A stretch of DNA of 64,000 nucleotides, taken from a phage. The notes under the pieces were generated by a model that worked only from the letters and a program-made list of their open reading frames with translations, was not told the DNA's origin and made no database searches. Below are positions 1-64,000 of the stretch, piece by piece; positions within the stretch are counted from its first letter, which is position 1, and every line of letters begins with the position of its first letter. The DNA lies in NCBI GenBank assembly GCA_025832235.1, contig GCA_025832235.1_3649.1, one strand, 5' to 3'. A program made the translations under genes and the position numbers.

Positions 1-122
1 CGCACCTAAAACTGTTTATACTGTTCTTAAAGAGATTGCGTTCTACGCAGATCTTAGCCCGGCACCTTTATGGGAAAAGAGCATGTATTTAAAATGGTGC
101 GTTAATTTAGGGAGGCCTTCCA

Positions 123-242
123 GTGTTTCAAGCCATGTTTATTGAGATGCTATCTGGGGTATTGTTACTGGTAGCCATCTTAGGTGGTGCAGTTCTGATG
201 TATAACTATCTTGAAAAAGGAGACAGCAATGGTAAAAAATAA
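123..242 (+). CDS. small hydrophobic peptide (about 39 aa, single predicted TM segment)
   Basis: Hand-translated ORF below the 60-aa track cut-off; GTG start 9 nt after GGGAGG (108-113); hydrophobic core LSGVLLLVAILGGAVL; overlaps next gene start. Confidence 0.3.
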   Translation: MFQAMFIEMLSGVLLLVAILGGAVLMYNYLEKGDSNGKK

Positions 243-414
243 ATCTTTAGAGCAGGCTGAAAACCTTCTCCACGAGCTGGTAAAGGAGTGGAAAGTTGAA
301 TACTCAGATTTTAATGCACGAGAGGGTGAAGATTATTGGCCTACGGAGCGCTCAGAGGGCGAATGGTATCAAGATTTTATAGAGTGGTTATATCAGACGT
401 GCGATGAGGGGTGA
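229..414 (+). CDS. hypothetical protein
   Basis: ORF track 211..414; ATG at 229 preceded by AAGGAG; no recognisable domain. Confidence 0.5.
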   Translation: MVKNKSLEQAENLLHELVKEWKVEYSDFNAREGEDYWPTERSEGEWYQDFIEWLYQTCDEG

Positions 415-881
415 CGATGTTTGTTAAATATGTAAAAACGTGCCTCAACAGTCTTGGCAGAGAGCATTGGTACACCTTGCTTGAAAAAGGGGAAATTTTA
501 ACAAAATCTGGAAAGATAACTTTGATACCTCTTGATAGTAAAGGTAAAGACCCGTCACGACTTGTTATAGATGATTACGTTACAGGTGTGACGTTCGAGG
601 TCTCTGTGGAGAGGTTAATACGCAGAGCTGGCGGCCCTTATGACCGAAGAGAGTATGTTTTCGATTCCGTTACAGAGATGGGGGAGCATCCGTCTTTAAT
701 GTTCAGGATGGTAATCAGAGATATGAGGTCATCTATAGATAGGATCGTAAAGGACATTAAGGAACCTTTTAGAGTAAAAGTTAAGAAGTTTTTCGATTCT
801 AAGATTAACATACTCGCCGTTGCACTAGGTGTAGTTCAACTTCTGTTAATTTTGCACTATTTTGAACTACTATTTAAGTAG
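411..881 (+). CDS. hypothetical protein with C-terminal hydrophobic segment
   Basis: ORF track; start overlaps upstream stop; C-terminus ILAVALGVVQLLLILHYF is TM-like. Confidence 0.55.
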   Translation: MTMFVKYVKTCLNSLGREHWYTLLEKGEILTKSGKITLIPLDSKGKDPSRLVIDDYVTGVTFEVSVERLIRRAGGPYDRREYVFDSVTEMGEHPSLMFRMVIRDMRSSIDRIVKDIKEPFRVKVKKFFDSKINILAVALGVVQLLLILHYFELLFK

Positions 882-943
882 TAGTTGAGATATGGCACAA
901 AGGATGTGCCATAGTGAAATAAACTAAGAAAGAGGTAGAGAGA

Positions 944-1291
944 ATGCCAAAGATTAAAACGTTATTACTGTGGGTAGCTGTTTTAGCTTTTATAGGGTAC
1001 TGGACTTGGGAAACTGAATTAAAAGATATCGGATATACCAGTCTTGAGAGCAAGGCGTGCATTGGCATAACCGATGCGTTCAGGCAAAATGCTATGGATC
1101 ACGAATGTGTTGATGCAGATATAGATGAGAAACTGTCTAAGGACAAAGATTTTTACCATGGGCATGCTTTACTTGATAGTGGTGACACTGTAGAGTTCTG
1201 GTCGTGGTTTCGTGAAGATGGAACAATAAAAACAGCAGTAAAGATTTCTAACAAAGAGTTAATGCTGTTGCAGCAAAAGGAGGCTCAATGA
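944..1291 (+). CDS. hypothetical membrane-anchored protein
   Basis: ORF track; SD GAAAGAGG upstream; N-terminal TM-like LLLWVAVLAFIGYW. Confidence 0.6.
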   Translation: MPKIKTLLLWVAVLAFIGYWTWETELKDIGYTSLESKACIGITDAFRQNAMDHECVDADIDEKLSKDKDFYHGHALLDSGDTVEFWSWFREDGTIKTAVKISNKELMLLQQKEAQ

Positions 1292-1575
1292 TTTGGATAT
1301 CCTATGCTGATGGCACCATGCTGTATACTGCAGGTACCAGATATGAAGTTCAGGAGAACGATAAAAAATTTATCGTAAAAACATTTGACAAGGACGACAA
1401 CCTTTTGCTAGAATTGACTTACAAAGTTGGAGAGGTATCCAATATCCAGTTGGATTGTGGTCATAAAGATAATCCACTCAAAAAACCTGGAGTAGGTAAG
1501 GCTTCAGAAGAACGTCTGTCTCGTATTGCAGAAAGCGTTTCTCCCCAAAAATCTAAGAAGAGGACTAGAAAATGA
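1288..1575 (+). CDS. hypothetical protein
   Basis: ORF track; start overlaps upstream stop (translational coupling). Confidence 0.55.
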   Translation: MIWISYADGTMLYTAGTRYEVQENDKKFIVKTFDKDDNLLLELTYKVGEVSNIQLDCGHKDNPLKKPGVGKASEERLSRIAESVSPQKSKKRTRK

Positions 1576-1766
1576 AAAACTTACGTTTTAACACTTATTA
1601 CTACAACACATTGAATGATTTGTATTATATTGTTCGAAGTAAAAGTCCTGAAACAGTCCTATTCTGCCGCGAACCTTTCAAAGGGGAGGAAGTAGAGTCT
1701 GAGATGAATGTTAGCCAGATCACCTCTTTGTTGCTCTCAGGCGCAATGGAAGAAGCAATATTCTAA
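1572..1766 (+). CDS. hypothetical protein
   Basis: ORF track; overlapping start/stop with upstream gene. Confidence 0.5.
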   Translation: MKNLRFNTYYYNTLNDLYYIVRSKSPETVLFCREPFKGEEVESEMNVSQITSLLLSGAMEEAIF

Positions 1767-1784
1767 ACCAGGCGGGAGGGTTTT

Positions 1785-1970
1785 ATGAAGCACTATTGCC
1801 TGTCTGGTAGAATGGGTGCAGATTGTGATTGGGTTTTCTTAAAACTTGTCAGCATTCGAGAGTTCATCCCAGAGGAAGAGCAAGAAAGCGAGCTGATGTC
1901 ATGGATCAACCATTACGGTAACACTTTTCGGCATGTTAAGGTAGAAGAGTTGCCAAGCGAGGCTGATTGA
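1785..1970 (+). CDS. hypothetical protein
   Basis: ORF track; SD GGGAGGG upstream. Confidence 0.5.
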   Translation: MKHYCLSGRMGADCDWVFLKLVSIREFIPEEEQESELMSWINHYGNTFRHVKVEELPSEAD

Positions 1971-1972
1971 CT

Positions 1973-2062
1973 ATGATTGCATCAATATTAACGTTTATGG
2001 GTGGCGTGGCATTCGGATTCATTGTTTGCCTGTTTATAGTGATTATGTCTATGCGAGGCTGA
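1973..2062 (+). CDS. small hydrophobic peptide (29 aa)
   Basis: Hand-translated MIASILTFMGGVAFGFIVCLFIVIMSMRG; fills the gap between 1970 and 2066; GAGG upstream. Confidence 0.35.
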   Translation: MIASILTFMGGVAFGFIVCLFIVIMSMRG

Positions 2063-2065
2063 ATT

Positions 2066-2362
2066 ATGAAACTTTTTGAGTGGTTTAAAAAGTTTAAATA
2101 TAAAGCTGTAGCCATCGTGCCGTGGTCCATTCAGTGGGTTGATGAAGGTGGTCTACCGATACCTGGTGACAAAGATACTGGGTACTGGATTATGATGGAG
2201 AACGGGTTTGGAAAGCGAAAGTATACGTGCACAAACTCTACTCGATCTGCACTTAATAGAGTGCCTGGTTACAAACTTATGGTTGTGTGGAAAATGTCAG
2301 GCGTGCCTCCAGCCAATGCTCAATTTCTTACTGACAATCCTACCACGGTAGAGGGAGATTGA
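2066..2362 (+). CDS. hypothetical protein
   Basis: ORF track. Confidence 0.55.
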   Translation: MKLFEWFKKFKYKAVAIVPWSIQWVDEGGLPIPGDKDTGYWIMMENGFGKRKYTCTNSTRSALNRVPGYKLMVVWKMSGVPPANAQFLTDNPTTVEGD

Positions 2363-2364
2363 TA

Positions 2365-2646
2365 ATGAAAAAGATTAACAGTAGTGAAGTCGAGTTTAAA
2401 CTTGTCGGAAAAGGCACTTACTGGGAAGTTCGTCAAAAGGTATATTTGTTCGGTCTTATTCCTTACTGGTCTAAATTCTACTGGGGAGCTAACGAGTGGG
2501 GAAGATACGCCACCAAATCAATGGCACTTATTGGTATAGCAGAGTACATTGCAGCCAGAGATAGGGTTGGAGACACTTATTACTATACTGCGGACGATAT
2601 TCGTAACAGTGTTTACGTCCCACAACCACCTGATGGAGACCGTTGA
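2365..2646 (+). CDS. hypothetical protein
   Basis: ORF track 2359..2646 (TTG); ATG at 2365 is 7 nt after GAGGGAG. Confidence 0.55.
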   Translation: MKKINSSEVEFKLVGKGTYWEVRQKVYLFGLIPYWSKFYWGANEWGRYATKSMALIGIAEYIAARDRVGDTYYYTADDIRNSVYVPQPPDGDR

Positions 2647-2870
2647 TGAAAGTTAAAGTTTTAGATTCGAGCTTCTATATTGGTCAGGAGCCCTTAGTGG
2701 GGAAAGTGTTTACTGCTGTCCCTAACGAAGATTACCCCGACCTTTTAAAAATAAAAGGGGCAGATCTTATTGCCGCTGGTGCATCTCAGGAATGCTTTGA
2801 CAGTCAGTGGACCTACAACTTTGCCCTAGGTGAGGATGTAGAGATAGTGGAGGACAATCATGAAGGTTAA
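2643..2870 (+). CDS. hypothetical protein, small early family A (MKVK-LDS...GADLI-AGA)
   Basis: ORF track; paralogous to 2860..3114 (shared MKVK(V/I)LDS, GKV, GADLI(A/T)AGA, acidic VE tail). Confidence 0.6.
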   Translation: MMKVKVLDSSFYIGQEPLVGKVFTAVPNEDYPDLLKIKGADLIAAGASQECFDSQWTYNFALGEDVEIVEDNHEG

Positions 2871-3114
2871 AATTCTTGATTCTAACGTCTACTTGGGACA
2901 ATCCTTCCTGAAGGGAAAGGTCGTTCCTGCGGTATACTTTGAAGGGTTGCCGTGGGATGATCCTGTTCGGCAACATCACAGTTATGTAGGCCACAACGTA
3001 GTGTTTATCTTAGGAGCAGACCTGATCACCGCTGGTGCACCTGAATATTATTTCGGGGAAGAGTCCTATTATGCCTTTGGGGTAGGGTCAGATGCAAATA
3101 TTGTAGAGCTGTGA
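2860..3114 (+). CDS. hypothetical protein, small early family A paralog
   Basis: ORF track; paralog of 2643..2870. Confidence 0.6.
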   Translation: MKVKILDSNVYLGQSFLKGKVVPAVYFEGLPWDDPVRQHHSYVGHNVVFILGADLITAGAPEYYFGEESYYAFGVGSDANIVEL

Positions 3115-3126
3115 TGGGTAACCGTT

Positions 3127-3525
3127 GTGAAAAATAAACTGTTTAAAGTTACAATGAAAATTCGCGGAGCTTGGAGCATAAAGCAAGGGCGTATTCCAGA
3201 ATTTGAGAAAGACTTCTACGTAGTCTCCACCTCGGAGGAGGCTGCATGCTGGCAAGCTGGCTATGCCTATGCAAGAACCTGGTACGAAGGATACCAGACT
3301 GGGGGCTATGACGGAGAAATTATCAGCAAGGGTGTAGAAGAAATTAATGTGTTGACAAGTGAAAAAGTTTTTGTTATAGTGCATCCAGATTCCAGAGTGA
3401 AGCATTACTGGAATGCCAGAACAAAAACTTGGACACCGTTTGCAGATTCTGCTACACCACTTTTAAACCAGAAAGCTCTTGACTCTGTCCCGAGCTATGG
3501 GGTTGTTGAAGAAAAGCTAAACTGA
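3127..3525 (+). CDS. hypothetical protein, family B (HYWNARTKTWTP motif)
   Basis: ORF track; paralogous to 5332..5727 (YYWDVLNNEWTP). Confidence 0.6.
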   Translation: MKNKLFKVTMKIRGAWSIKQGRIPEFEKDFYVVSTSEEAACWQAGYAYARTWYEGYQTGGYDGEIISKGVEEINVLTSEKVFVIVHPDSRVKHYWNARTKTWTPFADSATPLLNQKALDSVPSYGVVEEKLN

Positions 3526-3542
3526 AACAGTGGGGTACTAAC

Positions 3543-3833
3543 ATGATGGATTTAGTTCTGGACACTGATAACACCGGAGCGTTTAAAAAGGATGGTGTAA
3601 CAAGCGTTGACCAATCCTTCCCTGCCAAGATTGACTCAAAATGGACCTACAAGTTTGATGGAGAGATCTTCGCAAATGATGAGAAGGTTGTAGATGCTGC
3701 AGCCATTTTGAACGCTCTAGGGTACGACCCTGTGAATTCTTTGATCAAGGATCCTGTTGAGTTTGCAGAGTATGTTCGAAAAATGGCAGATCTTGCTGTG
3801 GATATTTTAAAAACTATCGACAACAATCTGTAA
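3543..3833 (+). CDS. hypothetical protein
   Basis: ORF track. Confidence 0.55.
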   Translation: MMDLVLDTDNTGAFKKDGVTSVDQSFPAKIDSKWTYKFDGEIFANDEKVVDAAAILNALGYDPVNSLIKDPVEFAEYVRKMADLAVDILKTIDNNL

Positions 3834-3839
3834 AAACTG

Positions 3840-3868
3840 TTGACACAACGCTTCAGATTTAGTATCAT
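3840..3868 (+). promoter_or_regulatory. sigma70-like promoter (TTGACA-N17-TATCAT) for the HPF-like gene
   Basis: TTGACA at 3840-3845, 17-nt spacer, TATCAT at 3863-3868. Confidence 0.5.
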
Positions 3869-3876
3869 TGTTTTCA

Positions 3877-3897
3877 AAGAGGGTTTGGTTCCCTCTT
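3877..3897 (+). promoter_or_regulatory. 5'-UTR stem-loop (AAGAGGG-7-CCCTCTT) followed by CTTT; possible dual terminator/leader hairpin
   Basis: Perfect 7-bp inverted repeat between promoter -10 and SD of 3916 gene. Confidence 0.45.
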
Positions 3898-3915
3898 CTT
3901 TAAAAGGAACACGTT

Positions 3916-4233
3916 ATGCAAATTGAAATCACTGGCAACGTAGAAATCACTGAAGGTATGGTGTCTTTCATTTCCAACAAAATGTCTAAACTGGAGCGTT
4001 TGCACCCCTCTGCCAACTATGCACGTGTGAGTGTAAAAGTTGAAAATGATCACCAGGAAGTTATGGCGTTCATTTTTGACAATTCTGGAAAAGAAGTTAT
4101 TGCCAAGGCTAAAGGTAGTGATGCTTACGAGGCAACTGACCGTATGGTAGATGTTGCAGCACGTCAGCTGGCTAAATGCGGTGGAAAGAAAGGTAAGGGG
4201 AAAGGCAAAGTAAAGATTGACTTTGGAAAATGA
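3916..4233 (+). CDS. hpf: ribosome hibernation-promoting factor / YfiA (RaiA) family homolog
   Basis: 105 aa; MQIEITGNVEITEGM...KLERL...VSVKVE...AKGSDAYEATDRMVDVAARQLAK parallels E. coli HPF (MQLNITGNNVEITEAL...KLEQY...VLKVE...AEGQDMYAAIDGLIDKLARQL) recalled from memory; Lys/Gly-rich tail; own promoter and SD. Confidence 0.75.
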   Translation: MQIEITGNVEITEGMVSFISNKMSKLERLHPSANYARVSVKVENDHQEVMAFIFDNSGKEVIAKAKGSDAYEATDRMVDVAARQLAKCGGKKGKGKGKVKIDFGK

Positions 4234-4242
4234 GGTGCTACA

Positions 4243-4344
4243 ATGGGTGTGATTAAGAAATTAGTCCCAAATGTAGAGATTGCATGCTTTGAAATTATGT
4301 TTGCAATCGCAGTTGTAGTTAATGTGTTAGGTTACGGCTATTAA
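4243..4344 (+). CDS. small hydrophobic peptide (33 aa)
   Basis: Hand-translated MGVIKKLVPNVEIACFEIMFAIAVVVNVLGYGY; GAGGTG SD 6 nt upstream. Confidence 0.35.
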   Translation: MGVIKKLVPNVEIACFEIMFAIAVVVNVLGYGY

Positions 4345-4370
4345 TATCAAATAATTGAGGAGACCTCTAA

Positions 4371-4640
4371 ATGAAAATTAAATTATTCAAAACTGAGCTG
4401 GCAGACAAAAACTGTGGACTGGTTGAAGGCATGATTGTTGAAGCACAACCAGTGGACTATATGAAGGTGGTTCGTGATGCCCTGGGTGAAGGTTTTGATC
4501 TGATGGAGCCAGCTCTGCGAGAAGATGTTATCGAGATGGCTAAAAAGCACACACCTGAAGGTTTGGTGGTGTTTGTTGCACCGGGTAACGGAGAAGAATT
4601 GATTGTAACTCCTGATGTGTATGAGATTGTAGAGGAATAA
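4371..4640 (+). CDS. hypothetical protein (acidic C-terminus ...VYEIVEE)
   Basis: ORF track; SD GAGGAG; C-terminal motif shared with 5000..5332, 5807..6064 and 6065..6415. Confidence 0.6.
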   Translation: MKIKLFKTELADKNCGLVEGMIVEAQPVDYMKVVRDALGEGFDLMEPALREDVIEMAKKHTPEGLVVFVAPGNGEELIVTPDVYEIVEE

Positions 4641-4731
4641 TCCTGCTTGGATTAGCATACTTCCTCGATAAGGAAGATTTGTAATTATTTGTGGGAAAGG
4701 AATCCCAATCTCTTACCAGAGGTGATACTAT

Positions 4732-4995
4732 ATGATTGTTTATTTTAAAACTTCAGGTGGATACCCTGATTCTCAAAGCTTGATCGGAAAAACGTGCACA
4801 GCATACTCACCTCTTGATGAGGAGGTAAGCGATATTCTACGAAATATGTATCGGATTGACCCCCAAGAAGCCTTTGATCAAAACCTTGTATTTGTCAAGG
4901 GTTCAGATATGAAGTCTTTGGGAGCATTCCCTGAAGCAGATGATGATGCCGTTTATTCGTTCATGACTCCTTTTGAAGCTATGGTTGTTGGGTGA
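4732..4995 (+). CDS. hypothetical protein
   Basis: ORF track; SD GAGGTG upstream. Confidence 0.55.
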   Translation: MIVYFKTSGGYPDSQSLIGKTCTAYSPLDEEVSDILRNMYRIDPQEAFDQNLVFVKGSDMKSLGAFPEADDDAVYSFMTPFEAMVVG

Positions 4996-4999
4996 TAAT

Positions 5000-5332
5000 A
5001 TGAAAGTACGCTTTATTGGTGAAACAATTCCTGTGCATCTCCGGTCTCCTGAGGATTCTGCAGATCTTGCATCTCAAAAGGCGAGAGGTTATGATAAGAA
5101 AGTAACCTCAACCGATGTAGTGCTTGAGGCTACCAGTCTACCTGACCCTGCTGCATTCTTTAATCATTATGGGTACTATTTCAGCAATCTGATGAATATC
5201 GGTGAGCTTGTGTTTATTAGTGGTGGAGAGATTGTTAGCAAGCTTGGCGGCGATCCAGATGTCTTTCATGAAACCTGTCCTTTTGCATTTGTGGTAGGTT
5301 CAGATGTGGAAGTTATTGAGGAGGTGCGGTAA
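5000..5332 (+). CDS. hypothetical protein (C-terminal ...VGSDVEVIEEVR)
   Basis: ORF track 4973..5332; in-frame ATG at 5000 avoids overlap with upstream gene. Confidence 0.5.
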   Translation: MKVRFIGETIPVHLRSPEDSADLASQKARGYDKKVTSTDVVLEATSLPDPAAFFNHYGYYFSNLMNIGELVFISGGEIVSKLGGDPDVFHETCPFAFVVGSDVEVIEEVR

Positions 5333-5727
5333 TGGTAAGCCTATACCGTGTTGAGTATAGCTCAGATACTGTATACAACGTAAGAAGCAAAGATCGCAGC
5401 GACAGAGTGCAAGAAATGTATGTTCTTGCCGACAGTCCGTTATCTGCAGCGTTCAAGGCAGGGGCTCTTGCATCTCGTTGGAAATTTGAAGGGGGATCTT
5501 TCTATGAAGAAACCCTTGAAGATTCTGTTGTTATTTCTTCTGTAGAGGTTTCAGACGACTACGAAGGGAAAAAGTTCGTAATGCGGCACCCACACAGCAA
5601 CATTGCGTACTACTGGGATGTTCTGAACAACGAGTGGACCCCAGATCTTCAGAAGGCTACTGTGCTAACACCGTTTTTGGCAGATAAGTTCCCACCAGAA
5701 GGTAATTTATCCGCACTGTTTCAGTAA
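5332..5727 (+). CDS. hypothetical protein, family B paralog (YYWDVLNNEWTP)
   Basis: ORF track; paralog of 3127..3525. Confidence 0.6.
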   Translation: MVSLYRVEYSSDTVYNVRSKDRSDRVQEMYVLADSPLSAAFKAGALASRWKFEGGSFYEETLEDSVVISSVEVSDDYEGKKFVMRHPHSNIAYYWDVLNNEWTPDLQKATVLTPFLADKFPPEGNLSALFQ

Positions 5728-5745
5728 TTTTCTTGCACACAGGTG

Positions 5746-5776
5746 TTGACAACGCCAACCCTGTGTGAAATAATAC
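5746..5776 (+). promoter_or_regulatory. sigma70-like promoter with -35 TTGACA embedded between an 8-bp inverted repeat (CACACAGG/CCTGTGTG)
   Basis: TTGACA 5746-5751; AT-rich -10 region AATAATAC 5769-5776; IR arms 5736-5743 and 5760-5767. Confidence 0.45.
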
Positions 5777-5806
5777 CTTCATCTTAACAAGACAGGAGAC
5801 CGATTG

Positions 5807-6064
5807 ATGAAGATTAAATTGAAAAACCTTGAAACGGCAGAGATTCAGGACGGTGTTGATTTCCGTTCTAAAGATGGTGACATCTTAGAGGTAAATATTC
5901 CAACCTACGAGCTGATTAAAGGTTTTGGCAACGTTCCGGAAGAGGATATTACAGAAATTCTTATGATGTTGATTCTTGACGGAACTGTGTTTGTAGGTGA
6001 AGGTGAGAACGCTATTGCAATCCCAGGCCATTTTTATGAAGTAGTTGACGAAGAGGTGCTGTAA
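5807..6064 (+). CDS. hypothetical protein (C-terminal ...FYEVVDEEVL)
   Basis: ORF track (TTG 5804); ATG 5807 after SD CAGGAGA. Confidence 0.6.
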   Translation: MKIKLKNLETAEIQDGVDFRSKDGDILEVNIPTYELIKGFGNVPEEDITEILMMLILDGTVFVGEGENAIAIPGHFYEVVDEEVL

Positions 6065-6415
6065 ATGAAAGTAGAAATTACCGGTTTTGATGTGAATGTG
6101 GTTCCGGAAGATATTTTAGCTAAACTTCCAGAAGGTTTTGGTAACGGCGTTGTGGTGGATGCTGTTCCTCCTACCAAAGACATTCTGCTGCAGTATGGTG
6201 TAGCAGAGGAAGATGTCGATAAAGTTCTTACAATGATGGCAATCGATCGTGTTGTCGTTGTTAAAGGTCTCGATAATTTTGAGAGTGATCCCCTGATTAT
6301 TCGTGGAGATGACTACAAAATCATCGATAATGAAGGCCAAGAGTTCTATGAACCTTGTGCAGAAGATATTCTTAACTTATTACTGGAAGCAGGTACCGAA
6401 GAGGAGGACGAATAA
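6065..6415 (+). CDS. hypothetical acidic protein
   Basis: ORF track; tightly coupled to neighbours. Confidence 0.6.
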   Translation: MKVEITGFDVNVVPEDILAKLPEGFGNGVVVDAVPPTKDILLQYGVAEEDVDKVLTMMAIDRVVVVKGLDNFESDPLIIRGDDYKIIDNEGQEFYEPCAEDILNLLLEAGTEEEDE

Positions 6416-6744
6416 TGAAGATTGACCCGTTACTGAAGGCTCGTGCAGAAAAAGCGTACACCATTAAGCTGACCAACCTGGTTCCTACTTGTCATCCAGA
6501 TGTAGGTTGGCCTGAAGGTCTGGTAGAGGGGACTGTAACAGCTGCATACCTCCCTAACATCAAATACCTTATGGAAATCTTGGAGCTGGATGAGGAAACG
6601 GCAGAAGAGTTCCAGTTGGACATGAAACAAAGTGGGACTCTGGTTATTCACGGGTGGTATAATACTAAAGACGCAGAAGACCCTCTGGTAACTTCTAATC
6701 TGGCATATGAAATCTTAGGGCCTTTGAACCTGGAGGAAGACTAA
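6415..6744 (+). CDS. hypothetical protein
   Basis: ORF track; ATGA overlap with upstream gene. Confidence 0.6.
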   Translation: MKIDPLLKARAEKAYTIKLTNLVPTCHPDVGWPEGLVEGTVTAAYLPNIKYLMEILELDEETAEEFQLDMKQSGTLVIHGWYNTKDAEDPLVTSNLAYEILGPLNLEED

Positions 6745-7031
6745 TGAAAGATCTGGTTAAGATTAAGATTAAAGATACCAATGGAGAACTCAGCCATTTT
6801 GGAATTAATGATGGTGACGAGCTGATCGCACACCTGCCTACCAAGGAGGTTGTAAGCAAAGCAGTTGCCGGAGAAGAAGCTGCAATGCAGGCTGCAGGTG
6901 TGGATGAAAACTATGTAGCTATGTGCATGTGCCGAGATCAGGTTGTTCTGTATAAAGCGTATCGACCAAACGGAGCCACGGAGTGGCTTGTATTCCGACC
7001 CGAAGGATATGAAATCTTAGAGGCACTATGA
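6744..7031 (+). CDS. hypothetical protein
   Basis: ORF track. Confidence 0.6.
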   Translation: MKDLVKIKIKDTNGELSHFGINDGDELIAHLPTKEVVSKAVAGEEAAMQAAGVDENYVAMCMCRDQVVLYKAYRPNGATEWLVFRPEGYEILEAL

Positions 7032-7111
7032 TAAATCTTGCCAAGGTTGCAACGGCACTGTTAATTATTTGCTGGTCAGTAACCTTAACACTGTGTCTTG
7101 TATTTCAGTGA
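7028..7111 (+). CDS. small hydrophobic peptide (27 aa)
   Basis: Hand-translated MINLAKVATALLIICWSVTLTLCLVFQ; ATGA overlap with upstream stop. Confidence 0.3.
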   Translation: MINLAKVATALLIICWSVTLTLCLVFQ

Positions 7112-7120
7112 GGTGCTTGT

Positions 7121-7384
7121 ATGAACATCCTGATGTGGGTTATAGCAGTGGCGTTTGTTGCATGTTTTTGCTGCTGGGTTGCGGTGAGGATTTCTGTAGC
7201 TACCCTTCGGAAGTTGGGGTTCTCAGAATGGGATATTAATATCCTTTCTTTTCGCAATGAAACAATCTCAGCCGCCCTGCTTTGTAAGAAATTTAAGTGG
7301 GAACCTTGTGAGGTCATGAGCTATCTAAGAACAGGCGATATCCCTGAAAGATTTAAAAAAGTTCTTGACGGCAAGGATAAATGA
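7121..7384 (+). CDS. hypothetical membrane protein
   Basis: ORF track; N-terminal TM-like WVIAVAFVACFCCWVAV. Confidence 0.55.
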   Translation: MNILMWVIAVAFVACFCCWVAVRISVATLRKLGFSEWDINILSFRNETISAALLCKKFKWEPCEVMSYLRTGDIPERFKKVLDGKDK

Positions 7385-7437
7385 CAGTATAGTGACTAAC
7401 AAGAGGTGAGGGGGTGACTGATTTTACTGAAGCTTTA

Positions 7438-7554
7438 ATGATGGCCTTGTCTGTTTTAGCGCTATCGGTGTGTTTTGGGGCGTTATTCACATCTCTGGTT
7501 AAAGTTTTACATACAGTATTATTACCCAAGGAGCGCAGTAATGACGAAGATTGA
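7438..7554 (+). CDS. small hydrophobic peptide (38 aa)
   Basis: Hand-translated MMALSVLALSVCFGALFTSLVKVLHTVLLPKERSNDED; overlaps start of 7541 gene. Confidence 0.3.
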   Translation: MMALSVLALSVCFGALFTSLVKVLHTVLLPKERSNDED

Positions 7555-7792
7555 CTTGAATGCTGGTGATCATGTTGTTGTCAAATGCATTGGAGATTAT
7601 CTTGGATTCACAATCGGCAATACTTACGAGGCGGTAGTGGCGAAGGTTTATCATGATAAAGTCCTCAGTCTTGTATTTGACTGTGATGATGACGGAGATG
7701 ACCGTTACGTCTGTGAGGTGCTGGCTCGTGACGATAGTGAAGACCAGAAATTCCTGGTTATTGAACTGAACGGTATTTTTGTAGAACGTTAA
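7541..7792 (+). CDS. hypothetical protein
   Basis: ORF track 7475..7792; ATG 7541 (MTKIDLNAG...) follows AAGGAG. Confidence 0.55.
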   Translation: MTKIDLNAGDHVVVKCIGDYLGFTIGNTYEAVVAKVYHDKVLSLVFDCDDDGDDRYVCEVLARDDSEDQKFLVIELNGIFVER

Positions 7793-7820
7793 TTTAAAAC
7801 AACATAAGGAGACTCTTACT

Positions 7821-8126
7821 ATGGCTAAATCTAAAGTTGAACTGTTCACCTCTCTTCCTTCTGACACTGCAGAACGTGATCGCCTTCGCAAAACAATTGA
7901 AGAACTGGTGGAACTCCAGCTTCAGATTAAAGATTTGAAAGATGCCATCAAGGATATCATTCTTGTTGAGAAGCAGGATCATCTGTATTCTCCTAAATTC
8001 ATCAAATCTTTGGTGGCTACAGAGTTTGATATCCGCTACGAAGCTGAAAAACGTCGCGCTAAGATTGAAGAAGAGGTTGAGCACATGTCTGAGGCAGACA
8101 TTCTGTTCAAACGCTCTGTAGAATAA
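7821..8126 (+). CDS. hypothetical protein (predicted coiled coil)
   Basis: ORF track; SD AAGGAG upstream. Confidence 0.6.
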   Translation: MAKSKVELFTSLPSDTAERDRLRKTIEELVELQLQIKDLKDAIKDIILVEKQDHLYSPKFIKSLVATEFDIRYEAEKRRAKIEEEVEHMSEADILFKRSVE

Positions 8127-8178
8127 TATGGCAGAGGGGCTACGGCCCCTCTTTCACTATTTGCAAAAGGAACCAGCT

Positions 8179-8505
8179 ATGAGAATGCCAATCACTGTGA
8201 AAGAGCTAAATGAACGTGATGCAGGTGGTCTATGGCCTGCACGAAAAATCCGCTGCGTCTATATGAAAGAGAATCTTGAACATCTTGATCAACAGATCAA
8301 GGTCGGTGATATTTTCGAGGTCTTCTATTCCAATCGTCGCAACTGGGAAACCATTCAGCCTTCTGGTTTTGTTCTTGCCAAACTTGACACTGGAGAAGTG
8401 ATTATTCCTGGGTTGGATATTGTCTTCGAAATTATCCAGGAGTGGGATCCGGATAAGATTAGATATGAAGAGTTATTCGGTGAAGGTATTATCAAACCTG
8501 TGTGA
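8179..8505 (+). CDS. hypothetical protein
   Basis: ORF track 8128..8505; ATG 8179 follows AAGGAA. Confidence 0.55.
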   Translation: MRMPITVKELNERDAGGLWPARKIRCVYMKENLEHLDQQIKVGDIFEVFYSNRRNWETIQPSGFVLAKLDTGEVIIPGLDIVFEIIQEWDPDKIRYEELFGEGIIKPV

Positions 8506-8513
8506 GGTGGATT

Positions 8514-8813
8514 ATGTCTACAAAGGCGGCTAAATACTCCTATATGCCATCAACCTCTGCAGAGGTAGACTTTAGTTTCGATGTGTTTCCACTGTTTGAG
8601 GTGGTTCTGGCATACCCAACAATACTATCTACTCCTGAATCACTTGTGCCTGTTAAGTTGCAGAACGCTATGCATTCCATGCACTACAACAACAAATGTA
8701 GGCACAGATGGTGTCAGGACGAGGAAAAAGATTTGGATAGTTTGAGAGATTTTGACAGTCACCTTTTGACACCTTTCAGCTACTCCAACCTTGATAAGCC
8801 CTCGTGGGTATAG
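8514..8813 (+). CDS. hypothetical protein
   Basis: ORF track 8502..8813 (GTG); ATG 8514 follows GAGGTGG. Confidence 0.55.
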   Translation: MSTKAAKYSYMPSTSAEVDFSFDVFPLFEVVLAYPTILSTPESLVPVKLQNAMHSMHYNNKCRHRWCQDEEKDLDSLRDFDSHLLTPFSYSNLDKPSWV

Positions 8814-8837
8814 CAAAATATCAAATTTAAGACACCT

Positions 8838-8865
8838 AGGACGCTCTGTGGCGTCCTTTTCTTTA
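8838..8865 (+). terminator. rho-independent terminator (AGGACGC-loop-GCGTCCT + TTTTCTTT)
   Basis: 7-bp stem, 6-nt loop and T-tract immediately after stop of 8514..8813. Confidence 0.6.
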
Positions 8866-9026
8866 TCTGGTGCACGATTGCATACCTTGGGTAGTTAATC
8901 TCATTACAGAGCGTTTAAGAGCTCCCTACAAACAACTCCATATTTCGAGCGTAGCGAGAACGCACGTCCGTTTTGACCCAAATCACCATACGCTCGGATT
9001 TTAACCAAACCCTCGCGGCGTTTCTG

Positions 9027-9055
9027 TTGACACATTACCGCTCTCGTGATAGTAT
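9027..9055 (+). promoter_or_regulatory. sigma70-like promoter (TTGACA-N17-TAGTAT)
   Basis: TTGACA 9027-9032, 17-nt spacer, TAGTAT 9050-9055, about 20 nt upstream of 9076 start. Confidence 0.5.
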
Positions 9056-9075
9056 CCACACATCGTTTGGAGAAT

Positions 9076-9177
9076 ATGGGATACACAATGAGAACATTGT
9101 CTGAAGTTTTAGTGGTGATCCTGATGATCATTACGTCCATAGCGGCTGTTGCCGGAATACTCACGGGTGGAACATGA
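9076..9177 (+). CDS. small hydrophobic peptide (33 aa)
   Basis: Hand-translated MGYTMRTLSEVLVVILMIITSIAAVAGILTGGT; SD GGAGA; ATGA overlap with next gene. Confidence 0.35.
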   Translation: MGYTMRTLSEVLVVILMIITSIAAVAGILTGGT

Positions 9178-9386
9178 TCAACACACATGCATCTGAAGAG
9201 ACATCCGAAGGAGTGACCATATGTCCCTTGGATGAGCCAGTTAAAGAGGAAAACTTCGATTCTGAAGATTCTCCATCTTCGCTCCAGGTAGATCCTGAGG
9301 CTGATGACTTGACGTGGGGAGACATCGTAGATATCTGGTTCTCTATTATGCCTGAGCACGAAGAGTTCAGAGGTGGTAGACTATGA
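9174..9386 (+). CDS. hypothetical acidic protein
   Basis: ORF track; coupled to upstream peptide; preferred over antisense ORFs 8904..9359 and 9161..9400. Confidence 0.45.
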   Translation: MINTHASEETSEGVTICPLDEPVKEENFDSEDSPSSLQVDPEADDLTWGDIVDIWFSIMPEHEEFRGGRL

Positions 9387-9507
9387 AGCACCGAGCCCAC
9401 ACAGGTTCCTCATGCTAAAGCATGGCCTGAAGAGGCAAACGTGCATAATTCCTGTGCATCGGAGCGTATAAAACCCTGTTCACACTCTCATTTCCAGAGG
9501 AGATTTC

Positions 9508-9723
9508 ATGAAGATAGAAATATTTGGTGGAGCTGACAACACTCGTGGCCTGATTTACCTTGAATTCGATGAATCATACCTGCCAGAGGTGTTAAATATA
9601 GACTCTGTTGCTGAGGCTTTGGGAGTAAACCCTAAAGAACTCCACTCTTGTGCTGAGATCGATGGTTGGGAAGAGACCATGAACATTGATTTCAGTGAAG
9701 TAGAGGATGAACCGCTGGACTGA
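9508..9723 (+). CDS. hypothetical acidic protein
   Basis: ORF track; SD GAGGAG upstream. Confidence 0.55.
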   Translation: MKIEIFGGADNTRGLIYLEFDESYLPEVLNIDSVAEALGVNPKELHSCAEIDGWEETMNIDFSEVEDEPLD

Positions 9724-11220
9724 CACACAATATTAGCTGCCCGGCTAAAGTGCTGGAAGCACCTATAACACATCTTTCAACTAAATTTCCTACCACCACA
9801 ATCACTTACCTCCCATACATGACTGTTTGCTTGTTTAGTGAGCAGTCATGCCTTGACATTCTTGCCTATCCTGATAAAATTAAGTTCTTCTCTTTTCTTT
9901 TACCGAGTAATTCGGGTTTTCTGTTCTCTTCGGTTTGAAGGGGTATGGAGATACACCTGAGTGAACAGGGTGAACAACCGAACCATTGGCTATGGCATTA
10001 GCATGGCGAAGCGGACGGGTGACGAAAGAGGGGCCGGAGGACACCAGTCACTGCCATATGATATATGGGTGATAACCTGAAGAGTCTGAATAAGTGTTTA
10101 AGTACCAGTCAGAGGAAAAGGTGAATGGTAGCCGAAGGGGGAGGGGGGTTTCTTGTATCTTTAATTTGTATATTATGTATACACTTGTAAACCAATTTCA
10201 TCTGAATCTGTTTACCACACAAAGTGGATAGAGACAAATATTACCTATTAAACTTGAATTATTTATAGAAAATACCACAACACCACTTAAGTCTTTGATT
10301 TTACACACAAATCTTACAGATATTCAACCTCCATATTTAACATACCTGTAACATATTCCATACTCTACCTGTCTGATCAATCTACCCAACCACATCCTTC
10401 ATATTTTCCCTGTCTGTACCACCCCTGCCCCGCCGGGAGTCCCGTCATATCTGGCTTTCCAGCAAATATCACACCCACAAATATCATTGCCTGAAGAGGG
10501 TTTCATCCCATAATACATGCCTTACCTGAAGAGCGCTTCATACACCACGTAAATTTTTTAATTGACCTGCAATTTTCCCGTCATGACCCCCTGCCCCGCC
10601 GGAGAGGTTGGCTTTTCCCACACAGACCTGAAGAGTCAGCCAGAAATATCTGAACAGGCCCAATTCTACCACGATTTTGACCTGACCTACAGGAGTGCTG
10701 CCAGGCGGACGAAATGGGAATACTTCTCATTCTTATAACAATTCTCAAATATCAAGGCAGTGAGGCAAATTAATAGGCTAGGCCGTTCACACAGTGGCAC
10801 AACATTTGCAATCTATTTTGTGTGGGGGAATGAGAATACATATCATTGTGAGAACCATTATCATTACGGGCAATTTAACATAATACCCATTATGCGCACC
10901 ACTGGCGATACATACAGGGATTGATAACATGAGTTACTGTTTACGCATATAACAATTATATTTATTACTATTTGTGTGGGATATAGTTAGCAGCCGATAG
11001 ATTAGATATTGACCTGCGGACTTCTGACCGTCTAGACGTCTAAACGCCCACACAGCAAGGGTTATACATACATCGCTGAATGTAAACAGGGCCGCAAAAA
11101 TGCTACCATACCAGTTTGTAAATTTTCAATGCAGCACTTGACAAAGAGGAGAAAAACTTGTCTGACACCTTATACACTTTCGATACAATAACGACTGTTA
11201 TTATTTCATGTTTCACTGTT

Positions 11221-11295
11221 CACGTATAGATTGTTCCCGCATAGACTGTTTACGCCTGGATAGTTTACACCTTGACAGTTTACGCATAGATGATA
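11221..11295. repeat. five tandem 15-bp iteron-like repeats (consensus NNCGCATAGAcTGTT)
   Basis: cacgtatagattgtt / cccgcatagactgtt / tacgcctggatagtt / tacaccttgacagtt / tacgcatagatgata in perfect 15-bp register. Confidence 0.6.
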
Positions 11296-11297
11296 AG

Positions 11298-11544
11298 CCA
11301 TGCCATTCGTTTGCATGAAAACAATTAGCAAGTTAACAATTAACAAGTTAATAATATATGACATAATATAAAAGCAGGGCAACTATTATTAGATCTATAG
11401 TTGCCTTGCTTATTATGTCATGATTAACTGAATATAAGGCAACTATGATCTGATTAATAGATTGCAGACAAACTATCACGGGGGTGATGGTTACTGCTTT
11501 TATATTATGTCGCGACTCCGTCGCGCCATGCCATTCGTTTGCAT
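11298..11544. repeat. 19-bp direct repeat CCATGCCATTCGTTTGCAT (11298-11316 and 11526-11544) bracketing an 18-bp inverted repeat
   Basis: Exact direct repeat; inverted arms GACATAATATAAAAGCAG (11360-11377) and CTGCTTTTATATTATGTC (11494-11511); inner palindrome GGCAACTAT/ATAGTTGCC (11378-11405). Confidence 0.55.
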
Positions 11545-12170
11545 AGTTGCCTTATTGTTACAGGTAAAACAATTACATTGTTAACTATTTCTTATCTTTC
11601 TCTTAGTCATCTAATGATTCCAGTCAGTATAGTTATGTGCAGTAAACATTAGACGACTAAAGATTTCTCTGATTATAGTAACCTATCGTGACAATTTCGA
11701 ACTGTTTACGAAAAATGTTGACACCTGGGCAGGTTTATGTTATGCAGTTTGTACGAATAATTATTTTGTACAGGTATTGACTATTCCGTTATTCTGTGGT
11801 TGGAATAAATACTTTGCAGGCTATAGAATGGTGATCGTACGTGGATTCTGAGATCTGTCGGCTATAGTTACACCCGATTTTTCACGTAGGACACGCTTTT
11901 TGGTTTGTGTAAGTGTATGACTTATAAGGGTTTTTAATTGTTGACAGTATACTGAAGATGTGCATCAGGTTAAATTTTGTGCAATAGCTGCATTACGTGC
12001 AATTTTGGGAGAGAAAACGGGTAAAAATAGCACCGCTACCACACAATGAAAGGTTATGCAATAGCTATTTTACATGTATATTTGTACAGTGTGCGGGATT
12101 GATGGCTCGTCAATTATTCCACTTGTCAGGTAGGGCCGTTTATGGTAGGAAAAGAGCAAACAAAAAGAAA

Positions 12171-12185
12171 GGGGCCTAAGCCCCT
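12171..12185 (-). terminator. rho-independent terminator ending the leftward unit
   Basis: GGGGC-CTAA-GCCCC stem-loop; on the minus strand it is followed by a U-rich tract; just downstream of stop of 12199..12462. Confidence 0.55.
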
Positions 12186-12198
12186 TGATAATGTTGTA

Positions 12199-12462
12199 TT
12201 ATTTGTTGCTCATCCAGTTTTCCCAAGCTGCCTGATAATCTGCCTCACTGCGGCGGATCTCTTCTTGTTCTTCAAGCCGGATCTCTTCTTCCAGGTACCC
12301 AAGGATGTCGGATTTTTTGGTCTGGCGTAACATCCAATCATCTTTTTTACGAGTAAAGATCTTGTACGCTTTCTCGCAAACCTCTTTTTTACTACCTTTT
12401 TGTACTTCAAGAACTTTGTAGGCCATGTACTGAACTAGTTTGAGCTGATCAAGACGTTTCAT
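12199..12462 (-). CDS. hypothetical protein
   Basis: ORF track; SD AAGAGG before ATG. Confidence 0.55.
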   Translation of the reverse strand: MKRLDQLKLVQYMAYKVLEVQKGSKKEVCEKAYKIFTRKKDDWMLRQTKKSDILGYLEEEIRLEEQEEIRRSEADYQAAWENWMSNK

Positions 12463-12494
12463 GATGTTTACCTCTTTATGCGGTTCTGATTAGT

Positions 12495-12508
12495 GGGCCT
12501 TTTGGCCC
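12495..12508 (-). promoter_or_regulatory. 5'-UTR stem-loop (GGGCC-4-GGCCC), member of recurring hairpin family
   Basis: GC stem about 30 nt upstream of start codon. Confidence 0.4.
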
Positions 12509-12522
12509 GTGTCATTATCTTA

Positions 12523-12795
12523 TTACTTATGGCGGCAGAATTCAAGCGTTTTTAATTGATAATCTTCCTCAGCCTGGAGTACGACCGCCTCGATCATTTC
12601 GTTGGCATTGTTAAAGCCATAACCTTTAGCGAAATCATCCGCGCCACCTTCGTGATCATGTTCTGCGTTCATCGCTTCCACAAAATGGAATTCAAGATTA
12701 TTGAGGTAAGGGCTTGATGTTCCGTCCTCTTTTTCGATGAGATTCCAAATAGCATTAAAACGTGATTCGACTTCTTGATTAATCCAGCTTGACAT
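12523..12795 (-). CDS. hypothetical protein
   Basis: ORF track; SD AGAGAGGAAAAC before ATG. Confidence 0.55.
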   Translation of the reverse strand: MSSWINQEVESRFNAIWNLIEKEDGTSSPYLNNLEFHFVEAMNAEHDHEGGADDFAKGYGFNNANEMIEAVVLQAEEDYQLKTLEFCRHK

Positions 12796-12824
12796 GATGT
12801 TTTCCTCTCTTCTGGTTGTTGTGT

Positions 12825-12838
12825 GGGCACTTTTGCCC
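12825..12838 (-). promoter_or_regulatory. 5'-UTR stem-loop (GGGCA-4-TGCCC)
   Basis: Hairpin followed by CA-rich spacer and SD. Confidence 0.4.
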
Positions 12839-12848
12839 CTTCAAGATA

Positions 12849-12877
12849 ATGTTACCCCACCCCCTGGCAGATGTCAA
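12849..12877 (-). promoter_or_regulatory. sigma70-like promoter (TTGACA-N17-TAACAT)
   Basis: TTGACA (plus-strand TGTCAA 12872-12877), 17-nt spacer. Confidence 0.35.
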
Positions 12878-12902
12878 CGGTTTTTATAGTTCTTATATGA
12901 CA

Positions 12903-12945
12903 GGCAGGCCCGGTGATTGTCTCCACCCGTCGCCAGGTGCCTGCC
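12903..12945. repeat. GC-rich element copy C: GGCAGGC...GAGACAATCACCGGG...GCCTGCC (7-bp terminal inverted repeat)
   Basis: Reverse-complement matches copies at 21536-21571 and 21688-21716. Confidence 0.5.
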
Positions 12946-13005
12946 GTGTAATAAGTATAACAAAAAACAGGACCATAGCAAGCCCTGTTTTGTAGTTTAT
13001 AAATA

Positions 13006-13197
13006 TTATATTTTTTCGCCTATGTAGTCCGGTCGGTTTTTCTCTGTCATGCGCTTTAGCAATTCTTGCATGTTACTTATGGCTTGTAGCGTATCCTCTT
13101 CCAGACTTGAATCAACATAATCAGGATCGTCTATAACCTTTCTATGATTATGATAACGCAGTACCGCCAATACCTTTCTAACTTGTTCGGTATTCAT
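13006..13197 (-). CDS. hypothetical protein
   Basis: ORF track. Confidence 0.5.
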   Translation of the reverse strand: MNTEQVRKVLAVLRYHNHRKVIDDPDYVDSSLEEDTLQAISNMQELLKRMTEKNRPDYIGEKI

Positions 13198-13346
13198 TTT
13201 TATCGCTCTTTAAAACAAGGTGCCAACCGTTTCCAATAGATCACTGACTATCAGGACAATACTGATCAGCACATACCTAACCATAAAGGGAAAGATCGCC
13301 AACATTGCCGCCACGATTCCCATGGTGATAATTATCTTTCTCATGA

Positions 13347-13631
13347 TTAACGGGTCACGTAAGTTTTCCCGTTTACGGTTATCTGCAGATCCTCCAGGTC
13401 TGGATCTTCTTTAAGGTCGCGAGCAAGCTCACCGCACCGGATACCCTCGAATCCGTAGTACTCTGTTGTACCGTCATTAAAAGTTTTAGCGGCAAGGCAT
13501 AAGCGATAAGTAACCCCGATTTGATTGACGGCATGAATATCCGTTAGATTAACCTCTTTTGCCAGCTCTTTAGCCATTACAGGCGCATTAAGTCCAACAA
13601 CCAGGGCAACCACTGCGATCATCTTTTTCAT
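13347..13631 (-). CDS. hypothetical secreted/periplasmic protein
   Basis: ORF track; N-terminal signal-peptide-like MKKMIAVVALVVGLNAPVMA. Confidence 0.6.
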   Translation of the reverse strand: MKKMIAVVALVVGLNAPVMAKELAKEVNLTDIHAVNQIGVTYRLCLAAKTFNDGTTEYYGFEGIRCGELARDLKEDPDLEDLQITVNGKTYVTR

Positions 13632-13722
13632 TGTGTCTATCCTCTTTCTGCTACGTTTAAGGCGGCGGTAACCGCCTGTTTAAGCTTTGTTGGTTAATTT
13701 TCGGGTATCGGTATAAATTAAA

Positions 13723-13938
13723 CTATGCTGTACGCTCAACTATAACAACGGTTTGGGGGATCTCCCCCTCCACCACTAGTAAGGCCTTTTTCTGCGTGAT
13801 AGATATCTTTACCCGTTGCAGCGTGGCGGTGAAGTCTTTCATTTCGTCACGCGGTGTTTTAGTGCAGTACCAGATCTCAGGCTTGCCGATCTGTAAGTTG
13901 CGTAAAAATTCTGTTTTGCCTGTTTTGTTAGTGATCAT
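13723..13938 (-). CDS. hypothetical protein
   Basis: ORF track. Confidence 0.5.
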   Translation of the reverse strand: MITNKTGKTEFLRNLQIGKPEIWYCTKTPRDEMKDFTATLQRVKISITQKKALLVVEGEIPQTVVIVERTA

Positions 13939-13947
13939 TTGTCAACC

Positions 13948-14052
13948 TCACCCGATACCGTTGGAAGACAAGATCACATTAGCCATGGTTGCAATCAGGC
14001 CAATACCCAGGGCAATAACCAGGATCACCGCATCAATTAATTTCTGTTTCAT
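13948..14052 (-). CDS. small hydrophobic peptide (34 aa)
   Basis: Hand-translated MKQKLIDAVILVIALGIGLIATMANVILSSNGIG; SD GAAGAGGAAAAC. Confidence 0.3.
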   Translation of the reverse strand: MKQKLIDAVILVIALGIGLIATMANVILSSNGIG

Positions 14053-14142
14053 TTTGTTTTCCTCTTCTTGTTCCAGGTGGCGGACCATTCCACCGCCTTA
14101 TGTATTATGCTTTGTAAGATGGTTGTTTGTTTTCAAACTATT

Positions 14143-14322
14143 TTAACGATAATCATCGTACGCTTTATTAACCTGGCGAATATAACATTCAAAAGCCAGA
14201 TCAATAGATTTATATTCACGGATATACTCACCATAGGAAACCACATACATTTCTATAGCTTCCTCATATGCGAGGAGAATAGAATCCAAGCCTACGATCT
14301 CAGTCTTTGCAATAATAGCCAT
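14143..14322 (-). CDS. hypothetical protein (59 aa)
   Basis: Hand-translated ORF just under the track cut-off; SD AAAGAGGATAAAAATC before ATG. Confidence 0.4.
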   Translation of the reverse strand: MAIIAKTEIVGLDSILLAYEEAIEMYVVSYGEYIREYKSIDLAFECYIRQVNKAYDDYR

Positions 14323-14369
14323 GATTTTTATCCTCTTTGTGGTTGGTGGGGCTTGCCCCTTTGATTTAT

Positions 14370-14397
14370 ATACTACAGTCTTATATGGTCATGTCAA
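14370..14397 (-). promoter_or_regulatory. sigma70-like promoter (TTGACA-N16-TAGTAT) followed by 5'-UTR hairpin at 14348-14359
   Basis: Plus-strand TGTCAA 14392-14397; hairpin GGGG-CTTG-CCCC. Confidence 0.4.
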
Positions 14398-14627
14398 CTA
14401 TTTTCAAAAAATTTTTCTGCTGTAATATTTTTCCCGGTAGGGTTCGCTACTTTCAAAATTCTATCATGCACCGGACGCCCAAAAGAATAAGCGCCGTACA
14501 CAGTAAACCAATAATCGCCGTCAGGCTGTACTATTACCGCCGCATATGGTACGCCTTTTTCGTTTTTGCTGACAAAATAGATCACATTGCCATTAATAAC
14601 CTCAGCGCGTTTAATTTGTTCCATCAT
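14394..14627 (-). CDS. hypothetical protein
   Basis: ORF track. Confidence 0.55.
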   Translation of the reverse strand: MMEQIKRAEVINGNVIYFVSKNEKGVPYAAVIVQPDGDYWFTVYGAYSFGRPVHDRILKVANPTGKNITAEKFFENS

Positions 14628-14681
14628 GATGATTTACCTCTCTTTATTTTCATAATTGGGGCCTTTTCGGCCCCGCCAGGT

Positions 14682-14966
14682 TTATTTATTGATAGCGTGC
14701 AGCGGGAAAGCTACGCCAGGTTGATAGATAACCTTTACAACCTCATCAGGACAAAAGAAATTGCAGAACTCACCGCAATAGGCCTCATCCTCTTTTAATT
14801 CTTCATCAGCATACTCAAAAAAGTAGTCGATGCTTGGATAATCCTGCCCTGGGTTATAGTCAACCATTGTCAAGACCAGTTCAAGATCGTTGCGCAGGAT
14901 ATGCATACCCGCTTTTAAGTATTTTGCTTCCATTTCTACTACATCGCCAGCGGTAACAATAGCCAT
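14682..14966 (-). CDS. hypothetical acidic protein
   Basis: ORF track 14682..15014; internal ATG at 14966 (MAIVTAGD...) follows AGGAG. Confidence 0.5.
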   Translation of the reverse strand: MAIVTAGDVVEMEAKYLKAGMHILRNDLELVLTMVDYNPGQDYPSIDYFFEYADEELKEDEAYCGEFCNFFCPDEVVKVIYQPGVAFPLHAINK

Positions 14967-15107
14967 AGTTTTAACTCCTGTTTCTGTTAATGATTGGGGG
15001 CCGCCCCCTGACACGTACTATTATCCATATTGTAGGGCTTGATGCAAGTACTTCTTTAAAAAAATTTTTAAGCGCCTTGGAGGCCGTTGTAACGCCAAAA
15101 TAATAAA

Positions 15108-15127
15108 GGCCATGCGGTTGCATGGCC
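15108..15127 (-). terminator. rho-independent terminator (GGCCATGC-GGTT-GCATGGCC)
   Basis: 8-bp stem; on minus strand followed by UUUAUUAUUUU; downstream of stop of 15189..15494. Confidence 0.5.
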
Positions 15128-15188
15128 TTTATGTGATTATATCGCTGTAGGCCCTGCTAGGGGCCTTATTTTGCATCATTTGCCGGAA

Positions 15189-15494
15189 CTATACAGAGAA
15201 AACATCGTTCACAATAGCGATCACAATGCCGCCCACCTTGTCACGGTCAACAATGCACAAATCACCATAGATCATGTGGTAGTCTGGATGATCTTTCACG
15301 GAATAGTCAATGAGCGTTTTCTTGTCGTCCAGCTTTGTAACTTCCATTCTCATAACGATATGAGAATCATCAAAGGCATTATTCCGAAAAGTCATAGCCT
15401 GACCACCAGGGCACCCAGTGATCTCCACTTCCACACCATCTACGATCTGACCATCAAAGAAATAAAGATTATTAGCCTGGATAAACATGATCAT
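15189..15494 (-). CDS. hypothetical protein
   Basis: ORF track; SD AAGGAG. Confidence 0.55.
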   Translation of the reverse strand: MIMFIQANNLYFFDGQIVDGVEVEITGCPGGQAMTFRNNAFDDSHIVMRMEVTKLDDKKTLIDYSVKDHPDYHMIYGDLCIVDRDKVGGIVIAIVNDVFSV

Positions 15495-15535
15495 TACTCC
15501 TTGTTAACTGCGTGGTATTTTAACAGGGTTTAAAT

Positions 15536-15579
15536 TTACTTTATTGATGGCCCTAGAGTCAAGGCCATCTAAAAATAAA
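15536..15579 (-). promoter_or_regulatory. conserved 45-bp element, copy 1: hairpin GATGGCC...GGCCATC with TTGACT in the loop, then TAAATT (-10-like)
   Basis: Near-identical to copies at 19248-19292 and 19868-19912. Confidence 0.5.
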
Positions 15580-15581
15580 TT

Positions 15582-15782
15582 TTACAGGCCTACAATCTCT
15601 TTGATTCGTTTAACCGCCGCCTCAGCGCCTTGGGGGTAAAAATTATGGTAACCAATCACGCGAGTGATACTAATCGCCGTTTGATGATCTTCATAGTCGC
15701 CCTTGAAGATTTCTTGACCGTCAATCAGCACGGCAATTTTTTCTTCTTTTTTGAAGTTAATAACGCGGATATTGTTGCTCAT
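15582..15782 (-). CDS. hypothetical protein
   Basis: ORF track. Confidence 0.55.
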   Translation of the reverse strand: MSNNIRVINFKKEEKIAVLIDGQEIFKGDYEDHQTAISITRVIGYHNFYPQGAEAAVKRIKEIVGL

Positions 15783-16040
15783 TTTTGTTTCTCCTTTCTG
15801 GTTTTTGTGTTGGTGGGGATGTTTCCCCGTTGATTGTTATTATCCATATTCAGGACCGGATTGCAACACCCCGGAAGAAAAATTTTTTGAAAAAAGTTAG
15901 GCCCCCAGGGATCGGGGGCCGTTATCAGTTACTTACAGAGATAAAATACATCCCTACGCCTAACAATATTTCAAGGGCGATGATCTCAAGCCATACCATA
16001 ACACGGCGCACCTTATCGGTGCGGGGCTTATCCTTGGGTG

Positions 16041-16286
16041 TCATCGTCTCCCCCTTCCCTCCTGGTAGTAGTGACGTGGTTTACAATGGCCCCCAGGAGT
16101 ACCATCACCACGCACATCACAAGAAAAATTATCTCCGCTGTTGTTCGATCCATTGTTATAAAATTCCTCAAGATCAGGCCTGAAAATAAAGCGTTCGTTA
16201 TTGAATCCGTCACGCCAGGCGGCTGGCTTCAAATCTTCACTAAAGGGATTAATTAACGTGGCATTATTTAAACGGTTGGCCCACAT
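16041..16286 (-). CDS. hypothetical protein
   Basis: ORF track 16041..16304 (TTG); ATG at 16286; overlaps 3' end of 16264..16635 in another frame, so uncertain. Confidence 0.35.
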   Translation of the reverse strand: MWANRLNNATLINPFSEDLKPAAWRDGFNNERFIFRPDLEEFYNNGSNNSGDNFSCDVRGDGTPGGHCKPRHYYQEGRGRR

Positions 16287-16635
16287 ATTTTCTATTCCTC
16301 TCAAATAGGCGATCCGCCTCAGTTAAACATATCTCATGGGCTTGATCTCTGGTTTTAGCTTCATCGAAAACTTGTTGTGCAAGGCTGCAACGCAAGGAGA
16401 CCGGAAGATCACTATAATAGGCGTTGACAAACGTTTGAGCGTCGTACAGGTCTGAAAATACTTTACCCTTTCTATTATTCCCCTTGTCAACAATTGCAAG
16501 GATAACCAATACAATAGTTGCAACCACCCCCAGGAAAATAGATATAATAAACCATAAAAAGGCGGATCTACCCATCTTGCCAGCGATCCAGGCGTTAAAC
16601 AAGGCAACCAATACAGCCAAAATAATAAATTCCAT
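16264..16635 (-). CDS. hypothetical membrane protein (two predicted TM helices)
   Basis: ORF track 16264..16668; ATG 16635 follows AAAGAGG; TM-like MEFIILAVLVALFNAWIAG and FLWFIISIFLGVVATIVLVILAIV. Confidence 0.55.
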   Translation of the reverse strand: MEFIILAVLVALFNAWIAGKMGRSAFLWFIISIFLGVVATIVLVILAIVDKGNNRKGKVFSDLYDAQTFVNAYYSDLPVSLRCSLAQQVFDEAKTRDQAHEICLTEADRLFERNRKYVGQPFK

Positions 16636-16699
16636 TCTATGTACCTCTTTTGCAGTTCTGTTTAACAATAAGGCGGCAAATATGCCGCCTGTTACCTGA

Positions 16700-17080
16700 T
16701 TAAAAATTATCGCCGTAAATCTTTCCGCTTTCTGCCCACACCACCACGCGGGGCATACTATCCCACACGTCTTGTTTTAGATTGAGCGCGTGCAATTCTT
16801 CGGTGGTGCCCATACCTGGCACGGGCTGATTGTATACTGCAAAACGACCACCCGCATAGTCATAGGCCAGAGTTAAATCACACTGGATCATCTTTTTGAT
16901 CATGGCATTAAGCATGGCATTAGCCGCATACTGATCACGTTTTAAAGGCAACTCTTTGATTAGTTTGCGATAGTTTTCAATGTGATCGCACACTGTTTCA
17001 CGTGGAAGATCTTTCATATCCTCGCGAAAGGTAACCAGGTTAAACATGACGGTGTCAATAGCTTTAGTAGTGTTTTTCAT
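16700..17080 (-). CDS. hypothetical protein
   Basis: ORF track 16700..17113; ATG 17080 follows AGAGGAAAAC. Confidence 0.55.
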   Translation of the reverse strand: MKNTTKAIDTVMFNLVTFREDMKDLPRETVCDHIENYRKLIKELPLKRDQYAANAMLNAMIKKMIQCDLTLAYDYAGGRFAVYNQPVPGMGTTEELHALNLKQDVWDSMPRVVVWAESGKIYGDNF

Positions 17081-17171
17081 GATGTTTTCCTCTTTGTTTT
17101 GTGTGGGGGGCAAACGTCTTGCCCCCTTGAGTTTTAATATAGCAGGTTTTTAGGTTATTGCAACACTTTAT

Positions 17172-17795
17172 TTATGAAAAAGTCATCTCGCCATATTCAT
17201 CCACATCAAACCGCCAATCATTGGCCTCGATAAGGCCGATCAGGTTTTCGGTAGTGAATTGTTCAAGATAGGCTTGCTCCAGGTCTACGTAAACCTTGCG
17301 GGATAGCTCCCGTACCGTCTCGGTGATCAGCTCTTCCAGCTCTTCAACTTTATCCTCTTGCTTGGTGGTCAGGTCTAGCCAATTGGTATCGATGCACCCG
17401 CCTATTGTGTTTTCGTGGTGATAATGGCTAAACGGGATACGCTCAACGCTTGCGGATAGCTCGCCATCGTGCATTGTGCCGAACAAGTGACGAATTGAGC
17501 GGAATTTAGTCAAAGACTTGACTTTACGCAAGAATTTTTCTAAGTTTACATTTTCAGCGCTAATTGACGCGCCGTCACCCTGGCACCAAAAGCCGGACCA
17601 ATGTACATCTGTATCTTCAAGCCCGTACTCTGGAAAAACATATTCTTTATAGTATTCAATTACACTTTCTGCAAAAAAGTTATCCCCGCTGTGTTCTTCT
17701 CTTTCGCGGACCATTTCAACGGCTTTTTCTTTTTGTTCGTCGGTCAGCACGTCGAAAGATAAATTGTAACCTGTGGTAATGTTAACGGTGGTCAT
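17172..17795 (-). CDS. hypothetical protein
   Basis: ORF track; own promoter and hairpin; no motif recognised. Confidence 0.6.
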   Translation of the reverse strand: MTTVNITTGYNLSFDVLTDEQKEKAVEMVREREEHSGDNFFAESVIEYYKEYVFPEYGLEDTDVHWSGFWCQGDGASISAENVNLEKFLRKVKSLTKFRSIRHLFGTMHDGELSASVERIPFSHYHHENTIGGCIDTNWLDLTTKQEDKVEELEELITETVRELSRKVYVDLEQAYLEQFTTENLIGLIEANDWRFDVDEYGEMTFS

Positions 17796-17823
17796 GATAT
17801 TTTCTCCTATTTTCTTTGTTGGT

Positions 17824-17842
17824 GGCGGGAAGTTTTCCCGCC
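17824..17842 (-). promoter_or_regulatory. 5'-UTR stem-loop (GGCGGGAA-3-TTCCCGCC)
   Basis: 8-bp GC stem a few nt downstream of the predicted -10. Confidence 0.5.
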
Positions 17843-17852
17843 TGTGTGTTTA

Positions 17853-17880
17853 AGTATACTTATCGAGATTTACTTGTCAA
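17853..17880 (-). promoter_or_regulatory. sigma70-like promoter (TTGACA-N16-TATACT)
   Basis: -35 overlaps last codons of upstream gene 17870..18130; -10 TATACT. Confidence 0.55.
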
Positions 17881-18130
17881 CACTATTTTTTAAATTATTG
17901 TGGCGCAAAATGTTTAAAATCTCTTCAACGTCATCAACACGGCGGCAATTTTTAAACGCTACCAATTGCCCCATGATTTTAATCACTGGGCGGCCTTGCC
18001 AGTGCCCCTGAAGAAAGCGCGCCTTGACTTTATCGGTGGAACTATCACGCCACCAAATAGCCTTGTTGTTGCAGTAGTAAAAATTATTCAGGATAACATC
18101 AACTTTATCAAAATTTTTTAATTTACGCAT
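17870..18130 (-). CDS. hypothetical protein
   Basis: ORF track. Confidence 0.55.
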   Translation of the reverse strand: MRKLKNFDKVDVILNNFYYCNNKAIWWRDSSTDKVKARFLQGHWQGRPVIKIMGQLVAFKNCRRVDDVEEILNILRHNNLKNSVDK

Positions 18131-18535
18131 GGCGTTTACTCCTTTCTCTCTTTGATGTGGTTAGTATAGCTAACCTGTTGACGATGTCAATGATATTTTT
18201 AACGCCATAAAACGGCCCTGGGCGATGTTTTCAGGTTAAAGGGGGCGATTGCATAGGTGGGGGCCTTTTTGGCACTTACAGGGCCAACCAGGGGCGCTAT
18301 TCGTAGGATAGAAATAAAAAGCCCCGCACAATGGCGGGGCGTTGGTTGTTATTTGTCTTTATGGCGGTACCGTTCCGCCTGTCGTTCACGTTCCAAAAGC
18401 AGGCCCGGCAGTTTACGATCATAATGATTCCGCCAGATCTTCCCAAATCTTTTTGGCTTATTCAGTTTATTGTTCCGCTGGCGGCGTTCCGGCAGCTCTT
18501 CGGAATCATGAGATCGCTTTAAAATCTTTTCAAAA

Positions 18536-18883
18536 TTAATCTTCATATATTCCCCCCTTGCTAACTTCAATATTGGCCTGAATAGCCCGGATACGGCGCT
18601 TTATAACTTCCTGATCTGTGTGATCGTATCCCCAAAAGTCTACAATTTTTGCGCCCCCAGCTTCCAGGCGGTACAGTGTTTCCTGCATTTTGTAAGCCGG
18701 GATCGGTCGCGGTGTTACTTGGTCACCTTCTTTATTTTTATACTTTATAATATAATCTTCATTATCGTTGAATGTCCAAAATGGATATTCTGCAAGGGCG
18801 GTACTTTCCTTTTTATCCTGGATCTTGTTTACAATTAAAGCCGTAGCAATAGCGCCAATAATAAAACTAGCCCCGCTGATCAT
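18536..18883 (-). CDS. hypothetical membrane-anchored protein
   Basis: ORF track 18536..18946; ATG 18883 follows GAAAGGAG; N-terminal TM-like ISGASFIIGAIATALIV. Confidence 0.55.
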   Translation of the reverse strand: MISGASFIIGAIATALIVNKIQDKKESTALAEYPFWTFNDNEDYIIKYKNKEGDQVTPRPIPAYKMQETLYRLEAGGAKIVDFWGYDHTDQEVIKRRIRAIQANIEVSKGGIYED

Positions 18884-18958
18884 GTACTTTCTCCTTTCAT
18901 TGTGTTGATAAACTATCTTTATAGATGGCCCTGCTACCAGGACCACCGAAAAACCAGC

Positions 18959-19204
18959 TTATTTGACGATACCGACAAAACAGATCCCGCCTTCCCCTAT
19001 ATAGGCGATATCGGTAATTTGATAATTTGTCAAGATCCGCGTGTTCAGATCATTAATAAAATCGGTCATCGCGTTGGTGTAGTTGTCTTCCGTGTCTAAG
19101 GCATAATCCCAGGTGTAAACCTTTTTACGTCCGAAGCCTTTTACCATGATACGGGCGCTTTTGGTGTTGGTAGGGGCATAATATTTGGTAATTAGTGCGG
19201 CCAT
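18959..19204 (-). CDS. hypothetical protein
   Basis: ORF track; SD GAGGAG. Confidence 0.55.
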   Translation of the reverse strand: MAALITKYYAPTNTKSARIMVKGFGRKKVYTWDYALDTEDNYTNAMTDFINDLNTRILTNYQITDIAYIGEGGICFVGIVK

Positions 19205-19247
19205 TGTTTTAACTCCTCTGTATTAGTTCAGTGTTAACAGTGTAAAG

Positions 19248-19292
19248 TTTACTTTATTGATGGCCCTGGAGTCAAGGCCATCTAAAAATAAA
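19248..19292 (-). promoter_or_regulatory. conserved 45-bp element, copy 2 (hairpin with TTGACT in loop + TAAACT)
   Basis: Immediately downstream of stop of 19294..19635 and about 45 nt upstream of 18959..19204 start. Confidence 0.5.
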
Positions 19293-19293
19293 T

Positions 19294-19635
19294 TTACTCG
19301 TTTTCTTCCAGTTCTGCAAGCTCTTCTTTCACTTCTTCAAGCTCTGTTTGCAATTCCTGGTATTCTTCATCGTCCTCAATATCCAGGCTGTCGATGTAGT
19401 CGCTAAATCCGCAGCGGTAAGCGATAGGATCTAACTCCTTGAGGATACGCGACGGAAGAAAAGAAATGTTTCCGATCATAATTTCGCCATAGATCTCGTC
19501 TAACCATTCATCATAGTTTTCGTCGTACTTGTCCTCGTCGATTTCAAAATTATCGATCTTGTTCTCAAGGTCTGCGATCTGTTTTTTCAGCGCGGCGATC
19601 TGCATGGCTTTTTCTGTGGCGGTCATAGTAGTCAT
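19294..19635 (-). CDS. hypothetical highly acidic protein
   Basis: ORF track; about 30% Asp+Glu with acidic C-terminal tail; own promoter/hairpin. Confidence 0.55.
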   Translation of the reverse strand: MTTMTATEKAMQIAALKKQIADLENKIDNFEIDEDKYDENYDEWLDEIYGEIMIGNISFLPSRILKELDPIAYRCGFSDYIDSLDIEDDEEYQELQTELEEVKEELAELEENE

Positions 19636-19660
19636 AGTGTTTTCTCCTTTTGTGTGCTTT

Positions 19661-19673
19661 GGGAAGTTTTCCC
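19661..19673 (-). promoter_or_regulatory. 5'-UTR stem-loop (GGGAA-3-TTCCC)
   Basis: Same hairpin family. Confidence 0.45.
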
Positions 19674-19686
19674 GTTTACGTGTTTA

Positions 19687-19714
19687 AGTATACTGATTTA
19701 AGTTAGCTTGTCAA
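19687..19714 (-). promoter_or_regulatory. sigma70-like promoter (TTGACA-N16-TATACT)
   Basis: Plus-strand TGTCAA 19709-19714 and AGTATA 19687-19692. Confidence 0.55.
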
Positions 19715-19834
19715 TTAAAAGTTTAAGAAAAATTTTGCTACACCGTTGGCACTACCCATCAACATTTGCGCCAGGATGTAACCAATGATGCAAACGATAA
19801 TAGTTACCTTTGTGTGCTGGCGTGTAGTACTCAT
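19715..19834 (-). CDS. small hydrophobic peptide (39 aa)
   Basis: Hand-translated MSTTRQHTKVTIIVCIIGYILAQMLMGSANGVAKFFLNF; SD AAGGGGG; preceded by element copy 3. Confidence 0.4.
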   Translation of the reverse strand: MSTTRQHTKVTIIVCIIGYILAQMLMGSANGVAKFFLNF

Positions 19835-19867
19835 CTTTAAGCCCCCTTTCCGCTCAACTGTGGTTAG

Positions 19868-19912
19868 TTTACTTTATTGATGGCCCTGGAGTCAAGGCCA
19901 TCTAAAAATAAA
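19868..19912 (-). promoter_or_regulatory. conserved 45-bp element, copy 3
   Basis: Directly downstream of stop of 19914..20309. Confidence 0.5.
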
Positions 19913-19913
19913 C

Positions 19914-20309
19914 TCAGTAAGTTTTCAGTACTTTCCCGTCCAACCTGTCTAACTGAATCTCAATAGCTGCAGAAAACCTATTGTAAACCACATCGCCCAG
20001 GGAGTCCAGCCAATCTATGACGTTATACACCTGCTCTTTATTCTTGCAAGTCCGGATCCGTTTCATTACGTAAGACGGATCAATATTAGCGCTCTCGTTG
20101 TTGTGGTCATGCGCCTGGCCTGCTGCGCTAGTTATAGATTTTACAACCACCTGAAAGGGCTTTAAGGTGCCTTTTGCGTTCATCTCACGCGCTTTCGCGG
20201 CGCGGTTGTTGTATGTTACACAACGGCGGCAAATGTTGACCAAATGCATATCAATAATTTTTTCATCGTTTGCCAGTTCGTTCATGATGCGGCGTACGTT
20301 CTTATTCAT
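19914..20309 (-). CDS. hypothetical protein
   Basis: ORF track; SD AGGAAAAAAG. Confidence 0.55.
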   Translation of the reverse strand: MNKNVRRIMNELANDEKIIDMHLVNICRRCVTYNNRAAKAREMNAKGTLKPFQVVVKSITSAAGQAHDHNNESANIDPSYVMKRIRTCKNKEQVYNVIDWLDSLGDVVYNRFSAAIEIQLDRLDGKVLKTY

Positions 20310-20329
20310 GATCTTTTTTCCTTTGTGTT

Positions 20330-20348
20330 GGCGGGAAACATTCCCGCC
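20330..20348 (-). promoter_or_regulatory. 5'-UTR stem-loop (GGCGGGAA-3-TTCCCGCC)
   Basis: Same stem as 17824-17842 with a different loop. Confidence 0.5.
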
Positions 20349-20358
20349 TTTTGTGTAT

Positions 20359-20386
20359 AGTTTACTTGAATTTTGCAGCGTGTCAA
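20359..20386 (-). promoter_or_regulatory. sigma70-like promoter (TTGACA-N16-TAAACT) abutting an A18 tract
   Basis: Plus-strand TGTCAA 20381-20386; homopolymer immediately upstream on the minus strand. Confidence 0.5.
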
Positions 20387-20389
20387 TAA

Positions 20390-20407
20390 TTTTTTTTTTT
20401 TTTTTTT
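20390..20407. repeat. 18-nt homopolymer (T on plus, A on minus strand)
   Basis: Uninterrupted T run; overlaps stop codon of 20406..20804. Confidence 0.7.
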
Positions 20408-20804
20408 ATTCGTGGGCACATGTTACAATGTGCTTTTTATATCCCAGGCGGTCAGCAAGTGCCGACAAAAACTCTTCTTCGTAGATCCAGCCGTCGGCAG
20501 TGATCCCCATAGCATTTAATGCGCTCTCAAGTGCTGCGTTAGCTTTATCATAACCGTGACCGCTCGCCTTGCCGCCAGTATAGCCGTACTTATTGTTCTT
20601 GTTGTCGTGTATCCAAAAAACGCAGTAGTGAGTGTTCCCACTGGCGGCGGCATAATACCGGATCTCAGCTACTTCGTGCAAATTATTGTCATCGTCCAGG
20701 CCCACCAGATTATAAGCCTTATAAAATCCACGATCACGGCGGCAGTTCTTGACATCAGAAAAAGAAAAGTCCGCATTGTCAAAATTAAAGGTAGTGGTTT
20801 TCAT
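20406..20804 (-). CDS. hypothetical protein
   Basis: ORF track. Confidence 0.55.
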   Translation of the reverse strand: MKTTTFNFDNADFSFSDVKNCRRDRGFYKAYNLVGLDDDNNLHEVAEIRYYAAASGNTHYCVFWIHDNKNNKYGYTGGKASGHGYDKANAALESALNAMGITADGWIYEEEFLSALADRLGYKKHIVTCAHE

Positions 20805-20868
20805 GATTTTATCCTCTTAGTGTTTTTTGTGCTTTTAGTGTATTTTGTGTCAGGCTATATGTCAATAC

Positions 20869-21066
20869 TTATTTTTTATTAAACCAGTGGTTGATCTGGC
20901 CTTTTGTCAGGGCGCAACGATTAAGCTGTTGCAGGGTATAGCTATGACCGCGACGAAATTTATAAAGGCCTTGCCCGTTGTTGATGGTTACATCCGCCCG
21001 GCAAATCACTTGATTGGTGACCACCTGGCGAGTGTTGCGACGTGCTTTGATTCCGTATGCGTTCAT
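20869..21066 (-). CDS. hypothetical protein
   Basis: ORF track; SD GAGAGGACAAG. Confidence 0.45.
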   Translation of the reverse strand: MNAYGIKARRNTRQVVTNQVICRADVTINNGQGLYKFRRGHSYTLQQLNRCALTKGQINHWFNKK

Positions 21067-21144
21067 GATTTCTTGTCCTCTCTGTTAATTAGTGGGGTGT
21101 TGTTCACCTTGCGAGAATAAGAATAACAAGAACTGTCCGAGCTG

Positions 21145-21327
21145 TCAACCATTAGTTAAAATTATTTTTTGGGTAGAATTCTCCAGCCGCCGCCCCTGCC
21201 AGGTTAACCACCGTTTTTCGTACTCTTCTTTATGTTCCAACGCTCCCGCCATAGCCTTTTCAACCAGGGCGATAGCCTCAGCGTCATTAATCGCTACATT
21301 TCCCAGGTGAGTAGCATTACCTTTCAT
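21145..21327 (-). CDS. hypothetical protein
   Basis: ORF track; SD GAGGAGG. Confidence 0.4.
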   Translation of the reverse strand: MKGNATHLGNVAINDAEAIALVEKAMAGALEHKEEYEKRWLTWQGRRLENSTQKIILTNG

Positions 21328-21535
21328 TTTTGTACCTCCTCTTCAATTGTTACCTATCCTATAGCATAGGCCCACCAGGTTTGCAAGCCTTCATTCTCTC
21401 CTACCTGGTCAGTTAGGCCCTGCCAGGCTGGCCCCGCCAGGTTGCAGCGGTCAGCGCATCAGGTTAGAAATTTTTTTTTTTGAAAAGTGTTGACAGCGGC
21501 CCCGCCAGGTGGCAAAATATACCTATCGAAAGGAC

Positions 21536-21716
21536 GGCAGGCACCGGTGACGGGGGAGACAACCACCGGGGATGGGCGCTGCATAAAATGAGAACGGTTA
21601 TCATTATCATTTAAAAATTTATGCAAAAAAAAAAATCCTTGCTTTCTTTGTCCTGTGTGATACTATAATAACAAGCCGGGGCAACAGGGGCCGGGAGACA
21701 ATCACCGGGCCTGCCC
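21536..21716. repeat. GC-rich element copies A (21536-21571) and B (21688-21716), each followed by a conserved AT-rich tail
   Basis: Shared core GGGAGACAA(C/T)CACCGGG; third inverted copy at 12903-12945. Confidence 0.5.
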
Positions 21717-21957
21717 GTTATTCTGCAAACGAGAATGATTATCATTCAAAATTCTAAATGAGAACTCCTCGCATTTAATAAATTTAATTAGCATGCTAAT
21801 TACCTTCCGTAACAATCTCCTATAAAATAGTGCCCCATAAAATATTCCCATATAGAAATTTTAAAAATCCATTTCTGAAAACGAAAAATCGATTTCGTCC
21901 CCAAAAATTTCAGGTCGAGAGCTGGAACGATTTCCAGAAAATCCGATTCAGAAAACG

Positions 21958-22039
21958 AAAAACAGATCGAGTACTGAGAAATTTGTCGAGAAAAATTTTC
22001 AGAAAATCAGGTCTTTGAAATGAAAAACAGATCGAGTAC
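21958..22039. repeat. 17-bp perfect direct repeat AAAAACAGATCGAGTAC (21958-21974 and 22023-22039)
   Basis: Exact repeats 65 bp apart; related GAAAACGAAAAATCGAT at 21877-21893. Confidence 0.55.
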
Positions 22040-22351
22040 CGAAAGAGATGTGCCGAAACTTTCTGATAATAATGGACTTATTGTTATAAAAGGTCAGAGG
22101 TAAGCTGGGAAAGTTCTGGTAGAAGGGTGAGAGTATGTGCGGAAAATCTGGAATAGTGACTTAAAGTACGGTGCGAACGATAGAATGAGCAGCACATCTT
22201 ATCGTGCCTGTCTTGAAAAATCCATTTTAGTTTTCGATCCATTTTCTGATTTTCTAAGAATTTTAAAATATCTGGCCCGGTGAAATATCAAAAGGAGGAA
22301 ATCCATTTTAGAAATCCTCCTTACACTTGATATGCCAGGGATTTTCAAGTA

Positions 22352-22681
22352 TCAGCTGTCTTTGTTTTTAGGTTTGTACATGCGCAGAGGTATGGTCTTT
22401 GTAACATTCCATTTCCTCAACCCTTCCCAGCTCCAGTTGTGGGCGTGATACCCGGTTATGCATGCACTGCTGGCGTGATCATAAGCATAAGAGAACGCTA
22501 TGTGCACCAGGTGGGGCCAGTCCTTCCACGGCTGTGGACCGTAAGCCTTTCTCCAACACCGACACAAACTAATTGTCTCAAGAATAGGGAGAATAACAAT
22601 TCCATATACCACCACCAGAATGGTCAGTGCAATGATTGTCAGGAACACATACCCTGCAGTTGAAATGATGATCTCTGTCAT
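22352..22681 (-). CDS. hypothetical membrane protein
   Basis: ORF track; N-terminal TM-like ISTAGYVFLTIIALTILVVVYGIVILPIL. Confidence 0.5.
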   Translation of the reverse strand: MTEIIISTAGYVFLTIIALTILVVVYGIVILPILETISLCRCWRKAYGPQPWKDWPHLVHIAFSYAYDHASSACITGYHAHNWSWEGLRKWNVTKTIPLRMYKPKNKDS

Positions 22682-22875
22682 TTGTCGTCCCCTTTCTTAC
22701 GAATATAGATGTGAGAGCCTGCCTGTATATAAATTTCTCGACCATCTTCTGCAAAGATATGAAATACACGATCACCTTCGTACTCGATACGAGATATCTT
22801 CATAATGGTCTTTCCACCTGGGATGCGGATCTCGTCCCCCACAGCGATGTTCCATGCAGATTTAAGCTTAAACAT
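22678..22875 (-). CDS. hypothetical protein
   Basis: ORF track 22678..22941; ATG 22875 follows AGGAGGG. Confidence 0.5.
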   Translation of the reverse strand: MFKLKSAWNIAVGDEIRIPGGKTIMKISRIEYEGDRVFHIFAEDGREIYIQAGSHIYIRKKGDDK

Positions 22876-23113
22876 CCGCACCCTCCTTTGGGAGCTCGAA
22901 CTCTGGCATAGCCATATACGCCACAACAGGGTTGTAATCAAAGTAGAAATGACCGTTAATTATCCCAGTTTTGTGAGCATAGTCACCAGATCCTGCAAGA
23001 ACAACCTCGCAAGCTCCGAAATCTACATTGCCATCCTCATCAGCCATGGCTACGATATACTTTCCTAGAGGCATGTTTTTAACGCCGTCTACAAATGTCC
23101 ACCCTTTGTTCAT
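22868..23113 (-). CDS. hypothetical protein
   Basis: ORF track. Confidence 0.5.
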   Translation of the reverse strand: MNKGWTFVDGVKNMPLGKYIVAMADEDGNVDFGACEVVLAGSGDYAHKTGIINGHFYFDYNPVVAYMAMPEFELPKEGADV

Positions 23114-23133
23114 ACTTTATCTCCTGCACTTTC

Positions 23134-23466
23134 TTAAGGTAACCAGTAAACAATCTCGCCTTTCAGCTTCATGTCGTTTCCAACATAAATTTCCCAGCCA
23201 TCCATCTTAGCAACTGTAGGCCCAAAGTCATCCGCACCCCTTACCTCTTTCCAGGCTCCGTAGTCAGGTTGCCAGATATAGAATCCACCTTCTTTGTCCC
23301 ATGCTCCGTACACTACGTTTAACAGGTTTCCCATTGCAACAATGGTGGGCCGTGGGAATAATACATCTACAGATGCGCCACAATTTCGGGTATCTTTTAA
23401 GTTGCAATCCCAAAAGATGTCTGCCAGTGTGGCGGCGATAGCTTTACGTCTTTCCAATGTTACCAT
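23134..23466 (-). CDS. hypothetical protein
   Basis: ORF track. Confidence 0.5.
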   Translation of the reverse strand: MVTLERRKAIAATLADIFWDCNLKDTRNCGASVDVLFPRPTIVAMGNLLNVVYGAWDKEGGFYIWQPDYGAWKEVRGADDFGPTVAKMDGWEIYVGNDMKLKGEIVYWLP

Positions 23467-23476
23467 GGCACGATAC

Positions 23477-23668
23477 TCACTTGTTGTTAATAAGTTCTAA
23501 AACTTTCTGTCTTACTTTGTCAAGGTCTGTTGATTCAAAAACTGTGCGATATCCCCAACTTTGCCCATAGGAGTGACTGCAATCTCCGTAGCACCATTGC
23601 TCAATTTGATAGTATTCAAGGAAGGGGTGCTGTCTAACTATGATGCCATCCCGGTTAAAAATTACCAT
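23477..23668 (-). CDS. hypothetical protein
   Basis: ORF track. Confidence 0.45.
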   Translation of the reverse strand: MVIFNRDGIIVRQHPFLEYYQIEQWCYGDCSHSYGQSWGYRTVFESTDLDKVRQKVLELINNK

Positions 23669-23731
23669 AATACGTCGCTCTCTGTTAGTCTGTGCGTATA
23701 TTATACACTGTAGTTTTCAGATGTCAATCTT

Positions 23732-23983
23732 TTACAGGTTACTCCAGTATACTCGGCATTTACATTTCGGGCAATGAGGCTCTTTTATGTAATAACCATC
23801 AGTCTTTGGAACACTTTTTGGTGCAGTTTTAAGATTGTACCGAGTAAAACACCGGAAGCAGGTTACCTCTCCAACCTGTTGATCGTTTATCCACTCGCCA
23901 GAGTAAAGCTCTCTCTTGTTTCTCATAATTCTCTCCCAAATCCTCTGCAATCTTATACCAAAATCTCCAGCCAGAAAGCACAC
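23732..23983 (-). CDS. hypothetical protein with Cys-rich zinc-ribbon-like motifs
   Basis: ORF track; CFRCFTRY ... CPKCKC. Confidence 0.5.
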   Translation of the reverse strand: MCFLAGDFGIRLQRIWERIMRNKRELYSGEWINDQQVGEVTCFRCFTRYNLKTAPKSVPKTDGYYIKEPHCPKCKCRVYWSNL

Positions 23984-24176
23984 GGGAACACTTTGATGAT
24001 TGAATCTTTACCTGGTTCAGCAGTTCTTTTTCCGTAGGGTAGGTAGAAATACCCTCCTGCAGATTCGAACACAGCCCCTTCGGTTGTATCTATCACAGCC
24101 AGAATTAAGATTTTAGTCTCCATAGTGCTCCCTCTCTCAATCGTTGTGGTGACTATACCATCTCAAAAACCCGCTG

Positions 24177-24635
24177 TCAACACTTTTTGTACTCCACCAC
24201 GATAATATTCATATCAAAAGTGGCAAGGTTAATAACGTCCTCTACGTGCTCCCACTTCAAACCGCCTATGCCGCACCCGATCTTAGGGATGTAGAATGGT
24301 AAAGTCGATCCACTGAATACCTCATTGACTAGCTCAAAGCCTTTCAGGATTGAGAAATATTCAGCATTAGGTCCTGGGTAGAACTGAGTATACAGATTGA
24401 TTCCGTAGACAATACCTCTCGGAGATAAGTGCTCCCATCGGGAGAACGCACCCAGTTTACTTAGGCAACCGTGTCTGGTCTCTTTGTCAGCTGCCAATGC
24501 TTGAGGGAACTCACGGGCAATCTGTTTTGCTATCCCCTTGCCCATTGTGTGGAAGCAGTTACAACCGTGGATCAGGTGACCAGCACCGCTCTTAAAAAGG
24601 GAGATTAAATCTCCCTCTACAGTATCAATAATCAC
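24177..24635 (-). CDS. macro-domain protein (ADP-ribose binding / ADP-ribosyl hydrolase family)
   Basis: HLIHGCNCFHTMGKGIAKQIA and IPKIGCGIGGL parallel the two glycine-rich ADP-ribose-binding motifs of macro domains such as E. coli YmdB; probable GTG start at 24635 (SD GAGGAG) rather than track start 24734. Confidence 0.65.
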   Translation of the reverse strand: MIIDTVEGDLISLFKSGAGHLIHGCNCFHTMGKGIAKQIAREFPQALAADKETRHGCLSKLGAFSRWEHLSPRGIVYGINLYTQFYPGPNAEYFSILKGFELVNEVFSGSTLPFYIPKIGCGIGGLKWEHVEDVINLATFDMNIIVVEYKKC

Positions 24636-25050
24636 GGTATGCCAGCTCCTCTTCCGCAATTTCAAAAAACTCAGTCCAGCACTGTGGCATATTGGAGTTA
24701 CCGAAGTGGCTTTCATAGTAAAGGTTCTCACCACTTGGAAGATAGAAATCTGTTACCTCATAGAATCCACAATCGTCGCACTCGCCTTCTTCAAACTTAG
24801 CCTCAACCTTAATACCGAGGAAGGTGAAAAGTTTATGGATATCTTCAGTTTCGAACTCCCAGTGAATGTTGTTTTCCGCATCGGTGTAGAACTGGATCAG
24901 CAGACCATTGTCCAGTTTACCAAAATACTCTGTGAAGTAACTTCCTTCCCAGAAATCTTTATGACAAATAATATCCATGCGTTTGCCCATAATAATGGTG
25001 TGAGCGTTTTGGGCATCGTCACGAATCAGTTTTGGCATTTCATAGATCAT
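24625..25050 (-). CDS. hypothetical protein
   Basis: ORF track; coupled to macro-domain gene. Confidence 0.5.
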   Translation of the reverse strand: MIYEMPKLIRDDAQNAHTIIMGKRMDIICHKDFWEGSYFTEYFGKLDNGLLIQFYTDAENNIHWEFETEDIHKLFTFLGIKVEAKFEEGECDDCGFYEVTDFYLPSGENLYYESHFGNSNMPQCWTEFFEIAEEELAYRDY

Positions 25051-25118
25051 CTTAGTTCTCCGGGTTCAACAGGTGGTGGTGCTACAGGAAGATCATAAAA
25101 CATGGCTATCACAGTCTC

Positions 25119-25316
25119 TTACACAGGAATTGCTTCAAACAGGCCGTTATCTATACCATCCTTCAGATAAAGATTATACTCTATGTCGGTATCTGTATAA
25201 AGGGCAGCATCCAGCATTCTATCTGTGAGTCCATCCATTGGGTGGAGAAACCACCACCCACGCCAGTCAAAGTAACAACCTGGTGCATCTTCTCTTACAC
25301 GGATTCGATAAATCAT
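25119..25316 (-). CDS. hypothetical protein
   Basis: ORF track. Confidence 0.4.
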   Translation of the reverse strand: MIYRIRVREDAPGCYFDWRGWWFLHPMDGLTDRMLDAALYTDTDIEYNLYLKDGIDNGLFEAIPV

Positions 25317-25412
25317 GGGCAGTGGCCTCCTGTTAGTTATACATCCCAGTTTTCTTCGTTCATCACGTCCTCCCGTTTTATGAAGTTATAATTGCACACC
25401 TTTCAACCTGTG

Positions 25413-25829
25413 TCAACAGAAAACTTCAACAAATTCTTCCACAGTTTTAATGTCATGGGAAAAAGGTTTACGGCTATAACGGGCAATAGCACTATCAACC
25501 ACCGCCCGGTACTCCAAATCTTCAGAATATTTCATGAAGCATTGCAGCGTCTCTGGGCAGATAGCTAAATAGCTCCACCACCCCTCTTCAGATTGGTAGT
25601 CGAATCCCATACTCTCCAACCATGAAGCATACACACCTGCACCCTCAAGCCAGTGAGTATTTTCATCCAGAAACTTGTTAATAGACATGTGAGCTTCTAA
25701 GCATTTATCCAGCTCTTTTCCGTTAACCATCCACGCACTGACCGTGGCGCATCCAAGGTCTACAGATTGAGTTGACAGGTTGTATTGGTCATAGTTCTCA
25801 GGTTTAACAATGATATCTTCTAATGTCAT
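25413..25829 (-). CDS. hypothetical protein
   Basis: ORF track. Confidence 0.55.
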   Translation of the reverse strand: MTLEDIIVKPENYDQYNLSTQSVDLGCATVSAWMVNGKELDKCLEAHMSINKFLDENTHWLEGAGVYASWLESMGFDYQSEEGWWSYLAICPETLQCFMKYSEDLEYRAVVDSAIARYSRKPFSHDIKTVEEFVEVFC

Positions 25830-25891
25830 TTTTCAGATCTCCTTATACAAAAATGCCCCACCCTTTCGGGCAGGGCTATGTTAGTTATGTG

Positions 25892-26470
25892 TTAAAAGTA
25901 TTCGTATAAGTATCCATCTGGAGCTGGAATTTTTTCATGAATGTAGTAACCAATATATATTCCGGTTTCTCTGCTACAAGAGTTGTGAGATACCCATTCT
26001 TCAAGAACGTTACCATTCATGTCCAACCTCCTTACATTTTTGCACCGTCTACCGCTGGTGCTTCTATGTAACAGAATATCCTCTGTCTGCTTGTCTTTAT
26101 TTTCTCCCCAAGTCGTTAAACGGATATTATCAAAAGAGTACCCTTTGAAATCATCTATCCTGTCACAAGAAGGCTTTTTCCTTTTGTCGTATCCGCTGGC
26201 TACCCACTGATCATACAACTCTTTGTAACCGTTAAGGTATAGCCACTCCTTAAACTCTTTTTTGGTGTAAGTCGGAGGAGGGTGACCTCTTTGCTTGCTG
26301 TTGCACTTTTGAGCCTTGTACAACACACGTATTACACCTTTTTCTGAAGAGTCTTTAGCAAATTGGTCAGCCTCCCTGCTGGCCTTCTTGCAACACTCTT
26401 TGCACGTTGATTTGTTACTGGTGTAGAAGTCGGAGGCCTCCTTGTCCTCTCCACAACGTTTGCATTTCAT
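25892..26470 (-). CDS. putative HNH-family (homing) endonuclease with N-terminal zinc ribbon
   Basis: CKRCG...CKECC zinc ribbon; SCDRIDDFKGYSFDNIRLTTWGENKDK resembles HNH-type motif; same motif in 48815..49795. Confidence 0.45.
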   Translation of the reverse strand: MKCKRCGEDKEASDFYTSNKSTCKECCKKASREADQFAKDSSEKGVIRVLYKAQKCNSKQRGHPPPTYTKKEFKEWLYLNGYKELYDQWVASGYDKRKKPSCDRIDDFKGYSFDNIRLTTWGENKDKQTEDILLHRSTSGRRCKNVRRLDMNGNVLEEWVSHNSCSRETGIYIGYYIHEKIPAPDGYLYEYF

Positions 26471-26478
26471 AACTGACC

Positions 26479-27705
26479 TCAGAAAGGGATCGAGTCATCG
26501 AACTCATACTGCGCCGGATTCTGATCCATCGGGTCATCTTCCTCATCATTTACAGGAGGAGCGTCTACAGTGTTTTGCTGTAGAGCTGTTTCCTGTTTGG
26601 CAGCCTGAGGTTCTTGATGGTCAGTTGACCCAGCACCGTTCTTGATCCAATCGTACAACGGCTCAGCCAGATTAGTCAAGACATCTTTTGCTTCTGCAGT
26701 AATTGCCGCTGCAAAATCATCAACTTTAGTTTTCTTGTCAATACGGCGACAAGCGTTCAACACCGCATTACCGACACTGGCACCTACTTCATCTTCAGTT
26801 CGGTTGGTGGCTTGAGCATACTCTTTCTTAAGCTCAATAGTGACTACGTGCAGTGTTTTAGCCACGCCTAGTGGGTCGTCTACCTTAAACCCGCGATCCA
26901 GGATGATTTGCAACGCATTGATGCTATGTCCCGTCTCCACACCAATAGGGTCGTAAGAGGATTTACGCTTGCCACCAGAGCCTTGAGTGCCGTTCTCTGC
27001 CTTAGGTGGGTAGGCTTTGAAACCACTGATAATGTTTCCGGTGTCTTTGTCAACAATGGCTGCAACACGACCACCTACCACCAGGTCTTTAAGCTGCTCA
27101 TCAGTGACAACCATAGCACCTTCGCCAATCTTGTGGTCATTAACAGTAACCACGTTGCCAACAATCTGAGTCACATCACCATAGATGCGTAAAACGTCCT
27201 GATTGGCATTCTGCTGAGGTTTCTGCTTCTGGCCTTGTGATTGTGCACCTTGTTGCTGTTTTTGCTGCTGAGTCGCTGCTGGAGCCTCTCCTGCACCCAG
27301 CTTGACCATCTTAGCCAGTGAGCCTTTGTAATAGGTCTTACCGTTATGCTCGTTTGCCTTCAAAGGGATATTTACGATCCATCCCGGTGTTACGGTTTCC
27401 CACTTGTCATCAATTTTAACAGAGACAGAGTCTTGATGACCCGGTTTAAGCAGTTTATCACCCATACTGATCCAGACTTCTTCACCACCTTGAAGTAGGT
27501 TATCAGAGGAATCCAGTTCAGAAATCAGTAAAGAGATGGTGTGGCTGGATTCAATTTTCTTACCTTGCCACACAGTGGTTTTAATACCTGTTGTAGGATC
27601 AGCACCTTTGATAGGCTTGATGCTGACACGTTTAATCATGCCGTGAGCCAGTAAAACAGTTTCACGCGGATTCATCGGGTTAGCGAATTGTTGAATAACG
27701 CTCAT
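26479..27705 (-). CDS. putative single-stranded DNA-binding protein
   Basis: Gln/Gly-rich linker and acidic C-terminal tail ...EFDDSIPF like bacterial SSB ...DDDIPF; sits beside the replication module; OB fold not verified. Confidence 0.4.
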   Translation of the reverse strand: MSVIQQFANPMNPRETVLLAHGMIKRVSIKPIKGADPTTGIKTTVWQGKKIESSHTISLLISELDSSDNLLQGGEEVWISMGDKLLKPGHQDSVSVKIDDKWETVTPGWIVNIPLKANEHNGKTYYKGSLAKMVKLGAGEAPAATQQQKQQQGAQSQGQKQKPQQNANQDVLRIYGDVTQIVGNVVTVNDHKIGEGAMVVTDEQLKDLVVGGRVAAIVDKDTGNIISGFKAYPPKAENGTQGSGGKRKSSYDPIGVETGHSINALQIILDRGFKVDDPLGVAKTLHVVTIELKKEYAQATNRTEDEVGASVGNAVLNACRRIDKKTKVDDFAAAITAEAKDVLTNLAEPLYDWIKNGAGSTDHQEPQAAKQETALQQNTVDAPPVNDEEDDPMDQNPAQYEFDDSIPF

Positions 27706-28070
27706 TATTTGTCTCCTTGTTCTTCGTTAGTGTTTGCCGTGTGTGCAAACCCTGCTTGAATTAATTTGTCCTGAACTTGAGCCAGCAGGCCCATTGCAAA
27801 ACTTGTGGTCCCAGAGAGGGCCATCAGCATATCTCGTTGTTGAGCTACCCAACCTAAGGCATAGTCCAAACGACGATATTTTTCTTCTTCACGCAAAGCT
27901 TGGAATAATTGTTCAGCCTCTGGCTGTTGTGTGAGCTCCTGAAGTCTTCCCATGAAAGAAGAAAGCACTAGCAGAAGAGACACTTGATCTTTACTTAACC
28001 CTAAGAAAAATTCTTGAGGTTGTTCTTGCTCGTTCATCGCAACCGACGCTTGATCGTTCATTTGTTCCAT
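27705..28070 (-). CDS. hypothetical protein
   Basis: ORF track; coupled to SSB-like gene. Confidence 0.5.
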   Translation of the reverse strand: MEQMNDQASVAMNEQEQPQEFFLGLSKDQVSLLLVLSSFMGRLQELTQQPEAEQLFQALREEEKYRRLDYALGWVAQQRDMLMALSGTTSFAMGLLAQVQDKLIQAGFAHTANTNEEQGDK

Positions 28071-28153
28071 TATGGAATCTCCGATTTTATTTGAACAACA
28101 TAGAAGGAGACACTATTTTAGCATCCCCTTCTGTAAATTACAATAGGTATTTG

Positions 28154-28399
28154 TTAGCCAATCACTTCGAAAGTTCCCCAATTCCCGTCCAGCAGGCAGG
28201 TGATCGGATCTCCATCGTCGTCAAAGATTTCAAAGTTTTCAGCATCCAGGATGTGGCCCTCGAACACAATACTCTCGTCGCCACCACCAGAAATAACAGC
28301 GTATTCCTTACCTTGAGTCAAGTTTTGACACCCTTTGCCACCAAAACCTACTTCCACACAACGTACTTTCTGTCCTGCGCGAGCAACTACTTCAGCCAT
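28154..28399 (-). CDS. hypothetical protein
   Basis: ORF track. Confidence 0.5.
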   Translation of the reverse strand: MAEVVARAGQKVRCVEVGFGGKGCQNLTQGKEYAVISGGGDESIVFEGHILDAENFEIFDDDGDPITCLLDGNWGTFEVIG

Positions 28400-28416
28400 C
28401 TTAAGGTCTCCTGATA

Positions 28417-28737
28417 TTAATCGTCAAGTTCAAAATAGATTTTAACAGCTTCATCAAAGATTGGAATCCCGATGTTGTTGATAAGCTGCCAAACTACCAT
28501 ATCTTTACCTGGATCTGGGAGAATGTCAACCTTTCTCCATGCGCTGTATATCCAGTTCGGACCACCTTCTGCACTAACTGGCAGATTTTCACCAGCTTCC
28601 TGTAGATACTTATACAGCAAAAGATATTCTGGATACTCTAGAACACTGTCCTCTGTAGTATATAGCAGTTCACGGTATACTTTTAAAAACCCTGCGGGGG
28701 TGATGTTTTCAGTCTTCATTTGCTGCTTCTCCTGCAT
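28417..28737 (-). CDS. hypothetical protein
   Basis: ORF track. Confidence 0.5.
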   Translation of the reverse strand: MQEKQQMKTENITPAGFLKVYRELLYTTEDSVLEYPEYLLLYKYLQEAGENLPVSAEGGPNWIYSAWRKVDILPDPGKDMVVWQLINNIGIPIFDEAVKIYFELDD

Positions 28738-29101
28738 TCATCAGATCTGCCATAGCGTCACCAACGAAGAGGACAACCACATCGTTGACAGCGTCAGCAT
28801 CATCTTTGTTGACGTTGCTGAATTTAGGACACACAGCAATGATCATATAGACACCGTTGCCCACCTGAACTGTCCGTGTGGTGCACATCATGGCGGTATT
28901 TGTGCCTTCTTTGAAGGCGAAGCCTTGAAGACGCTCCTCTAGAGTGTTACCGGTAGATTTCAGAAGCGCCAGCTCGTCCAAGGCATATATGATATCTCCG
29001 GAAGTTAGTGTTGCCTTTCCATCAGACACCATAATCACTCCATCAGCACCGTCAAGCTTAGAGGCTTCAAAGATATCAATATCCCAAATATTTTTCATCA
29101 C
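28709..29101 (-). CDS. hypothetical protein
   Basis: ORF track. Confidence 0.5.
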   Translation of the reverse strand: MMKNIWDIDIFEASKLDGADGVIMVSDGKATLTSGDIIYALDELALLKSTGNTLEERLQGFAFKEGTNTAMMCTTRTVQVGNGVYMIIAVCPKFSNVNKDDADAVNDVVVLFVGDAMADLMNAGEAANED

Positions 29102-29430
29102 GCTTCCTCGTCGTCTAAGTAATCATCAAGAGAGGTGAAGATTTCACCGAAGTATTCTAAGATTTCTAGCTCACGTGTGGTGCAGCAAACATAATCTCCT
29201 TGGTCGTCCTTAATAGTGGCCTCTTTACCCAGAATATCTACTTCAAGTTCATCGTTCAACAGGACGGCCCCTGTGTAAACTTTGTCAGCTGTGCAGTCCC
29301 GAAAAGCAGAGTCCTTCTCCAGATAGTCTGGCTTAACCTTGGCTTTAATTCGTTGATATTGTTTGGTCATTGCTGTGGTCCCCTTTCGTTTTGATAGGGC
29401 CATTATAGTAGGCCCTATCACTGTTGTCAA
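29098..29430 (-). CDS. hypothetical protein, Cys-motif family (D-AF-DCT ... DDQGD-V-CT)
   Basis: ORF track; paralog of 29434..29688. Confidence 0.55.
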   Translation of the reverse strand: MTTVIGPTIMALSKRKGTTAMTKQYQRIKAKVKPDYLEKDSAFRDCTADKVYTGAVLLNDELEVDILGKEATIKDDQGDYVCCTTRELEILEYFGEIFTSLDDYLDDEEA

Positions 29431-29433
29431 GTA

Positions 29434-29688
29434 TTAATGTTCAGGTTTTACAAAAACTACTTCATTAACAGTGCACCAGACAGAGTCTCCTTCATCATCT
29501 TTAAAGGTAAGGCACTGTGCTGAGTTTTCCAGCTCATCGATCTCTTCTTGTGATAAAGGGGCCCCTTCTTCCAGGAGGGCTTTTACCAGAGGGTTCTCAC
29601 AAAACTCTGCTTCATAAATTGCACCGACTGTGCAATCTTTAAAAGCTCGGTCATTTGCAACGCATTCTGACTTCAAAGTAATTTTCAT
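29434..29688 (-). CDS. hypothetical protein, Cys-motif family paralog
   Basis: ORF track; DRAFKDCT ... DDEGDSVWCT. Confidence 0.55.
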   Translation of the reverse strand: MKITLKSECVANDRAFKDCTVGAIYEAEFCENPLVKALLEEGAPLSQEEIDELENSAQCLTFKDDEGDSVWCTVNEVVFVKPEH

Positions 29689-29764
29689 CTTAGCAGTCTC
29701 CTTAGTTATTTAAAAATCAACGCTCTGTTTGTGTAAAGCATCTTATATCTAATCTTACTTCTTG

Positions 29765-30136
29765 TCAATGACTATTTTCAATCAGCCACACAGGGTCGAG
29801 GTAAATTTGTTGGCGTGTTGCCCAATGACAAACTTCATTGTACATCTGAACCTCTTTGTCCGTCAGTTCACGAATAGGCTCATCTATACCCTCATTTTTG
29901 TGGTAATCCCAGTCGGCATCGATTTCCCACAGCCATGACTTGTTGTCACCACGCTTACGCACACAGAAGTCACCAGGACGGCCTGCCAGTGCATTTAAGA
30001 ACTCGTTCTCCGCTCGCTCCTGAAGAATACTAAGGAGCAAAACGTTGGAGCATGACCGTAAAATATGCTTCAGCTCACAATCATCAATCTCAACTTCAAT
30101 ACGTTGTTTGACTGTGTGGGTACCTTTTACTAACAT
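29765..30136 (-). CDS. hypothetical protein
   Basis: ORF track 29765..30163; ATG 30136 follows GAGGAGG. Confidence 0.55.
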   Translation of the reverse strand: MLVKGTHTVKQRIEVEIDDCELKHILRSCSNVLLLSILQERAENEFLNALAGRPGDFCVRKRGDNKSWLWEIDADWDYHKNEGIDEPIRELTDKEVQMYNEVCHWATRQQIYLDPVWLIENSH

Positions 30137-30146
30137 ACTACCTCCT

Positions 30147-30341
30147 CTAAACGAACTCTGCAAGAGTTGTGTTGTTCACTGCACCGCAGTAAATGGAGTA
30201 TCCCAGCCCATTAGAGTGCAGAAACCACGGCGTGCCGAAATTATCTTTCACGTAGACATCACCGTTGTTTGTAAAGGGCCAATATTCTTCCCCAAGGGTA
30301 AAATACCTATTCATACCTTCAGCAAGATACTTTACTTTCAT
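30147..30341 (-). CDS. hypothetical protein
   Basis: ORF track. Confidence 0.45.
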   Translation of the reverse strand: MKVKYLAEGMNRYFTLGEEYWPFTNNGDVYVKDNFGTPWFLHSNGLGYSIYCGAVNNTTLAEFV

Positions 30342-30565
30342 AGGTCCTCTTCAACAACTACAAACTTGGCAAGCAAAGTGGTTCCGTAGATATGATACTC
30401 ACCGTTTGCCAGGTGAGAGATATACCAGGCAACCCCTTCCTCGTCTTTAATCATTTTGTTTGCACGAGCTTTATCGTAATAAACCTCGTAGGTCTTTCCT
30501 TCTTTAAAGAATGACAGGTCTGTCATCTTTTCTTCTACAAAGGTAGCTTTAACCAAAGTCGTCAT
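30338..30565 (-). CDS. hypothetical protein
   Basis: ORF track. Confidence 0.5.
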   Translation of the reverse strand: MTTLVKATFVEEKMTDLSFFKEGKTYEVYYDKARANKMIKDEEGVAWYISHLANGEYHIYGTTLLAKFVVVEEDL

Positions 30566-30969
30566 TGATCAGTCTCCTTCTTGTTAAGTCTGAATACTGC
30601 AATAATAGCATTCCCAAGGTGCAGTGTCAAGTCATTTCCAAGATACCACAGCATTCCACGGTCATCTTTGATGAAAGGGTAGCAATTTGGTGCCTTCTCT
30701 TTAATGAAAGGGTGACAATCTGGTGCTTTCCAGACATTGTACACTTTCCCAACCTGAAAGAAATCAGGCCCTGTTGGGATTTTAGTGCCTGGCCACACTT
30801 GAGATACCTGAACACACTCCACCTGCATAATAACAGGGATAGTCATGGATGTAAATGTTTTTGTTGGTTCTACTACCATAAAAGTCTCCTCTTTGCTCAA
30901 CAACACTTCCATGTGTTGATAGTTTACATTAGTGACAATCACCCCAGTTACGACCACACAAGTATTCAC
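30562..30969 (-). CDS. hypothetical protein
   Basis: ORF track (GTG start overlapping end of polymerase exon 2); true start uncertain. Confidence 0.45.
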   Translation of the reverse strand: MNTCVVVTGVIVTNVNYQHMEVLLSKEETFMVVEPTKTFTSMTIPVIMQVECVQVSQVWPGTKIPTGPDFFQVGKVYNVWKAPDCHPFIKEKAPNCYPFIKDDRGMLWYLGNDLTLHLGNAIIAVFRLNKKETDQ

Positions 30970-31282
30970 CTGTGATCTGGAACGGGACTCCCATCATTTT
31001 AGAAGCTTGCCAGAAGCAATGCACCACCATTTCACCCACAGGGCTCCAGATAAGTTCAAGCTTTCCGTCATCGTTCAGGATAGGATCGTACACCGTGTTT
31101 CCGTCTCTGTCAACCACTTCGTTTCCGTTTTCATCCTTGCGTGCCTTTTTGTACTTATGACCGTCGAACACATGAAGTTTGGCTTCCTGCTCTGCCTTAA
31201 ATGCTTCCAGTTCTTCAATTGTGTCGAAGGTGTACACAGTCTTATACTTCGGTGTGTCAGGCACTTGAAGTTGGTACTCATC
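30929..31282 (-). CDS. DNA polymerase (family A, T7 gene 5-like), exon 2 (C-terminal, begins with the DE of motif C)
   Basis: Translation DEYQLQV...GEYLCGRNWGDCH; C-terminus parallels T7 DNA polymerase ...TEGKMGPNWAICH; no SD or start codon of its own. Confidence 0.7.
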   Translation of the reverse strand, partial: DEYQLQVPDTPKYKTVYTFDTIEELEAFKAEQEAKLHVFDGHKYKKARKDENGNEVVDRDGNTVYDPILNDDGKLELIWSPVGEMVVHCFWQASKMMGVPFQITGEYLCGRNWGDCH

Positions 31283-31558
31283 CAATAGTTCAGGTAGGTC
31301 GTTAAGCTACCCCGCACCATTACGTGCATAGCCATACGTTTTCACGTAGGATCGGACCATCTCATATTCCTATGATAAGCAACCACAGGAATCCTCCCAT
31401 TTCGACCGCACTTGCTGGTCTACTTCCTTTCGGAATGGCCTCTGAGCGTTCGCTCTTTTGAGCGCTTCGTTGCGGATTACCTTGCCATAAGGTTTAGGCT
31501 TCCCGCAGTTAAAGAGGTTATTCGACATAGATTACTCTATGAAGCCACAATGTTATTT
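31283..31558 (-). mobile_element. group I intron (276 nt, ORF-less) in the DNA polymerase gene
   Basis: Splits H|DE of motif C; 5' exon ends in U, intron ends in G; IGS GUGG pairs with exon CCAU; P-like AACUGCGGGAAG (31499-31510), Q-like AAUCCGCA (31471-31478), R-like GCUCAGAGGCCA (31436-31447), S-like GAGAUGGUCC in canonical order; stops in all frames. Confidence 0.7.
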
Positions 31559-34500
31559 ATGGTAATAAATAATACGACGAACACCTTCATCGTACCACCC
31601 ACGCTTCACCATCTGGCGGTGCATGAGTATTCCAACTAAGTCACACAGCGATGCACCACCATTTTGTTGGTATGCATTAAGTAAAGAGTGTTTAGATCTG
31701 GTCCAGATAGCATGACCATCAAAAGAGTAGATAAACTTCTTACCCGTTGCTTCCCAGAATTTCTCCAGATCTTCTTTACGCCCCTTAAGACCAGGGTTGG
31801 CATCCCAGAGTGCATCGATTACCCTTTGTCCCAACTCTGGAGAGATGTCCAGCATATCTGCAACTTTATCTTTTTGTGCCCCATACATAACCCCATACGT
31901 GATAGGTTTACCGTCGTTACGGGAAATCTCCTTGCCTGCTACAGAAGAGTAAGCTTTGGCGTTATTACAGTTACCGCACACTGCCACTTTACCATTCCTT
32001 CTCACAATGATTGCTCCAGAAGGGACGGTAACGCAATAAACCAAAGAACCGCTCACCTCGACAGACTCTTTAGATAGTGTCAGCAACCCTGCTCTCTGTT
32101 TGCTACCAATTGTGATTCTGTGCTGCACGGCACGACCTTTTTTGTGAATCGCCACCGTATTATTCCGTAAACCACACTGAGTAGCCAGCGCAGACACCAC
32201 CTCTACAGATTTCTTCCTGCACTCGGCCTGGGAGTAGTAAGCAACCTTTCCACCTTCGGAAGATACCCACCCGTCCCAGTTAGATAAAGAAGCTATAAAC
32301 AGGTTTTTAGATTCTTTATCAAGGTTCATCAGGTTATAGGTGAAATCCTTATTGTTGTCCAAAAACTCAAATACCCAGGACGGAACGTGGAATTGGAACC
32401 TTCTCGCCAGTAAGCCTCCTTTTGTGGTTTTCCCGCTCTGCTCTACATAACTAAGGCTTAGAGCAGAAAAAGTATCTAAAAGCGTTGCAACTTTTCTTCC
32501 CTTTCCGACCTGAATCCTGCACACGATGCTGCCGTCCTTATTTGTATGCAAGTGCCCATCATCGTGAATAGCAATAAGCAAATTAACCTGGGCAGGAGAT
32601 AAGGTTGTATTCCCATAAAACTCTGCCGCATGGATAAACCTTCTTCCTGAATTAGACCCTTTACCTGCTTTCAGGTCTTTTGCCAAATCTTCAAACAATT
32701 TATTGCTTCTGTGATCCACAGTCAGCATCCTGTGTTGATCTGTAACCATAAAATCCACACTACTGTTGTGGAAATGATACATATCCCCACAATAACTACG
32801 CTTAACGTAATTTAATGGAGTAACAAGGTTCATTGACGAGGTGTTGTGATCGTACTGGAACACTTGTGTTCCCGGATCAAGATCTTCAAACCTCACCCAC
32901 CCTTTCTCCGTGAGAATTTGTGTATCTCCTGAATAACAGTGTGCATCGCCGTTACTTACAACATCGTAATACAGGCCGTTGTCGAACTCAAAGGCACCCC
33001 AAGCCCCGATAAGCTGCTCTAAGTTGGACCCGTCAATACCGATCTCAAAGTATCCTGGAGGAACACCCCACAGACTACGCATCTCTTTACCCATAACCAC
33101 TTTAGGAGATGGTTTAGGCATGTTTGCACAAATACTGTGTTTCTGTCGGGAAGTGTTTGTTAATCCAGAACTTTTAGCAGGAAGCTTATGGTCAATCTTC
33201 AAACGTGGGTGATTAAGAAGACCAGTATCAACCTTATCCTCCTTGATTGGATCAAGGACCGATCTGCGGTTTCGCAATGATAACCACAAGACGATATCTT
33301 TAGCCATCTCTCCGTTCAATTTTTCAAGATTCGGGCATAGGTGTCCAAACGTATCTTTCAGTTGCGGAGAAGTAATAAGTGCCCTAGCTTTTCTACGTAT
33401 TTTCCCGAATACTTCCTTTTTAATCCTTTCGGAGTTAGGAAAGCTTCTGAACTTGTGCACGGTTGTCTGGAACTTAGCATCAGTTTTGTTCCAGAAGTTG
33501 ATAATTAGGTCACAATACTCTGACTCTAAAAGCTCGTCCATATATGCATACACTCGTGCATCAACATCTGCATCAGGTAGAGCTTTCTTCTTGCTGTCTT
33601 TAGTTACATCCTTAGTTCTCCACATTGTCGGAAGCCAACCAGCACTGATCAGGTATCGCTTAATATCGTCCTGATTGCTGATTTTCATAGGTATCTTGCA
33701 GTCAGGCATTCGCTTCTGCTGTAGATCACTTATTGCCTGATCCATTAGCTCTTTAGGTAAAGGTTGTGGTGTGGAGGTGCCCTTGATATAGCCCCTCAAG
33801 AAATCCGCCATCTTATCAGGGTCTTTACAGCCCATCTCTTCACACCATTTTATCCCCATCTTACTGACATCTCCTGTGGAGGTAAATGCTCGCTTAGGAG
33901 GAGCTTTGAATTCTAAAGCACTCATGTCCACAGGGTAGCCAAGCTTGTCTTTTAACCATTTCCAACCATTATTGGAGATTGTCCCATCCTGGTTAAACGG
34001 CTTTTCAGGGAACTTAGGCCGCTGAGACATTGATAACTCTTTTAAAGGAAGTTGTGGTTCAACACGATCAGCGATCTCTTTCATCCACGCATCGCAGCGG
34101 TCACGTAAAGCAATAGCCCCATCTATGTCGAAATACACACCCTGTCGAGCCTGCAGCTCCATCAGGAAATGTTGCAGCATGCCTCGGCGTAATGCATTCT
34201 TCCAGGTAATCTTCTTGAATCCTTTAGGCTTCTCTTTGGCAGGGTCATACATAAAGTTCTGCATGTCAGATTTGCCGTAGAATACACCTTTTGATTCCGC
34301 TACCAACTCTTTCCAGAGCAACTCCTGGATGATAACGTCCTCGAACACACGATCCACATATTTCCACAGCGGAAGATCGCGCCAGTCATCAATTTGAACT
34401 TTCTGGTTACCAAGGGCGTAGCCCCATGCCATAAGGCCGTGAGGACCAACAGGTTGCATTTTCTTAGTAACCGGGTTGAATACAGCGTCCGGACAACCTT

Positions 34501-34951
34501 TTGGTAAAGGGCGATCAGGCCACAAGATTCGGCTCATAGCCAACGTATCAAACAGGTTAACCTGGTGGTCGTTGATAGTCCCCATGCATTTAGGATCACG
34601 GAACATATCAAAATGAATACCGGATAATCTTTCCATTAGCATAAAGTCATAACTGTAGCAGTTATGGCAGTTCAAAGCTGTTGGTGACCAGTCAGAATTG
34701 CCTGTAAGCCAACCTTCCAACTCCGAAAAATCTGCTATGCGAACTTCAAAATCTTTATAAAGAGTTTTCTTTGCCAGAATGAAGTTCTTAGCCTTTTCTA
34801 TATCCTCCTCGGAGTAGTGTGTGCGGTCATTTAGAGGAAGGAACAGCATAAAACGGTTCTTATTCAGCTCTTTAAACAGACCGCAGTGATAATAAAGATC
34901 TGGGTCTTCCAGCAAACCGGATGACTCAAAATCGAAAGACCACATACTCAT
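31559..34951 (-). CDS. DNA polymerase (family A, T7 gene 5-like), exon 1, containing an in-frame intein
   Basis: N-terminal 3'-5' exonuclease motifs (FDFESSG, CHNCYSYD, GPHGLMAWGYALG); motif A IDGSNLEQL; motif B KPITYGVMYGAQK; ends ...RRIIYYH where HDE is expected. Confidence 0.85.
31970..32938 (-). mobile_element. intein (323 aa) with LAGLIDADG-type homing endonuclease domain
   Basis: Block A CYSGDTQILTEKGW, block B LTVDHR, LAGLIDADG-like LLIAIHDDGH and FIASLSNWDGW, C-terminal VYCVTV...VAVCGN followed by +1 Cys; flanking exteins NGDAH|CNNAKAY restore a T7-like NGDIHTKNQIA segment. Confidence 0.75.
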
Positions 34952-35009
34952 ATACAGTTCTCCTTAAAGGGGAGGCGGTTGTACTACCCCTCCCACTCTT
35001 TGTTAAACA

Positions 35010-37088
35010 TTAAAAAGGCGTTTCATCATCCTCAAAACCAGGGACCGGGTCAGAGGATGGATCATCGTACTGGAGGTCTTCCTGCGTGTCAACAGGCTTA
35101 ACAGTAGGAGTTACAACCTTATCAGCCACAACCTTGCCCATAGGTGTTTCTACAACTGCATGCTCCTGATCCTCAAACATAGCCTGAGGTCTCCAAACAA
35201 CCTCCCCACCTTCTCCGTCTGTAAACATTTGCATTTCTTTGTCCCAGTACCAATTACTGGCATCATGGAACTTACCTGTATGCGGATCCATAACTAAAGT
35301 GTCAGCAATACCTAAAGTTTTTGCTGGACGGTTTTTAAGACCTACCAGACGGACACGTCCACGAGAACGATCCACCATTTCTTCAGCCTCGACACCTATG
35401 ACTACCCAACTCAACTGTTCAAGCCCAGCCGATCCTCGCAAATTCTCTTTTCGCACAGGATACCAGAAAGGTAACGGGTTACCATCCTTGTCCTTAGGAG
35501 GCACAATCTCTGTACGTTTGAGGTGAGCGATCACCAAGATAAACACGTTAAACTGCTTACAAAACGCAGCCAGCTGAGTCATAGCCATGTCCAGTTCTTT
35601 TCGCTCATCCTTAACATTAAGCCCTGAAATTACCATGGACAGGTGATCCAGCACAATATAACGGCAATGGTACAGGCAAACCATTTGCTTAAGCTTGGTA
35701 ATCAACTCGTCCACCGGAATAGATCCGAAATGTTTGAACACTTTGATTTTTCCAGCTTTTGCCCATGATTGGTGAATCTCTGCGTGTTCTTGATCAGTTA
35801 AAAACTGGCTAGGATCTTCAACAAACTCTTTAACATCAAACCCTAACTGGTTTGCATACAAGGAGTTAATTGCTTCCTCTGGGTCCTCCTCAAGATGGAT
35901 CATACATAGACGATCATCCTCTTCATAGTCATCAGCCTTCGGGCATGTCGGGTCCATTAGGTATCTTGCAATACAATGTTCCAGTTTTTTAGCTACAGTT
36001 GTTTTACCGCCCCCTGATGGCCCTGTAAGCATTACGAGTGTCCCTTTGTGCAAGCCTTTTAGCATTTTTTGCAGTTTTGGGAACTCTGCGCTGATATCTA
36101 CCCCGTTGGAAGTCTTTTTCCGCAAAGACTCGATAGAGAAGTCTTCTAAATCCGACACAGCATCAGGCACATATTTAACAGGGTGCCGGAACATGTTGAC
36201 AATATCTTCCAGCTTTTTAGCCTTCAGCATGTCACGGATATCTTTTACCCCGTCAGGGTCATTTACTTCACCAGGGTATTCTACGTGGTAAACGTTATCA
36301 GCCATCAAAAATGCTGCGATATTGTGCGTGGCCTCAACACCTTTAATGACGTGTTTTTGCTTCTCTACCTCGTTAGCTGCATCGTTATCCATTGCCAGCA
36401 CAACTGTTCCATAGCTACGGATAAACTTCTCATTGTTTGCAAAAGTATCTACTGCGTTTGCACATCCACAGTTAATTCCAACAAAAGGCAGGCAGGGTTT
36501 TCCTGCCAGATCACCACCGTTGATAACTGCGTCGATCCCGTCCTGGACCTCTTTAGCCCACTGCTTCACCTTTGCCGGGGCTTTAGCGTTGGTGAGAATC
36601 CCTTTTACTTGTATCTGATATGCAGCCTGCCATGCTGCAATAACATCACCTTCCCCCTCACAAACGTTAATCTGCTTACGGTTGTTGGAAGATGCACACA
36701 GCTTTTGACCAAACATCTGGGAGTTGGCCTTTACGATGCCAACAACGGAGAAGTGGCCCCTTTGTTCTTTAGGAATAGTCCAGTCACGCTTTTTGAAACC
36801 GGACAGATTTCCGTAGCGGTCGTAATATGGGAAATATGTTGCAGTGACTGTCACACCGTCTTCTTGTGACAATGCTGATCGCACACCAAAATATTGTGCA
36901 GCCATCAGACCGATATTTTGTTGTGGGACAGGGACAATTTTAGTATTTTCTAAAACAGTCTCTACAGTTTCAACTTCTTTTTCATCACGATAGTCTCGTT
37001 TCACACTTCCCCCACTTTTATACTTAGTTGCTTTCGGGTTTGGCTCACCGAAACGGTTGTATGCAGATGCCATAAATTTACTTCCCAT
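35010..37088 (-). CDS. primase-helicase (toprim domain + DnaB-like helicase; T7 gp4-like)
   Basis: Toprim motifs CEGEGD and LAMDNDAANE; Walker A LTGPSGGGKTT; Walker B IVLDHL; AHLKR; acidic C-terminal tail ...FEDDETPF. Confidence 0.8.
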   Translation of the reverse strand: MGSKFMASAYNRFGEPNPKATKYKSGGSVKRDYRDEKEVETVETVLENTKIVPVPQQNIGLMAAQYFGVRSALSQEDGVTVTATYFPYYDRYGNLSGFKKRDWTIPKEQRGHFSVVGIVKANSQMFGQKLCASSNNRKQINVCEGEGDVIAAWQAAYQIQVKGILTNAKAPAKVKQWAKEVQDGIDAVINGGDLAGKPCLPFVGINCGCANAVDTFANNEKFIRSYGTVVLAMDNDAANEVEKQKHVIKGVEATHNIAAFLMADNVYHVEYPGEVNDPDGVKDIRDMLKAKKLEDIVNMFRHPVKYVPDAVSDLEDFSIESLRKKTSNGVDISAEFPKLQKMLKGLHKGTLVMLTGPSGGGKTTVAKKLEHCIARYLMDPTCPKADDYEEDDRLCMIHLEEDPEEAINSLYANQLGFDVKEFVEDPSQFLTDQEHAEIHQSWAKAGKIKVFKHFGSIPVDELITKLKQMVCLYHCRYIVLDHLSMVISGLNVKDERKELDMAMTQLAAFCKQFNVFILVIAHLKRTEIVPPKDKDGNPLPFWYPVRKENLRGSAGLEQLSWVVIGVEAEEMVDRSRGRVRLVGLKNRPAKTLGIADTLVMDPHTGKFHDASNWYWDKEMQMFTDGEGGEVVWRPQAMFEDQEHAVVETPMGKVVADKVVTPTVKPVDTQEDLQYDDPSSDPVPGFEDDETPF

Positions 37089-37872
37089 TAATTCTGCTCC
37101 TTACTACAGGCTCGTTTGCTAGGAATACGGCTTTTGCCCAGCCACGTGGTGTGAGGCTTCGAATCATCTTCGTTCTTGCACTCTTTCCACCCAGCTTGGC
37201 GTGTTGCATGGAATACCCGCTAACCGCGTCAACTATTTGCGGGACAGGTTTTGTGGCTGGGATTATAAATCCATTACCTATCCAGCCGCAAGTTATTTTT
37301 GGATAGGCATCACGTGGAGCTATAAATTCAGGAAACCATGGGTTTACATCATCTTCCGGTAAATACCCGCCATAATCCGAAGGGTGAAAACGGTAATCAG
37401 GTTTGCGCCACAGTGTGGACATAACACCCACAGGATTCTCTACATGCCACGGGCAATCGTAAATCTCTCCCAGCTCTTCCGCAACCCGAGCATCCTTTAC
37501 AGCATTAATTTGGATCATGGGGTCCTTAGCCAGCTTTTTCTTAAAATGTGCAGCACCTGATACCGCTAAATGCGTGCACGGAGGAAATGCAAGAATAAAA
37601 TCTGGAGCCGGATACATGCAAAAAGTTTCCTGAGGGAACCACGGGTCAATCCAATAGTCCACATAGTGAATGTTGGGATGATCGGTGATCACCTCTGCAT
37701 AACTGCCGTGATCAGCGCCTTCTGCATTAAAGCACAGGCACAGGTACCCAGCTTTTGCCCAGTCAATGGCTGCACCACCAGACCCGTCAAATAGACTCCA
37801 CACAACACCTTTGTGGTAGTGTTCTTTGTAGATAAATTTCAATTTGCTGTCTCCTAATGCAAAAAGCCCCAC
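37078..37872 (-). CDS. DNA (cytosine-5)-methyltransferase-like protein (tentative)
   Basis: Motif I-like LFDGSGGAA, motif IV-like FPPCTHLAVSGA (PCT instead of PCQ), motif VI-like HVENPVG, in canonical order; only 264 aa. Confidence 0.4.
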   Translation of the reverse strand: MGLFALGDSKLKFIYKEHYHKGVVWSLFDGSGGAAIDWAKAGYLCLCFNAEGADHGSYAEVITDHPNIHYVDYWIDPWFPQETFCMYPAPDFILAFPPCTHLAVSGAAHFKKKLAKDPMIQINAVKDARVAEELGEIYDCPWHVENPVGVMSTLWRKPDYRFHPSDYGGYLPEDDVNPWFPEFIAPRDAYPKITCGWIGNGFIIPATKPVPQIVDAVSGYSMQHAKLGGKSARTKMIRSLTPRGWAKAVFLANEPVVRSRINGK

Positions 37873-37893
37873 CCTTTCGGGCAGGGCCTAGTG

Positions 37894-38376
37894 TTAAACC
37901 CGGATACCTATTGTATACTCGGTGGATACCAATGTCAAATCTAAATTTAAAATTTCTTGCATCTCATAATATGCGTCCAGGGTTAGATACATTTCCCCAT
38001 CCTTTTCTGCATACTTGTCCAAGTGCTTAAGGCATTTCGGATAACTATCGAGTGCAGCTTTCAGACACTCAAATTCTGTGCTGTTAATGAATCCTTCCAT
38101 CTTAGCTACCCGTTCTGGAGTAACGATAGCACTGTAGTGAGATTTAGCTTCCTGAATGCAATGGGTCCAAGCATCAACTTTCTCTTCGAAAAGCCCGAAG
38201 AACTTCTTTTTGGTGAGCTTCAGATTCTTTAAGTGCTTAAGCACTCGGTTGCCGATCACAGCCACATCACGAAACTTAAGGATCACTTTGTCGATATCCT
38301 CGCGGCCTATTTTCACAAAGCAAGCCTCGCACATTTCAGGAGTGGCATAGCCTACTTTCCACATAAAATCTGACAT
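37894..38376 (-). CDS. hypothetical protein
   Basis: ORF track. Confidence 0.55.
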   Translation of the reverse strand: MSDFMWKVGYATPEMCEACFVKIGREDIDKVILKFRDVAVIGNRVLKHLKNLKLTKKKFFGLFEEKVDAWTHCIQEAKSHYSAIVTPERVAKMEGFINSTEFECLKAALDSYPKCLKHLDKYAEKDGEMYLTLDAYYEMQEILNLDLTLVSTEYTIGIRV

Positions 38377-38388
38377 AACACCCTCTCC

Positions 38389-38784
38389 TTATTCCTGAAA
38401 AGCAACGATATCATATGAACTTGCAGATGATCCTGGTGAAGAATGACTCCAGTCTAGGTCATCAGAGTAGTCAGCGTACTGTGCACCACTACGTAGTTTG
38501 TATTTTACCCACTTACCTGGTGCAGGGTTTTCACCACCTTCCCATACTTCCCAGCCTTCTGGCAGGCCGTCCTGAGAGTAGTCATCCACCTCACTAATGA
38601 TCTTAGGGTTTGGCACCAAGATCCCCGCAGGCTCTTCCTTCCGGATAAGTGTCCACACAGCGTAGGTGTCGGAGCAGGCGCACGATAGCAAAGTATATCC
38701 ACTGTTCAGAACTTCTGCAATCTCTTTTTCAGCATCTTCCAATTTAGTTAAGTGGTATTGGAGAATCTTCACACCTGTAATCAT
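38389..38784 (-). CDS. hypothetical protein
   Basis: ORF track. Confidence 0.55.
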   Translation of the reverse strand: MITGVKILQYHLTKLEDAEKEIAEVLNSGYTLLSCACSDTYAVWTLIRKEEPAGILVPNPKIISEVDDYSQDGLPEGWEVWEGGENPAPGKWVKYKLRSGAQYADYSDDLDWSHSSPGSSASSYDIVAFQE

Positions 38785-39086
38785 CAGAAACCTCCCACTT
38801 CTTCGGCAAATGCAGCTGCTGTCGTCGCTGCATCCAGATAGGACTCTAGTTCACGGGCTGCACGTTTGTAAATTGAGTGGCGCATATCGTTTGGCAGTTG
38901 GTGGAAGTCCACCTCTTCACCGTTGTGGTAAACATGCACATCGGTAATTTGTCTAAATCCGTAATAGTCAACATCAGAATCACGGCACTCCGGGTCTGGC
39001 AACTGGACAACTGCCTGAGCTTCCACAGTAAACATATCGTCAAGTTCGAAATCGATTTCAAAAGTGTATGGTTTATAACGTTTCAT
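38784..39086 (-). CDS. hypothetical protein
   Basis: ORF track; overlapping start/stop with neighbour. Confidence 0.55.
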   Translation of the reverse strand: MKRYKPYTFEIDFELDDMFTVEAQAVVQLPDPECRDSDVDYYGFRQITDVHVYHNGEEVDFHQLPNDMRHSIYKRAARELESYLDAATTAAAFAEEVGGF

Positions 39087-39146
39087 CGTTTAGTGCTTCC
39101 TTAGTTTTTGTGGGGAGGAGTGCCTCCCCTTTAGACCCACATCTTA

Positions 39147-39488
39147 CTACTCAAGGTCTTCAGAGTCAAGCTCAAAAAGAATCAAACTGTGCATACCTGC
39201 AGAGAGATCAACACACCCTGCAACAATAAGGGTCTGATAGTAAGGTTCAGTACCCTCGATGTCTTCGTTAAAATCCACAACAAGGTAGTCACCTTTGTTA
39301 AAGGTGTATTTGTCCGATGTAAATGCAAAACCTGCCCAGTCCCCTACTGCAGGATCTTTATCAGTCACCTTTGTTAGCAGTAGATCTTTTTCACGAGATC
39401 TTTTAGTAAAATCGTGAATCACAACATCCTTCTCTTCAGGAGTTGGATTTCCACACACGTAGTTAACTATATTTCTCCACAAACTCAT
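39147..39488 (-). CDS. hypothetical protein
   Basis: ORF track. Confidence 0.55.
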   Translation of the reverse strand: MSLWRNIVNYVCGNPTPEEKDVVIHDFTKRSREKDLLLTKVTDKDPAVGDWAGFAFTSDKYTFNKGDYLVVDFNEDIEGTEPYYQTLIVAGCVDLSAGMHSLILFELDSEDLE

Positions 39489-40855
39489 ACGTCCCCCTCT
39501 TCGGCTCTGGTTTCAAAATCTTTCCTGACAATTTTGTCTAAGTCAGGGAATGTTGTATTGTAAAACTCTACGACTCGCGGGTCAACAATAATGTCAACTT
39601 CTCTTAGTGGACGCAACAAGTTTATTCCTTGTATCGTCTTAACTCTACTCAAAGCGACATACGTCATCCCAGGAGAGAAAGCTCCGTTCTTTCCAAGGTC
39701 CAGGTTGTAACAATCTAGCGTAAGTCCTTGACTTTTATGAGATGTTACGGCGTACCCAGATTTCAGAGGGAGTTGCTTGTATGATCCAATCACTACCCTC
39801 TCTATAAACTTCTCCATCTTCCTTTCTGCAATGTTGTATCTTTGAGATGGCTTATACTCGTTATTCTCCCACAACCTTTGTTCTATGTCAACCTGTGTTC
39901 CATCTTCAAGCTCCACCACCACCGCCTTGTTCTTAAATTTAACAATTGTGGCACGTGTTCCGTTAACATAATAAGGTACTTTGTGCGTCGGGTCAACATC
40001 GTTGGCGGTTATCATAACTTTCATGCCAATTTTCAACTTCATCTCCTGCTCAACTGGCAAGGTGGAGGGAAACTTACCCTTCATTTCACCAGTGTATACC
40101 TTCTCTGGGGCGTTGATGGCATCATAGAACCTTCTGTTCACTTCCTCTGCTTGTTTGTTGGTGGCGCAAATTGTGAGAGCGTCTGTTGGTACACCTCCTT
40201 TGTAACAGCGAGCATTAAGTTCTGCTACAACCTCTTTTATACGACGACCCTCACGAACACAGTTGAGCATTGTAGCAAATCGAATAGACTCCTGTCGGAA
40301 CTGATCTATTAGGGCTATGTTGTGGAGGTCAAGCTCTTTCCAAGATTCGGTATAGCAACACAAGTCCGTATGGTAGAAATTGAAGTAGGCTTCCTTCTCC
40401 ATAGAAGAGACAACAGGAGGTGCCTGGTAAAAATCGCCAAACAATATGACCTGTATGCCTCCGAAAGGTTTGTCATTTTTTCGAAGGAAGCGGAGTTTCC
40501 TATCCATCTCTATAAACTTATCAGCACGGATCATAGAGATTTCATCGATAATTAGGATGGTAAATGCCTTGCTCTTCAAAGGCTTTGCTGTTTTTGCCCT
40601 TATTGCGGTCCAGTCTGACTCCATGCTCACACCTGCTGCAAGATCGAAGGTTCGGTGTGCTGTTGCTCCATTAACGTTTAAAGCGGCTACCCCTGTCGGG
40701 GCAACCGTTATGCAAGAGTCTCCATACATTGACTGGATCATGTTGATGAGGTACGTCTTCCCACAACCTGCGGGTCCTGAAACGAAGACATTCTCACCGC
40801 TCATGATTGCAACGAGGGCAGCATCTGTGCCTACATCATACTGCCCTTTTTCCAT
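39485..40855 (-). CDS. dda: SF1B DNA helicase (Dda/RecD/Pif1-like)
   Basis: Walker A GPAGCGKTY; Walker B ILIIDEISMI; AVTSHKSQGLTLD; YVALSRV. Confidence 0.8.
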   Translation of the reverse strand: MEKGQYDVGTDAALVAIMSGENVFVSGPAGCGKTYLINMIQSMYGDSCITVAPTGVAALNVNGATAHRTFDLAAGVSMESDWTAIRAKTAKPLKSKAFTILIIDEISMIRADKFIEMDRKLRFLRKNDKPFGGIQVILFGDFYQAPPVVSSMEKEAYFNFYHTDLCCYTESWKELDLHNIALIDQFRQESIRFATMLNCVREGRRIKEVVAELNARCYKGGVPTDALTICATNKQAEEVNRRFYDAINAPEKVYTGEMKGKFPSTLPVEQEMKLKIGMKVMITANDVDPTHKVPYYVNGTRATIVKFKNKAVVVELEDGTQVDIEQRLWENNEYKPSQRYNIAERKMEKFIERVVIGSYKQLPLKSGYAVTSHKSQGLTLDCYNLDLGKNGAFSPGMTYVALSRVKTIQGINLLRPLREVDIIVDPRVVEFYNTTFPDLDKIVRKDFETRAEEGDV

Positions 40856-42060
40856 TACGCCTCCTCGTAAAGAATGTCGATAGTGTTACCATCACGGTCA
40901 ACCACGTATTCAATCGGATCGCCATCTTTGCGTGATTCCGGTGCTGCTACGATTTCGTAGCGGCATGCACGGCACTTAGCACTGTTGTGTTGGTATGGCA
41001 CACTAACCACATCCGCAGGGTCAACCATAACCATCATTACGGTGCCATAGCCCGCTGCATACTCTTTGCTGGCGCAGTGCAGGCCATAAGAACACGCAGC
41101 TTCCGGATCATCTTCTACAAAGTTACGAGGCATGGATACAAAAGCACCCTGGTATTGTGGAACTTTACCGCTGTGCCAATCCACCCACTTGCTTCCGTTA
41201 AACTGAACCCCCTTATAGCAAATGATTCGACCATCTTCTGCAACCTGGATGTCATTAGCCTGCATGAAATCGTAGAGCATGTTCACAGATTTTGCAGACG
41301 GGTTGCGTAGCAGACGGACAAGGAATTTAACATATCGGTCGTCCAGTGTTCCATCTATATAATCTTCCTCAATTTTCTTTGCAATGGTAGATTGCATCTC
41401 TACACCGTAGTAATAGAGCTTACCATCTTTCATAATCAGGTTGTCTGCAAGTGTAGTGAACTCATTCTTGCGTTCCAACCAGACAAGGATTTCACCAATT
41501 GCCTCGTCATATTCCTGAACAGAGATATGGTCGAAGACTTTCTGGTAAACTTCCTCACTTTCGCTGCGGCGAATTTCAAAAATGCCTTCGTTGCAGGTGA
41601 TCTGGAGGAGTTCCCCACAAATAACCACCAAAGGCTCGATGTTTCGAGTCTGTTGCTGAGACACACTGCTCACCACCTCCAGCACCGGATCTTTGACTTC
41701 TACTAAAGGTTCTTCTGACTTGATTGCCACCCCAGTGAACCCCACACCGTGAACAACACACAGTGGGTATACCACGCCCCAACGTTTAACGGAACCTTCG
41801 CCTAAATCTAAGATCATAGCGTACTTACCGTTATCTTCCAGACCGTATCGAAATAAACGGGCCTCTTCGCGGGTTTCAAAATCCTCACGGGTGTAGCAGA
41901 CGCTGTCACGGTCAGGATTGAACAACTCTGGGGCACCAACTGCCAGTGTCCAGGTTGTGTCGCCTTTCTCAATGGCACATGTGAAACCCTTCTTCTCAAG
42001 TTCTGCACGGCGGTCTCGTGCTTCTTTACGGGTTTTGAAATGTTCGTAGATGAAAATCAT
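40855..42060 (-). CDS. rIIB: rIIB-like protein
   Basis: Immediately downstream of rIIA-like gene (T4 order); SAKSVNMLYDFMQANDIQVAEDG and MPRNFVEDDPEAACSYGLHCASKEY...VDPADVVSVP...NSAKCRACRYEIV parallel T4 rIIB as recalled from memory. Confidence 0.6.
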   Translation of the reverse strand: MIFIYEHFKTRKEARDRRAELEKKGFTCAIEKGDTTWTLAVGAPELFNPDRDSVCYTREDFETREEARLFRYGLEDNGKYAMILDLGEGSVKRWGVVYPLCVVHGVGFTGVAIKSEEPLVEVKDPVLEVVSSVSQQQTRNIEPLVVICGELLQITCNEGIFEIRRSESEEVYQKVFDHISVQEYDEAIGEILVWLERKNEFTTLADNLIMKDGKLYYYGVEMQSTIAKKIEEDYIDGTLDDRYVKFLVRLLRNPSAKSVNMLYDFMQANDIQVAEDGRIICYKGVQFNGSKWVDWHSGKVPQYQGAFVSMPRNFVEDDPEAACSYGLHCASKEYAAGYGTVMMVMVDPADVVSVPYQHNSAKCRACRYEIVAAPESRKDGDPIEYVVDRDGNTIDILYEEA

Positions 42061-42070
42061 CTTGGTCTCC

Positions 42071-44053
42071 TTATTTGATGTTATTCTTTGTATCGATCAG
42101 CTCACGGTATTCAATCATAGCAGGGGTGTCCCAATATTTCAAGCCCACATGCTTCAAAAGTGGATATTTCTTTTCCAATCTTGCAATATAGGCCTTCCCG
42201 CACTTAACCCGGTTGGTGATTAAGATTTTGGCACGATGATTTAGCTCACTGTGCTTCCACGCGGTGTTACCTTCCCACTTGTGGAAATGTGGCCGATAAT
42301 TTCCAAAATCCTGCATGGGGATAATTTTCCCTAATTGTCTATACAAGCTGTCATATGAAGTTTCATTTGCTGCGCGAGTCAGTAAGAATTTCCAAGCATC
42401 CTCTTTCAACAAATGTTCCACATTCTTCTCTGTAACATACTGGCAATCAGGATCAGTCCAAAGCAGACGAGATTCTGATACCAAGTACAGATCTTCACCT
42501 TCAGGAATCTGGAGTGCAGCACGCACACGGTCATAATTTTGCTGGTAGATGTTACTCAGCTGTCCCAGCCAACAACTTCCACGTTGGATATCACCCTCAT
42601 AAGGAATGCAGTGCTTAATCTTCTTGAACTCTGCCTTAGTAATACGTTCACGACGGAAGTAACCATCCTTCTCAAGCTTTTTAACCCAATAACCTGGCTC
42701 GTAATGAGTTTTTGTTTCACCTTTCTTCGCAGGTCGGCGAGGGAGCTCTGATAACAATTTGACAGTATCTGCAAAGAACGGATGGTGTGCCGCCTCTTTA
42801 AACTCTTTCACCAGATCCGTGTTCCGGCAATAGAAAACGTTGCGTCCGGTGATTTCGCTTAAGTAGTTACACTTATTTCGGTTATATTTGCCGTCTCCGT
42901 CGTTAAATACAAGGTATACACCTCGTAAGAACTCCGACTTTCCGTAACAAGCGTAACCTATGCGGCCTTTATTTAAGCCGCCAGCGAAGATCTCACAGTC
43001 CCCCAAATTTCCTAGGCCTGTCTCTTCCCATCGTTCCCACATAAAATTCTTACCGAAGATGTGCCCGAACACTCCACTGTTCTTCATCATCTCGCGTGCT
43101 TCTGAGGATGTTTTTGCTGTCTCCAATTCCGCAACAACTTCTGCCCCACGTAAACGGATACCCTCTTTGACAAAAGCCTCCAGGCGATCCTGGAATCCAC
43201 CGTCGTCATGGCCCTCTATGGTCCATTCGCGCCCAGGGTTAATATTGCAATCCCCAATAGGAATCTCTACACAGATTGCAGGGTAGTCTGTCAATGTTTC
43301 CAGGAATTTAGATCGGTAAGGTTGGTGACCCATTACCACGCGACTCTCGTCAGAGCTGGTATAACCTTTCAGGATAGTCATTTTCCAACCATCTTTCTCG
43401 TAGCGATACTGAGCCTCAACCTTGTCACCTTCCAGCATCTTACTGGTCATAGGGTCGGTAACGGTAAACGGAAACTTTGCATAGCGTAGGCATGACGCAA
43501 TAGCAGTGCGATATTTCAGAACATGCTCTTTCTTAACATGGAACTGAACTTTTACCCCGTTGTGCTCTTCAGTCTTCCGCTCGCGGATCTTGGTAACGTT
43601 TGGGATACCCTGATCCAAGAACAATAGATATGTGCTTTCAACACCGTTGTGCACACTAATCACATCGAAAGTGTCCACCATGCTGAACGGGGCCTTTGAA
43701 CCTACACCTTTATTACCTACCAGAGCGTTGCTGTTGCGCTTGGTTGACTCCCCGAGGTTCATGAAAGTGTTGCGGACCATCTCTTCTGACATACCCAATC
43801 CAACGTCCTGCACAAAGAAGTATGGTTCAAGGTCTGTAGGAGAGTGAATGATGATCGGTACATCACCCCGTCCAGACTCAACATGGGAGTCCACAGCATT
43901 GAAGATTGGTTCACGGCAGCTTGCCAGCACCTTATCTTCGTAAATCCCTTTAATGATTAGCCCAAAAGTCTCTTTGTTCAGAGAAATTGAGCCCCTGGTG
44001 ACCTCCATATTTCCGGTCAGCACTGCTTTAGTTTCATTACTGTTTACAATCAT
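42071..44053 (-). CDS. rIIA: rIIA-like protein (N-terminal GHKL/HATPase domain)
   Basis: Bergerat-fold motifs: N-box IFNAVDS, G1 VQDVGLGMS, G2 VGNKGVGSKAPFS; 660 aa; upstream of rIIB-like gene. Confidence 0.7.
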   Translation of the reverse strand: MIVNSNETKAVLTGNMEVTRGSISLNKETFGLIIKGIYEDKVLASCREPIFNAVDSHVESGRGDVPIIIHSPTDLEPYFFVQDVGLGMSEEMVRNTFMNLGESTKRNSNALVGNKGVGSKAPFSMVDTFDVISVHNGVESTYLLFLDQGIPNVTKIRERKTEEHNGVKVQFHVKKEHVLKYRTAIASCLRYAKFPFTVTDPMTSKMLEGDKVEAQYRYEKDGWKMTILKGYTSSDESRVVMGHQPYRSKFLETLTDYPAICVEIPIGDCNINPGREWTIEGHDDGGFQDRLEAFVKEGIRLRGAEVVAELETAKTSSEAREMMKNSGVFGHIFGKNFMWERWEETGLGNLGDCEIFAGGLNKGRIGYACYGKSEFLRGVYLVFNDGDGKYNRNKCNYLSEITGRNVFYCRNTDLVKEFKEAAHHPFFADTVKLLSELPRRPAKKGETKTHYEPGYWVKKLEKDGYFRRERITKAEFKKIKHCIPYEGDIQRGSCWLGQLSNIYQQNYDRVRAALQIPEGEDLYLVSESRLLWTDPDCQYVTEKNVEHLLKEDAWKFLLTRAANETSYDSLYRQLGKIIPMQDFGNYRPHFHKWEGNTAWKHSELNHRAKILITNRVKCGKAYIARLEKKYPLLKHVGLKYWDTPAMIEYRELIDTKNNIK

Positions 44054-44550
44054 TTATTGCGCTCCTTGTAGTAGATATGGCTCCCGAATTGAGCTGTCCT
44101 CTGCATCTTTTTTGCCCATTTCGGTCGTACTTTGGTTGTATGGTAGTGTGTTGCTCCACCTGTTATGTCCATAGCCATGTATGCAACATGGTTGTTATTA
44201 TAGACCTTTAGAAGCATCTTTGCAAGACTTTTAGCGTGATCCCATGAATCTTTTTCTGTCACCTTAAAAGTTTTGCCGTGGTTTGTCCACGAAAACTGGT
44301 TAGGTTGGTAGACAATCTTTCTTATAGTGTCTGGGTATTTGGGGTGAGATTTCCTGTTTAGTGTGGCAAACCCTGATGCCAGCATACCCATCGTGCCATC
44401 CCCTCTAGCCTCCCTGTAGATATTGCATGCCAGAATGTTTTCCTTAGTATCTGAGGGCTTGCAAGTATGATATACTTTTTGTTTTGGTGCTGCAACAACA
44501 GGCAGCGATAAAAATGCGCTCAAAATAATAGCAAAGATCTTAATTTTCAC
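44050..44550 (-). CDS. secreted cell-wall hydrolase (SleB/Hydrolase_2-like); candidate endolysin
   Basis: N-terminal signal peptide MKIKIFAIILSAFLSLPVVAAP; motifs NIYREARGDG and YQPNQFSW; start overlaps rIIA stop. Confidence 0.6.
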   Translation of the reverse strand: MKIKIFAIILSAFLSLPVVAAPKQKVYHTCKPSDTKENILACNIYREARGDGTMGMLASGFATLNRKSHPKYPDTIRKIVYQPNQFSWTNHGKTFKVTEKDSWDHAKSLAKMLLKVYNNNHVAYMAMDITGGATHYHTTKVRPKWAKKMQRTAQFGSHIYYKERNK

Positions 44551-44599
44551 AATAACTCCAAATAGAAAATCCCCGCCGAAGCGGGGGAGGTCTTAGAAA

Positions 44600-44980
44600 T
44601 TAATCGTAGTGTGCCAAAATCTCTCCATCGTTGCAAGTTCCCTCTACAAAGTTATGAAGATTCATGCACTCATCTTGATAGAAGAATTTACCGCTTTTCA
44701 GCCGTAAGCCAAACAACTCCGCATCTCCACGATGGCAAGCCTCTACAAGTTCATAGATTTCATACGGCAACTCTCCGTCGTCATGGAAGAACCCAGCCTT
44801 ATCGTTGACATAGATGAAGAAATAATCACTGCTATCGCAAGCGTCCAATATTTTAAACCAGATTTCATCTACATCTTTTTCTCGGATATCAATCACGCAA
44901 GTGGAGCTGCATTCGTACTCCTTCTCCGGCTCCTCGGTCAATACCACCCGGTAATTTCCCCGCTTACCTACTTTAGCCAT
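44600..44980 (-). CDS. hypothetical protein
   Basis: ORF track. Confidence 0.55.
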   Translation of the reverse strand: MAKVGKRGNYRVVLTEEPEKEYECSSTCVIDIREKDVDEIWFKILDACDSSDYFFIYVNDKAGFFHDDGELPYEIYELVEACHRGDAELFGLRLKSGKFFYQDECMNLHNFVEGTCNDGEILAHYD

Positions 44981-44989
44981 ACAACCCCC

Positions 44990-46174
44990 TTAAGCTTTAG
45001 CTAAAATGGCGCTAAACTCTTCACCAAACTCTTTTACAATCTTCATCAGGTTTGGGTACGCTTTGATCAGTTGAGCAACGATCTTGTCACGCCCTTTACC
45101 GATAAGCAAGGCATTTCCTAAGGCGTTAGGTTTCATCATCGCCATAAAGACTGAGAATACAAAATCTCGGTTCTCGTCCTTGAAATTTTCCCAAAGGAAA
45201 TCGAGGAAGTTTGCCACACAGCTAACAAGATCTTCGTCAGAGATACTTGCATTTTCCATCATATTACGAATAGCGATACAACCTTCAGATCCAAGAATCC
45301 ACAAGATGTCTGGCTGCTTAGGCCCTACGTATTCTTTGCAACCCCCTGCCATAATCCGACCGATTTCCGGTAAATTGCGTTTCTTGGTGTGGTAGGTCCA
45401 GATCTCTACCGCTGCAGTGTGACCAATAGCACCTTGCAGAAGAACACGGGCCATAGCGTCAGAAATAATACCGCTGTCAAAATCGTGCAGGATATCAGAT
45501 GCAGCAACCCAAGATCGCGGTGTGGCAAAAGATGGGCAATTAATTTCAGCCATAGCCTCATAATTATCAATAGCTGATGGAACTCTTTTCAGATACCCAA
45601 TTACAGAGGAGTGAACCCCGTTGAGGAATGCGTAGTCCTCAATAAACACCTCTGCATTGCTTGTAACCTCTACAATGATAAAACGGTTAGCCAGAGGGGC
45701 TTCGAGCGCCGAAAGAACCGCACCATCTGTAGAACGGTTACCCGCAGCCACAAAAACAGAACCCTTAGGGAATGCATAGGTGCCGCACTTGTGGTCAAGC
45801 ATAATTTGCATTGCAACCTTTTGCAGGTAGTTATCTGCATGAGTGAGCTCATCCAGAAAGATAATTCCGCTCCAGTCAGGATCCGCAGGCCAAAATTCTG
45901 GAATTGCAAACACTGTACGTGTAGTTCCATCCGCTTCTACAGGGATAGGTAGCCCAGATAAGTCGGCAGGATCTTTATCTGACAGTCGCACGTCAACAAG
46001 GTTGTCATCTCGCTCACCGAACATATTATCAGCGATCTGCTTCATCACCTGGCTTTTACCCACACCCATTGGTCCCAAAATTAGGACAGATCGGCTATGA
46101 CGTTGGGCAAACTGAATAATAGCTGGCAACTCACGGACAGTGATTTGACCACTTTCGAATACGTTTCTTGACAT
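44990..46174 (-). CDS. AAA+ ATPase (MoxR/AAA_5-like)
   Basis: Walker A LILGPMGVGKSQ; Walker B IIFLDELTHA; 394 aa. Confidence 0.6.
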   Translation of the reverse strand: MSRNVFESGQITVRELPAIIQFAQRHSRSVLILGPMGVGKSQVMKQIADNMFGERDDNLVDVRLSDKDPADLSGLPIPVEADGTTRTVFAIPEFWPADPDWSGIIFLDELTHADNYLQKVAMQIMLDHKCGTYAFPKGSVFVAAGNRSTDGAVLSALEAPLANRFIIVEVTSNAEVFIEDYAFLNGVHSSVIGYLKRVPSAIDNYEAMAEINCPSFATPRSWVAASDILHDFDSGIISDAMARVLLQGAIGHTAAVEIWTYHTKKRNLPEIGRIMAGGCKEYVGPKQPDILWILGSEGCIAIRNMMENASISDEDLVSCVANFLDFLWENFKDENRDFVFSVFMAMMKPNALGNALLIGKGRDKIVAQLIKAYPNLMKIVKEFGEEFSAILAKA

Positions 46175-46443
46175 TAGTAAAAGTCCTCTACTTGTGTGTA
46201 AGTGTTTTCAAAGTTTTCCAAAACAGATATCACATCGGATCTGTCAATATTATACGTGACTTTCCAGTTGAACGCAACCCTTTCTGCTGTTGCCTCTTCT
46301 GGCGCTAGTCGTCTGCTGGCATAAAAGAGTGTTGGAGTACACTTTCTTGCTTGCCCTCTAACTTTCCCATAATAATATCTGTGAATATCTTTGTCAAAAT
46401 TTAACTCTTTTTCTGCACGAAGTTCATATTGCTGGTATAACAT
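46174..46443 (-). CDS. hypothetical protein
   Basis: ORF track; ATGA-type coupling with upstream gene. Confidence 0.55.
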   Translation of the reverse strand: MLYQQYELRAEKELNFDKDIHRYYYGKVRGQARKCTPTLFYASRRLAPEEATAERVAFNWKVTYNIDRSDVISVLENFENTYTQVEDFY

Positions 46444-46487
46444 CTCTACTACTCCTTAAGCAGCATCCTTGCCGCCATTCCTGCCCA

Positions 46488-46868
46488 CTAGAATGCAGTC
46501 CGAATCCAGACAAGGTTCTTATCTGCCCAATCATAGAGGCAAGTCATTGCACTATTGAATTGCTCACACGGAGGATAATCTTCTTCCATCTGGCGCATAG
46601 CAGAGCCTTGTGGGTAAAGCTCCCGTGCTGCAAACCACGCATCGTAGTCATCCACGGTATCGAAGTAGTATACAACATCCTCCAACTCAGGATCGAACTT
46701 TGAACTATCAGGATCCAGTTGTTCAGGGAACTTGGAGCGTAACTTACCAGCCACAATACTTGCCAACTCGCTAACATGCTTATTGTCCCACTCCACTAGC
46801 TTCCCGTCTTCAGTGATGCGTCCTAACCACTGATCATGCAGGTCAACTGTTGTCTTCCACCGGGCCAT
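46488..46868 (-). CDS. hypothetical protein
   Basis: ORF track. Confidence 0.55.
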   Translation of the reverse strand: MARWKTTVDLHDQWLGRITEDGKLVEWDNKHVSELASIVAGKLRSKFPEQLDPDSSKFDPELEDVVYYFDTVDDYDAWFAARELYPQGSAMRQMEEDYPPCEQFNSAMTCLYDWADKNLVWIRTAF

Positions 46869-46870
46869 TA

Positions 46871-47128
46871 TCAGTCCACCTCTTCTTCTCGTTGTAGTTC
46901 AAGATACCCGTAGGTCTGGATATCTTCAAGAGTGTGGAACTCCCCATCTGCCGCTAAGGCACGAACAACTTGGCACAAAACCTTATGAGGAACTTCATCC
47001 AGACCCATATTCAGTGCAGGGAACACCTTATCTAAGTCAACAAAATAAATGAACTGTAGCTCACCAGCTTCAAAAGGTGTATCTTCAATAAACATCTTCT
47101 CGGCATTGGTCAAGATCTGCACTTTCAT
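46871..47128 (-). CDS. hypothetical protein
   Basis: ORF track. Confidence 0.55.
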   Translation of the reverse strand: MKVQILTNAEKMFIEDTPFEAGELQFIYFVDLDKVFPALNMGLDEVPHKVLCQVVRALAADGEFHTLEDIQTYGYLELQREEEVD

Positions 47129-47505
47129 TATTCTACCTCCTCTTCTTTTTCTTCGGCATTAGTTTCAGAGCTACCCCACTCTGGAGTTTCCACCTCGATA
47201 GTGAACTCACGCACTACACGGTAATTGCCCATGAAGCGCTCCACTTCGTCAAGGTTTATGGAGAGGCCATTGGCAACCAGGTCTGCAGCACCCTCTTCTA
47301 CCAGGTAGTCCAGATTGGCTTCCAAAGCTTCAGGCTCAAACCCTGTCAATGCAATCAGATAACCTTTCCCTTCATCAGGGAGGACAATACAGCCCAACTG
47401 ATTTTCTTTAAAAAGACAGTGACCATCATTATTGATTGGGTGTTCATTGCAGTAAATAGCTGCACGATAAGTAACTTTAGACATCGGTAAGGCCTCCTTA
47501 GGCAA
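47128..47505 (-). CDS. hypothetical protein
   Basis: ORF track. Confidence 0.55.
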   Translation of the reverse strand: MPKEALPMSKVTYRAAIYCNEHPINNDGHCLFKENQLGCIVLPDEGKGYLIALTGFEPEALEANLDYLVEEGAADLVANGLSINLDEVERFMGNYRVVREFTIEVETPEWGSSETNAEEKEEEVE

Positions 47506-47776
47506 TTGTCATTTTACATTCTTGAAATTTTAACACAAGACGGTGATTGTGTCTAGTGTCTAAAAAGATTTTTTCAACCATCAGGCACACGGTATAACCG
47601 TCCATCTTGTTAACAACAAAATCTCCAGGGTGAGGGAGGATGTCTCCCGGGTTGGGGAAACATAGTCCGCTCAAGAAGGCATCGTCGGTGGTAGACTTAA
47701 TAGATTTCCACACGCTATCTGCCTGAACATTCTCACCCACATAGTATACGCTACCACATGTCTTCATCATAGTCAA
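47498..47776 (-). CDS. hypothetical protein
   Basis: ORF track. Confidence 0.55.
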   Translation of the reverse strand: MTMMKTCGSVYYVGENVQADSVWKSIKSTTDDAFLSGLCFPNPGDILPHPGDFVVNKMDGYTVCLMVEKIFLDTRHNHRLVLKFQECKMTIA

Positions 47777-48672
47777 ATCTCCGCGTAAATTAAACTGGAA
47801 TCAGTATACTTCTTTAATGGGTAAATATCCTGTCCATAGATGCAGTCATTAAACACCTCATCTACCCAAAGGCTACACTTATATCCCATCATTTCTAAAA
47901 CGCCCATCTCTTCTTCGGTGAACTTATCACCGCTCTTGCAAGATGTCAATACCTCATTCTGTACTCTTGCTACCTCGAAGCGGTTATTGGCAATATCACT
48001 ATTGGCAATCAAATACTCACCTAAAGGGTGTGCAGCATTAAAGATGCACAGTGGACGGTTGACGTAATAGTCTCCCGGTGTATAAAAATTGTTGAGATCC
48101 TTCACCAGAACATTCTTATCAGTCACTTCATTTATAACATCATGCATATCACACATCTTTATATGTTTGAGGATTCCATCCCCCATCACAAAATAAAAAC
48201 TTGCTGAGACACTCTCGGCATAGATCTTACTAGATCCGTTGTAGTTGTATTTTACGCGAATGCTTACAGGGGTTTTGCCTGTCGCGTTAGCCATCATCCA
48301 AAGGAACGGAAGTTCAAACCTCTCCTCTGAGGAAACAAAAGGTGAAGTTGCCAGAGATCGGAAACCTCCAGAAAAGTTGAAAGTTACAGAGCCGCTCCGG
48401 CGATATGATACCGCATATTCTACTTTTATATCGACATAGCCGTTGGAGTAAGTGTGGCCTCCATTATCCAGATATGTCCACTTATCAGATCCGGATACCA
48501 GCCTACGCTCAATAACCTTCATTACTATAGGAATTAGCGGGTTGGTACAAACCGATTTTGAAGTAGCTTTATCATCCAAAGCCTCGTAAATTGCAGAAAG
48601 GATATCACCTGCTGAGAGATTGGTTGTGATATCTTGTTTCCACCGAGTGCTAAAGCTGTTAAGATTTGCCAT
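47773..48672 (-). CDS. hypothetical protein (first gene of the leftward operon)
   Basis: ORF track 47773..48714; ATG 48672 follows CAGGAG and lies downstream of the predicted leftward promoter. Confidence 0.55.
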   Translation of the reverse strand: MANLNSFSTRWKQDITTNLSAGDILSAIYEALDDKATSKSVCTNPLIPIVMKVIERRLVSGSDKWTYLDNGGHTYSNGYVDIKVEYAVSYRRSGSVTFNFSGGFRSLATSPFVSSEERFELPFLWMMANATGKTPVSIRVKYNYNGSSKIYAESVSASFYFVMGDGILKHIKMCDMHDVINEVTDKNVLVKDLNNFYTPGDYYVNRPLCIFNAAHPLGEYLIANSDIANNRFEVARVQNEVLTSCKSGDKFTEEEMGVLEMMGYKCSLWVDEVFNDCIYGQDIYPLKKYTDSSLIYAEI

Positions 48673-48712
48673 GATTAAGTGCTCCTGTGTTCGTTTTCTT
48701 TCGAATGGGTGC

Positions 48713-48741
48713 ACTATATCGTAGATTTATAGTAAAGTCAA
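48713..48741 (-). promoter_or_regulatory. leftward sigma70-like promoter (TTGACT-N17-TATAGT)
   Basis: Plus-strand AGTCAA 48736-48741 and ACTATA 48713-48718; -35 lies in one arm of palindrome GTCAAC-N11-GTTGAC. Confidence 0.5.
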
Positions 48742-48754
48742 CACGTTTTTGAGG

Positions 48755-48783
48755 TTGACATCTGTCGAGGCACTTGATAAGAT
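48755..48783 (+). promoter_or_regulatory. rightward sigma70-like promoter (TTGACA-N17-TAAGAT)
   Basis: TTGACA 48755-48760 in the other palindrome arm; TAAGAT 48778-48783. Confidence 0.5.
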
Positions 48784-48814
48784 TTCTTCACCTACAGAGC
48801 ACGAGAGACAACTC

Positions 48815-49795
48815 ATGAATCTTGAAAAATATTATACACCAGAAGAGTTAGAGCGCCTGCTCAAAAAATACAGACGCAAACAAAATAATGCACGGAAACG
48901 AGATATAGAGTTCAACCTGTCATGGGAAGAATACCTCCTATTTGGTAAAAAACTTTTAGGAGAGGGGGTATGCGACTATACCCTTATACCTTTCGACATG
49001 CACACAGATGAAAACGGGCTGGGGAATCCTTTCTACCCATCTCTGGAGCGGATAGATGATGAAGGTCCTTACGCAATTGACAATTGTTGTGTGGTAGGGT
49101 TGAGGTGCAACGCTCTGAAAGACTGTCTGGTAGATAAAAAGACTGCAATATTGATAAAAGACAAAACTGATCGAAAAATTGTCCAGCAGATGATGCTTCA
49201 CCTGAGCGAAGAGCGTATGGAGAAATTGAAAGGTGATTATACTTTTGAAGATTTCATCTTGCAATACGGGACAGAAGAAGATAAACTAGCACTTTTTGAC
49301 GAAGAGGAAGAAGATATGTCACCAATGCAGGACTTTAAAAATTTCATGGCTGATCGTGCAGCCAACAAACACATTTCAGACATCGTAAACGAAACTGTGA
49401 CAGAAGAAATTGGAGAACAGAACTCTGAAGAGGAAAAAGAGCCTCAGGAGGTCGAAGAGGAGATTGCAGAAGAGGTTCCTGCACTGCCTGACGATGTTGA
49501 GATTGCCAAAGCTTACACTTTCTATTGCCAGACGTTCTACGATGCAGGTATGAAAGTTGATCTGTCATTCAGCCAGTTTAAGAGCACATACATTCGAAAA
49601 TGTTGTGCTTTAACTGGTGAACGTCTCGGTGCCGGACTTAAACCCCTATTAGTTACCGACTGGAACAAAGGTTTCACCAAAGGTAACTTCATGGTAGTAT
49701 CTCCAATCATGGAGAAGGCTATGACAGACCTTATGAAGACCACTCGCATGACAATGACCGAGTTGGCTGGTATTTTCAAGCACGTTAAACAATGA
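48815..49795 (+). CDS. hypothetical protein with HNH-like motif and acidic linker
   Basis: ORF track 48749..49795; ATG 48815 is downstream of promoter; PSLERIDDEGPYAIDNCCVVGLRCNALK shares motif with 25892..26470. Confidence 0.45.
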   Translation: MNLEKYYTPEELERLLKKYRRKQNNARKRDIEFNLSWEEYLLFGKKLLGEGVCDYTLIPFDMHTDENGLGNPFYPSLERIDDEGPYAIDNCCVVGLRCNALKDCLVDKKTAILIKDKTDRKIVQQMMLHLSEERMEKLKGDYTFEDFILQYGTEEDKLALFDEEEEDMSPMQDFKNFMADRAANKHISDIVNETVTEEIGEQNSEEEKEPQEVEEEIAEEVPALPDDVEIAKAYTFYCQTFYDAGMKVDLSFSQFKSTYIRKCCALTGERLGAGLKPLLVTDWNKGFTKGNFMVVSPIMEKAMTDLMKTTRMTMTELAGIFKHVKQ

Positions 49796-49804
49796 CAGGG
49801 GCCA

Positions 49805-51286
49805 ATGGCCCCTTCTGGAGTTTTAATGGATAGCAGAAGTTCAGAAATCATTACCGCACAAAAAGATGATGCCTTGCGAATGCTGCAGGCCGCTCGCATG
49901 TACCTTCTTGAAAAGCTGCCGTTTTATGGCACACTGTTGTCAGGGTTGCAGTTCGTAGAAAACCACACATGGTGCTCCACCATGGCAACAGACCATAAAC
50001 GCATCTACTACAGCCCTGAGTTCATTATGGGGTTGGCAGATGAGCGTAAAACCATTCTTAAAGCATCTCTGACTGACAAGCAGTTTGAGATGGCTGAGGT
50101 TTTCTATTCCCCAAAATCTGTGAAAGAGGTGGCCTTTCTTCTGTCACATGAGGTGGGGCATATTATCTGTGATCATCTGGTCCGTGGTAAAAGCTTTGAG
50201 CCGGAACTGTTCAATATTGCTTGTGATCACGTTATCAACACAGGTCTTGTGGTTGACTTTAGCAAGCCTCCTTGTGTTTTCTTCCCGAAGGGGAAAAGCA
50301 CTGAGTTCGTAAAAGGTAAGCCTTTTGGCTTCTTAGCTAATTGCTACTGCGACATGAGGTTTCATGGATGGATTGCTGAGAACGTCTATGCAGTTCTTGA
50401 TAAACAAAGAGATCAGAATGGCGGTAAAAGTAAGAACGGTAAAGGTGAGAACTCCCAAGGAGATAAACGACAAACCGATGATCACATGAGCGGGAACGGT
50501 GGCACTAGTGATGATCTTGGAAAGGCTATGGGGTATGATCAGCCGCAACCAGTAATCAGTCAATCTGACAAAGATCAGGCCATGCAGGACTCTGGTGACA
50601 TGTTGGAAGCAGCAATGCAAGCTTCAGGAGGTCGTTGCCCCGAGGCGGTGCGCGAGTTTGTCAAAAACAGAGGCAAGCCTGTAATCAATTATATAGATAT
50701 TATTAAGCAACGTATGTTATCTAAAAGAAAGGCTGAGTTAACCTACAGAAAACCTGGTCGCCGATCTGGGTCTTTGACCACCACAATGCGAAAAGTTGGA
50801 GCTATAAACAAGAATCAACACGTTATTGTTCCTGGTCGTAATCCGGAAAACACTATAGATATTGTAGTGGCTTTAGACGTTTCTGGGTCGATCTCACAAA
50901 GAACTTTAAAGAAAATGTTCAATGAGATCACCGGGTTGTGCAATTTGTATAAAGAGTTTAAGGTTACTATGTTCTGTTGGTCAACGGAGGTTGGAGAGGT
51001 TAAAGTATACACTCGCGGTAACATCGATGAGATGATTAACTATGAGGTCCACTCAACATGGGGCACAACAGCCGCCTGCGTGTTCGAGTATCTGGATGCT
51101 AACATACCGAATGCAAAAGATGTCATCGTCCTTACCGACCTCTACTTTGAGCATAACTTTGAACAAAAGGCTGTTGACAACAAGTGGAAAAAGTACGATA
51201 CTTTATGGGTTCTCACCGAAGGGTATAATAAAAATTATATCCCGAGCTTTGGGAAAACTGTGGAATTAATCGAGTACGCTAAGTAA
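49805..51286 (+). CDS. VWA-domain protein with N-terminal zinc-metallopeptidase-like HExxH motif
   Basis: SHEVGHIICDH (HExxH); VWA MIDAS-like IVVALDVSGSIS; 493 aa. Confidence 0.6.
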   Translation: MAPSGVLMDSRSSEIITAQKDDALRMLQAARMYLLEKLPFYGTLLSGLQFVENHTWCSTMATDHKRIYYSPEFIMGLADERKTILKASLTDKQFEMAEVFYSPKSVKEVAFLLSHEVGHIICDHLVRGKSFEPELFNIACDHVINTGLVVDFSKPPCVFFPKGKSTEFVKGKPFGFLANCYCDMRFHGWIAENVYAVLDKQRDQNGGKSKNGKGENSQGDKRQTDDHMSGNGGTSDDLGKAMGYDQPQPVISQSDKDQAMQDSGDMLEAAMQASGGRCPEAVREFVKNRGKPVINYIDIIKQRMLSKRKAELTYRKPGRRSGSLTTTMRKVGAINKNQHVIVPGRNPENTIDIVVALDVSGSISQRTLKKMFNEITGLCNLYKEFKVTMFCWSTEVGEVKVYTRGNIDEMINYEVHSTWGTTAACVFEYLDANIPNAKDVIVLTDLYFEHNFEQKAVDNKWKKYDTLWVLTEGYNKNYIPSFGKTVELIEYAK

Positions 51287-51292
51287 GAGAGG

Positions 51293-51559
51293 GTGGTATT
51301 TATGGCAACAGAGGTAGTAATTAAAGCTGAACGCCCAGTTAAAAAAGCTATCAACACGTTCCCTGTAGGAACCATTGTGAGCATGATTACAGAGTCAGGC
51401 CGTGTATCTACACTGCTAATCGTGAAATCTGCATGCTCATCTTGTGTGTGGGCATACGATCTTGACGAGAAAGAACTGAAAGATTTTGTTGGGGAGCTGA
51501 AAGCAACAGAGCTTGACGCTCGTATCGAAGTATTTGGTGAAACTATGAAGGAAGAGTAA
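51293..51559 (+). CDS. hypothetical protein
   Basis: ORF track; SD GAGAGGGTGG. Confidence 0.55.
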   Translation: MVFMATEVVIKAERPVKKAINTFPVGTIVSMITESGRVSTLLIVKSACSSCVWAYDLDEKELKDFVGELKATELDARIEVFGETMKEE

Positions 51560-51822
51560 TGACTACAAAAATCACTATTGCAGAACCAAAAGCTAACACG
51601 CAACCTATCGAAAAGTTTAAATGCGGTGAGGTGGTAACATTCACACCGGATAATGAAGATGCTAAGATTTTTGCCATGGTCACAGCCGAGTGGATGTGTG
51701 ACAATACCACACAGGTGCTGCGTTTTGACACCTATCTTACAGATGAAATCAGGAACGACAAGATCGTGACTGGTGTGGATACTGAGATTATTTTCTACAA
51801 GAGCTTTTTAGAGGGTTTCTGA
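51559..51822 (+). CDS. hypothetical protein
   Basis: ORF track. Confidence 0.55.
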   Translation: MTTKITIAEPKANTQPIEKFKCGEVVTFTPDNEDAKIFAMVTAEWMCDNTTQVLRFDTYLTDEIRNDKIVTGVDTEIIFYKSFLEGF

Positions 51823-51823
51823 T

Positions 51824-52057
51824 ATGGCAAAAATTCGTAAATTATCCAGCAATCAGGTTGTGAAAGACTTTGAATCTGGAGAGATTTTGTATGTTCGTGA
51901 TGCAGATGAGGAAGGTGAAGATCTTGTTATGCTGGTAGGGCACGCTGAAGACGGATGCATACAGGCTGTTTTTCTTGAAACAGCTATGGTGCACTGGATA
52001 GAGCTGGACCTGAAAGCACGAAAACCTAAAGCAGAGATCCTGATTTACGAAGATTAA
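51824..52057 (+). CDS. hypothetical protein
   Basis: ORF track. Confidence 0.55.
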   Translation: MAKIRKLSSNQVVKDFESGEILYVRDADEEGEDLVMLVGHAEDGCIQAVFLETAMVHWIELDLKARKPKAEILIYED

Positions 52058-52073
52058 CAAAAAGGAGATAGCC

Positions 52074-52523
52074 GTGTTGAGCAAGCGTGAATGCGACAGC
52101 ATTAGCCGGAATTCTTATAAGAAACAATGGTTTGGGGTAGAAGTTTGCCGACTGCGGCTAGGCTCCTACCTGAACTTCGTTTATTATGAGAGCGATAGTC
52201 GTATCGTTTCTTATGAAGTGTTCTACACTAAGAACACCTTCGAACTGCGCCGTAAAGTGGAGGGTGGGAGAACTACCCCCCAGAATAATTGGGAAACTAT
52301 CCTACCTACAGATGTTATAGGAAGTCCCCTGAATGTATCTGAAGATGAAAATCTTATGGTTCATGCTATGATGGGACTTGACAGCTTAGAGCTGGCGATC
52401 TATGATATGTCCATCGAAGCAGTTAAGCTGGACTACATCGAAAACACTTTAGAGGAAGGTATCAAGAGGTTTCTCAGTGAGAAATTAAAAGACCACTTTC
52501 ATAAGGAGCTATACCTGTTATGA
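52074..52523 (+). CDS. hypothetical protein
   Basis: ORF track; SD AAAGGAGA upstream. Confidence 0.5.
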   Translation: MLSKRECDSISRNSYKKQWFGVEVCRLRLGSYLNFVYYESDSRIVSYEVFYTKNTFELRRKVEGGRTTPQNNWETILPTDVIGSPLNVSEDENLMVHAMMGLDSLELAIYDMSIEAVKLDYIENTLEEGIKRFLSEKLKDHFHKELYLL

Positions 52524-52765
52524 AGACCCGTAAAGAACGTAACAAAATTTTACCTGGAGCTCTAGAACACCTGATGAAGTGCAGATCTATCTGGCACTCT
52601 GCCAAGGAAGGGCAGAAGGTGGTTGTGGTTAGTGACAATACCAACCCGTTTGGAGATTATACCACCATGATGGCCCCATATGTCCGTGATGGCGTTGTGG
52701 AAGTGGTCCCTTACAACGGTCTGCATGAACGGCACTTTGAAAGCACTTTGCTAGTGGAGCTATAG
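52520..52765 (+). CDS. hypothetical protein
   Basis: ORF track. Confidence 0.55.
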   Translation: MKTRKERNKILPGALEHLMKCRSIWHSAKEGQKVVVVSDNTNPFGDYTTMMAPYVRDGVVEVVPYNGLHERHFESTLLVEL

Positions 52766-52767
52766 TC

Positions 52768-53334
52768 ATGGCGGTCAATGTGGCTTACAACACAGGAAAG
52801 CTTGACAGAGACATTGGGTGTCTTGTCCTTTCAGATACAGAAGAGTATTGGGGTTATGGGTTGCTGTCAGACCCACACCCGAGCAACCTTGTATCAACAG
52901 TGCTATACCGCTACGACCCTGTGCCAACGGTACACGACAAAGACATTCACGACCTTCGGATCAAGTGTCTGGAAGATCTGCTGAACAATGGTTGCAATGA
53001 TCTGAGGGTAGCCAAAGAGAAGCTTACAAACATTCACAAAGAGGAAGTGATGAGCACCCTCAGTAAGAGATCAGTGCACAAAAAGATGATGCTGAACTTT
53101 GCAATGGGTATCTACATGGACGGGTATAAGGGAGGTGATCCGATTCTCAAGCTTCGCTGCCCAACACTGTGGGAAAGGGTGGTTGACAGTAAGGACGGCA
53201 CTGCCCTGCTTGAGCTTCACACTGCAGGTTGGATATGGCGGTATGTTGATGGATACCCTCTATGGGCATGTGGGCCTGGGGAATTTGTTGACAGGCCTAG
53301 TGCGGTGGTGGACTTGCTATTGCAGTTTGAATAA
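52768..53334 (+). CDS. hypothetical protein
   Basis: ORF track. Confidence 0.55.
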   Translation: MAVNVAYNTGKLDRDIGCLVLSDTEEYWGYGLLSDPHPSNLVSTVLYRYDPVPTVHDKDIHDLRIKCLEDLLNNGCNDLRVAKEKLTNIHKEEVMSTLSKRSVHKKMMLNFAMGIYMDGYKGGDPILKLRCPTLWERVVDSKDGTALLELHTAGWIWRYVDGYPLWACGPGEFVDRPSAVVDLLLQFE

Positions 53335-53389
53335 AAGTGAGATATAAGGTGTTCATGCACCTACTAACAATACAACAAGAGAGACTGAG

Positions 53390-53665
53390 ATGACGAAAGA
53401 AGAAGCTGACGTATTAGACTTTGCACTGGAGGCTACGCAAGAGGCTCTGGTGTTAGCTTGGAAAATGAACCAGCGTGCTGCAGAATGCAACCGCCGAATC
53501 AATGAGATCCTGGGCATGTCTATGTATGATTTCACCATGCATGCTGGAGAGATTCCTGAATTAACTGCTGAGATGAATGATCTTGACGATAAAATTAATA
53601 TCATTCTGAAGACAGCAGAAACAACTCACCAAACCGCCCGTAAATTTATCAACGAGAAGGTGTGA
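53390..53665 (+). CDS. hypothetical protein
   Basis: ORF track. Confidence 0.55.
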   Translation: MTKEEADVLDFALEATQEALVLAWKMNQRAAECNRRINEILGMSMYDFTMHAGEIPELTAEMNDLDDKINIILKTAETTHQTARKFINEKV

Positions 53666-54132
53666 ATATGGACTACAGCTACTGCGGGGAAGAGGTCCCT
53701 TTTAACTACAGCAATCTTACCACAAGCAATCCATATGAGACACGCCACGGCACACACATCATTGCCATTGACTTTGATGGAACATTTAATGCGAGTCCTT
53801 TCATCTTCTCCCGCCTGATCAGGGACCTGAAGAAGGAGAGGTGGACAGTATACCTTGTGACTTTCCGATTCATTACTCAAGACAATGTGGACATTGAGTA
53901 TTGGCGCAAGGAGCTTGATGTTGGTGTGTTTTATACTGGAGGTATTCAGAAGGCAGCCTATCTGGCGCAGTTTGATATCTACCCAGATATTTGGATTGAT
54001 GATTCTCCGGCATGTATTCCGGCTAAAAATCAGTTAGAGTTTGCAATGAAGGAGATCGAGTATAAGTCTGAGGCTAAGCGGAACGGATGGCCTTTTATTA
54101 TTGAAGATTACCCAGATCCTGAACCGGAGTAA
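53662..54132 (+). CDS. HAD-superfamily phosphatase-like protein (possible nucleotidase)
   Basis: Motif I HIIAIDFDGTF (DxDGT) and motif IV-like IWIDDSP. Confidence 0.5.
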   Translation: MNMDYSYCGEEVPFNYSNLTTSNPYETRHGTHIIAIDFDGTFNASPFIFSRLIRDLKKERWTVYLVTFRFITQDNVDIEYWRKELDVGVFYTGGIQKAAYLAQFDIYPDIWIDDSPACIPAKNQLEFAMKEIEYKSEAKRNGWPFIIEDYPDPEPE

Positions 54133-54137
54133 GAGCC

Positions 54138-54308
54138 ATGAGGCGAAGATATCATTACCTGATGTGGAAGTTATATCATGGTGCTGCTAAAGCTTACCGC
54201 ACCGTGTTTAGTAATGACAATCACTGCATTATGTTACGCCTTGCCGCCATTGGACATCACAATGAGTGGATTCGTGCAATCGTAATAGGTGACAAAGATT
54301 TTAAGTAA
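54138..54308 (+). CDS. hypothetical small protein (56 aa)
   Basis: Hand-translated ORF below track cut-off; GGAG 8 nt upstream. Confidence 0.3.
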   Translation: MRRRYHYLMWKLYHGAAKAYRTVFSNDNHCIMLRLAAIGHHNEWIRAIVIGDKDFK

Positions 54309-54338
54309 AGTATTGCTTTCTAGATGGAGACTGATTAA

Positions 54339-54719
54339 ATGTGCAAGTGTAAATCCTATAATTGGAAAGTGAAAGGTGCCAAGCATCAAAATGTTATCGT
54401 TGATGTGCCTAAAAAGCTCCGTGACGGCAAAAAACATGTGTGCCTTGATAAGTGCATGGCTAAGCCTATCATGAGTCTATGGGCGGCAGGATTGAAAACT
54501 CTAAACTGCTGCTGTGGTCATAACAAAGATGTTCCAAGTATCATTATCCCAGAAGATGCAGACCCTAAAGCTTATGCCAAAATACTGACCCGCTACCCCA
54601 GCACCTTCCTGATCGGAAAATGGTGTCACGATGAACTTCAATGGTGGGTAGCATACGGTAGTATAGGTACTGCTTTTGGCTTTCCAGCCCTGTCAGAGCG
54701 CTACGTAAAAGTGTCATAA
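54339..54719 (+). CDS. hypothetical Cys-rich protein
   Basis: ORF track; CKCKSYNW...CLDKC...NCCCGHN. Confidence 0.55.
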   Translation: MCKCKSYNWKVKGAKHQNVIVDVPKKLRDGKKHVCLDKCMAKPIMSLWAAGLKTLNCCCGHNKDVPSIIIPEDADPKAYAKILTRYPSTFLIGKWCHDELQWWVAYGSIGTAFGFPALSERYVKVS

Positions 54720-54884
54720 TCGATTTTAAGGCCTCAAACGAGGCCTGTGCCTTCATAAATTGTCCTACCCTATGTGATTACCCACCCTGAACAAAATACC
54801 TCTCCAAAATCGTTTAAAATTAAGCTTGACCCCAACATCAGATCTATGTATGATTACCTCACCAACCAAACAGAGGAGATCGTC

Positions 54885-55292
54885 ATGAACAATCTTGCAG
54901 ATGTAAATGTCGAAATTGTTAAACTAAAGTTCTTGGGCTTTCGAGACCCTTATTCTTTAACAGCTATACTAATGGGCACTCACTTCACACCAGGTAAAGA
55001 GTACACAGCCTTCCGTTATATTTGTGGAGATCACGAATCAGCTTATAGTGTGAATACAAACCTCGGCGAGGGATATTTCATCAGAGATATCACAGATCAC
55101 TTATGGGGAATGTGGGAGTTGGTGGAAGAAGAGAATAAATCCCTTCCTAAAGAGATTTGGGTGCACACCTTCCACACAGGTAAGTTTGGAGGTACGGAAC
55201 ATAAGTCTATCCACTATGATGAAGAAAGTGCCATCAAACAACAAGCTGTGCTTGGTGGATCTGTAGAAAAATTTTTTAAATGCGAGGACTGA
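54885..55292 (+). CDS. hypothetical protein
   Basis: ORF track 54774..55292; ATG 54885 follows CAGAGGAG; upstream hairpin AGGCCTC-AAAC-GAGGCCT at 54731-54748. Confidence 0.55.
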   Translation: MNNLADVNVEIVKLKFLGFRDPYSLTAILMGTHFTPGKEYTAFRYICGDHESAYSVNTNLGEGYFIRDITDHLWGMWELVEEENKSLPKEIWVHTFHTGKFGGTEHKSIHYDEESAIKQQAVLGGSVEKFFKCED

Positions 55293-55295
55293 GAA

Positions 55296-55496
55296 ATGGC
55301 TGATTTTTGTAAAGATTGCTCTGAAGAGTTGTTTGGCTTTGACTGCAAAGATTTGGAAGGTCTGATCACTGAGGATCAGTGGAAGGAAGGCTATGCAGCA
55401 CCTGTTATTTGTGAAGGTTGTGGCTATACCTATGTTGACCATAAAGGTAAGCGCGTCAAGCCGTCTGAAGATGGGGCATGTTGGGAGTATTACTAA
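55296..55496 (+). CDS. hypothetical Cys-containing small protein
   Basis: ORF track; CKDC...CEGCGY. Confidence 0.55.
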   Translation: MADFCKDCSEELFGFDCKDLEGLITEDQWKEGYAAPVICEGCGYTYVDHKGKRVKPSEDGACWEYY

Positions 55497-55508
55497 CTAT
55501 AAAAAGAA

Positions 55509-55526
55509 AGGGGCCGTTTGGCCCCT
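55509..55526. terminator. bidirectional rho-independent terminator between convergent units
   Basis: AGGGGCC-GTTT-GGCCCCT flanked by A-rich (left) and T-rich (right) tracts. Confidence 0.65.
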
Positions 55527-55542
55527 TTTTATTTACCCCTTG

Positions 55543-58500
55543 TTAACGAGAAAAGGTTGCGTAGGCTTCTAGACGATACTGCTGGTCACCAGGGAACATA
55601 ACACCTATAGAGGCTGTCCCTAGAATCCTGCCTTCCCTTCCAGACTCCATTCTGAACCCTACCCATCCTGAACTCCTTGCAGCCTCGATGTTGTCGCTAT
55701 ACCCGAAAGTGGCAAGATCGTCAACACCAGCCCCAAACAGCAACTGAAGCTGACTTCTCGGAAGCCCTATAATTTCAGGAATATACGCACCAAAGTACAC
55801 CATCTGCCCTACCTTAGGACCGCTGCCGTACTCCATCGGTTTGCTTGTAGAGAAAGTCTTCATACCAGAAGTACCTGCCGGATTAGGGTATGCCCCGTTT
55901 GTTGCTGTACCTATCCACATTCTCCACTGTGGTGCCATCTGTTTAACAGTAAAAGATGTTGAGGACGTTTTGCGGCCTGCATCATCTGTAACTACAAACT
56001 TTATGGTGACATTCCCAGTAGCTTTAAATGTTACCAGTCCTGTGGTAGCATCCACTGTTGCAATGTTGGTATTGCTACTTTCCCAAGTCTTTCTAATCCC
56101 AGATACGTTGGAAGGGGTAATAGAAGGTTCCTGCATCTGCAGTTTACCGCCCACAATCCCTATGCCGTTGCCAGGATTATACAGTGCACCAACCTCGTCT
56201 ATAATGTTCCCTGCTTTGAGACTATACTTCCTTGAGAAATTGTAGGTTCCGTTATAAGTGTGTGTCCCTGAGAAGGTGACATCTGCCTTCCCGTAAGAGA
56301 TGCAAACCAACGCATACTTCCTGTCAGGCAACGTTTCTCCAGTCTCTGGGTGAGTTTTACCTACCTGGAACACACTCGGGTCAGCAGAGTCGTGACTATC
56401 ACTAACGGAGCTTGGACCGCCCATCAACTGTGACAAACAATTCCTTACCCATGTCCAGTTATTATCGCTGGAGAAGTCCACAGTCAAATCAAACACAACC
56501 CACTCATTTGGCTTCCACACAGGTGTTGTAATGGACTTGCCTACACCACCTCCTTGGAGTGTTGCCGACTGTTCAGTGATCAGGGCCGCATAGGCCAGAG
56601 TTCCTAAACTCAGAGTCTGGCTTGCTGTCCTCACTACCTTAGAATCAGCATCTGTGAAGTTGTTGATGATTTGGAATGTGCCATAAGTGTTTTTACAGGT
56701 AATTCTGGCGTTCAGTGTGTCAATCTTCCTCACATCTGCCATAGCAGTGTTAGACACAGAGAAGTCAGAAGCTTTAGCTGAGTTTGCCGCAACAGCAGGA
56801 TCAACGTTAAGAGTTGCGTTGAACTGACAAGCAGGAGTAACCAGTAGCTTGTTATCGCCTATTTGCTTCCATGAAACACTTTGAACAGGGAGATTCCATT
56901 TAATACCTGAGAAAACCTTAGCAACCCTTGGCCCCAAAGCTCCAGCCCTGTTGTCTTTACAGCACATAGACATGGTGATCGTTGACGGAGTGGCCTGACC
57001 AAATAATTGCTGTGCTTTTGCAGAGGACATAGTGTAGAAATTGTCCTTAACAAACTCATCAGCAGCTAAAGATCCATCAGCTCTCCACCACTGAACCTGA
57101 TACCCTGTTTTGTCCCAACCACCGACCTGCTTCAAGTCCTCCCAGGAGATTTCCAGATCCCCGGTGGTAGGATTGATTGCAGCAGTTCCTGGTGTTCCAG
57201 ATGACCATATTGGAATATCGAACCACGCTGGTTTAACCGACTGCACTGCGCTGGGACCTATTGCGGCAGCAAGTTGCTGGCCCATCAATACGCGAGCATC
57301 TTTCACATAACCCCACTCGATCATAGACCCAGAGTAACCCTCTTTCTTATACGCGGATGACCCATTCAAGTGAATAAGTCTACTTGTGCCGAAGTTATAC
57401 GCCCCACCACCATTATCATCTGCAAAATTGTATATGATTCTATCCCTAATATCTTTCCATGCCCTACCGCCAATCTCGTAGTCATGGTCATAGCATCTTT
57501 GCAGCGTTGTCCAGCAGATGATTGCCATCCTTCTACCGTTACTGAAGCCGAAAGCCTGATCGTTAAGCTCTCTCCACAAGTAGCAGTTGGTGGTCCACAT
57601 GGCTCTGTGAATGTTGTACCAGTTTATAGATTTGGCAGAGTTGTTCCACTGAGTTCCGGGTAATTCAGGCCATACTGCATTAACCAGCATGTCCTCTGTC
57701 CCTGCATCTATCAAGAAGCCTCTCACCTTCTTACCCATACCTACTCTGTCTTTGGCAATCCATGTGCCAAACAATCTCAGTTTTGGACCGTAAACATCCT
57801 CTTCGCGATGCTCAAGAGAAACATACTTTAGATATACCGTAGGGTCACCGTAGGTACCATCACAAACACTTTTATGCATGTTCTCACCAAGGTCCAGACG
57901 GATACCTGTGAGAGTTTTGGTATCATCTGTGAACTTATCTGTCAAATCAAACTCGTACCACCACCACCCGGCTCCAAGTAAAACTTTCTTACAGCGCTTA
58001 GAGTCTGTGTCGGATATTCTTTTATCCCCTGCATATGGTGAGTCTGCAAACTGGTAGTGCAGAGCAACTTCAAAAGGATGTGTGGATGTTCCGTTTTCTG
58101 CAAGAACTTGCTTCCCGATCAGATCGCATTTAATAATCATCACGACACGTTTGTACCCCCAGGTTAACGGAACAACAAACGGATATCTCCCTCCATCCAT
58201 ATTAGCATGTATAGCTGCGAAATTTATGTACGGGTCAACAGCATTACCTAAAGTTTCAGGTCCAGGAATCATCTTGTACTTCTTGACCTGACCCATAATA
58301 TAGTCACTGCCATAGGTTGCAGCCTCGAAGCAAGAACCACTATCAGGCAGTTCACCAGGTCCCCAAAATATTGCTCCGGAACAGTTGTAGAACCACTTGT
58401 TAGGATCATAGTTGTTCTTGAAGGTCTGAACCTCGTTTGCCTGTTTCAACAAGAAAACATGAGTATCTGTGAAGATTGCAGGATTCACTCTTGCCTGTCG

Positions 58501-61179
58501 ATCAGCATATCCAGGTTGGTTAAACCACTGATTGCAAGAATAGTCCCGCATATAGTCATAATCAGAGTATTTGTTGTTTGCATCCTCGTTCCAACACAAG
58601 TTCAGGTTGGTGCCGCCCATGCACACAATATATTCTTCAACGTATTTATCACTTCGGGTGGGAATACCTATGAACCATCTGTTAACAGGTTCGTCCCAAG
58701 CTGTGCGCTCATCTTTAACGCAGATAGCAATCCAGTCATGTGTTCCTGTTTTCTTGCACACATCGCGCTTCATACCGTAGTAGAACTCTTTAGTATTTGG
58801 CTCAGGTGCGCTTATCAGGTAGCTCCACGCCTGGTCTGCATAGGTTCCGTTGGTGCGAGGGTCATGATCAAAGGCATACATGATGATCCTTTCCCCACCA
58901 AGATGTTCGCCAAGAGTAACTTTGACATTCACATCGCCGTAACCGTTGCGAACAACATCCATATTGTCAATAGAGATGCCTCTAGGGGTGTAGGCAATTT
59001 TCAGTGAGTTATCCTCACTAGTGCCACCAAGGGTGATCCCTATGTTATTTGTTGTCCCGTCGGCATATCTTACTGTAGCTTCCCAGCGTATTCCGAAATA
59101 TCCTGCATCATGGCTAACAATTTTCAGTGTACGAGCACCAGAGTTAGGTTTTCCAGGATCAGGCCAAGGGTTTGGGTGTTCGTGAACAGTCAACGATGTC
59201 CCGTTTTGTTCATTGACCTGCAACATTTTACCACCTCTGCCGTTTGGGTTGAACTCCCATAAGGCCTGTGTCTGCACCAAGTTATCATAGGTATTTCGTC
59301 GCTGATTATAAATCTCTTGGGTAACATCATAAGTTACTGATCCAGCATCCATTCTGTGGAGTCTGACCATATACGATGTATCCCCTTCTACTGCAGGCTG
59401 AGCCGCATTCAGCCCAAAGTATACAGTATCATTAACATGGAACTGTTTGTTTCTACCGACAGTATGCCATTTACCATCAGACGGGTACGCTGGGACGATA
59501 GTGTTCCAGTTCAAAGTCCTTGTTGTGTGGGTTCTGCCTGTGCCATGTTTGTCATGATAGGTTATTTTTACAGAGTACAGTCCACGTCTGTTAACATTTC
59601 TGTTATATTGGGTAATAACAACTTCGTTGGCCCCGCCGTGGTTCCAGTTGGTGGAGAATTGGTAATTTGCATCTGTAACAACCGTGCCTGCAGCATTTAC
59701 CAGTTCAATCTTGTCAATAATGAACGTAGCCCCCTCTGGCTGAGGCTTCAATTTCATCTTGACCGTGTCACCAATGTAAATATTGCTAACGCTGCTAACA
59801 CCGTTAACTTCGAAAATATCATCAACACCCCAACTGTCTACTGGGACATTTTTATACCAATTCTCAGGAACCTCTGTGAACCCCTGGCTATTAAGTCTGC
59901 CGCCAAACAGGTTGTTAGATCCTGCAAAACTTCCCCTTGGGATGCCTGACCACCAAAGTTTACCATTAACAACAGTAAAGGTTCCTAAGAAACCTTCTCT
60001 GTGGATGCCTTGGAAATAAACACTCTCTGTCCAGCTAACTGGCAGGCGTTGCTCAACATATTTAGCTGTAGCAAGAGCTTGATAGTGGATAAAATTAGCC
60101 CTAGGGCTATTGTTTGCAGATTGTGCACCAATATCATTACACAAGTTGCGAGAGAATCCACGATACTGTTTAGTGCCATTATTGAAGAAAATGCCACTTG
60201 TGCCATATCCACGAGCCATTATCACCTCATGGGTGTAGGTGATATTTAAGGAACGCCATGTGTCATCTCCCCAGACGTCTTGCCCGTAGAATACGTTAAC
60301 AAGCTGCTGGTCATTGGGTTTGTGCATCCTCTGTGTGGCAATTATTGCCCCGTTAGGGCCACACATAAACCCTTTCCACTCCTCATCTGCAGGAATGCCC
60401 CTCAAATCGTTACGAGTAATCTGCACAGGGGGCCAAACAAGGTCGTTTCTACTGTTATTTCTCAGAAAGTCGTATCCAGCAATCCAGAAACCCCTAGGAC
60501 CACCGAAAATAACAGAATTGTCATGCACCTCGCAGTTGATGCTTGGGTTTTTCCAAGGTCCTGTTTCAGGATTTTCCGATGTCTCACCAATCTTCACAGG
60601 GGTTGCATGCTGATTTTTATCTACATGTAAAGATCCGTAGGTGTTGTTACCAGATCCATACAGGTTAAGTATGCCAGTACCTTCTGCCTCTGCAATAACC
60701 CAGACAGTGTTGTTAATACCGCCCATCACCTCAATAAGGCGTTCTGGGTGGGTGTCAAGGTGCAATCCTTTAACAATCTGCTCTGGGAGTGGTGTCCACT
60801 CGTTTACGCAAACATCATTACCGCCTGCAGCAGTGGATCCGATAAGACCTGCAGTGCAGCCGATGTAGAAAAACTGGTTATCAAAAGTCCGGATCACAAA
60901 CGCGCGGTCTGCTCTCCACACATGATCAACATTCCAGGCTGTTTCGCTCGGATAGTTTATAGGGCTACGATCCCCAGTGCGGCACTCTCCGAACTTGTTA
61001 TAGCCGGTAATATTAAGCTGACCATCATCAAAAAGTATAGCTAAGCTATTTACATAGGATACTGTGTTGCTTGTACCATCACTGTTGTCTATTGGGTATG
61101 ACAGAACAGCAAGTTCCTTAATTCCACCCCTCTTATCGAGGAAATGACGACCAAGTTTTAGCAAAGGGATTGGAAGCAT
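55543..61179 (-). CDS. large structural protein, probable tail fibre / host-recognition protein with Ig-like domain
   Basis: 1878 aa, Gly/Asn/Thr/Trp-rich; Big_2-like segment SNTNIATVDATTGLVTFKATGNVTIKFVVTDDAGRKTSSTSFTV. Confidence 0.5.
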   Translation of the reverse strand: MLPIPLLKLGRHFLDKRGGIKELAVLSYPIDNSDGTSNTVSYVNSLAILFDDGQLNITGYNKFGECRTGDRSPINYPSETAWNVDHVWRADRAFVIRTFDNQFFYIGCTAGLIGSTAAGGNDVCVNEWTPLPEQIVKGLHLDTHPERLIEVMGGINNTVWVIAEAEGTGILNLYGSGNNTYGSLHVDKNQHATPVKIGETSENPETGPWKNPSINCEVHDNSVIFGGPRGFWIAGYDFLRNNSRNDLVWPPVQITRNDLRGIPADEEWKGFMCGPNGAIIATQRMHKPNDQQLVNVFYGQDVWGDDTWRSLNITYTHEVIMARGYGTSGIFFNNGTKQYRGFSRNLCNDIGAQSANNSPRANFIHYQALATAKYVEQRLPVSWTESVYFQGIHREGFLGTFTVVNGKLWWSGIPRGSFAGSNNLFGGRLNSQGFTEVPENWYKNVPVDSWGVDDIFEVNGVSSVSNIYIGDTVKMKLKPQPEGATFIIDKIELVNAAGTVVTDANYQFSTNWNHGGANEVVITQYNRNVNRRGLYSVKITYHDKHGTGRTHTTRTLNWNTIVPAYPSDGKWHTVGRNKQFHVNDTVYFGLNAAQPAVEGDTSYMVRLHRMDAGSVTYDVTQEIYNQRRNTYDNLVQTQALWEFNPNGRGGKMLQVNEQNGTSLTVHEHPNPWPDPGKPNSGARTLKIVSHDAGYFGIRWEATVRYADGTTNNIGITLGGTSEDNSLKIAYTPRGISIDNMDVVRNGYGDVNVKVTLGEHLGGERIIMYAFDHDPRTNGTYADQAWSYLISAPEPNTKEFYYGMKRDVCKKTGTHDWIAICVKDERTAWDEPVNRWFIGIPTRSDKYVEEYIVCMGGTNLNLCWNEDANNKYSDYDYMRDYSCNQWFNQPGYADRQARVNPAIFTDTHVFLLKQANEVQTFKNNYDPNKWFYNCSGAIFWGPGELPDSGSCFEAATYGSDYIMGQVKKYKMIPGPETLGNAVDPYINFAAIHANMDGGRYPFVVPLTWGYKRVVMIIKCDLIGKQVLAENGTSTHPFEVALHYQFADSPYAGDKRISDTDSKRCKKVLLGAGWWWYEFDLTDKFTDDTKTLTGIRLDLGENMHKSVCDGTYGDPTVYLKYVSLEHREEDVYGPKLRLFGTWIAKDRVGMGKKVRGFLIDAGTEDMLVNAVWPELPGTQWNNSAKSINWYNIHRAMWTTNCYLWRELNDQAFGFSNGRRMAIICWTTLQRCYDHDYEIGGRAWKDIRDRIIYNFADDNGGGAYNFGTSRLIHLNGSSAYKKEGYSGSMIEWGYVKDARVLMGQQLAAAIGPSAVQSVKPAWFDIPIWSSGTPGTAAINPTTGDLEISWEDLKQVGGWDKTGYQVQWWRADGSLAADEFVKDNFYTMSSAKAQQLFGQATPSTITMSMCCKDNRAGALGPRVAKVFSGIKWNLPVQSVSWKQIGDNKLLVTPACQFNATLNVDPAVAANSAKASDFSVSNTAMADVRKIDTLNARITCKNTYGTFQIINNFTDADSKVVRTASQTLSLGTLAYAALITEQSATLQGGGVGKSITTPVWKPNEWVVFDLTVDFSSDNNWTWVRNCLSQLMGGPSSVSDSHDSADPSVFQVGKTHPETGETLPDRKYALVCISYGKADVTFSGTHTYNGTYNFSRKYSLKAGNIIDEVGALYNPGNGIGIVGGKLQMQEPSITPSNVSGIRKTWESSNTNIATVDATTGLVTFKATGNVTIKFVVTDDAGRKTSSTSFTVKQMAPQWRMWIGTATNGAYPNPAGTSGMKTFSTSKPMEYGSGPKVGQMVYFGAYIPEIIGLPRSQLQLLFGAGVDDLATFGYSDNIEAARSSGWVGFRMESGREGRILGTASIGVMFPGDQQYRLEAYATFSR

Positions 61180-61227
61180 TGTGTTCTCCAGATAAGAAAA
61201 CCGCCCCGTCAGGAGCGGTTAGATATA

Positions 61228-62973
61228 TTAACGTTGTGCAATTACTACGTCTACGATATCACCAACACCACAATACGTTAATTGCAGCAAGGTAACACTG
61301 TTAGCCTTGTTGTTAATAACAGGTGTTGCCGACAGGATAGCATACTTATCGTGCAAAGTCACGTTGTGACCTACAGCATCCTGAATTACATAGATAACCG
61401 CAGTGAATGGATAAGGTTTATCTTCCGCTGATGTCCCAGGCCACTGTCCTATTGTAAAATCCCCTTTCGCGTGAACAACATACATACTGGCCTGCCCGTT
61501 AGGTGTCCATGTCCCACTGGACGCGTCAACCTCCTCTAAATCAAAATCTACCTTTCCTGCGTGGAAAGTAGGGGCAGTAATGGTTTTACCCGCCTCAATT
61601 TCTTGAGAGGTGGTTATCTTGCCACTGGAGTTAATGCCATTACAGACAAAGTTGACATTAGAGAAGTCAGGCAACCACCCAGTCACCGTGCCGGATATTT
61701 CAAGGTTGTGAACAGAGGTGGTGCCAGTCCCTGCTGCGTTTAAACTGACATCTCCATTTACCTGCAAGTTGCGGGTAACGTTGCAGTTTTCAGAGTTTGC
61801 AGTTGTTGCAGTTAAAGTGGTTGTTGTCAGCTCGGTAATTACACCTTTGTTGGCTGTAAGCCCTTCTCCTTCAAAAGTTGCACGCTCATTGACTCTTAAG
61901 GTATTCAGAGCTATGTTTTGGATAGAGGCCGTACCTCGAATAACTACAGACCCGCCAATCTCCAAATCGCCATTTATCAATGCATCACCAGTGCTTTCAA
62001 TATAGCTAGGGTAGATCATGGTGCCATCGACAGAGTATGTTATCCCTGTAACGGTACCTGTCACCTCAAGGTTCTTAACCCTGGTGGTCCCATCGACCTG
62101 CAATGTCGGTTCGGTTGCTGCCTTCATGGCATTACCACGAATGTACACGTAGTCAAAAAAGTTATTACCCAGACCATCAAAATGCACATCGTTATTATTA
62201 GCCACTGGTTTCCCAGAAGTTATAGTGTCAGCTATAACCCTGTGGGTGGACACTTCATGAGGTTGCAGCTCTGTACTTCTCCAGTCTGCATGCTTAGGAT
62301 CGCTCCACGCAAAAGTAAGTGTAGAAGTATTTGCCGTGAGGATTAGATTCCTAAAGCGTGCAGTAGAATCTGCCCCATTAACAGGTCCATGTAAGGTAAG
62401 GGTGCCACCAACTATAGTGTTAGCGAGTTCTGTAAGACCTTTTACCACCAAAGATCCTACAGTAACTTTCATCCCCTCCATGGCTTTAAATATGCTATCA
62501 ACATAGTCAACAACAAACTCTGTGTTTGCTATGGACTCTGACTTATCGTCCATTGGAGGTGTAGGTACTCGCGGGTCACCTTCGAACCTTGGGCTGTTAA
62601 GTTTTGCGTAGTATTTTGCCATTACTGCAGAGTCGGTGTATAATCTCCAGTTTGGAGATTGTGAAGGATCTGCTGGCATTCTAACCGGGTTAGATTTTGA
62701 TGCTGCTGGGGCGTACCACCACTGAGTGCCTGTATCCCCTTTAAACTCATACAACTGGTTAAAAACTGTTGTGGATGCACCATACGCCCAAGGGATTGGT
62801 GGCGTTTTAAAATAAAGGGTGTCAAGCATGGCTTTTCGTACCGTAGGGATAGTGGTCCCATCCTCTACGACAACTTCATCCACAGCGTTACCGTTGACAA
62901 TCAAGTGCAAACGTTCAGAATCAACAATTACTTGATCTACCGCCTGCTCGAAGCTTGTCATGTCTTGCGCCAT
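61228..62973 (-). CDS. tail fibre-like protein
   Basis: 581 aa; repetitive beta-rich Thr/Gly/Asn segments. Confidence 0.5.
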   Translation of the reverse strand: MAQDMTSFEQAVDQVIVDSERLHLIVNGNAVDEVVVEDGTTIPTVRKAMLDTLYFKTPPIPWAYGASTTVFNQLYEFKGDTGTQWWYAPAASKSNPVRMPADPSQSPNWRLYTDSAVMAKYYAKLNSPRFEGDPRVPTPPMDDKSESIANTEFVVDYVDSIFKAMEGMKVTVGSLVVKGLTELANTIVGGTLTLHGPVNGADSTARFRNLILTANTSTLTFAWSDPKHADWRSTELQPHEVSTHRVIADTITSGKPVANNNDVHFDGLGNNFFDYVYIRGNAMKAATEPTLQVDGTTRVKNLEVTGTVTGITYSVDGTMIYPSYIESTGDALINGDLEIGGSVVIRGTASIQNIALNTLRVNERATFEGEGLTANKGVITELTTTTLTATTANSENCNVTRNLQVNGDVSLNAAGTGTTSVHNLEISGTVTGWLPDFSNVNFVCNGINSSGKITTSQEIEAGKTITAPTFHAGKVDFDLEEVDASSGTWTPNGQASMYVVHAKGDFTIGQWPGTSAEDKPYPFTAVIYVIQDAVGHNVTLHDKYAILSATPVINNKANSVTLLQLTYCGVGDIVDVVIAQR

Positions 62974-62982
62974 GATTTCTCC

Positions 62983-63249
62983 TTAAGCTTTTTGCTCTTC
63001 GTTTTTAACGTGGTCAGGGTGCTGGCAACCCCACCGGAGCGAGATGAATTTGCTAATAAGCTGGGGGCAGGCTACTGAAGGTGCATATATCCACGCATAC
63101 CATTCAGGAAGCGTATCATTATACCCCATATGAATAAACACCCCAGTCATCACCGCCATGCCTATGTTCGACCATAGCTTAGATTGGGATACTTTCGTAG
63201 GGTCATCAGATGCCGCAACCAGTCCCCATAAAAACTGAGTTAGTTTCAT
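62983..63249 (-). CDS. hypothetical protein with hydrophobic segments
   Basis: ORF track; 88 aa. Confidence 0.45.
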   Translation of the reverse strand: MKLTQFLWGLVAASDDPTKVSQSKLWSNIGMAVMTGVFIHMGYNDTLPEWYAWIYAPSVACPQLISKFISLRWGCQHPDHVKNEEQKA

Positions 63250-63260
63250 TTACCCTCTTT

Positions 63261-63998
63261 TTAAGCATAAGATATAGTGATCCATTGACCGTTTACAAGT
63301 TTTTGGATAGCACCTGTCCAGTAATCACCTTGATAAGGGTGTTTATAAGCGTAGTTACCAGAGCACATCACATGTCCAGGGTAGACTCTTGACTCTCTGT
63401 AGGTGGTTTTGAAACGGTTTGCTATCCTTACATCGTCAACCCCTCTACTGGGCATAGGGACAGTAAGGTTACCACTACCGTCTGCGCTGTTACCGTTTAC
63501 CCTGCGGACCACGTTTCTTCCACCAACGGTTGCATATTGGCCTCTAACGGTTTCATCGTTACAATCAACTCTTCCACCTATTTGAGCGCTTCCGCAGGAT
63601 TGTTGTCCGTTAACAGTGGCTCTTGGTATCGTGACCGCATTGGCATTTGCAGAGGAACTTTTTGCATCGTTGCATTCAAGATTTCCTTGGATAGCCAGTC
63701 TTGCACGGTTGGCAGTTATAGCATTGAGCTTCATAGCCGAAAACACAGGCTGCCCACCAGAAGGTTGAAATCTCCAACGGAACCCGTCTATTTGGTGAGA
63801 AGGATCATCAAGGTCTGTGCCGTCAGCACCACCGATGTTGTCCATAATCCAGAAATCCATCGTCGTCTTGTCTGGCGTTATGGTGGTATATATTGCCGCA
63901 CTGTCTGTTGACGCAGATGCAAACTCGATTCTTTGGAGACCTAAAGTTTGAGTCTGAGTCATTATGTCTCCAGACTTGTCAACATATAGATCGTCCAT
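63261..63998 (-). CDS. tail fibre-like / structural protein
   Basis: ORF track; Gly/Asn/Ser-rich; transcription unit continues past window end. Confidence 0.45.
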   Translation of the reverse strand: MDDLYVDKSGDIMTQTQTLGLQRIEFASASTDSAAIYTTITPDKTTMDFWIMDNIGGADGTDLDDPSHQIDGFRWRFQPSGGQPVFSAMKLNAITANRARLAIQGNLECNDAKSSSANANAVTIPRATVNGQQSCGSAQIGGRVDCNDETVRGQYATVGGRNVVRRVNGNSADGSGNLTVPMPSRGVDDVRIANRFKTTYRESRVYPGHVMCSGNYAYKHPYQGDYWTGAIQKLVNGQWITISYA

Positions 63999-64000
63999 TT

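Follow-up and report, generated by a model that had tools for sequence, protein, structure and literature searches.

A conserved non-coding control region in the early-gene array of rV5-like phages and its candidacy as a replication origin

Results

A non-coding kilobase among early genes

Positions 21330-22350 of the window (the whole stretch of 64,000 nucleotides analysed here) form an ORF-free island of about 1 kb within the minus-strand early-gene array of a Vequintavirus (rV5-like) coliphage. The database annotations of this kilobase conflict with each other, as the number, the position and the strand of the proposed ORFs all differ. A preliminary description of the sequence had found no credible ORF in it; in its view the stretch looked like a second origin, a regulatory locus or an ncRNA locus, not like coding DNA. 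All features on its list were recovered, with minor corrections. Codon-position variation and ORF integrity in 12 Vequintavirus genomes both confirm the non-coding assignment. The variation in the ORFs of the island is flat over the three codon positions (9:5:9, 7:14:14 and 12:12:13 variable columns), and each of these ORFs is broken or devoid of a start codon in some of the genomes, so that neither a third-position excess nor a consistently intact frame was found. The flanking coding sequences 20869-21066 (3:8:14) and 22352-22681 (20:13:53) are intact in all 12 genomes. A third flanking coding sequence, with a TTG start at 22941, shows 5:8:31 variable columns and an early stop in six of the 12 genomes, and this TTG is therefore probably not the real start.

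The segment 21480-22030 is as conserved among the 12 genomes as the flanking coding sequences. Comparison with related phages, which had been suggested as a check, extended this observation beyond the genus: the same order of elements, a promoter followed by a hairpin, palindromic boxes and three repeats, is common to at least seven related genera, the carriers being Seuna-, Certre-, Mydo- and Phapecoctavirus and relatives infecting Serratia, Acinetobacter and Aeromonas. We read the island as a control region of rV5-like phages that is conserved, does not code for protein and acts in cis. The preliminary proposal for its function gains support from the conserved promoters, the covarying hairpin, the operator-like palindromes, the iterons and the transposon data described below; whether the island functions as an origin or through an RNA, we infer from the evidence taken together. 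To the right of the conserved core lies a fast-evolving spacer (22055-22215) with no detectable constraint, which has 23-33 variable columns per 50 nt compared with 4-13 in the core, followed by a conserved patch (22216-22275) with further copies of the AAATCCATTTT motif.

The borders of the island carry signals of the neighbouring minus-strand genes. On the right, an intrinsic terminator of the gene 22352-22681 is predicted on the minus strand at 22282-22321, with an 8-bp stem (AAGGAGGA/TCCTCCTT) followed by UUUUGAUAUUU, 30 nt past the stop codon. This hairpin is kept in the 12 genomes with one compensatory double change from G-C to A-U, and its other changes produce G-U wobbles that pair in the minus-strand RNA only. 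The palindrome noted earlier at 22293-22321 does have the arms AGGAGGA (22293-22299) and TCCTCCT (22315-22321), but its loop is 15 nt rather than 14 nt long, and we assign it to the adjacent gene, whose terminator it forms. On the left, a sigma-70 promoter of the minus-strand gene 21145-21327 was read from the sequence at 21358-21386 (TTGCAA, 17-nt spacer, TATAGG). Its spacer contains one copy of the GGCCCACCAGG motif, and the relatives have promoters of the same class, with TTGCAA and a GC-rich CCWGG/GGCC spacer.

The tandem GGCCC(T/C)GCCAGG motifs of the preliminary description were recovered as GGCCCNGCCAGG(T) at five positions (21192, 21369, 21416, 21430 and 21498). The last four make up a GGCCC(N)GCCAGG(T) cluster (21369-21514), detected as repeat family D2 and by a genome-wide motif scan, which is located between the divergent minus-strand promoter and the first plus-strand promoter and has a CCWGG site in each copy. 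There are three copies of the exact 12-mer GGCCCCGCCAGG in the 64 kb, compared with about 0.008 expected, and the island contains 12 CCWGG sites compared with 4.3 expected. The cluster is a candidate operator.

Plus-strand promoters and 5' RNA hairpins

Two promoters are predicted on the plus strand, each with sigma-70 hexamers at a spacing within 16-18 nt. P1 (21490-21518; TTGACA, 17-nt spacer, (TGg)CAAAAT) reads rightwards against the flanking genes. It matches 10 of 12 hexamer positions in a promoter scan and carries a TG extension, and its hexamers are kept in the 12 Vequintavirus genomes. It also fits the AAAA-N-TGTTGAC class of early promoters described for this phage group (PMC7344957). 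P2 (21639-21666; TTGCTT, 16-nt spacer, (TGa)TACTAT) reads rightwards as well, and all related genera that were examined have a promoter at the same place with respect to the hairpin. There the spacers have diverged, whereas the -35 and -10 hexamers persist (TTGATC/TATTAT, TTGACC/GATAAT, TTGCAA/TATATT, TTGACA/TATTAT and TTGACT/TATTCT), all equally far from the hairpin.

The T11 (21471-21481) and A11 (21625-21635) tracts noted previously are indeed present on the plus strand, the former just upstream of the -35 box of P1 and the latter upstream of that of P2, and both resemble UP elements. Their lengths are polymorphic, with T7-T15 and A6-A7 in the relatives. An inverted repeat formed by the two tracts was rejected, because the pairing is not conserved and the tract lengths differ among relatives. 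Five extra nucleotides of A11 shift the frame of the bas54_0102-like ORF called by other annotators.

Each promoter is followed by a module encoding a 5' RNA hairpin on the plus strand. The first copy (21537-21582), identified by its fold and as repeat family D6, carries GGGAGACAACCACCGGG in its apical part, and the second (21677-21722), identified by distant blastn matches, folds and covariation, carries GGGAGACAATCACCGGG and is the segment that is conserved across genera. Within the two modules lie the GC-rich cores (21554-21570 and 21693-21709, 94% identical) of the two repeats of about 80 bp that had been reported, whose AT-rich tails (21586-21618 and 21727-21759) are the palindromic boxes discussed in the next section. 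GAGACAAnCACC is invariant in the hairpin after each plus-strand promoter. A third copy of the promoter and hairpin, in sense orientation, was found at 12890-12975 (z = -3.9).

A check of RNA structure, also suggested earlier, gave a positive result for the base of the hairpin. Among 14 sequences from other genera, 95% of the base-helix positions are paired, compared with 20-63% when the partner columns are slid, and one pair occurs as AU five times, as GC five times and as GU three times. G-U pairs are frequent, a pattern compatible with plus-strand RNA alone. Covariation was tested on the base helix alone, as no common register was found for the inner helix; RNAalifold on 20 hairpin copies yielded no consensus structure, the 5' arms remaining unaligned across lineages, and the evidence for the hairpin thus consists of per-sequence folds and the restricted alignment of 14 sequences.

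Other identities of the hairpins were considered and discarded. They are not minus-strand terminators, since in other genera no U-rich tail follows them and a minus-strand RNA would have A-C mismatches in place of the G-U pairs. No known RNA family could be assigned, as Rfam gave no match at E <= 1 in 19000-25000 and none of relevance in the relatives. One database record labels the homologous segment as tRNA-Met and tRNA-Ile; however, ARAGORN and the Rfam tRNA model found no tRNA there, in the window or in the sequences L001-L005, whereas the annotated tRNA-Tyr of the relative CB7 was detected by ARAGORN.

Fur-type palindromes

The AT-rich tails of the two repeats contain palindromes that resemble Fur boxes. 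Sites were scored by their match to the 19-bp palindrome AATGAnAATnATTnTCATT over 18 positions, with shuffled sequences as a control, and the score was calibrated on the E. coli Fur operators of fepA-fes, fepD-entS and fepB-entC, which it picked out with 14-15 of 18. Boxes 1a and 1b (21587-21611), that is AATGAGAACGGTTATCATT and an overlapping neighbour, match 16 and 15 of 18 positions. Box 2 (AACGAGAATGATTATCATT), within 21728-21775, matches 17 and is followed by a weaker third box (21757-21775) that matches 14. The phage boxes (15-18 of 18) outscore the genuine E. coli ent/fep operators. Within the 64 kb, sites with at least 15 of 18 matches are confined to two clusters, compared with 0.25 sites expected from the shuffled sequences, and the second cluster begins 9 bp inside the physical genome end. 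In the relatives, the boxes form arrays of up to five, spaced by about 29 bp. The variation within the boxes shows none of the compensation expected of an RNA stem. The boxes lie at about +45 from the presumed P2 start and overlap a weak minus-strand promoter in some genera only. The same palindrome also recurs in over 120 unrelated viral contigs, in some cases shortly after a consensus promoter, and is enriched about threefold near the contig ends.

AT-rich segment and iterons

Downstream of the boxes, 21727-22027 is the most AT-rich 300-bp segment of the window, and 21773-21872 ranks among its three least stable 100-bp duplexes. This easily melted segment resembles an unwinding element and overlaps the insertion-free stretch of phage Bas54 described below. 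It is adjoined by three iterons of 65-74 bp (21851-22054; repeat family D1) with a GATCGAG core. Their cores, of the form AAAATCC(A/G)nTTCnGAAAAnGAAAAAC(A)GATCGAGTAC, lie at approximately 21862-21899, 21936-21975 and 22001-22040, and the repeats are spaced and 62-71% alike. Exactly three homologous repeats at 63-78-bp spacing are found in five other genera. The exact direct repeat previously reported here is real and forms the core of three 65-nt direct repeats (21851-22054), but it is 18 bp long, not 17 bp (GAAAAACAGATCGAGTAC at 21957 and 22022).

Neither strand of the iteron part gave a significant RNA fold (z = -0.16 and -0.79). The conserved core of this part is the DNA palindrome (T)CGATCGA, of which there are three copies separated by linkers of variable length or sequence, and this suggests that a protein binds the DNA here. 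The island contains neither a DnaA-box nor an IHF consensus.

Insertion-intolerant regions and the genome end

The close relative Bas54 has been subjected to HIDEN-SEQ transposon mutagenesis during growth in LB, and the per-ORF summaries given in the preprint tables could be transferred to the window, as the coordinate mapping is exact and the TA counts agree. None of the 11 TA sites of bas54_0101, which corresponds to window positions 21800-21904 (the AT-rich and first-iteron part), was hit. Insertions were found in five of the 15 sites of bas54_0102 (21464-21745, the promoter and hairpin part) and in one of the three sites of bas54_0100, compared with 86-100% of the TA sites in the genes neighbouring the island. 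The island thus appears to be needed in cis, although a polar or RNA-level cause of its lethality may also be envisaged.

The HIDEN-SEQ text describes a lack of insertions for the other non-coding region (9773-12199) as well, which has short repeats of its own. The physical end of phage EdH4, a terminal repeat of 459 bp (PMC6563267), maps to window positions 10704-11162 and hence does not coincide with the island, which is about 11 kb away. The two Fur-type clusters mark the two insertion-intolerant non-coding regions of the phage.

Discussion

A candidate replication origin

The reading that we favour, to which we give about an even chance of being right, is that the island is a replication origin activated or primed by transcription. 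RNA polymerase from P1 or P2 would open the AT-rich segment or leave an RNA primer there, an iteron-binding protein would assemble the T7-gp4-like primase-helicase at this segment, and Fur or another palindrome-binding protein might modulate or shape the site. Several properties expected of an origin are found in the island: an AT-rich unwinding element, promoters directed into it and conserved across genera (P1 and P2), and a requirement in cis indicated by the per-ORF preprint tables of Bas54. The three conserved repeats might serve as initiator sites, but their period is unusual. The proteins encoded next to the island all belong to families of unknown function, among which no adjacent initiator gene was recognised. 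GC skew over the window tracks gene orientation, with no inflection at the island, and was dropped as an origin indicator because it merely reflects that orientation. Phage rV5 has a T7-gp4-like primase-helicase, and no origin could be defined in its genome (PMC3606486). The rV5-like phages are a large group of broad-host-range therapeutic candidates, for which the island offers a precise origin candidate with named parts.

At the primary origin of T7, an AT-rich segment follows the tandem promoters phi1.1A and phi1.1B, and oriF and oriG of T4 combine a middle promoter and an unwinding element with an R-loop primer. Similarly, the two tandem promoters of the island face the most easily melted DNA, in the early region of a phage with a T7-gp4-like primase-helicase. 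Unlike these origins, the island has host sigma-70 promoters, a conserved hairpin in the transcript, Fur-type palindromes and three long iterons, and initiation within it is presumed. The promoter-plus-AT-rich origins of T4 and T7 are also individually dispensable, so that the apparent essentiality of the island counts against an origin of the T4/T7 type. Iteron origins, such as lambda ori, P1 oriR, P4 ori/crr and those of plasmids, share with the island the repeats adjoining an AT-rich segment and the requirement in cis. However, they have repeats of 17-22 bp in helical phase, whereas those of the island have a period of 63-78 bp and a core of about 36 bp, without DnaA or IHF boxes and without a recognised initiator gene nearby. 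Fur-type boxes at about +45 from a presumed start are without precedent in an origin, which weighs against the origin reading. The origin might also lie instead in the region 9773-12199, together with the terminus.

Alternative explanations

It is possible, though rather unlikely, that the island is an essential or important ncRNA locus, from which short hairpin RNAs, or a longer RNA through 21677-22060, would act in trans. Such an RNA might be a regulator, a modifier of RNA polymerase of the put/nut type or an anti-defence decoy like the pseudo-ToxI of phiTE. This explanation is consistent with the conserved promoters and the covarying 5' hairpin with its invariant loop sequence, with the third promoter-plus-hairpin copy at 12890-12975, with the depletion of insertions in the transcribed part in Bas54 and with the functional ncRNA locus of phiTE, itself rV5-like (PMC3475682). 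Against it, no Rfam family and no similarity to ToxI were detected, the iteron part has no significant fold and its conserved core is a thrice-repeated DNA palindrome, no intrinsic terminator delimits a small RNA, and the variation in the boxes is uncompensated, unlike that of an RNA stem. The locus of phiTE resembles the island in that it, too, is non-coding, consists of repeats and belongs to an rV5-like phage (PMC3475682), but there is no sequence similarity and the repeats of the island are spaced and 62-71% alike instead of being tandem, near-identical 36-mers. ToxI-like antitoxin repeats were accordingly rejected, as no ToxI-like match was found in the island and the ToxI-like repeats of CB7 are in a tRNA region elsewhere. 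The likeness to HK022 put and lambda nut lies in a structured RNA with an invariant sequence immediately after early promoters and in copies at separate loci in opposite orientations (copies 1 and 2 compared with copy 3). The hairpin of the island differs in having no sequence similarity to them, no Rfam match and no boxA-like element that could be identified.

A broader proposal, which we regard as unlikely, is that the Fur-type palindrome is a general phage landmark, through which lytic phages recruit Fur or a mimic for an architectural or licensing role in replication and packaging, and that the hairpin is put-like and aids the passage of RNA polymerase through these sites when they are occupied by protein. 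One would not expect very high-scoring Fur boxes in a strictly lytic phage, in both of its essential non-coding regions, nor near the contig ends in many unrelated viral contigs; together, these observations would tie phage replication or packaging to the iron status of the host in a testable manner.

Quite unlikely is a main function linked to Fur itself, taking together two forms. In one, the island is an iron-responsive switch for the early genes, set by boxes that lie over weak promoters of the minus strand (TTGAAT, 18-nt spacer, CAGAAT), which face P1 and P2. In the other, the box clusters are a decoy that would sequester host Fur, and so derepress iron uptake, during amplification of the phage DNA. 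Like the E. coli Fur operators, the boxes match the 19-bp palindrome, with scores above those of the enterobactin operators; the arrays of the relatives, the ATTCTG and ATTCAA flanks, which can be read as minus-strand -10 and -35 hexamers in several genera, and the recurrence of the palindrome in unrelated viral contigs also fit this function. However, these hexamers are not kept in Phapecoctavirus or in the Aeromonas relative, and, unlike those operators, the predicted boxes are located downstream of plus-strand promoters and in the two essential non-coding regions of a lytic phage. Moreover, Bas54 needed the island in LB although the genes on both sides are dispensable, and because they are dispensable, a pure regulator of these genes would not be essential. 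A decoy, for its part, leaves the iterons, the hairpin and the promoters unexplained.

A packaging-related or nucleoprotein assembly site, where the small terminase subunit and a host factor would bind the three repeats as at lambda cosB or P1 pac, is very unlikely. The three spaced repeats with a GATC-containing palindrome, the essentiality in cis and the same Fur-like boxes 9 bp inside the physical genome end would suit such a site; however, the end of EdH4 with its 459-bp terminal repeat is about 11 kb away, the late genes are far from the early region that holds the island, and the sensitivity of the promoter modules to insertions would be unexpected.

We consider it most improbable that the island encodes small proteins (the equivalents of bas54_0100, bas54_0101 and bas54_0102), one of them essential. 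In favour of this reading, 11 of 12 genomes keep a 34-codon ORF open (minus strand, 21800-21904) and 10 of 12 a 92-codon ORF, and HIDEN-SEQ lists bas54_0101 as essential. Against it, the codon-position variation is flat compared with that of the neighbouring gene, the starts are TTG, GTG or absent, an internal stop and frameshifts occur, the 92-codon ORF is broken in the window itself, synonymous changes are entirely lacking from the conserved half of the 34-codon ORF, and conservation across genera follows the promoters, palindromes and repeats and not the reading frames. Most likely, neither bas54_0101, an essential gene of unknown function in the transposon data, nor bas54_0102, which has a strong fitness defect there, is a real gene; both overlap an essential non-coding element.

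A conserved non-coding island

The window belongs to a Vequintavirus, an rV5-like myovirus, and 122 phage records match positions 21100-22500 at 80-95% identity, the top match being WalterGehring (93%). The gene-free kilobase at 21330-22350, hereafter the island, is embedded in a long minus-strand array of small early genes; the two that flank it, 21145-21327 and 22352-22681, are both minus-strand genes. Its counterpart in rV5 lies at ~116.6-117.7 kb, where the rV5 genome paper predicted no promoters and found the origin not definable (PMC3606486). Public annotations of the island are mutually inconsistent: they call anywhere from zero to six ORFs, on one strand or the other. Variable columns were counted by codon position after 12 Vequintavirus genomes had been aligned. 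Three flanking genes gave 3:8:14, 20:13:53 and 5:8:31, and all island ORFs were flat, each being frameshifted, interrupted or devoid of a start codon in some genomes, in agreement with the preliminary description of the island as non-coding. The flanking genes 20869-21066 and 22352-22681 are intact in all 12 genomes; the third, with a TTG start at 22941, has an early stop in six of the 12, so that this start is probably not the true one. The 92-codon ORF 21464-21745, annotated as bas54_0102, APCEc02_037 and JES2013 gp185, is frameshifted by the A11 tract of the window, which implies a meaningless ORF or, alternatively, a homopolymer sequencing error in the tract. Searches of the island for tRNAs and Rfam families found none.

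Layout shared across genera

Among the 12 genomes, positions 21480-22030 have 4-13 variable columns per 50 nt and are conserved to the same degree as the adjoining coding DNA; 22030-22220 is fast-evolving (23-33 columns per 50 nt), and conservation returns at 22220-22280. Beyond the genus, only ~21629-21790 was alignable in a distant search, with matches in Phapecoctavirus, Seunavirus, Mydovirus and Certrevirus as well as in Serratia, Acinetobacter, Aeromonas, Cronobacter and Klebsiella phages. Reading of the matched loci and of further viral contigs revealed one common layout across genera, located in an ORF-free gap of ~0.4-1.4 kb. It consists of a sigma-70 promoter that reads against the flanking genes, with conserved hexamers and a variable spacer, a GC-rich hairpin with GAGACAA(N)CACCG, the sequence ATTCTGCAAAT, one to five palindromes AATGAGAATnATTCTCATT ~29 bp apart, and exactly three direct repeats with 63-78-bp spacing. 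The repeat cores are homologous across genera (Certrevirus AATACGATCTGGAAATTGAAAAACCGATCGAGACC versus AATCCGATTCAGAAAACGAAAAACAGATCGAGTAC in the window) and include the short palindrome (T)CGATCGA. In the window the module is duplicated on the plus strand, as P1 (21490..21518) with hairpin unit 1 (21537..21582) and P2 (21639..21666) with unit 2 (21677..21722); the three repeats occupy 21851..22054.

Five copies of the GGCCCNGCCAGG(T) motif, the two ~80-bp units, the AAATCCATTT motifs and the T11 and A11 tracts of the preliminary description were all recovered, and the GGCCCNGCCAGG cluster lies between divergent promoters. The exact direct repeat is 18 bp long rather than 17, with copies at 21957 and 22022, and forms the core of the three 65-nt repeats. 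A11 is peculiar to the window (ten relatives have A6 and one has A7), and the length of the T tract differs between relatives as well; an inverted-repeat relation between the two is thus meaningless and was rejected. Each tract lies directly upstream of a -35 box, a position like that of UP elements.

Transposon insertions and a candidate origin

A 2025 preprint (HIDEN-SEQ) mapped transposon insertions in Bas54 (phage MaxBurger), which is 92% identical to the window at the island. The three "genes" listed there for the island were mapped exactly to the window, and our own TA-site counts agree. Insertions hit 5 of 15 TA sites, with low read counts and a strong fitness defect, in bas54_0102 (21464-21745; P1, unit 1, P2 and unit 2), none of 11 in bas54_0101 (21800-21904; repeat 1 and the AT-rich segment), which the preprint classes as essential, and one of three in bas54_0100 (21910-22056; repeats 2 and 3), to which no class was given. 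The flanking genes bas54_0099 (22351-22681; 18/21), bas54_0103 (21152-21327; 12/14) and bas54_0104, the next gene (13/13), were classed as non-essential, intermediate and non-essential, respectively. Since the Bas54 island ORFs fail the coding tests and the longest is frameshifted in the window, the simplest reading is that the phage requires a non-coding element rather than a protein.

No 300-bp segment of the window is richer in AT than 21727-22027, and 21773-21872 is one of the three 100-bp duplexes with the lowest stability in it; this stretch coincides with the insertion-free stretch in Bas54. Vequintavirus EdH4 has distinct ends with a 458-bp terminal redundancy (Korf et al., PMC6563267), and its record begins and ends with an identical 459-bp sequence, which maps to 10704-11162. 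This places the physical genome end within a second, 2.4-kb ORF-poor region (9773-12199), where plus and minus gene arrays converge, and the packaging cut therefore ~11 kb from the island. A replication origin is thus left as the best-fitting essential cis function, and we infer, with about even confidence, that the island is one. The earlier suggestion of a regulatory or ncRNA locus or a second origin stands as regards a non-coding, conserved control region, the origin itself having only that even chance. The promoters would fire into an unwinding element with repeated binding sites on its flanks, and the phage has a T7-gp4-like primase-helicase, as described for rV5 (PMC3606486). The island contains no DnaA or IHF consensus site, no initiator protein was recognisable among nearby genes, and GC skew gave no informative signal for an origin.

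Hairpin RNA

The hairpin was examined in 14 sequences from other genera by pairing the first bases of the predicted transcript with those just before ATTCTG. Standard pairs were found in 95% of the cells of this base helix, versus 20-63% when the partner columns were slid, with GC/AU/GU exchange (AU 5, GC 5 and GU 3 at one pair, GC 7 and GU 7 at another). Because G-U pairs turn into A-C mismatches when the opposite strand is read, and the promoters are conserved, the sequence comparison says that the plus-strand RNA is the one that folds; GAGACAAnCACC is invariant in it. By fold energy alone, copy 3 is significant (z = -3.9) and copies 1 and 2 do not stand out (z = -1.1 and -1.7, respectively). 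This conserved pairing speaks for the island being an essential RNA, but neither strand of the three-repeat region folds significantly, which fits DNA-level recognition, and we consider an essential RNA unlikely.

Copy 3 (12890-12975, minus strand) comprises TTGCTA, a 16-nt spacer and TATACT, followed by GGCAGGC...GGAGACAATCACCGGGCCTGCC. This copy is sense-oriented, has no Fur-like box and is directed toward the terminus region. An equivalent inverted copy, with a box, lies ~8 kb from the main module in a Seunavirus-like contig (L158).

Fur-box-like palindromes

Sites were scored against the 19-bp Fur palindrome, with G/T and C/A alternatives allowed (maximum 18). Within the 64 kb, a score of at least 15 is reached solely at 21587, 21593, 21728, 10713, 10829 and 10847, compared with 0.25 such sites in shuffled sequence. 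When the 26 kb surrounding the enterobactin genes of E. coli K-12 was scored in the same way, seven sites reached at least 14, six of them in three classical Fur-controlled intergenic regions and scoring 14-15. Judged by sequence match, the phage sites are thus better candidate Fur boxes than genuine operators. Variation inside the boxes (GAGAAT versus ATTATC halves) is uncompensated, which argues for a DNA site and against an RNA stem. The boxes might serve as a roadblock at ~+45, as the operator of a facing weak promoter, for an architectural factor or as a decoy; despite their scores, a Fur-centred switch or decoy as the function of the whole island is distinctly improbable.

The 16-mer GAGAATGATT(C/A)TCATT was also found in >120 unrelated viral contigs (IMG/VR, L006-L125), often in tandem or just 3' of a consensus promoter. 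Perfect palindromes make up 80% of the matches, and the flanking bases depart from random (T at -1 in 92%, A-rich from -4 to -2). Matches within 300-500 bp of a contig end number 20, against an expectation of 6.3, an enrichment of about threefold; a control pattern showed no enrichment (4 versus 3.8).

Genome terminus and terminator

The boxes at 10713, 10829 and 10847 begin 9 bp inside the EdH4-type genome end, and CTGTTTACGCATAG-type short repeats are found around 11200-11300 and 11700. According to the HIDEN-SEQ text, the Bas54 equivalent of 9773-12199 takes no transposon insertions. With the EdH4 end mapping so far from the island, a packaging-type site there is highly improbable, and real small genes, whose ORFs are flat and broken, are slightly less probable still.

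The palindrome is present at 22293-22321, one nucleotide longer than first described, but it is not part of the island's machinery. In minus-strand RNA its arms pair as an 8-bp stem with UUUUGAUAUUU after it, 30 nt past the stop codon of the upstream gene 22352-22681, of which it is the predicted terminator. The stem is kept in the 12 genomes through a single double change from G-C to A-U and through G-U wobbles, for which pairing is restricted to minus-strand RNA.

Additional elements in other genera

Loci of other genera have, ahead of the island, a small plus-strand gene that carries a promoter of its own (L003 2076-2342, L004 2097-2279, L255 1082-1291 and L257 1208-1402), making the plus-strand transcription unit larger than in the window. 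One of these genes is a DUF7170 member and the rest fall into PHROG families without known function. Directly upstream of the hairpin module, other genera also have a second conserved, GC-rich element driven by a promoter, GAAGAGGAAnCGCCACCCCACGGCG-AAAGGCGGGGCTAAC...GATCGCCGGTAG; it lies there at L003 2385-2470, L004 2335-2430 and L005 ~2330-2420 (minus strand as displayed) and is absent from the window. Its assignment to tRNA-Ile by one pipeline was unsupported by ARAGORN and Rfam, and it may be an undescribed RNA. L005, from Klebsiella phage K45PH128C2 (OY978796), is annotated with tRNA-Lys, tRNA-Ile and tRNA-Met at 1878-2573, where ARAGORN finds none; the 'tRNA-Met' is the hairpin-plus-Fur-box module. 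In Pectobacterium phage CB7 (L126, 2490-2600), ToxI-like repeats ~98% identical to the 36-nt ToxI unit sit inside an apparent disrupted tRNA gene adjoining tRNA-Tyr, and ToxI-like sequences have matches in 80 phage records from several families.

What the first reader, a model, noticed from the sequence alone, without database searches (positions are those of the whole stretch)
24177..24635. Macro-domain protein in the accessory array: candidate ADP-ribosylation countermeasure
HLIHGCNCFHTMGKGIAKQIA and IPKIGCGIGGL match the two glycine-rich ADP-ribose-contacting motifs of macro domains, in the right spacing for a ~150-aa single-domain protein. Phage macro domains are plausible erasers of host ADP-ribosylation-based defences or NAD-derived signalling. 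The gene sits among many small promoter-driven accessory genes.
Basis: partly seen in the sequence, partly recalled or inferred. Interest (0 to 1): 0.7.

Follow-up and report, generated by a model that had tools for sequence, protein, structure and literature searches.

The report
Phage macrodomain, probable anti-DarT2 eraser
This is a real, conserved 152-residue macrodomain gene of an rV5-like E. coli phage and the counterpart of phage T4's Tk.4/AdfM. It most likely strips ADP-ribose off phage DNA to defeat the bacterial DarTG2 defence, so it is one more member of a recently recognised kind, not a new system.

Summary

The window is a Vequintavirus (rV5-like E. coli phage). The protein is 39% identical over its full length to T4 Tk.4 and 69% identical to RB49 Tk.4. 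The family occurs in 2,723 of 50,697 phage records.

One detail seems not to have been discussed. The catalytic-lysine position of DarG, TARG1 and PhiKZ AdfM is an invariant glutamine (Q84) here, as in Streptomyces SCO6735. SCO6735 removes thymidine-linked ADP-ribose from DNA without a lysine.

Bacterial homologues are orphans in housekeeping contexts, and three of them sit next to a NADAR gene. No activity was tested here.

Verdict: a new member of a known kind, of modest interest.

The parts
24177..24635 (-). Macrodomain CDS: 152 aa, GTG start at 24635..24633, TGA stop at 24179..24177. Orthologue of T4 Tk.4/AdfM.
24646..24651 (-). Shine-Dalgarno-like GAGGAG, 10 nt upstream of the GTG start and inside the 3' end of the upstream gene.
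   Evidence: Read directly from the sequence. Conserved in relatives L001 and L002.
24528..24569 (-). Loop-1 motif HGCNCFHTMGKGIA (residues 23-36). It includes the invariant N26, which is equivalent to TaqDarG N22 and SCO6735 N27, and the first glycine-rich ADP-ribose loop.
   Evidence: Family alignment: invariant G24, N26, M31, G34 and A36. Aligned to PDB macrodomains.
24384..24398 (-). NLYTQ motif (residues 80-84). The invariant Q84 occupies the column of the catalytic Lys of DarG (K80), TARG1 (K84) and PhiKZ AdfM (K78), and of the essential Gln85 of SCO6735. The family-specific F-x-PGPN loop follows it.
   Evidence: The role of SCO6735 Q85 comes from PMC9411070.
24261..24287 (-). Loop-2 motif PKIGCGIGG (residues 117-125), the second glycine-rich (diphosphate-binding) loop. 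There is no Asp equivalent to TARG1 D125.
24625..25050 (-). Upstream 141-aa gene of unknown function (PHROG 8157). Its stop codon overlaps the macrodomain start by 11 nt, so the two are probably co-transcribed and translationally coupled.
   Evidence: No Pfam hit, and PHROG 8157 has no known function. Not homologous to the gene upstream of tk.4 in RB49.
25388..25416 (-). Sigma-70-like promoter (TTGACA-17-AATTAT with TG), the nearest good candidate for the transcript covering the 65-aa ORF, the 141-aa ORF and the macrodomain gene. A weaker site lies at 25201..25173.
   Evidence: Consensus scan only.
24152..24180 (-). Sigma-70-like promoter (TTGACA-17-TATAGT with TG, 11 of 12 matches) overlapping the macrodomain stop codon. 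It would drive the next small gene (24123..23953).
   Evidence: Consensus scan only.

Best explanation
The gene encodes a stand-alone macrodomain ADP-ribosyl hydrolase, the Vequintavirus orthologue of phage T4 Tk.4 (AdfM, 'anti-DarT factor macrodomain').

Proposed mechanism:
1. The host DarTG2 toxin DarT2 uses NAD+ to attach ADP-ribose to thymidines in single-stranded phage DNA, which blocks replication.
2. The phage protein is made from the early/middle leftward gene array. It binds the ADP-ribose moiety in the macro cleft formed by loop 1 (HGCN...MGxGIA) and loop 2 (IGCGIGG).
3. It hydrolyses the ribose-thymine bond and restores unmodified DNA.

The residue at the catalytic-lysine position of DarG and TARG1 is an invariant glutamine (Q84). 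Chemistry is therefore more likely the lysine-independent, water-mediated type proposed for Streptomyces SCO6735 than the DarG/TARG1 type.

Shown here: gene reality, macro fold, structural class, orthology to Tk.4, and the identity of the active-site residues.
Taken from the literature: T4 needs Tk.4 on DarTG2 hosts, and a Gln-type macrodomain can erase dT-ADP-ribose.
Inferred: that this protein does the same.
For: Fold and class:
- Pfam Macro is above threshold.
- The AF2 model has pLDDT 95.7 and pTM 0.90.
- NCBIfam and PADLOC each return DarG as the top or only significant model.

Orthology to Tk.4:
- 39% identity, E 4e-40, end to end. RB49 Tk.4 is 69% identical.
- The invariant motifs HGCNCFHTMG, NLYTQFxPGPN and P[KR]IGxGIG are shared.
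- It matches the same PHROG whose T4 member is annotated 'phosphatase, A1pp motif'.

Function of the orthologue:
- tk.4 was the single significant hit in a T4 transposon screen on DarTG2 cells, and a clean knockout sensitised T4 (10.1101/2025.11.20.689424).

A Gln-type enzyme can do the chemistry:
- SCO6735 has Gln85 in the same alignment column.
- It removes thymidine-linked ADP-ribose from DNA, loses activity as Q85A, and protects cells from DarT (PMC9411070).

Independent association:
- In three Ruegeria genomes the closest bacterial homologues sit directly after, and overlap, a NADAR gene. NADAR is the guanine-ADP-ribose DNA hydrolase family, so this parallels T4 carrying AdfN (NADAR) together with AdfM.

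Selection pattern:
- Purifying selection (dN/dS 0.12) combined with scattered natural loss alleles fits a conditionally useful anti-defence gene.
Against: - Neither this protein nor T4 Tk.4 has been assayed for any activity.
- The T4 evidence is genetic and comes from one preprint.
- Identity to T4 Tk.4 is only 39%, so specificity could have drifted.
- The protein fails the curated DarG model (47 bits against a cutoff of 250). It lacks DarG's DarT-binding C-terminal domain and its catalytic lysine.
- It is no closer to DarG than to TARG1, SCO6735 or Poa1p (56-66 bits each), so sequence alone does not fix the substrate.
- Bacterial homologues are not recurrently next to DarT.
- Nothing shows that Vequintaviruses meet DarTG2 in nature or that they resist it.
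Confidence: 0.7

Rival explanations
1. It is a broad or different-target eraser. The macrodomain would reverse ADP-ribosylation of proteins or RNA made by other host toxins or defence ADP-ribosyltransferases, with DarT2-modified DNA being at most one substrate.
For: - TARG1-class enzymes act on Glu/Asp-linked protein ADP-ribose.
- SCO6735 acts on both protein and DNA substrates (PMC9411070).
- The protein is roughly equidistant from DarG, TARG1, SCO6735 and Poa1p.
- The family is very widespread, at 2,723 phage records across many hosts. That may exceed what a single defence system would select for.
Against: - The only functional datum for the family is DarTG2-specific: tk.4 was the single hit.
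- T-even phages carrying Tk.4 remain sensitive to the mRNA ADP-ribosyltransferase system CmdTAC (abstract of PMC11618068), so RNA-adenine ADP-ribose is apparently not reversed.
Confidence: 0.12
2. It partners the phage's own sirtuin. The macrodomain would hydrolyse O-acyl-ADP-ribose produced by the phage SIR2-family enzyme, or reverse ADP-ribosylation made by it, as in SirTM-macrodomain pairs.
For: - A 98%-identical relative encodes a bona fide SIR2-family protein (PF02146, 94.6 bits) elsewhere in the genome.
- TARG1/OARD1-class macrodomains deacylate O-acyl-ADP-ribose (established knowledge).
Against: - The two genes are about 52 kb apart and in different gene arrays.
- In the sampled hit lists, the phage SIR2 records (1,006 in all) are dominated by 108-121-kb T5-like genomes. 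The macrodomain list is dominated by 160-175-kb T4-like genomes.
- No ADP-ribosyltransferase, SIR2 or NADAR domain is found among 73 ORFs of the window.
Confidence: 0.07
3. It is an ADP-ribose-1''-phosphate phosphatase, which is the legacy 'phosphatase / A1pp' annotation. It would clear a by-product of 2'-phosphotransferase-dependent RNA repair or splicing.
For: - GenBank, PHROG and T4 annotations all say 'phosphatase'.
- The phage lineage has an RNA-repair-like module of Rnl1-type ligase, cREC, kinase and phosphoesterase.
Against: - The annotation derives from a domain name, not from an assay.
- No Tpt1/KptA 2'-phosphotransferase is annotated in the relative.
- T4-type Rnl1/Pnkp repair does not generate ADP-ribose-1''-phosphate (established knowledge).
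- Poa1p has Ser, not Gln, at the equivalent position by my recollection of its sequence. This was not aligned here across that stretch.
Confidence: 0.05
4. It is a non-catalytic binder. It would act as a sponge for ADP-ribose-derived immune signals such as Thoeris gcADPR or His-ADPR, or as a stoichiometric inhibitor that binds DarT.
For: - Macrodomains bind ADP-ribose derivatives.
- Catalytically dead SCO6735 Q85A still inhibits DarT in vitro.
- Loss of the catalytic lysine could be read as loss of catalysis.
Against: - N26 and Q84, the two positions needed for catalysis in SCO6735, are invariant in 56 of 56 family members and in T4 Tk.4.
- The nearest structural class consists of hydrolases.
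- There is no evidence linking the family to Thoeris.
Confidence: 0.05

Closest known systems
Phage T4 Tk.4 = AdfM (bioRxiv 10.1101/2025.11.20.689424), with RB49 Tk.4
   Same: - Same family (PHROG 335), same length and same single-domain architecture.
- 39% identity to T4 and 69% to RB49, end to end.
- Identical invariant motifs, including N26 and Q84.
- Also a small gene in an early accessory array that overlaps the preceding gene.
   Different: - A different phage family: Vequintavirinae rather than Straboviridae.
- The flanking genes are unrelated, so the gene moves as a single cassette.
- There is no functional test for the Vequintavirus copy.
- The much higher identity to RB49 than to T4 suggests horizontal exchange with Krischvirus-like phages.
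Chimallivirus AdfM (PhiKZ gp104; Cell Rep 2026, PMC13309987)
   Same: A stand-alone phage macrodomain of the same structural class. It has been shown to remove DarT2-made ADP-ribose from DNA and to protect against DarTG2, which is probably the same job.
   Different: - Only 23% identical.
- PhiKZ gp104 is a close DarG relative (PADLOC DarG 132.9 bits against 49.4 here).
- It keeps the catalytic Lys (FPTK) where this protein has Gln (LYTQ).
- It is imported into the phage nucleus.
- The two 'AdfM' lineages share a name but appear to be separately derived.
DarG2 antitoxin macrodomain (M. tuberculosis 5M3I, T. aquaticus 5M31/5M3E)
   Same: - The Asn of loop 1 is conserved.
- The presumed substrate, thymidine-linked ADP-ribose on ssDNA, is the same.
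   Different: - No DarT-binding C-terminal domain and no adjacent darT.
- Gln replaces the catalytic Lys80.
- It is far below the NCBIfam DarG cutoff (47 against 250 bits).
Streptomyces coelicolor SCO6735 / Bacteroides BT1257 (5E3B, 2FG1/2AFC)
   Same: - An orphan, lysine-less TARG1-class macrodomain.
- Shared H-x-C-N, N-x-x-x-Q and P-[KR]-IGCG-x-x-GG motifs.
- SCO6735 hydrolyses dT-ADP-ribose on DNA and needs Gln85.
   Different: - Sequence similarity is no higher than to DarG (43.5 against 47.8 bits pairwise).
- It lacks the longer Lys-rich mobile loop after the Gln. Here that loop is replaced by the family-specific F-x-PGPN.
- Phage-borne rather than chromosomal.
Human TARG1/OARD1 and yeast Poa1p
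   Different: - TARG1 uses a Lys84/Asp125 dyad, and neither residue is present here.
- Poa1p is an ADP-ribose-1''-phosphate phosphatase.
- Both are eukaryotic housekeeping enzymes.

Membership tests
Macro domain superfamily (Pfam PF01661) | Match to the family HMM at or above the curated gathering score | tested here: met
   28.3 bits against a gathering score of 22, E 1.9e-6.
Macro domain superfamily (Pfam PF01661) | Three-layer alpha/beta/alpha macro fold | tested here: met
   [not shown]
Macro domain superfamily (Pfam PF01661) | Binds ADP-ribose or a derivative | not testable with these tools
   Both glycine-rich loops are present and conserved, but binding needs an experiment.
TARG1/ALC1-like macrodomain class (TARG1, DarG, SCO6735, Poa1p) | Closer in structure and sequence to this class than to MacroD-type, PARG-type or viral macrodomains | tested here: met
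   [not shown]
T4 Tk.4 / AdfM family (PHROG 335) | Full-length sequence homology to T4 Tk.4 | tested here: met
   BLASTP 39% identity over 153 aa, E 4e-40. PHROG 335 E 4.8e-59. The family profile scores T4 Tk.4 at 163.8 bits.
T4 Tk.4 / AdfM family (PHROG 335) | Family-invariant residues: HGCN, NLYTQ-F-x-PGPN, IGxGIG | tested here: met
   G24, N26, M31, G34, A36, N80, Q84, P117 and G120 are invariant in 56 sequences. They are shared with T4 and RB49.
T4 Tk.4 / AdfM family (PHROG 335) | Required for phage growth on DarTG2-expressing hosts | not testable with these tools
   Shown only for T4, by genetics in a preprint. Bas54, a Vequintavirus studied in the same preprint, was not reported on DarTG2 hosts.
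DarG2 antitoxin (NCBIfam NF048014; PADLOC DarG) | Score at or above the curated equivalog cutoff | tested here: not met
   47.4 bits against a cutoff of 250. Only model positions 3-139 of 338 are matched.
DarG2 antitoxin (NCBIfam NF048014; PADLOC DarG) | C-terminal DarT-binding domain and an adjacent darT toxin gene | tested here: not met
   The protein is 152 aa, macrodomain only. The neighbours have no Pfam hits, and no ART domain is found among 73 window ORFs.
DarG2 antitoxin (NCBIfam NF048014; PADLOC DarG) | Catalytic lysine (TaqDarG K80) | tested here: not met
   Gln84 occupies that column in HMMER, hhalign and MAFFT alignments.
Chimallivirus AdfM (PhiKZ gp104 type) | Close DarG-like sequence with an N23/K78 active site | tested here: not met
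   23% identity. PADLOC DarG 49.4 bits against 132.9 for gp104. K78 aligns with Q84.
SCO6735-type lysine-independent DNA/protein ADP-ribosyl hydrolases | Gln at the DarG-K80 / TARG1-K84 position, plus the loop-1 Asn | tested here: met
   Q84 and N26 align with SCO6735 Q85 and N27. Their functional importance comes from PMC9411070.
SCO6735-type lysine-independent DNA/protein ADP-ribosyl hydrolases | Extended Lys-containing mobile loop after the Gln (K89, K94), and closest sequence kinship | tested here: not met
   The alignment shows that the 5-6-residue insertion of SCO6735/BT1257 is absent. Pairwise scores are no better than to DarG.
Poa1p-type ADP-ribose-1''-phosphate phosphatase (source of the 'phosphatase' label) | Phosphatase activity on ADP-ribose-1''-phosphate | not testable with these tools
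   [not shown]

The most novel reading that the evidence does not exclude
The Tk.4-type phage macrodomains, including this one, may be a lineage separate from DarG and from the chimallivirus AdfM. On this reading they erase DNA ADP-ribosylation by a lysine-independent, Gln84-dependent mechanism of the SCO6735 type.

The family is present in about 5% of sequenced phage genomes. It also occurs as an orphan 'genome-protector' gene in alphaproteobacteria, sometimes in an operon with a NADAR gene. It would then be the main way phages counter thymidine ADP-ribosylation, possibly with a wider substrate range (DNA plus protein) than DarG.
Probability: 0.4. Interest if true: 0.5.

Novelty: new member of a known kind. 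Interest (0 to 1): 0.3.

Why it matters
If the assignment is right, rV5-like phages should be intrinsically resistant to DarTG2. These phages are often considered for therapy because of their broad host range. The gene would then be a simple marker for predicting that resistance. The natural deletion and frameshift alleles would mark strains that have lost it.

The invariant Gln at the catalytic-lysine position applies to T4 Tk.4 too. It gives a directly testable mechanistic prediction for a family found in thousands of phage genomes. It also separates two unrelated phage proteins that currently share the name AdfM.

For annotation, the widespread label 'phosphatase' and the truncated or extended CDS calls in several GenBank records should be corrected.

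Tried and rejected
- Alternative starts. I rejected the 185-aa ORF from GTG 24734, the 165-aa CDS annotated in PQ014731, and the 122-aa CDS from Met31 annotated in OR062943. Homologues with ATG starts align exactly from the GTG at 24635, and the Met31 start would remove strands 1-2 and N26.
- A partner or toxin next door. None of ten neighbouring proteins has a Pfam hit, and nine match only PHROGs of unknown function; the tenth (25892..26470) matches endonuclease VII. The genes flanking tk.4 in RB49 are unrelated.
- A phage ADP-ribosyltransferase, NADAR or NAD-salvage gene in the window. None was found among 73 ORFs. A tblastn search with a Ruegeria NADAR found nothing in the window or in 133 kb of a relative. 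This is a weak test for such a divergent family.
- The phage SIR2 as a functional partner. Its distribution across phages does not track the macrodomain.
- Whether bacterial homologues sit next to DarT. The 31 loci are mostly housekeeping contexts: ileS-macro-lspA in 8 and rpoC-NADAR-macro in 3. No DarT appears among the 25 listed neighbour families. A single occurrence among the 41 unlisted families cannot be excluded.
- Finding the nearest subfamily. Scores against DarG, BT1257, SCO6735, TARG1 and Poa1p are nearly equal (56-66 bits), so no parent family can be named.
- The first genome scan with the 56-sequence alignment failed because it had no conserved stretch. It was repeated with six sequences, which biases the hits towards the two motifs used.
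- Literature searches for a Vequintavirus macrodomain study or a Tk.4 biochemical study found none.

Full report
**What is there**

The window is an rV5-like phage, genus Vequintavirus. The 3.5 kb around the finding matches 120 phage records at 80-99% identity. Nearly all are Escherichia phages of about 136-140 kb.

The finding's coordinates coincide exactly with a minus-strand ORF, 24177..24635. It translates to 152 residues and contains both quoted motifs.

The mechanical ORF list extends the frame to a GTG at 24734. The real start is almost certainly the GTG at 24635:
- GAGGAG lies 10 nt upstream.
- The start and its context are conserved in relatives down to 81% protein identity.
- The N-terminus MIIDTV aligns residue for residue with the ATG-initiated Tk.4 proteins of RB49 and T4.

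GenBank records disagree on this CDS. OR062943 aa from Met31, and PQ014731 aa.

The gene is under purifying selection. dN/dS is 0.12 against both a 95%-identical and an 81%-identical relative.

**Is it a macrodomain?**

Yes.
- Pfam Macro scores 28.3 bits against a gathering score of 22.
- A 56-sequence family profile hits PDB macrodomains at E 5e-17 to 5e-14.
- AlphaFold2 run with that alignment gives pLDDT 95.7 and pTM 0.90.

The protein therefore belongs to the TARG1/DarG (ALC1-like) class of ADP-ribosyl hydrolases. NCBIfam and PADLOC both return DarG as the top or only significant model. The score is far below the equivalog cutoff (47 against 250 bits) and covers only the macrodomain part of the model.

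**What it is related to**

A tblastn search of 50,697 phage records finds homologues in 2,723 of them.
- They include T4 gene tk.4 (38.6% identity, E 3e-30) and RB49 tk.4 (68.9%).
- Others are T4-like, FelixO1-like, Pakpunavirus, Kuttervirus and jumbo phages.
- BLASTP against T4 Tk.4 gives 39% identity over 153 residues, E 4e-40.
- The two proteins share every family-invariant position.

T4 Tk.4 has long been annotated 'phosphatase; contains A1pp phosphatase motif'. This is the origin of the 'phosphatase' label in PHROG 335 and in many records.

A 2025 preprint (HIDEN-SEQ, 10.1101/2025.11.20.689424) reports three things about tk.4:
- It was the single T4 gene depleted of transposon insertions on DarTG2-expressing cells.
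- A clean knockout sensitised T4 to DarTG2.
- The authors named it AdfM.

The same preprint built a library for the Vequintavirus Bas54 but does not report a DarTG2 challenge for it. I found no paper on the Vequintavirus gene or on Tk.4 biochemistry.

**Active site**

In 56 of 56 family members, and in T4 and RB49, the motif N-L-Y-T-Q is conserved, with N80 and Q84 invariant.

HMMER, hhalign and MAFFT all place Q84 in one column. That column holds the catalytic lysine of DarG (K80), TARG1 (K84) and PhiKZ gp104 (K78). It also holds Gln85 of S. coelicolor SCO6735 and the Gln of BT1257.

SCO6735 is known to do the following (PMC9411070):
- It hydrolyses thymidine-linked ADP-ribose on DNA.
- It protects cells against DarT.
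- It is inactivated by Q85A.
- It is proposed to use an activated water rather than a lysine.

The phage protein also shares H-x-C-N and P-[KR]-IGCG-x-x-GG with SCO6735 and BT1257. It lacks their longer lysine-containing loop. In its place is a family-specific F-x-PGPN.

It has no equivalent of TARG1 Asp125. Overall similarity to DarG, BT1257, SCO6735, TARG1 and Poa1p is nearly equal (56-66 bits). The family is therefore its own branch of the class, and sequence alone cannot name its parent.

**Relation to the other 'AdfM'**

A 2026 Cell Reports paper (PMC13309987) gave the same name to the chimallivirus macrodomain PhiKZ gp104. That protein removes DarT2-made ADP-ribose from DNA in the phage nucleus.
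- gp104 is only 23% identical to the window protein.
- It scores 132.9 bits on the PADLOC DarG model, against 49.4 for the window protein and 36 for T4 Tk.4.
- It keeps the lysine.

Two different macrodomain lineages therefore appear to have been recruited by phages for the same purpose.

**Context**

The gene lies in a long leftward array of small genes of unknown function, downstream of rIIA/rIIB, helicase, primase-helicase and DNA polymerase.

It overlaps the stop of a 141-aa gene (PHROG 8157, unknown function) by 11 nt. The nearest upstream promoter-like sites are at 25416..25388 and 25201..25173. Another strong site overlaps its stop codon and would serve the next gene.

The flanking genes are unrelated to those flanking tk.4 in RB49, so the gene travels alone.

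None of 73 window ORFs carries an ADP-ribosyltransferase, SIR2 or NADAR domain.

A 98%-identical relative encodes a genuine SIR2-family protein about 52 kb away, beside an RNA-repair-like module. Phage SIR2 genes are found mainly in T5-like genomes, whereas the macrodomain is found mainly in T4-like genomes. I therefore rate a SIR2 partnership as unlikely.

**Bacterial relatives**

A motif-seeded scan of 185,579 species genomes found 31 loci, mostly Rhodobacterales, Hyphomicrobiaceae and Nitrospirales.
- The contexts are housekeeping rather than defence islands.
- Eight loci have ileS-macro, and in three of them a recognisable lspA follows the macro gene.
- Three Ruegeria loci have rpoC-NADAR-macro, with the NADAR and macro genes overlapping.
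- No DarT appears among the 25 neighbour families that were listed, out of 66 found.

NADAR enzymes remove guanine-linked ADP-ribose from DNA (PMC11825919). A NADAR-macro pair therefore mirrors T4's AdfN plus AdfM. This is independent, though thin, support for a role in DNA de-ADP-ribosylation.

**Dispensability**

Several natural Vequintavirus contigs carry broken alleles.
- In one 135.5-kb contig, a 508-bp deletion between two 9-bp direct repeats fuses the upstream gene to the C-terminal half of the macrodomain. The repeat is CAGTTCTAC, at window 24886..24894 and 24378..24386.
- Other contigs show frameshifts or an in-frame internal deletion.

This fits a gene that is useful only on some hosts. 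These are automated assemblies, so the frameshifts in particular could be errors.

**Conclusion**

The most likely function is erasure of DarT2-type thymidine ADP-ribosylation from phage DNA (confidence about 0.7). This rests on orthology to T4 Tk.4 and on the SCO6735 precedent for the Gln-type active site. The chemistry, the substrate range and the phenotype in a Vequintavirus are all untested.

The finding is a new member of a known and very widespread family. Close relatives are already annotated as 'macro domain-containing protein'.

The point of some interest is the invariant Gln at the catalytic-lysine position. It distinguishes the Tk.4-type family from DarG and from the chimallivirus AdfM, and it predicts a different mechanism.

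Noticed in passing
window 31333..31568 (-), next to the DNA polymerase ORF 31553..34951 (-) and the ORF 30562..30969 (-): Rfam finds a group I intron (RF00028, 64.7 bits against a gathering score of 50) exactly at the 3' end of the 1132-aa DNA polymerase ORF. Relatives annotate an HNH endonuclease just downstream. The polymerase gene is probably split by a self-splicing intron carrying a homing endonuclease. The ORF 30562..30969 had no Pfam hit.
   Followed up: partly
window 24378..24386 and 24886..24894; locus L008 2501..2866: A 9-bp direct repeat (CAGTTCTAC on the coding strand) lies in both the macrodomain gene and the upstream 141-aa gene. One natural 135.5-kb Vequintavirus contig has the 508 bp between the repeats deleted. 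This gives a 121-aa fusion that lacks the macrodomain N-terminal half. Other contigs carry frameshifted or internally deleted alleles (P0020, P0036, P0054).
   Followed up: yes
loci L019, L027, L028 (Ruegeria); L011, L012, L016, L018, L020, L029, L034, L038 (Hyphomicrobiaceae, Rhizobiales, an unclassified alphaproteobacterium and Jannaschia): Bacterial homologues of the phage macrodomain are chromosomal orphans. In Ruegeria they form an overlapping gene pair with a NADAR-domain gene directly after rpoC. In eight other genomes the gene follows ileS; a recognisable lspA follows it in three of them (L011, L012, L018).
   Followed up: partly
relative PQ014731.1 113338..116463 (locus L004 about 29300..33200), outside the window: The phage lineage encodes a SIR2-family protein (PF02146, 94.6 bits). 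It is adjacent to an Rnl1-type RNA ligase, a cREC 'cyclic-phosphate processing receiver' domain protein, a P-loop kinase and a calcineurin-like phosphoesterase. Together these look like an RNA-repair module plus an NAD-consuming enzyme. Homologues of the SIR2 protein occur in 1,006 phage records, mostly T5-like.
   Followed up: partly
GenBank records MG065662, MG065672, MG065674, MG065677, MG065655 and others: Sixteen records named 'Campylobacter phage' (host given as C. jejuni, about 140 kb, unannotated) match this E. coli Vequintavirus window, up to 98% identical over the 3.5-kb query. One is classified as Vequintavirus FFH2 and flagged UNVERIFIED. The host label is probably wrong.
   Followed up: no
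window about 8900..12200: An ORF-poor stretch of about 3 kb separates the rightward (+) and leftward (-) arrays of small genes. It has the lowest GC of the profiled region (0.37-0.39 around 11-12 kb) and no tRNA or Rfam hit. The HIDEN-SEQ preprint reports that the equivalent ~2-kb intergenic region of Bas54 tolerates no transposon insertions.
   Followed up: no
window 3916..4233 (+): A 105-aa phage gene matches the ribosome hibernation / RaiA-HPF family (Ribosomal_S30AE, 48.9 bits against a cutoff of 23.7). The relative annotates it as a ribosome-associated translation inhibitor.
   Followed up: no
window 44990..46174 (-) and 49805..51286 (+): These encode a protein that relatives annotate as a MoxR-like ATPase (only a sub-threshold AAA_14 match here) and a DUF2201 metallopeptidase/VWA-like protein (annotation). 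The HIDEN-SEQ preprint reports that the Bas54 MoxR ATPase gene is needed to overcome a predicted defence system, DS-28.
   Followed up: no
window 18349..18570 (-): A small ORF matches the phage T7 gp1.1 family (Phage_1_1, 44.4 bits), which has no known function.
   Followed up: no

Follow-up and report, generated by a model that had tools for sequence, protein, structure and literature searches.

Two free-standing HNH-like genes flank the replication module of an rV5-like E. coli phage, and the arrangement raises the question of whether both take part in the traffic of homing endonucleases that the initial annotation of this region had proposed. The window, that is, the whole stretch of DNA that was analysed, comprises 64,000 nucleotides (NCBI GenBank assembly GCA_025832235.1, contig GCA_025832235.1_3649.1). 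Gene A occupies nucleotides 25892-26470 on the minus strand and encodes 192 amino acids plus a stop codon, and gene B occupies nucleotides 48815-49795 on the plus strand and encodes 326 amino acids plus a stop codon. Both ORFs are present as annotated and contain the peptides that had been quoted from them, SCDRIDDFKGYSFDNIRLTTWGEN in gene A and PSLERIDDEGPYAIDNCCVVGLRCNALK in gene B, and they do enclose the replication module, with genes for a helicase, a primase/helicase, a DNA polymerase and a 408-amino acid protein lying between them. An intron and an intein had also been assigned to the polymerase gene; the group I intron was confirmed (RF00028, 64.7 bits), while the intein corresponds to a weak Hint match. 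Our analysis indicates, with fairly good confidence, that gene A is a mobile free-standing homing endonuclease gene of the PacI type and that gene B is the non-mobile rV5 gp11, a protein related to T4 Srd.

The motif common to the two proteins was found in just two of the 498 ORFs of at least 50 amino acids in the window, genes A and B. A chance likeness of unrelated proteins in the DRIDD...Y...N string would fit the BLASTP comparison between them, in which the aligned part is the 16-residue motif alone (E = 0.005), but it is contradicted by the more sensitive comparisons. When HMMs of the two families were run against the 498 ORFs, genes A and B were each other's sole cross-hit (E = 2e-4 and 3e-5), and hhalign aligned the gene A family to the gene B family over 79 columns with a probability of 96.6% (E = 5e-10). 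In addition, the PHROG profiles 1035, 3322 and 3118 match both proteins, and the models of the two have the same top structural neighbour. Chance resemblance, the likelihood of which we regard as negligible, was therefore rejected: the His-Me finger (HNH-superfamily) domains of genes A and B are homologous and belong to the PacI type, and the two genes differ in their biology.

The proposal of an HNH-type beta-beta-alpha motif held with respect to the fold, as both proteins have the beta-beta-alpha-metal (His-Me finger) architecture, but not with respect to the active site, which is that of the rare PacI variant. The catalytic His, which serves as general base and stands where the first strand ends, is absent, and its position is taken by an Arg (R104 in gene A and R79 in gene B) that is invariant in each of the two families. 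In PacI, which falls into group 20 when His-Me fingers are classified (PMC5714182), a Tyr in the loop that joins the strands assumes the role of the general-base His (PMC5714182, PMC3384342). The PacI-type dyad and loop Tyr of gene A, D103-R104 and Y111, are all invariant; in gene B R79 and Y86 are invariant and Glu78 replaces the Asp, as is usual for proteins with this architecture (Glu in 93 of 104). The metal-ligand Asn on the core helix, N124 in gene A (invariant) and N99 in gene B (at least 90% conserved), aligns in both cases with PacI N113. The check suggested in the initial annotation, an HMM search against HNH families, had a negative outcome: the HNH models of Pfam and NCBIfam match neither protein, and scans of the gene A, gene B and T4 Srd proteins against these two collections identified no meaningful family.

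Sequence similarity to PacI is marginal. PacI was the best match of gene A among solved structures, at the top of two weak matches (E = 0.035), and the sole solved-structure match of the gene B family profile (E = 0.44); the alignment pairs the Cys ribbon as well as the D-R...Y...N...N positions. PacI itself (PDB 3LDY/3M7K) is a restriction enzyme of bacterial origin, 142 amino acids long, that contains two Cys4 zinc sites per subunit and has no extra DNA-binding tail; PMC3384342 describes it as a homodimer in which each subunit carries one motif. Compared to this enzyme, gene A has the first zinc site only, with no Cys at the positions of the second (CGYC/CFIC), and carries a NUMOD-like tail. 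Gene B has no zinc ribbon and lacks both zinc sites, with C53 as its one conserved Cys; it has Glu in place of Asp, and includes an added linker followed by another, decayed copy of the domain. The features of both genes and of their surroundings are listed in Table 1.

Table 1. Features of genes A and B and of the adjacent DNA (coordinates are those of the window).
Feature	Coordinates	Strand	Details
Cys4 zinc ribbon, gene A residues 1-27	26390..26470	minus	C3, C6, C23, C26
PacI-type active-site motif, gene A residues 103-124	26099..26164	minus	D103-R104-x-D106...Y111...N115...N124
NUMOD-like (I-HmuI-like) DNA-binding tail, gene A residues 146-192	25895..26035	minus	predicted
408-aa gene, 3' end adjoining gene A	26479..27705	minus	gene A starts 8 nt past its stop codon
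Probable homing site with putative immunity substitutions, last 26 bp of 408-aa gene	26482..26507	minus	codons ...YEFDDSIPF
Intrinsic terminator just 3' of gene A	25855..25876	minus	9-pair stem followed by a T run
PacI-type motif, gene B residues 78-99	49046..49111	plus	E78-R79-x-D81...Y86...N90...N99, Glu for Asp
Acidic linker, gene B residues 166-221	49310..49477	plus	low predicted order, pLDDT 47-71
Degenerate duplicate of N-domain, gene B residues 222-326	49478..49792	plus	pLDDT above 90
Gene B promoter, sigma-70-type	48755..48783	plus	TTGACA-17-TAAGAT, TG before -10
Divergent promoter of leftward unit, sigma-70-type	48713..48741	minus	TTGACT-17-TATAGT

The zinc ribbon attributed to gene A was borne out: its four cysteines are nearly invariant among 35 relatives and align with the CPRC...CKGC sequence of PacI (CxxC...CxxC). 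The beta-beta-alpha core is formed by strands at residues 100-104 and 116-120 and a helix at residues 121-134; P100, S101, D103, R104, Y111 and N124 are invariant in the family, and the active-site motif aligns with PacI residues D92, R93, Y100, N104 and N113. Beyond the core, the model shows a small strand-strand-helix-helix-strand unit (residues 146-191). The tail of gene A itself has no significant match in Pfam, NUMOD models included; aligned relatives match PF22083 and PF07453 and have NUMOD1 or I-HmuI-like tails. Relatives are present in crAss-like as well as other unrelated phages. Free-standing HNH genes have been described for Certrevirus CB7 (PMC7344957). Gene A differs from these and from I-HmuI, which are NUMOD-bearing HNH homing endonucleases of phages, in that its catalytic core is the PacI variant with no His, rather than a canonical HNH_3 or HNH type, and has no Pfam HNH match.

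The distribution of gene A among related phages is that of a mobile element. It is carried by about 51 of 117 Vequintavirus records, in which the locus is covered in full, and the remaining records lack exactly gene A: the locus spans 1214 bp instead of 1801 bp, with a clean absence of 587 bp between the stop codon of the 408-amino acid gene and the terminator, which according to the junction alignments lies directly 3' of that gene in the non-carriers, of which phages ime and Murica are examples. Besides this absence, the locus has two other states, with gene A alleles of 192 and 207 amino acids. The product of the 408-amino acid gene bears an SSB-like C-terminal tip, which reads DDSIPF in the window and DDDIPF in non-carrier phages. 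In an alignment of 10 genomes, on which both the divergence values and the location of a homing site are based, the 26 bp at the junction differ by 30% between carriers and non-carriers, while the other 30-column windows differ by 3-7%. The five non-carriers diverge from one another by 6% across the same 26 bp, and the divergence of the flanks between carriers and non-carriers equals that within each group. The last 26 bp of the 408-amino acid gene are thus a probable homing site in which carriers would have accumulated immunity substitutions.

Sequence comparisons point to a free-standing homing endonuclease gene as the most likely identity of gene A, and its propagation could be envisaged as follows. 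Gene A would be translated from the transcript of the upstream 408-amino acid gene, and the enzyme would cut relatives devoid of the homing endonuclease gene at or close to the final ~26 bp of the 408-amino acid gene, which encode YAFDDDIPF. Recombinational repair would then copy the 587-bp gene A between the stop codon and the terminator, and carrier genomes would evade cutting by means of five to six substitutions in the site. The codons that specify the DDDIPF tip of the upstream protein appear to contain the homing site of gene A, and the cost of immunity to the carriers may be a tip that is changed or buried.

Many GenBank records imply a different, housekeeping function for gene A, namely the resolution of junctions by an enzyme like T4 endonuclease VII. 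This proposal draws on the label of PHROG 1035 and on the "(putative) endonuclease VII" annotations of related records. T4 endonuclease VII (gp49), which is the source of the PHROG 1035 label, shares with gene A the broad His-Me finger superfamily, but gene A has no match to the Endonuclease_7 family and no His-containing active site of the T4 endonuclease VII kind. The identification was rejected, and the chance that it is correct appears very small. The public label of gene A, endonuclease VII, would be better replaced by PacI-type homing endonuclease.

Gene B is a different case. It is the orthologue of rV5 gp11, a presumably early gene of the Srd family, and was found in all 118 related records. 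Full-length copies extend to other Vequintavirinae genera and are present in Mydovirus, Salmonella, Cronobacter, Erwinia and Aeromonas phage records, and in both Mydovirus Ro1 and Vibrio phage VnaP the orthologue is again located at a strand switch, where it opens a divergent unit. As the start of gene B, the ATG at 48815 is preferable to the upstream TTG at 48749; the promoter falls within the extension that begins at this TTG. Bidirectional promoters have been reported between rV5 genes 10 and 11 (PMC3606486), and a sigma-70-type promoter precedes the gene B orthologue of Mydovirus Ro1; no plus-strand promoter of this type was found upstream of the VnaP orthologue. Gene B is then a fixed, non-mobile gene, the first of its unit and located behind a strong host-type promoter, and the match of this promoter to the consensus suggests that it is expressed early.

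That gene B is likewise a free-standing homing endonuclease gene could be argued from the nuclease fold that it has in common with gene A and from the "HNH endonuclease" label in PHROG 3118 and some GenBank records. We consider this highly improbable, since gene B is universally present, occupies a fixed position as the first gene of its unit even in distant genera with full-length orthologues, has its own strong promoter, and has no DNA-binding module of the NUMOD type; the proposal was rejected. The presence/absence polymorphism expected for both genes in the initial annotation was accordingly observed for gene A and not for gene B. As gene B is fixed in 118 of 118 records and corresponds to the Srd homologue gp11 of rV5, the traffic of homing endonucleases is limited to gene A, and the earlier reading, which had included both, is partly supported.

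The gp11 of rV5 has been described as a probable homologue of T4 Srd (PMC3606486), and the comparisons agree with this description. Besides PHROG 3118 (at 1e-110), gene B matches PHROG 1400, "Srd", at 8e-10; BLASTP against T4 Srd (NP_049634) gave 1e-7, and hhalign of the gp11 family against the Srd family gave a probability of 98.3% (E = 2e-14). The homology is confined to about 84 residues of the N-domain, which shares with T4 Srd the signature SLER-x-D...GY..GN...N, and the other ~160 residues of Srd are unmatched. Neither the linker nor the duplicate domain of gp11 shows detectable similarity to the C-terminal half of T4 Srd; for the duplicate C-domain, phmmer and hhalign were both used and found none. 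A comparison of T4 Srd and its family profile to solved structures identified no relative. The C-domain of gene B retains C264, D282 and N291 and has lost the Arg, the Tyr and the last Asn; its origin as a copy of the N-domain is indicated by hhalign of the two sub-alignments (97.8%, E = 7e-13).

T4 Srd was postulated to be a sigma decoy and is reported to bind the N-terminal half of RNase E and to stimulate the decay of host mRNA (Qi et al. 2015, as described in papers that cite it). The C-terminal halves of gp11 and Srd being unrelated at the sensitivity used, the transfer of this function to gp11 is weak. From the homology of its N-domain to T4 Srd, gene B most likely targets the expression of host genes or the nucleic acids of the host early in infection, and would do so either by attaching to a host protein, in the way that T4 Srd binds RNase E, or by cutting nucleic acid.

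The second of these routes deserves consideration. While the overall finding is mostly ordinary, it leaves one point that is less so, namely that T4 Srd and rV5 gp11 retain the complete active-site set of the PacI type. In the gp11 family R79, Y86 and N90 are invariant or nearly so and E78 and N99 are at least 90% conserved, and in 16 T4-type Srd proteins with identities as low as 31% the equivalent residues E64, R65, Y72, N76 and N85 are invariant. One may tentatively view the members of the Srd/gp11 family, which have long carried the annotation "anti-sigma factors", as catalytically competent, tyrosine-dependent nucleases of the PacI type, with one live and one dead domain in gp11. Under this alternative gp11, and by extension the Srd family, would be an active PacI-type nuclease or nickase early in infection, in which the intact N-domain provides the active site and the decayed C-domain stands in for the second PacI-like subunit. 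The result would be an asymmetric enzyme made of a single chain, with cleavage confined to one strand of the nucleic acid of host or phage.

Consistent with such an enzyme, the homodimeric PacI has one motif in each of its subunits (PMC3384342), and some relatives (P0173, P0174, P0199, P0208 and P0213) have two intact DRID motifs in tandem. Furthermore, the fold of the gp11 C-domain is predicted with confidence (pLDDT above 90) despite the loss of the catalytic residues, from which it follows that these are not needed merely for folding. On the other hand, T4 Srd is reported to act through RNase E, whose N-terminal half it binds, rather than as a nuclease; the family-wide presence of Glu instead of Asp in the metal-ligand position (93 of the 104 proteins with this architecture) could mean altered or lost chemistry, the zinc sites are all gone, and the packing of the two domains of gene B against each other is not confidently predicted (pTM 0.57). 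A literature search that combined Srd with HNH returned nothing relevant linking Srd to the PacI-type fold. On balance we regard a nuclease activity of gp11, and by extension of Srd, as unlikely, at perhaps one chance in several. Were it real, cuts made by Srd itself might initiate the mRNA decay that depends on RNase E and has been ascribed to T4 Srd, because His-Me finger nucleases leave 5'-phosphate ends.

The analysis also sorts out three conflicting public labels, those of gene A, of gene B and of a neighbouring peptidase. Gene B appears as "HNH endonuclease", "anti-sigma factor" or "anti-termination protein", and a designation as a presumably early protein of the Srd family that contains a PacI-type domain would be more appropriate. 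The neighbouring DUF2201 peptidase is labelled "HNH endonuclease" by PHROG 1314, and this label is wrong.

The regions of gene A and gene B, which the initial annotation had described as flanking the replication module, are 95-99% identical to those of rV5-like E. coli myoviruses (genus Vequintavirus), phages WalterGehring and nom being the top matches. In WalterGehring the interval between the homologues includes a fucosyltransferase, a MoxR ATPase, rIIA, rIIB, a helicase, two methyltransferases, a primase/helicase, a split DNA polymerase, a run of small ORFs and the 408-aa protein. This gene content bears out the description, as helicase, primase/helicase and polymerase are bracketed by the two genes. 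Sixteen GenBank records in MG065644-MG065690 named 'Campylobacter phage' (host C. jejuni) are 95-96% identical at these loci to E. coli rV5-like phages, a relatedness that makes their C. jejuni host labels look doubtful.

Location of the features discussed in the text
Feature	Coordinates	Strand	Characteristics
Gene A	25892-26470	minus	ORF, 192 aa
408-aa gene, end next to gene A	26479-26510	minus	
Group I intron	31333-31568	minus	RF00028, 64.7 bits
DNA polymerase ORF	31553-34951	minus	1132 aa
Polymerase-primase/helicase gap	34951-35010		58 bp
Primase/helicase ORF	35010-37088		
Upstream ORF extension of gene B	48749-48814		TTG at 48749
Promoter-like site upstream of gene B	48755-48783	plus	TTGACA-17-TAAGAT, TG extension
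Gene B	48815-49795	plus	ORF, 326 aa
DUF2201 gene	49805-51286	plus	PF13203, 2e-28; PF09967, 4e-11

The observation that the two genes share a motif was confirmed: both quoted peptides were found in the ORFs located as in the table, and when the 498 stop-to-stop ORFs of 50 aa or more in the window were scanned, the motif turned up in these two only. While the BLASTP alignment of A with B is limited to 16 residues, the family HMM of each gene had the ORF of the other as its sole cross-match (E 2e-4 and 3e-5), and a family-versus-family profile-profile comparison gave a 96.6% probability (E 5e-10) over 79 columns, encompassing residues 45-128 of A and 13-103 of B. This E-value and the unique cross-matches rule out a chance resemblance, and the profiles indicate that the two genes are homologous. 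Both match PHROG profiles labelled 'endonuclease VII', 'endonuclease' and 'HNH endonuclease'.

Pfam and NCBIfam scans of both proteins revealed no match to an HNH family. Among solved structures, the restriction endonuclease PacI was the better of two weak sequence matches to gene A (E 0.035) and the sole match, also weak, to the B-family profile (E 0.44). Despite these E-values the alignments run motif by motif: PacI CPRC...CKGC corresponds to CKRC...CKEC in gene A, and PacI D92-R93-x-D95...Y100...N104...N113 corresponds to D103-R104-x-D106...Y111...N115...N124 in gene A and E78-R79-x-D81...Y86...N90...N99 in gene B. Residues P100, S101, D103, R104, Y111 and N124 of gene A are invariant among 35 relatives; in gene B (67 relatives) R79, Y86, N90 and K102 are invariant and E78 and N99 are conserved at 90% or more. 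Among His-Me finger nucleases, PacI is the reference example of one without the catalytic histidine, in place of which it uses a tyrosine in the loop (PMC5714182, PMC3384342). Since the PacI motifs align and PacI lacks this histidine, the term 'HNH-type' is correct at the level of the fold but the kind is the PacI variant. This exact assignment of both domains, a prediction, is a small new point.

The presence/absence polymorphism among related phages that the initial annotation had suggested looking for was found at gene A. Among 117 related phage records, 51 covered the locus fully; in the other records the alignment is broken in two and, since the pieces span 1214 bp instead of 1801 bp, gene A alone is missing, as exemplified by the clean 587-bp difference in the alignment with phage ime. 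In non-carriers an intrinsic terminator directly follows the stop codon of the 408-aa gene. In carriers gene A is placed between this stop codon and the terminator, its ATG lying 8 nt past the former, and no promoter-like site was found upstream of its start. There are two alleles, one of 192 aa, as in the window, and one of 207 aa with a different N-terminal end that overlaps the upstream gene. When five carriers and five non-carriers were aligned, 30 junction columns (approximately the last 26 bp of the 408-aa gene) diverged by 30% between groups, compared to 3-7% in other parts of the alignment, and the non-carriers differed from each other by only 6% in these columns. In the outer flanks divergence between groups equals that within groups, indicating that carriers and non-carriers are not two old clades. 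Two phages, a crAss-like one and a further unrelated one, have relatives with 37-46% identity, which lie in unrelated neighbourhoods, and the region of relatives aligning to residues 146-192 includes NUMOD1 or I-HmuI-type NUMOD-like modules. Polymorphism, junction divergence, scattered relatives and the module in relatives are the standard signature of free-standing homing endonuclease genes, and on these grounds gene A is a mobile gene, most likely of this type, PacI variant, with predicted activity. BASEL-collection records such as WalterGehring already label it 'putative homing endonuclease'; the label 'endonuclease VII' in other records was unsupported by our tests.

The gene A enzyme would cut the non-carrier allele within the last 26 bp of the 408-aa gene, and the carrier substitutions in those 26 bp would confer immunity. 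The apparent candidate homing site, a small new point, lies in the codons for the DDDIPF tip. The 408-aa protein (PHROG 4477, no function attached) ends in ...AQYAFDDDIPF in non-carriers (L002, L012, L013) and in ...YEFDDSIPF in the window; DDDIPF is the same tip as that of E. coli SSB. Carriers of the long allele (L003, L016) have lost the stop codon of the 408-aa gene, and the protein is extended by 15 residues (...DFCDDIPFAPVGLQYGKSRIHAL) that bury the tip. Gene A seems to impose a cost on this neighbour.

Gene B was present in all 118 related records and is, judging by this distribution, not mobile. The proposed homing-endonuclease traffic therefore holds for the polymorphic gene A but not for gene B, which is rV5 gp11, a known Srd-like gene. 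Public records already carry annotations for both genes, and the finding is largely ordinary. Full-length orthologues of gene B are found in Mydovirus and in Salmonella, Cronobacter and Erwinia phage records (36-41% identity) and in Aeromonas and Vibrio phages (about 23-25%). The gene is the first past the leftward-to-rightward switch in the window, and likewise in Mydovirus Ro1 and Vibrio phage VnaP. In the window a divergent promoter lies on the strand opposite to that of gene B. Many gp11 database entries are 346 aa long (e.g. P0058, 336 member sequences), apparently using an upstream start. As the gene B promoter falls inside the ORF extension from TTG 48749, we place the start at ATG 48815; an extension to 346 aa would cross this promoter, and the 346-aa starts are probably wrong.

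The gp11 protein has been called 'probably a Srd homolog', a postulated anti-sigma decoy (PMC3606486). The BLASTP alignment of gene B with T4 Srd extends over the N-terminal 130 residues (E 1e-7). When the gp11 family was compared with 16 T4-type Srd proteins, hhalign gave 98.3% (E 2e-14), but the match is confined to 84 N-terminal columns, and no similarity to gp11 was found in the C-terminal half of Srd. T4 Srd matches the same PHROG 'endonuclease' profiles as genes A and B, and E64, R65, Y72, N76 and N85 are invariant in the 16 Srd proteins down to 31% identity. Together with the gp11 homology, this identifies the N-domain of Srd-like proteins as a His-Me finger of the PacI type whose active-site set is complete. 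The intact set, a predicted catalytic site, is a small new point; a search of the available literature found no link between Srd and the PacI-type nuclease fold.

In the gene B model, residues 1-165 (N-domain) and 222-326 (C-domain) are well predicted, and about 166-221 are acidic and of low confidence. When the sub-alignments of the two domains were compared by hhalign (97.8%, E 7e-13), the C-domain proved to be a diverged second copy of the N-domain; it keeps only C264, D282 and N291, while the Arg, the Tyr and the final Asn are gone. This degenerate internal duplication, as read from the alignments, is also a small new point. Among 149 representative relatives, Glu-Arg is found in 93 of 104 with the gene B architecture and Asp-Arg in 21 of the 25 short proteins whose motif is close to the C-terminus; all 51 motif-bearing gene A relatives likewise have Asp-Arg. 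Five metagenomic proteins (P0173, P0174, P0199, P0208, P0213) each have a tandem pair of intact DRID...Y...N (Asp-Arg) motifs within one polypeptide and may correspond to a PacI-like dimer in a single chain; gp11 seems to share this layout, its second site having decayed. That the catalytic set is invariant in the N-domain and lost in the duplicated one speaks for its being used, whereas the Asp to Glu switch in the family and the way Srd is reported to act call for caution; gp11 is unlikely to be an active nuclease or nickase. T4 Srd is described in the available literature as binding RNase E, at the catalytic half, and as accelerating the decay of host mRNA. This action, the Srd-like N-domain, the fixation in the lineage and the conserved position behind a promoter-like site suggest that gp11 would be an early host-takeover protein, which may act by binding, in the manner proposed for Srd, or, less probably, through cleavage of nucleic acid.

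Of the intein and intron previously assigned to the polymerase gene, the group I intron was recovered, and the intein corresponds to a weak Hint-domain match only (residues 672-706 of the polymerase ORF). The WalterGehring polymerase intron holds a homing endonuclease gene, whereas that of the window has no ORF. At the gap between polymerase and primase/helicase, WalterGehring has a 735-bp 'putative homing endonuclease' (bas51_0076), and here, too, a mobile gene is polymorphic for presence or absence. The gene after gene B encodes a DUF2201 metallopeptidase and VWA-like protein; PHROG 1314 labels it 'HNH endonuclease', and the record of Raoultella phage Ro1 is among those that have taken over this label. 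The MoxR ATPase gene is in a unit divergent from gene B and the DUF2201 gene.
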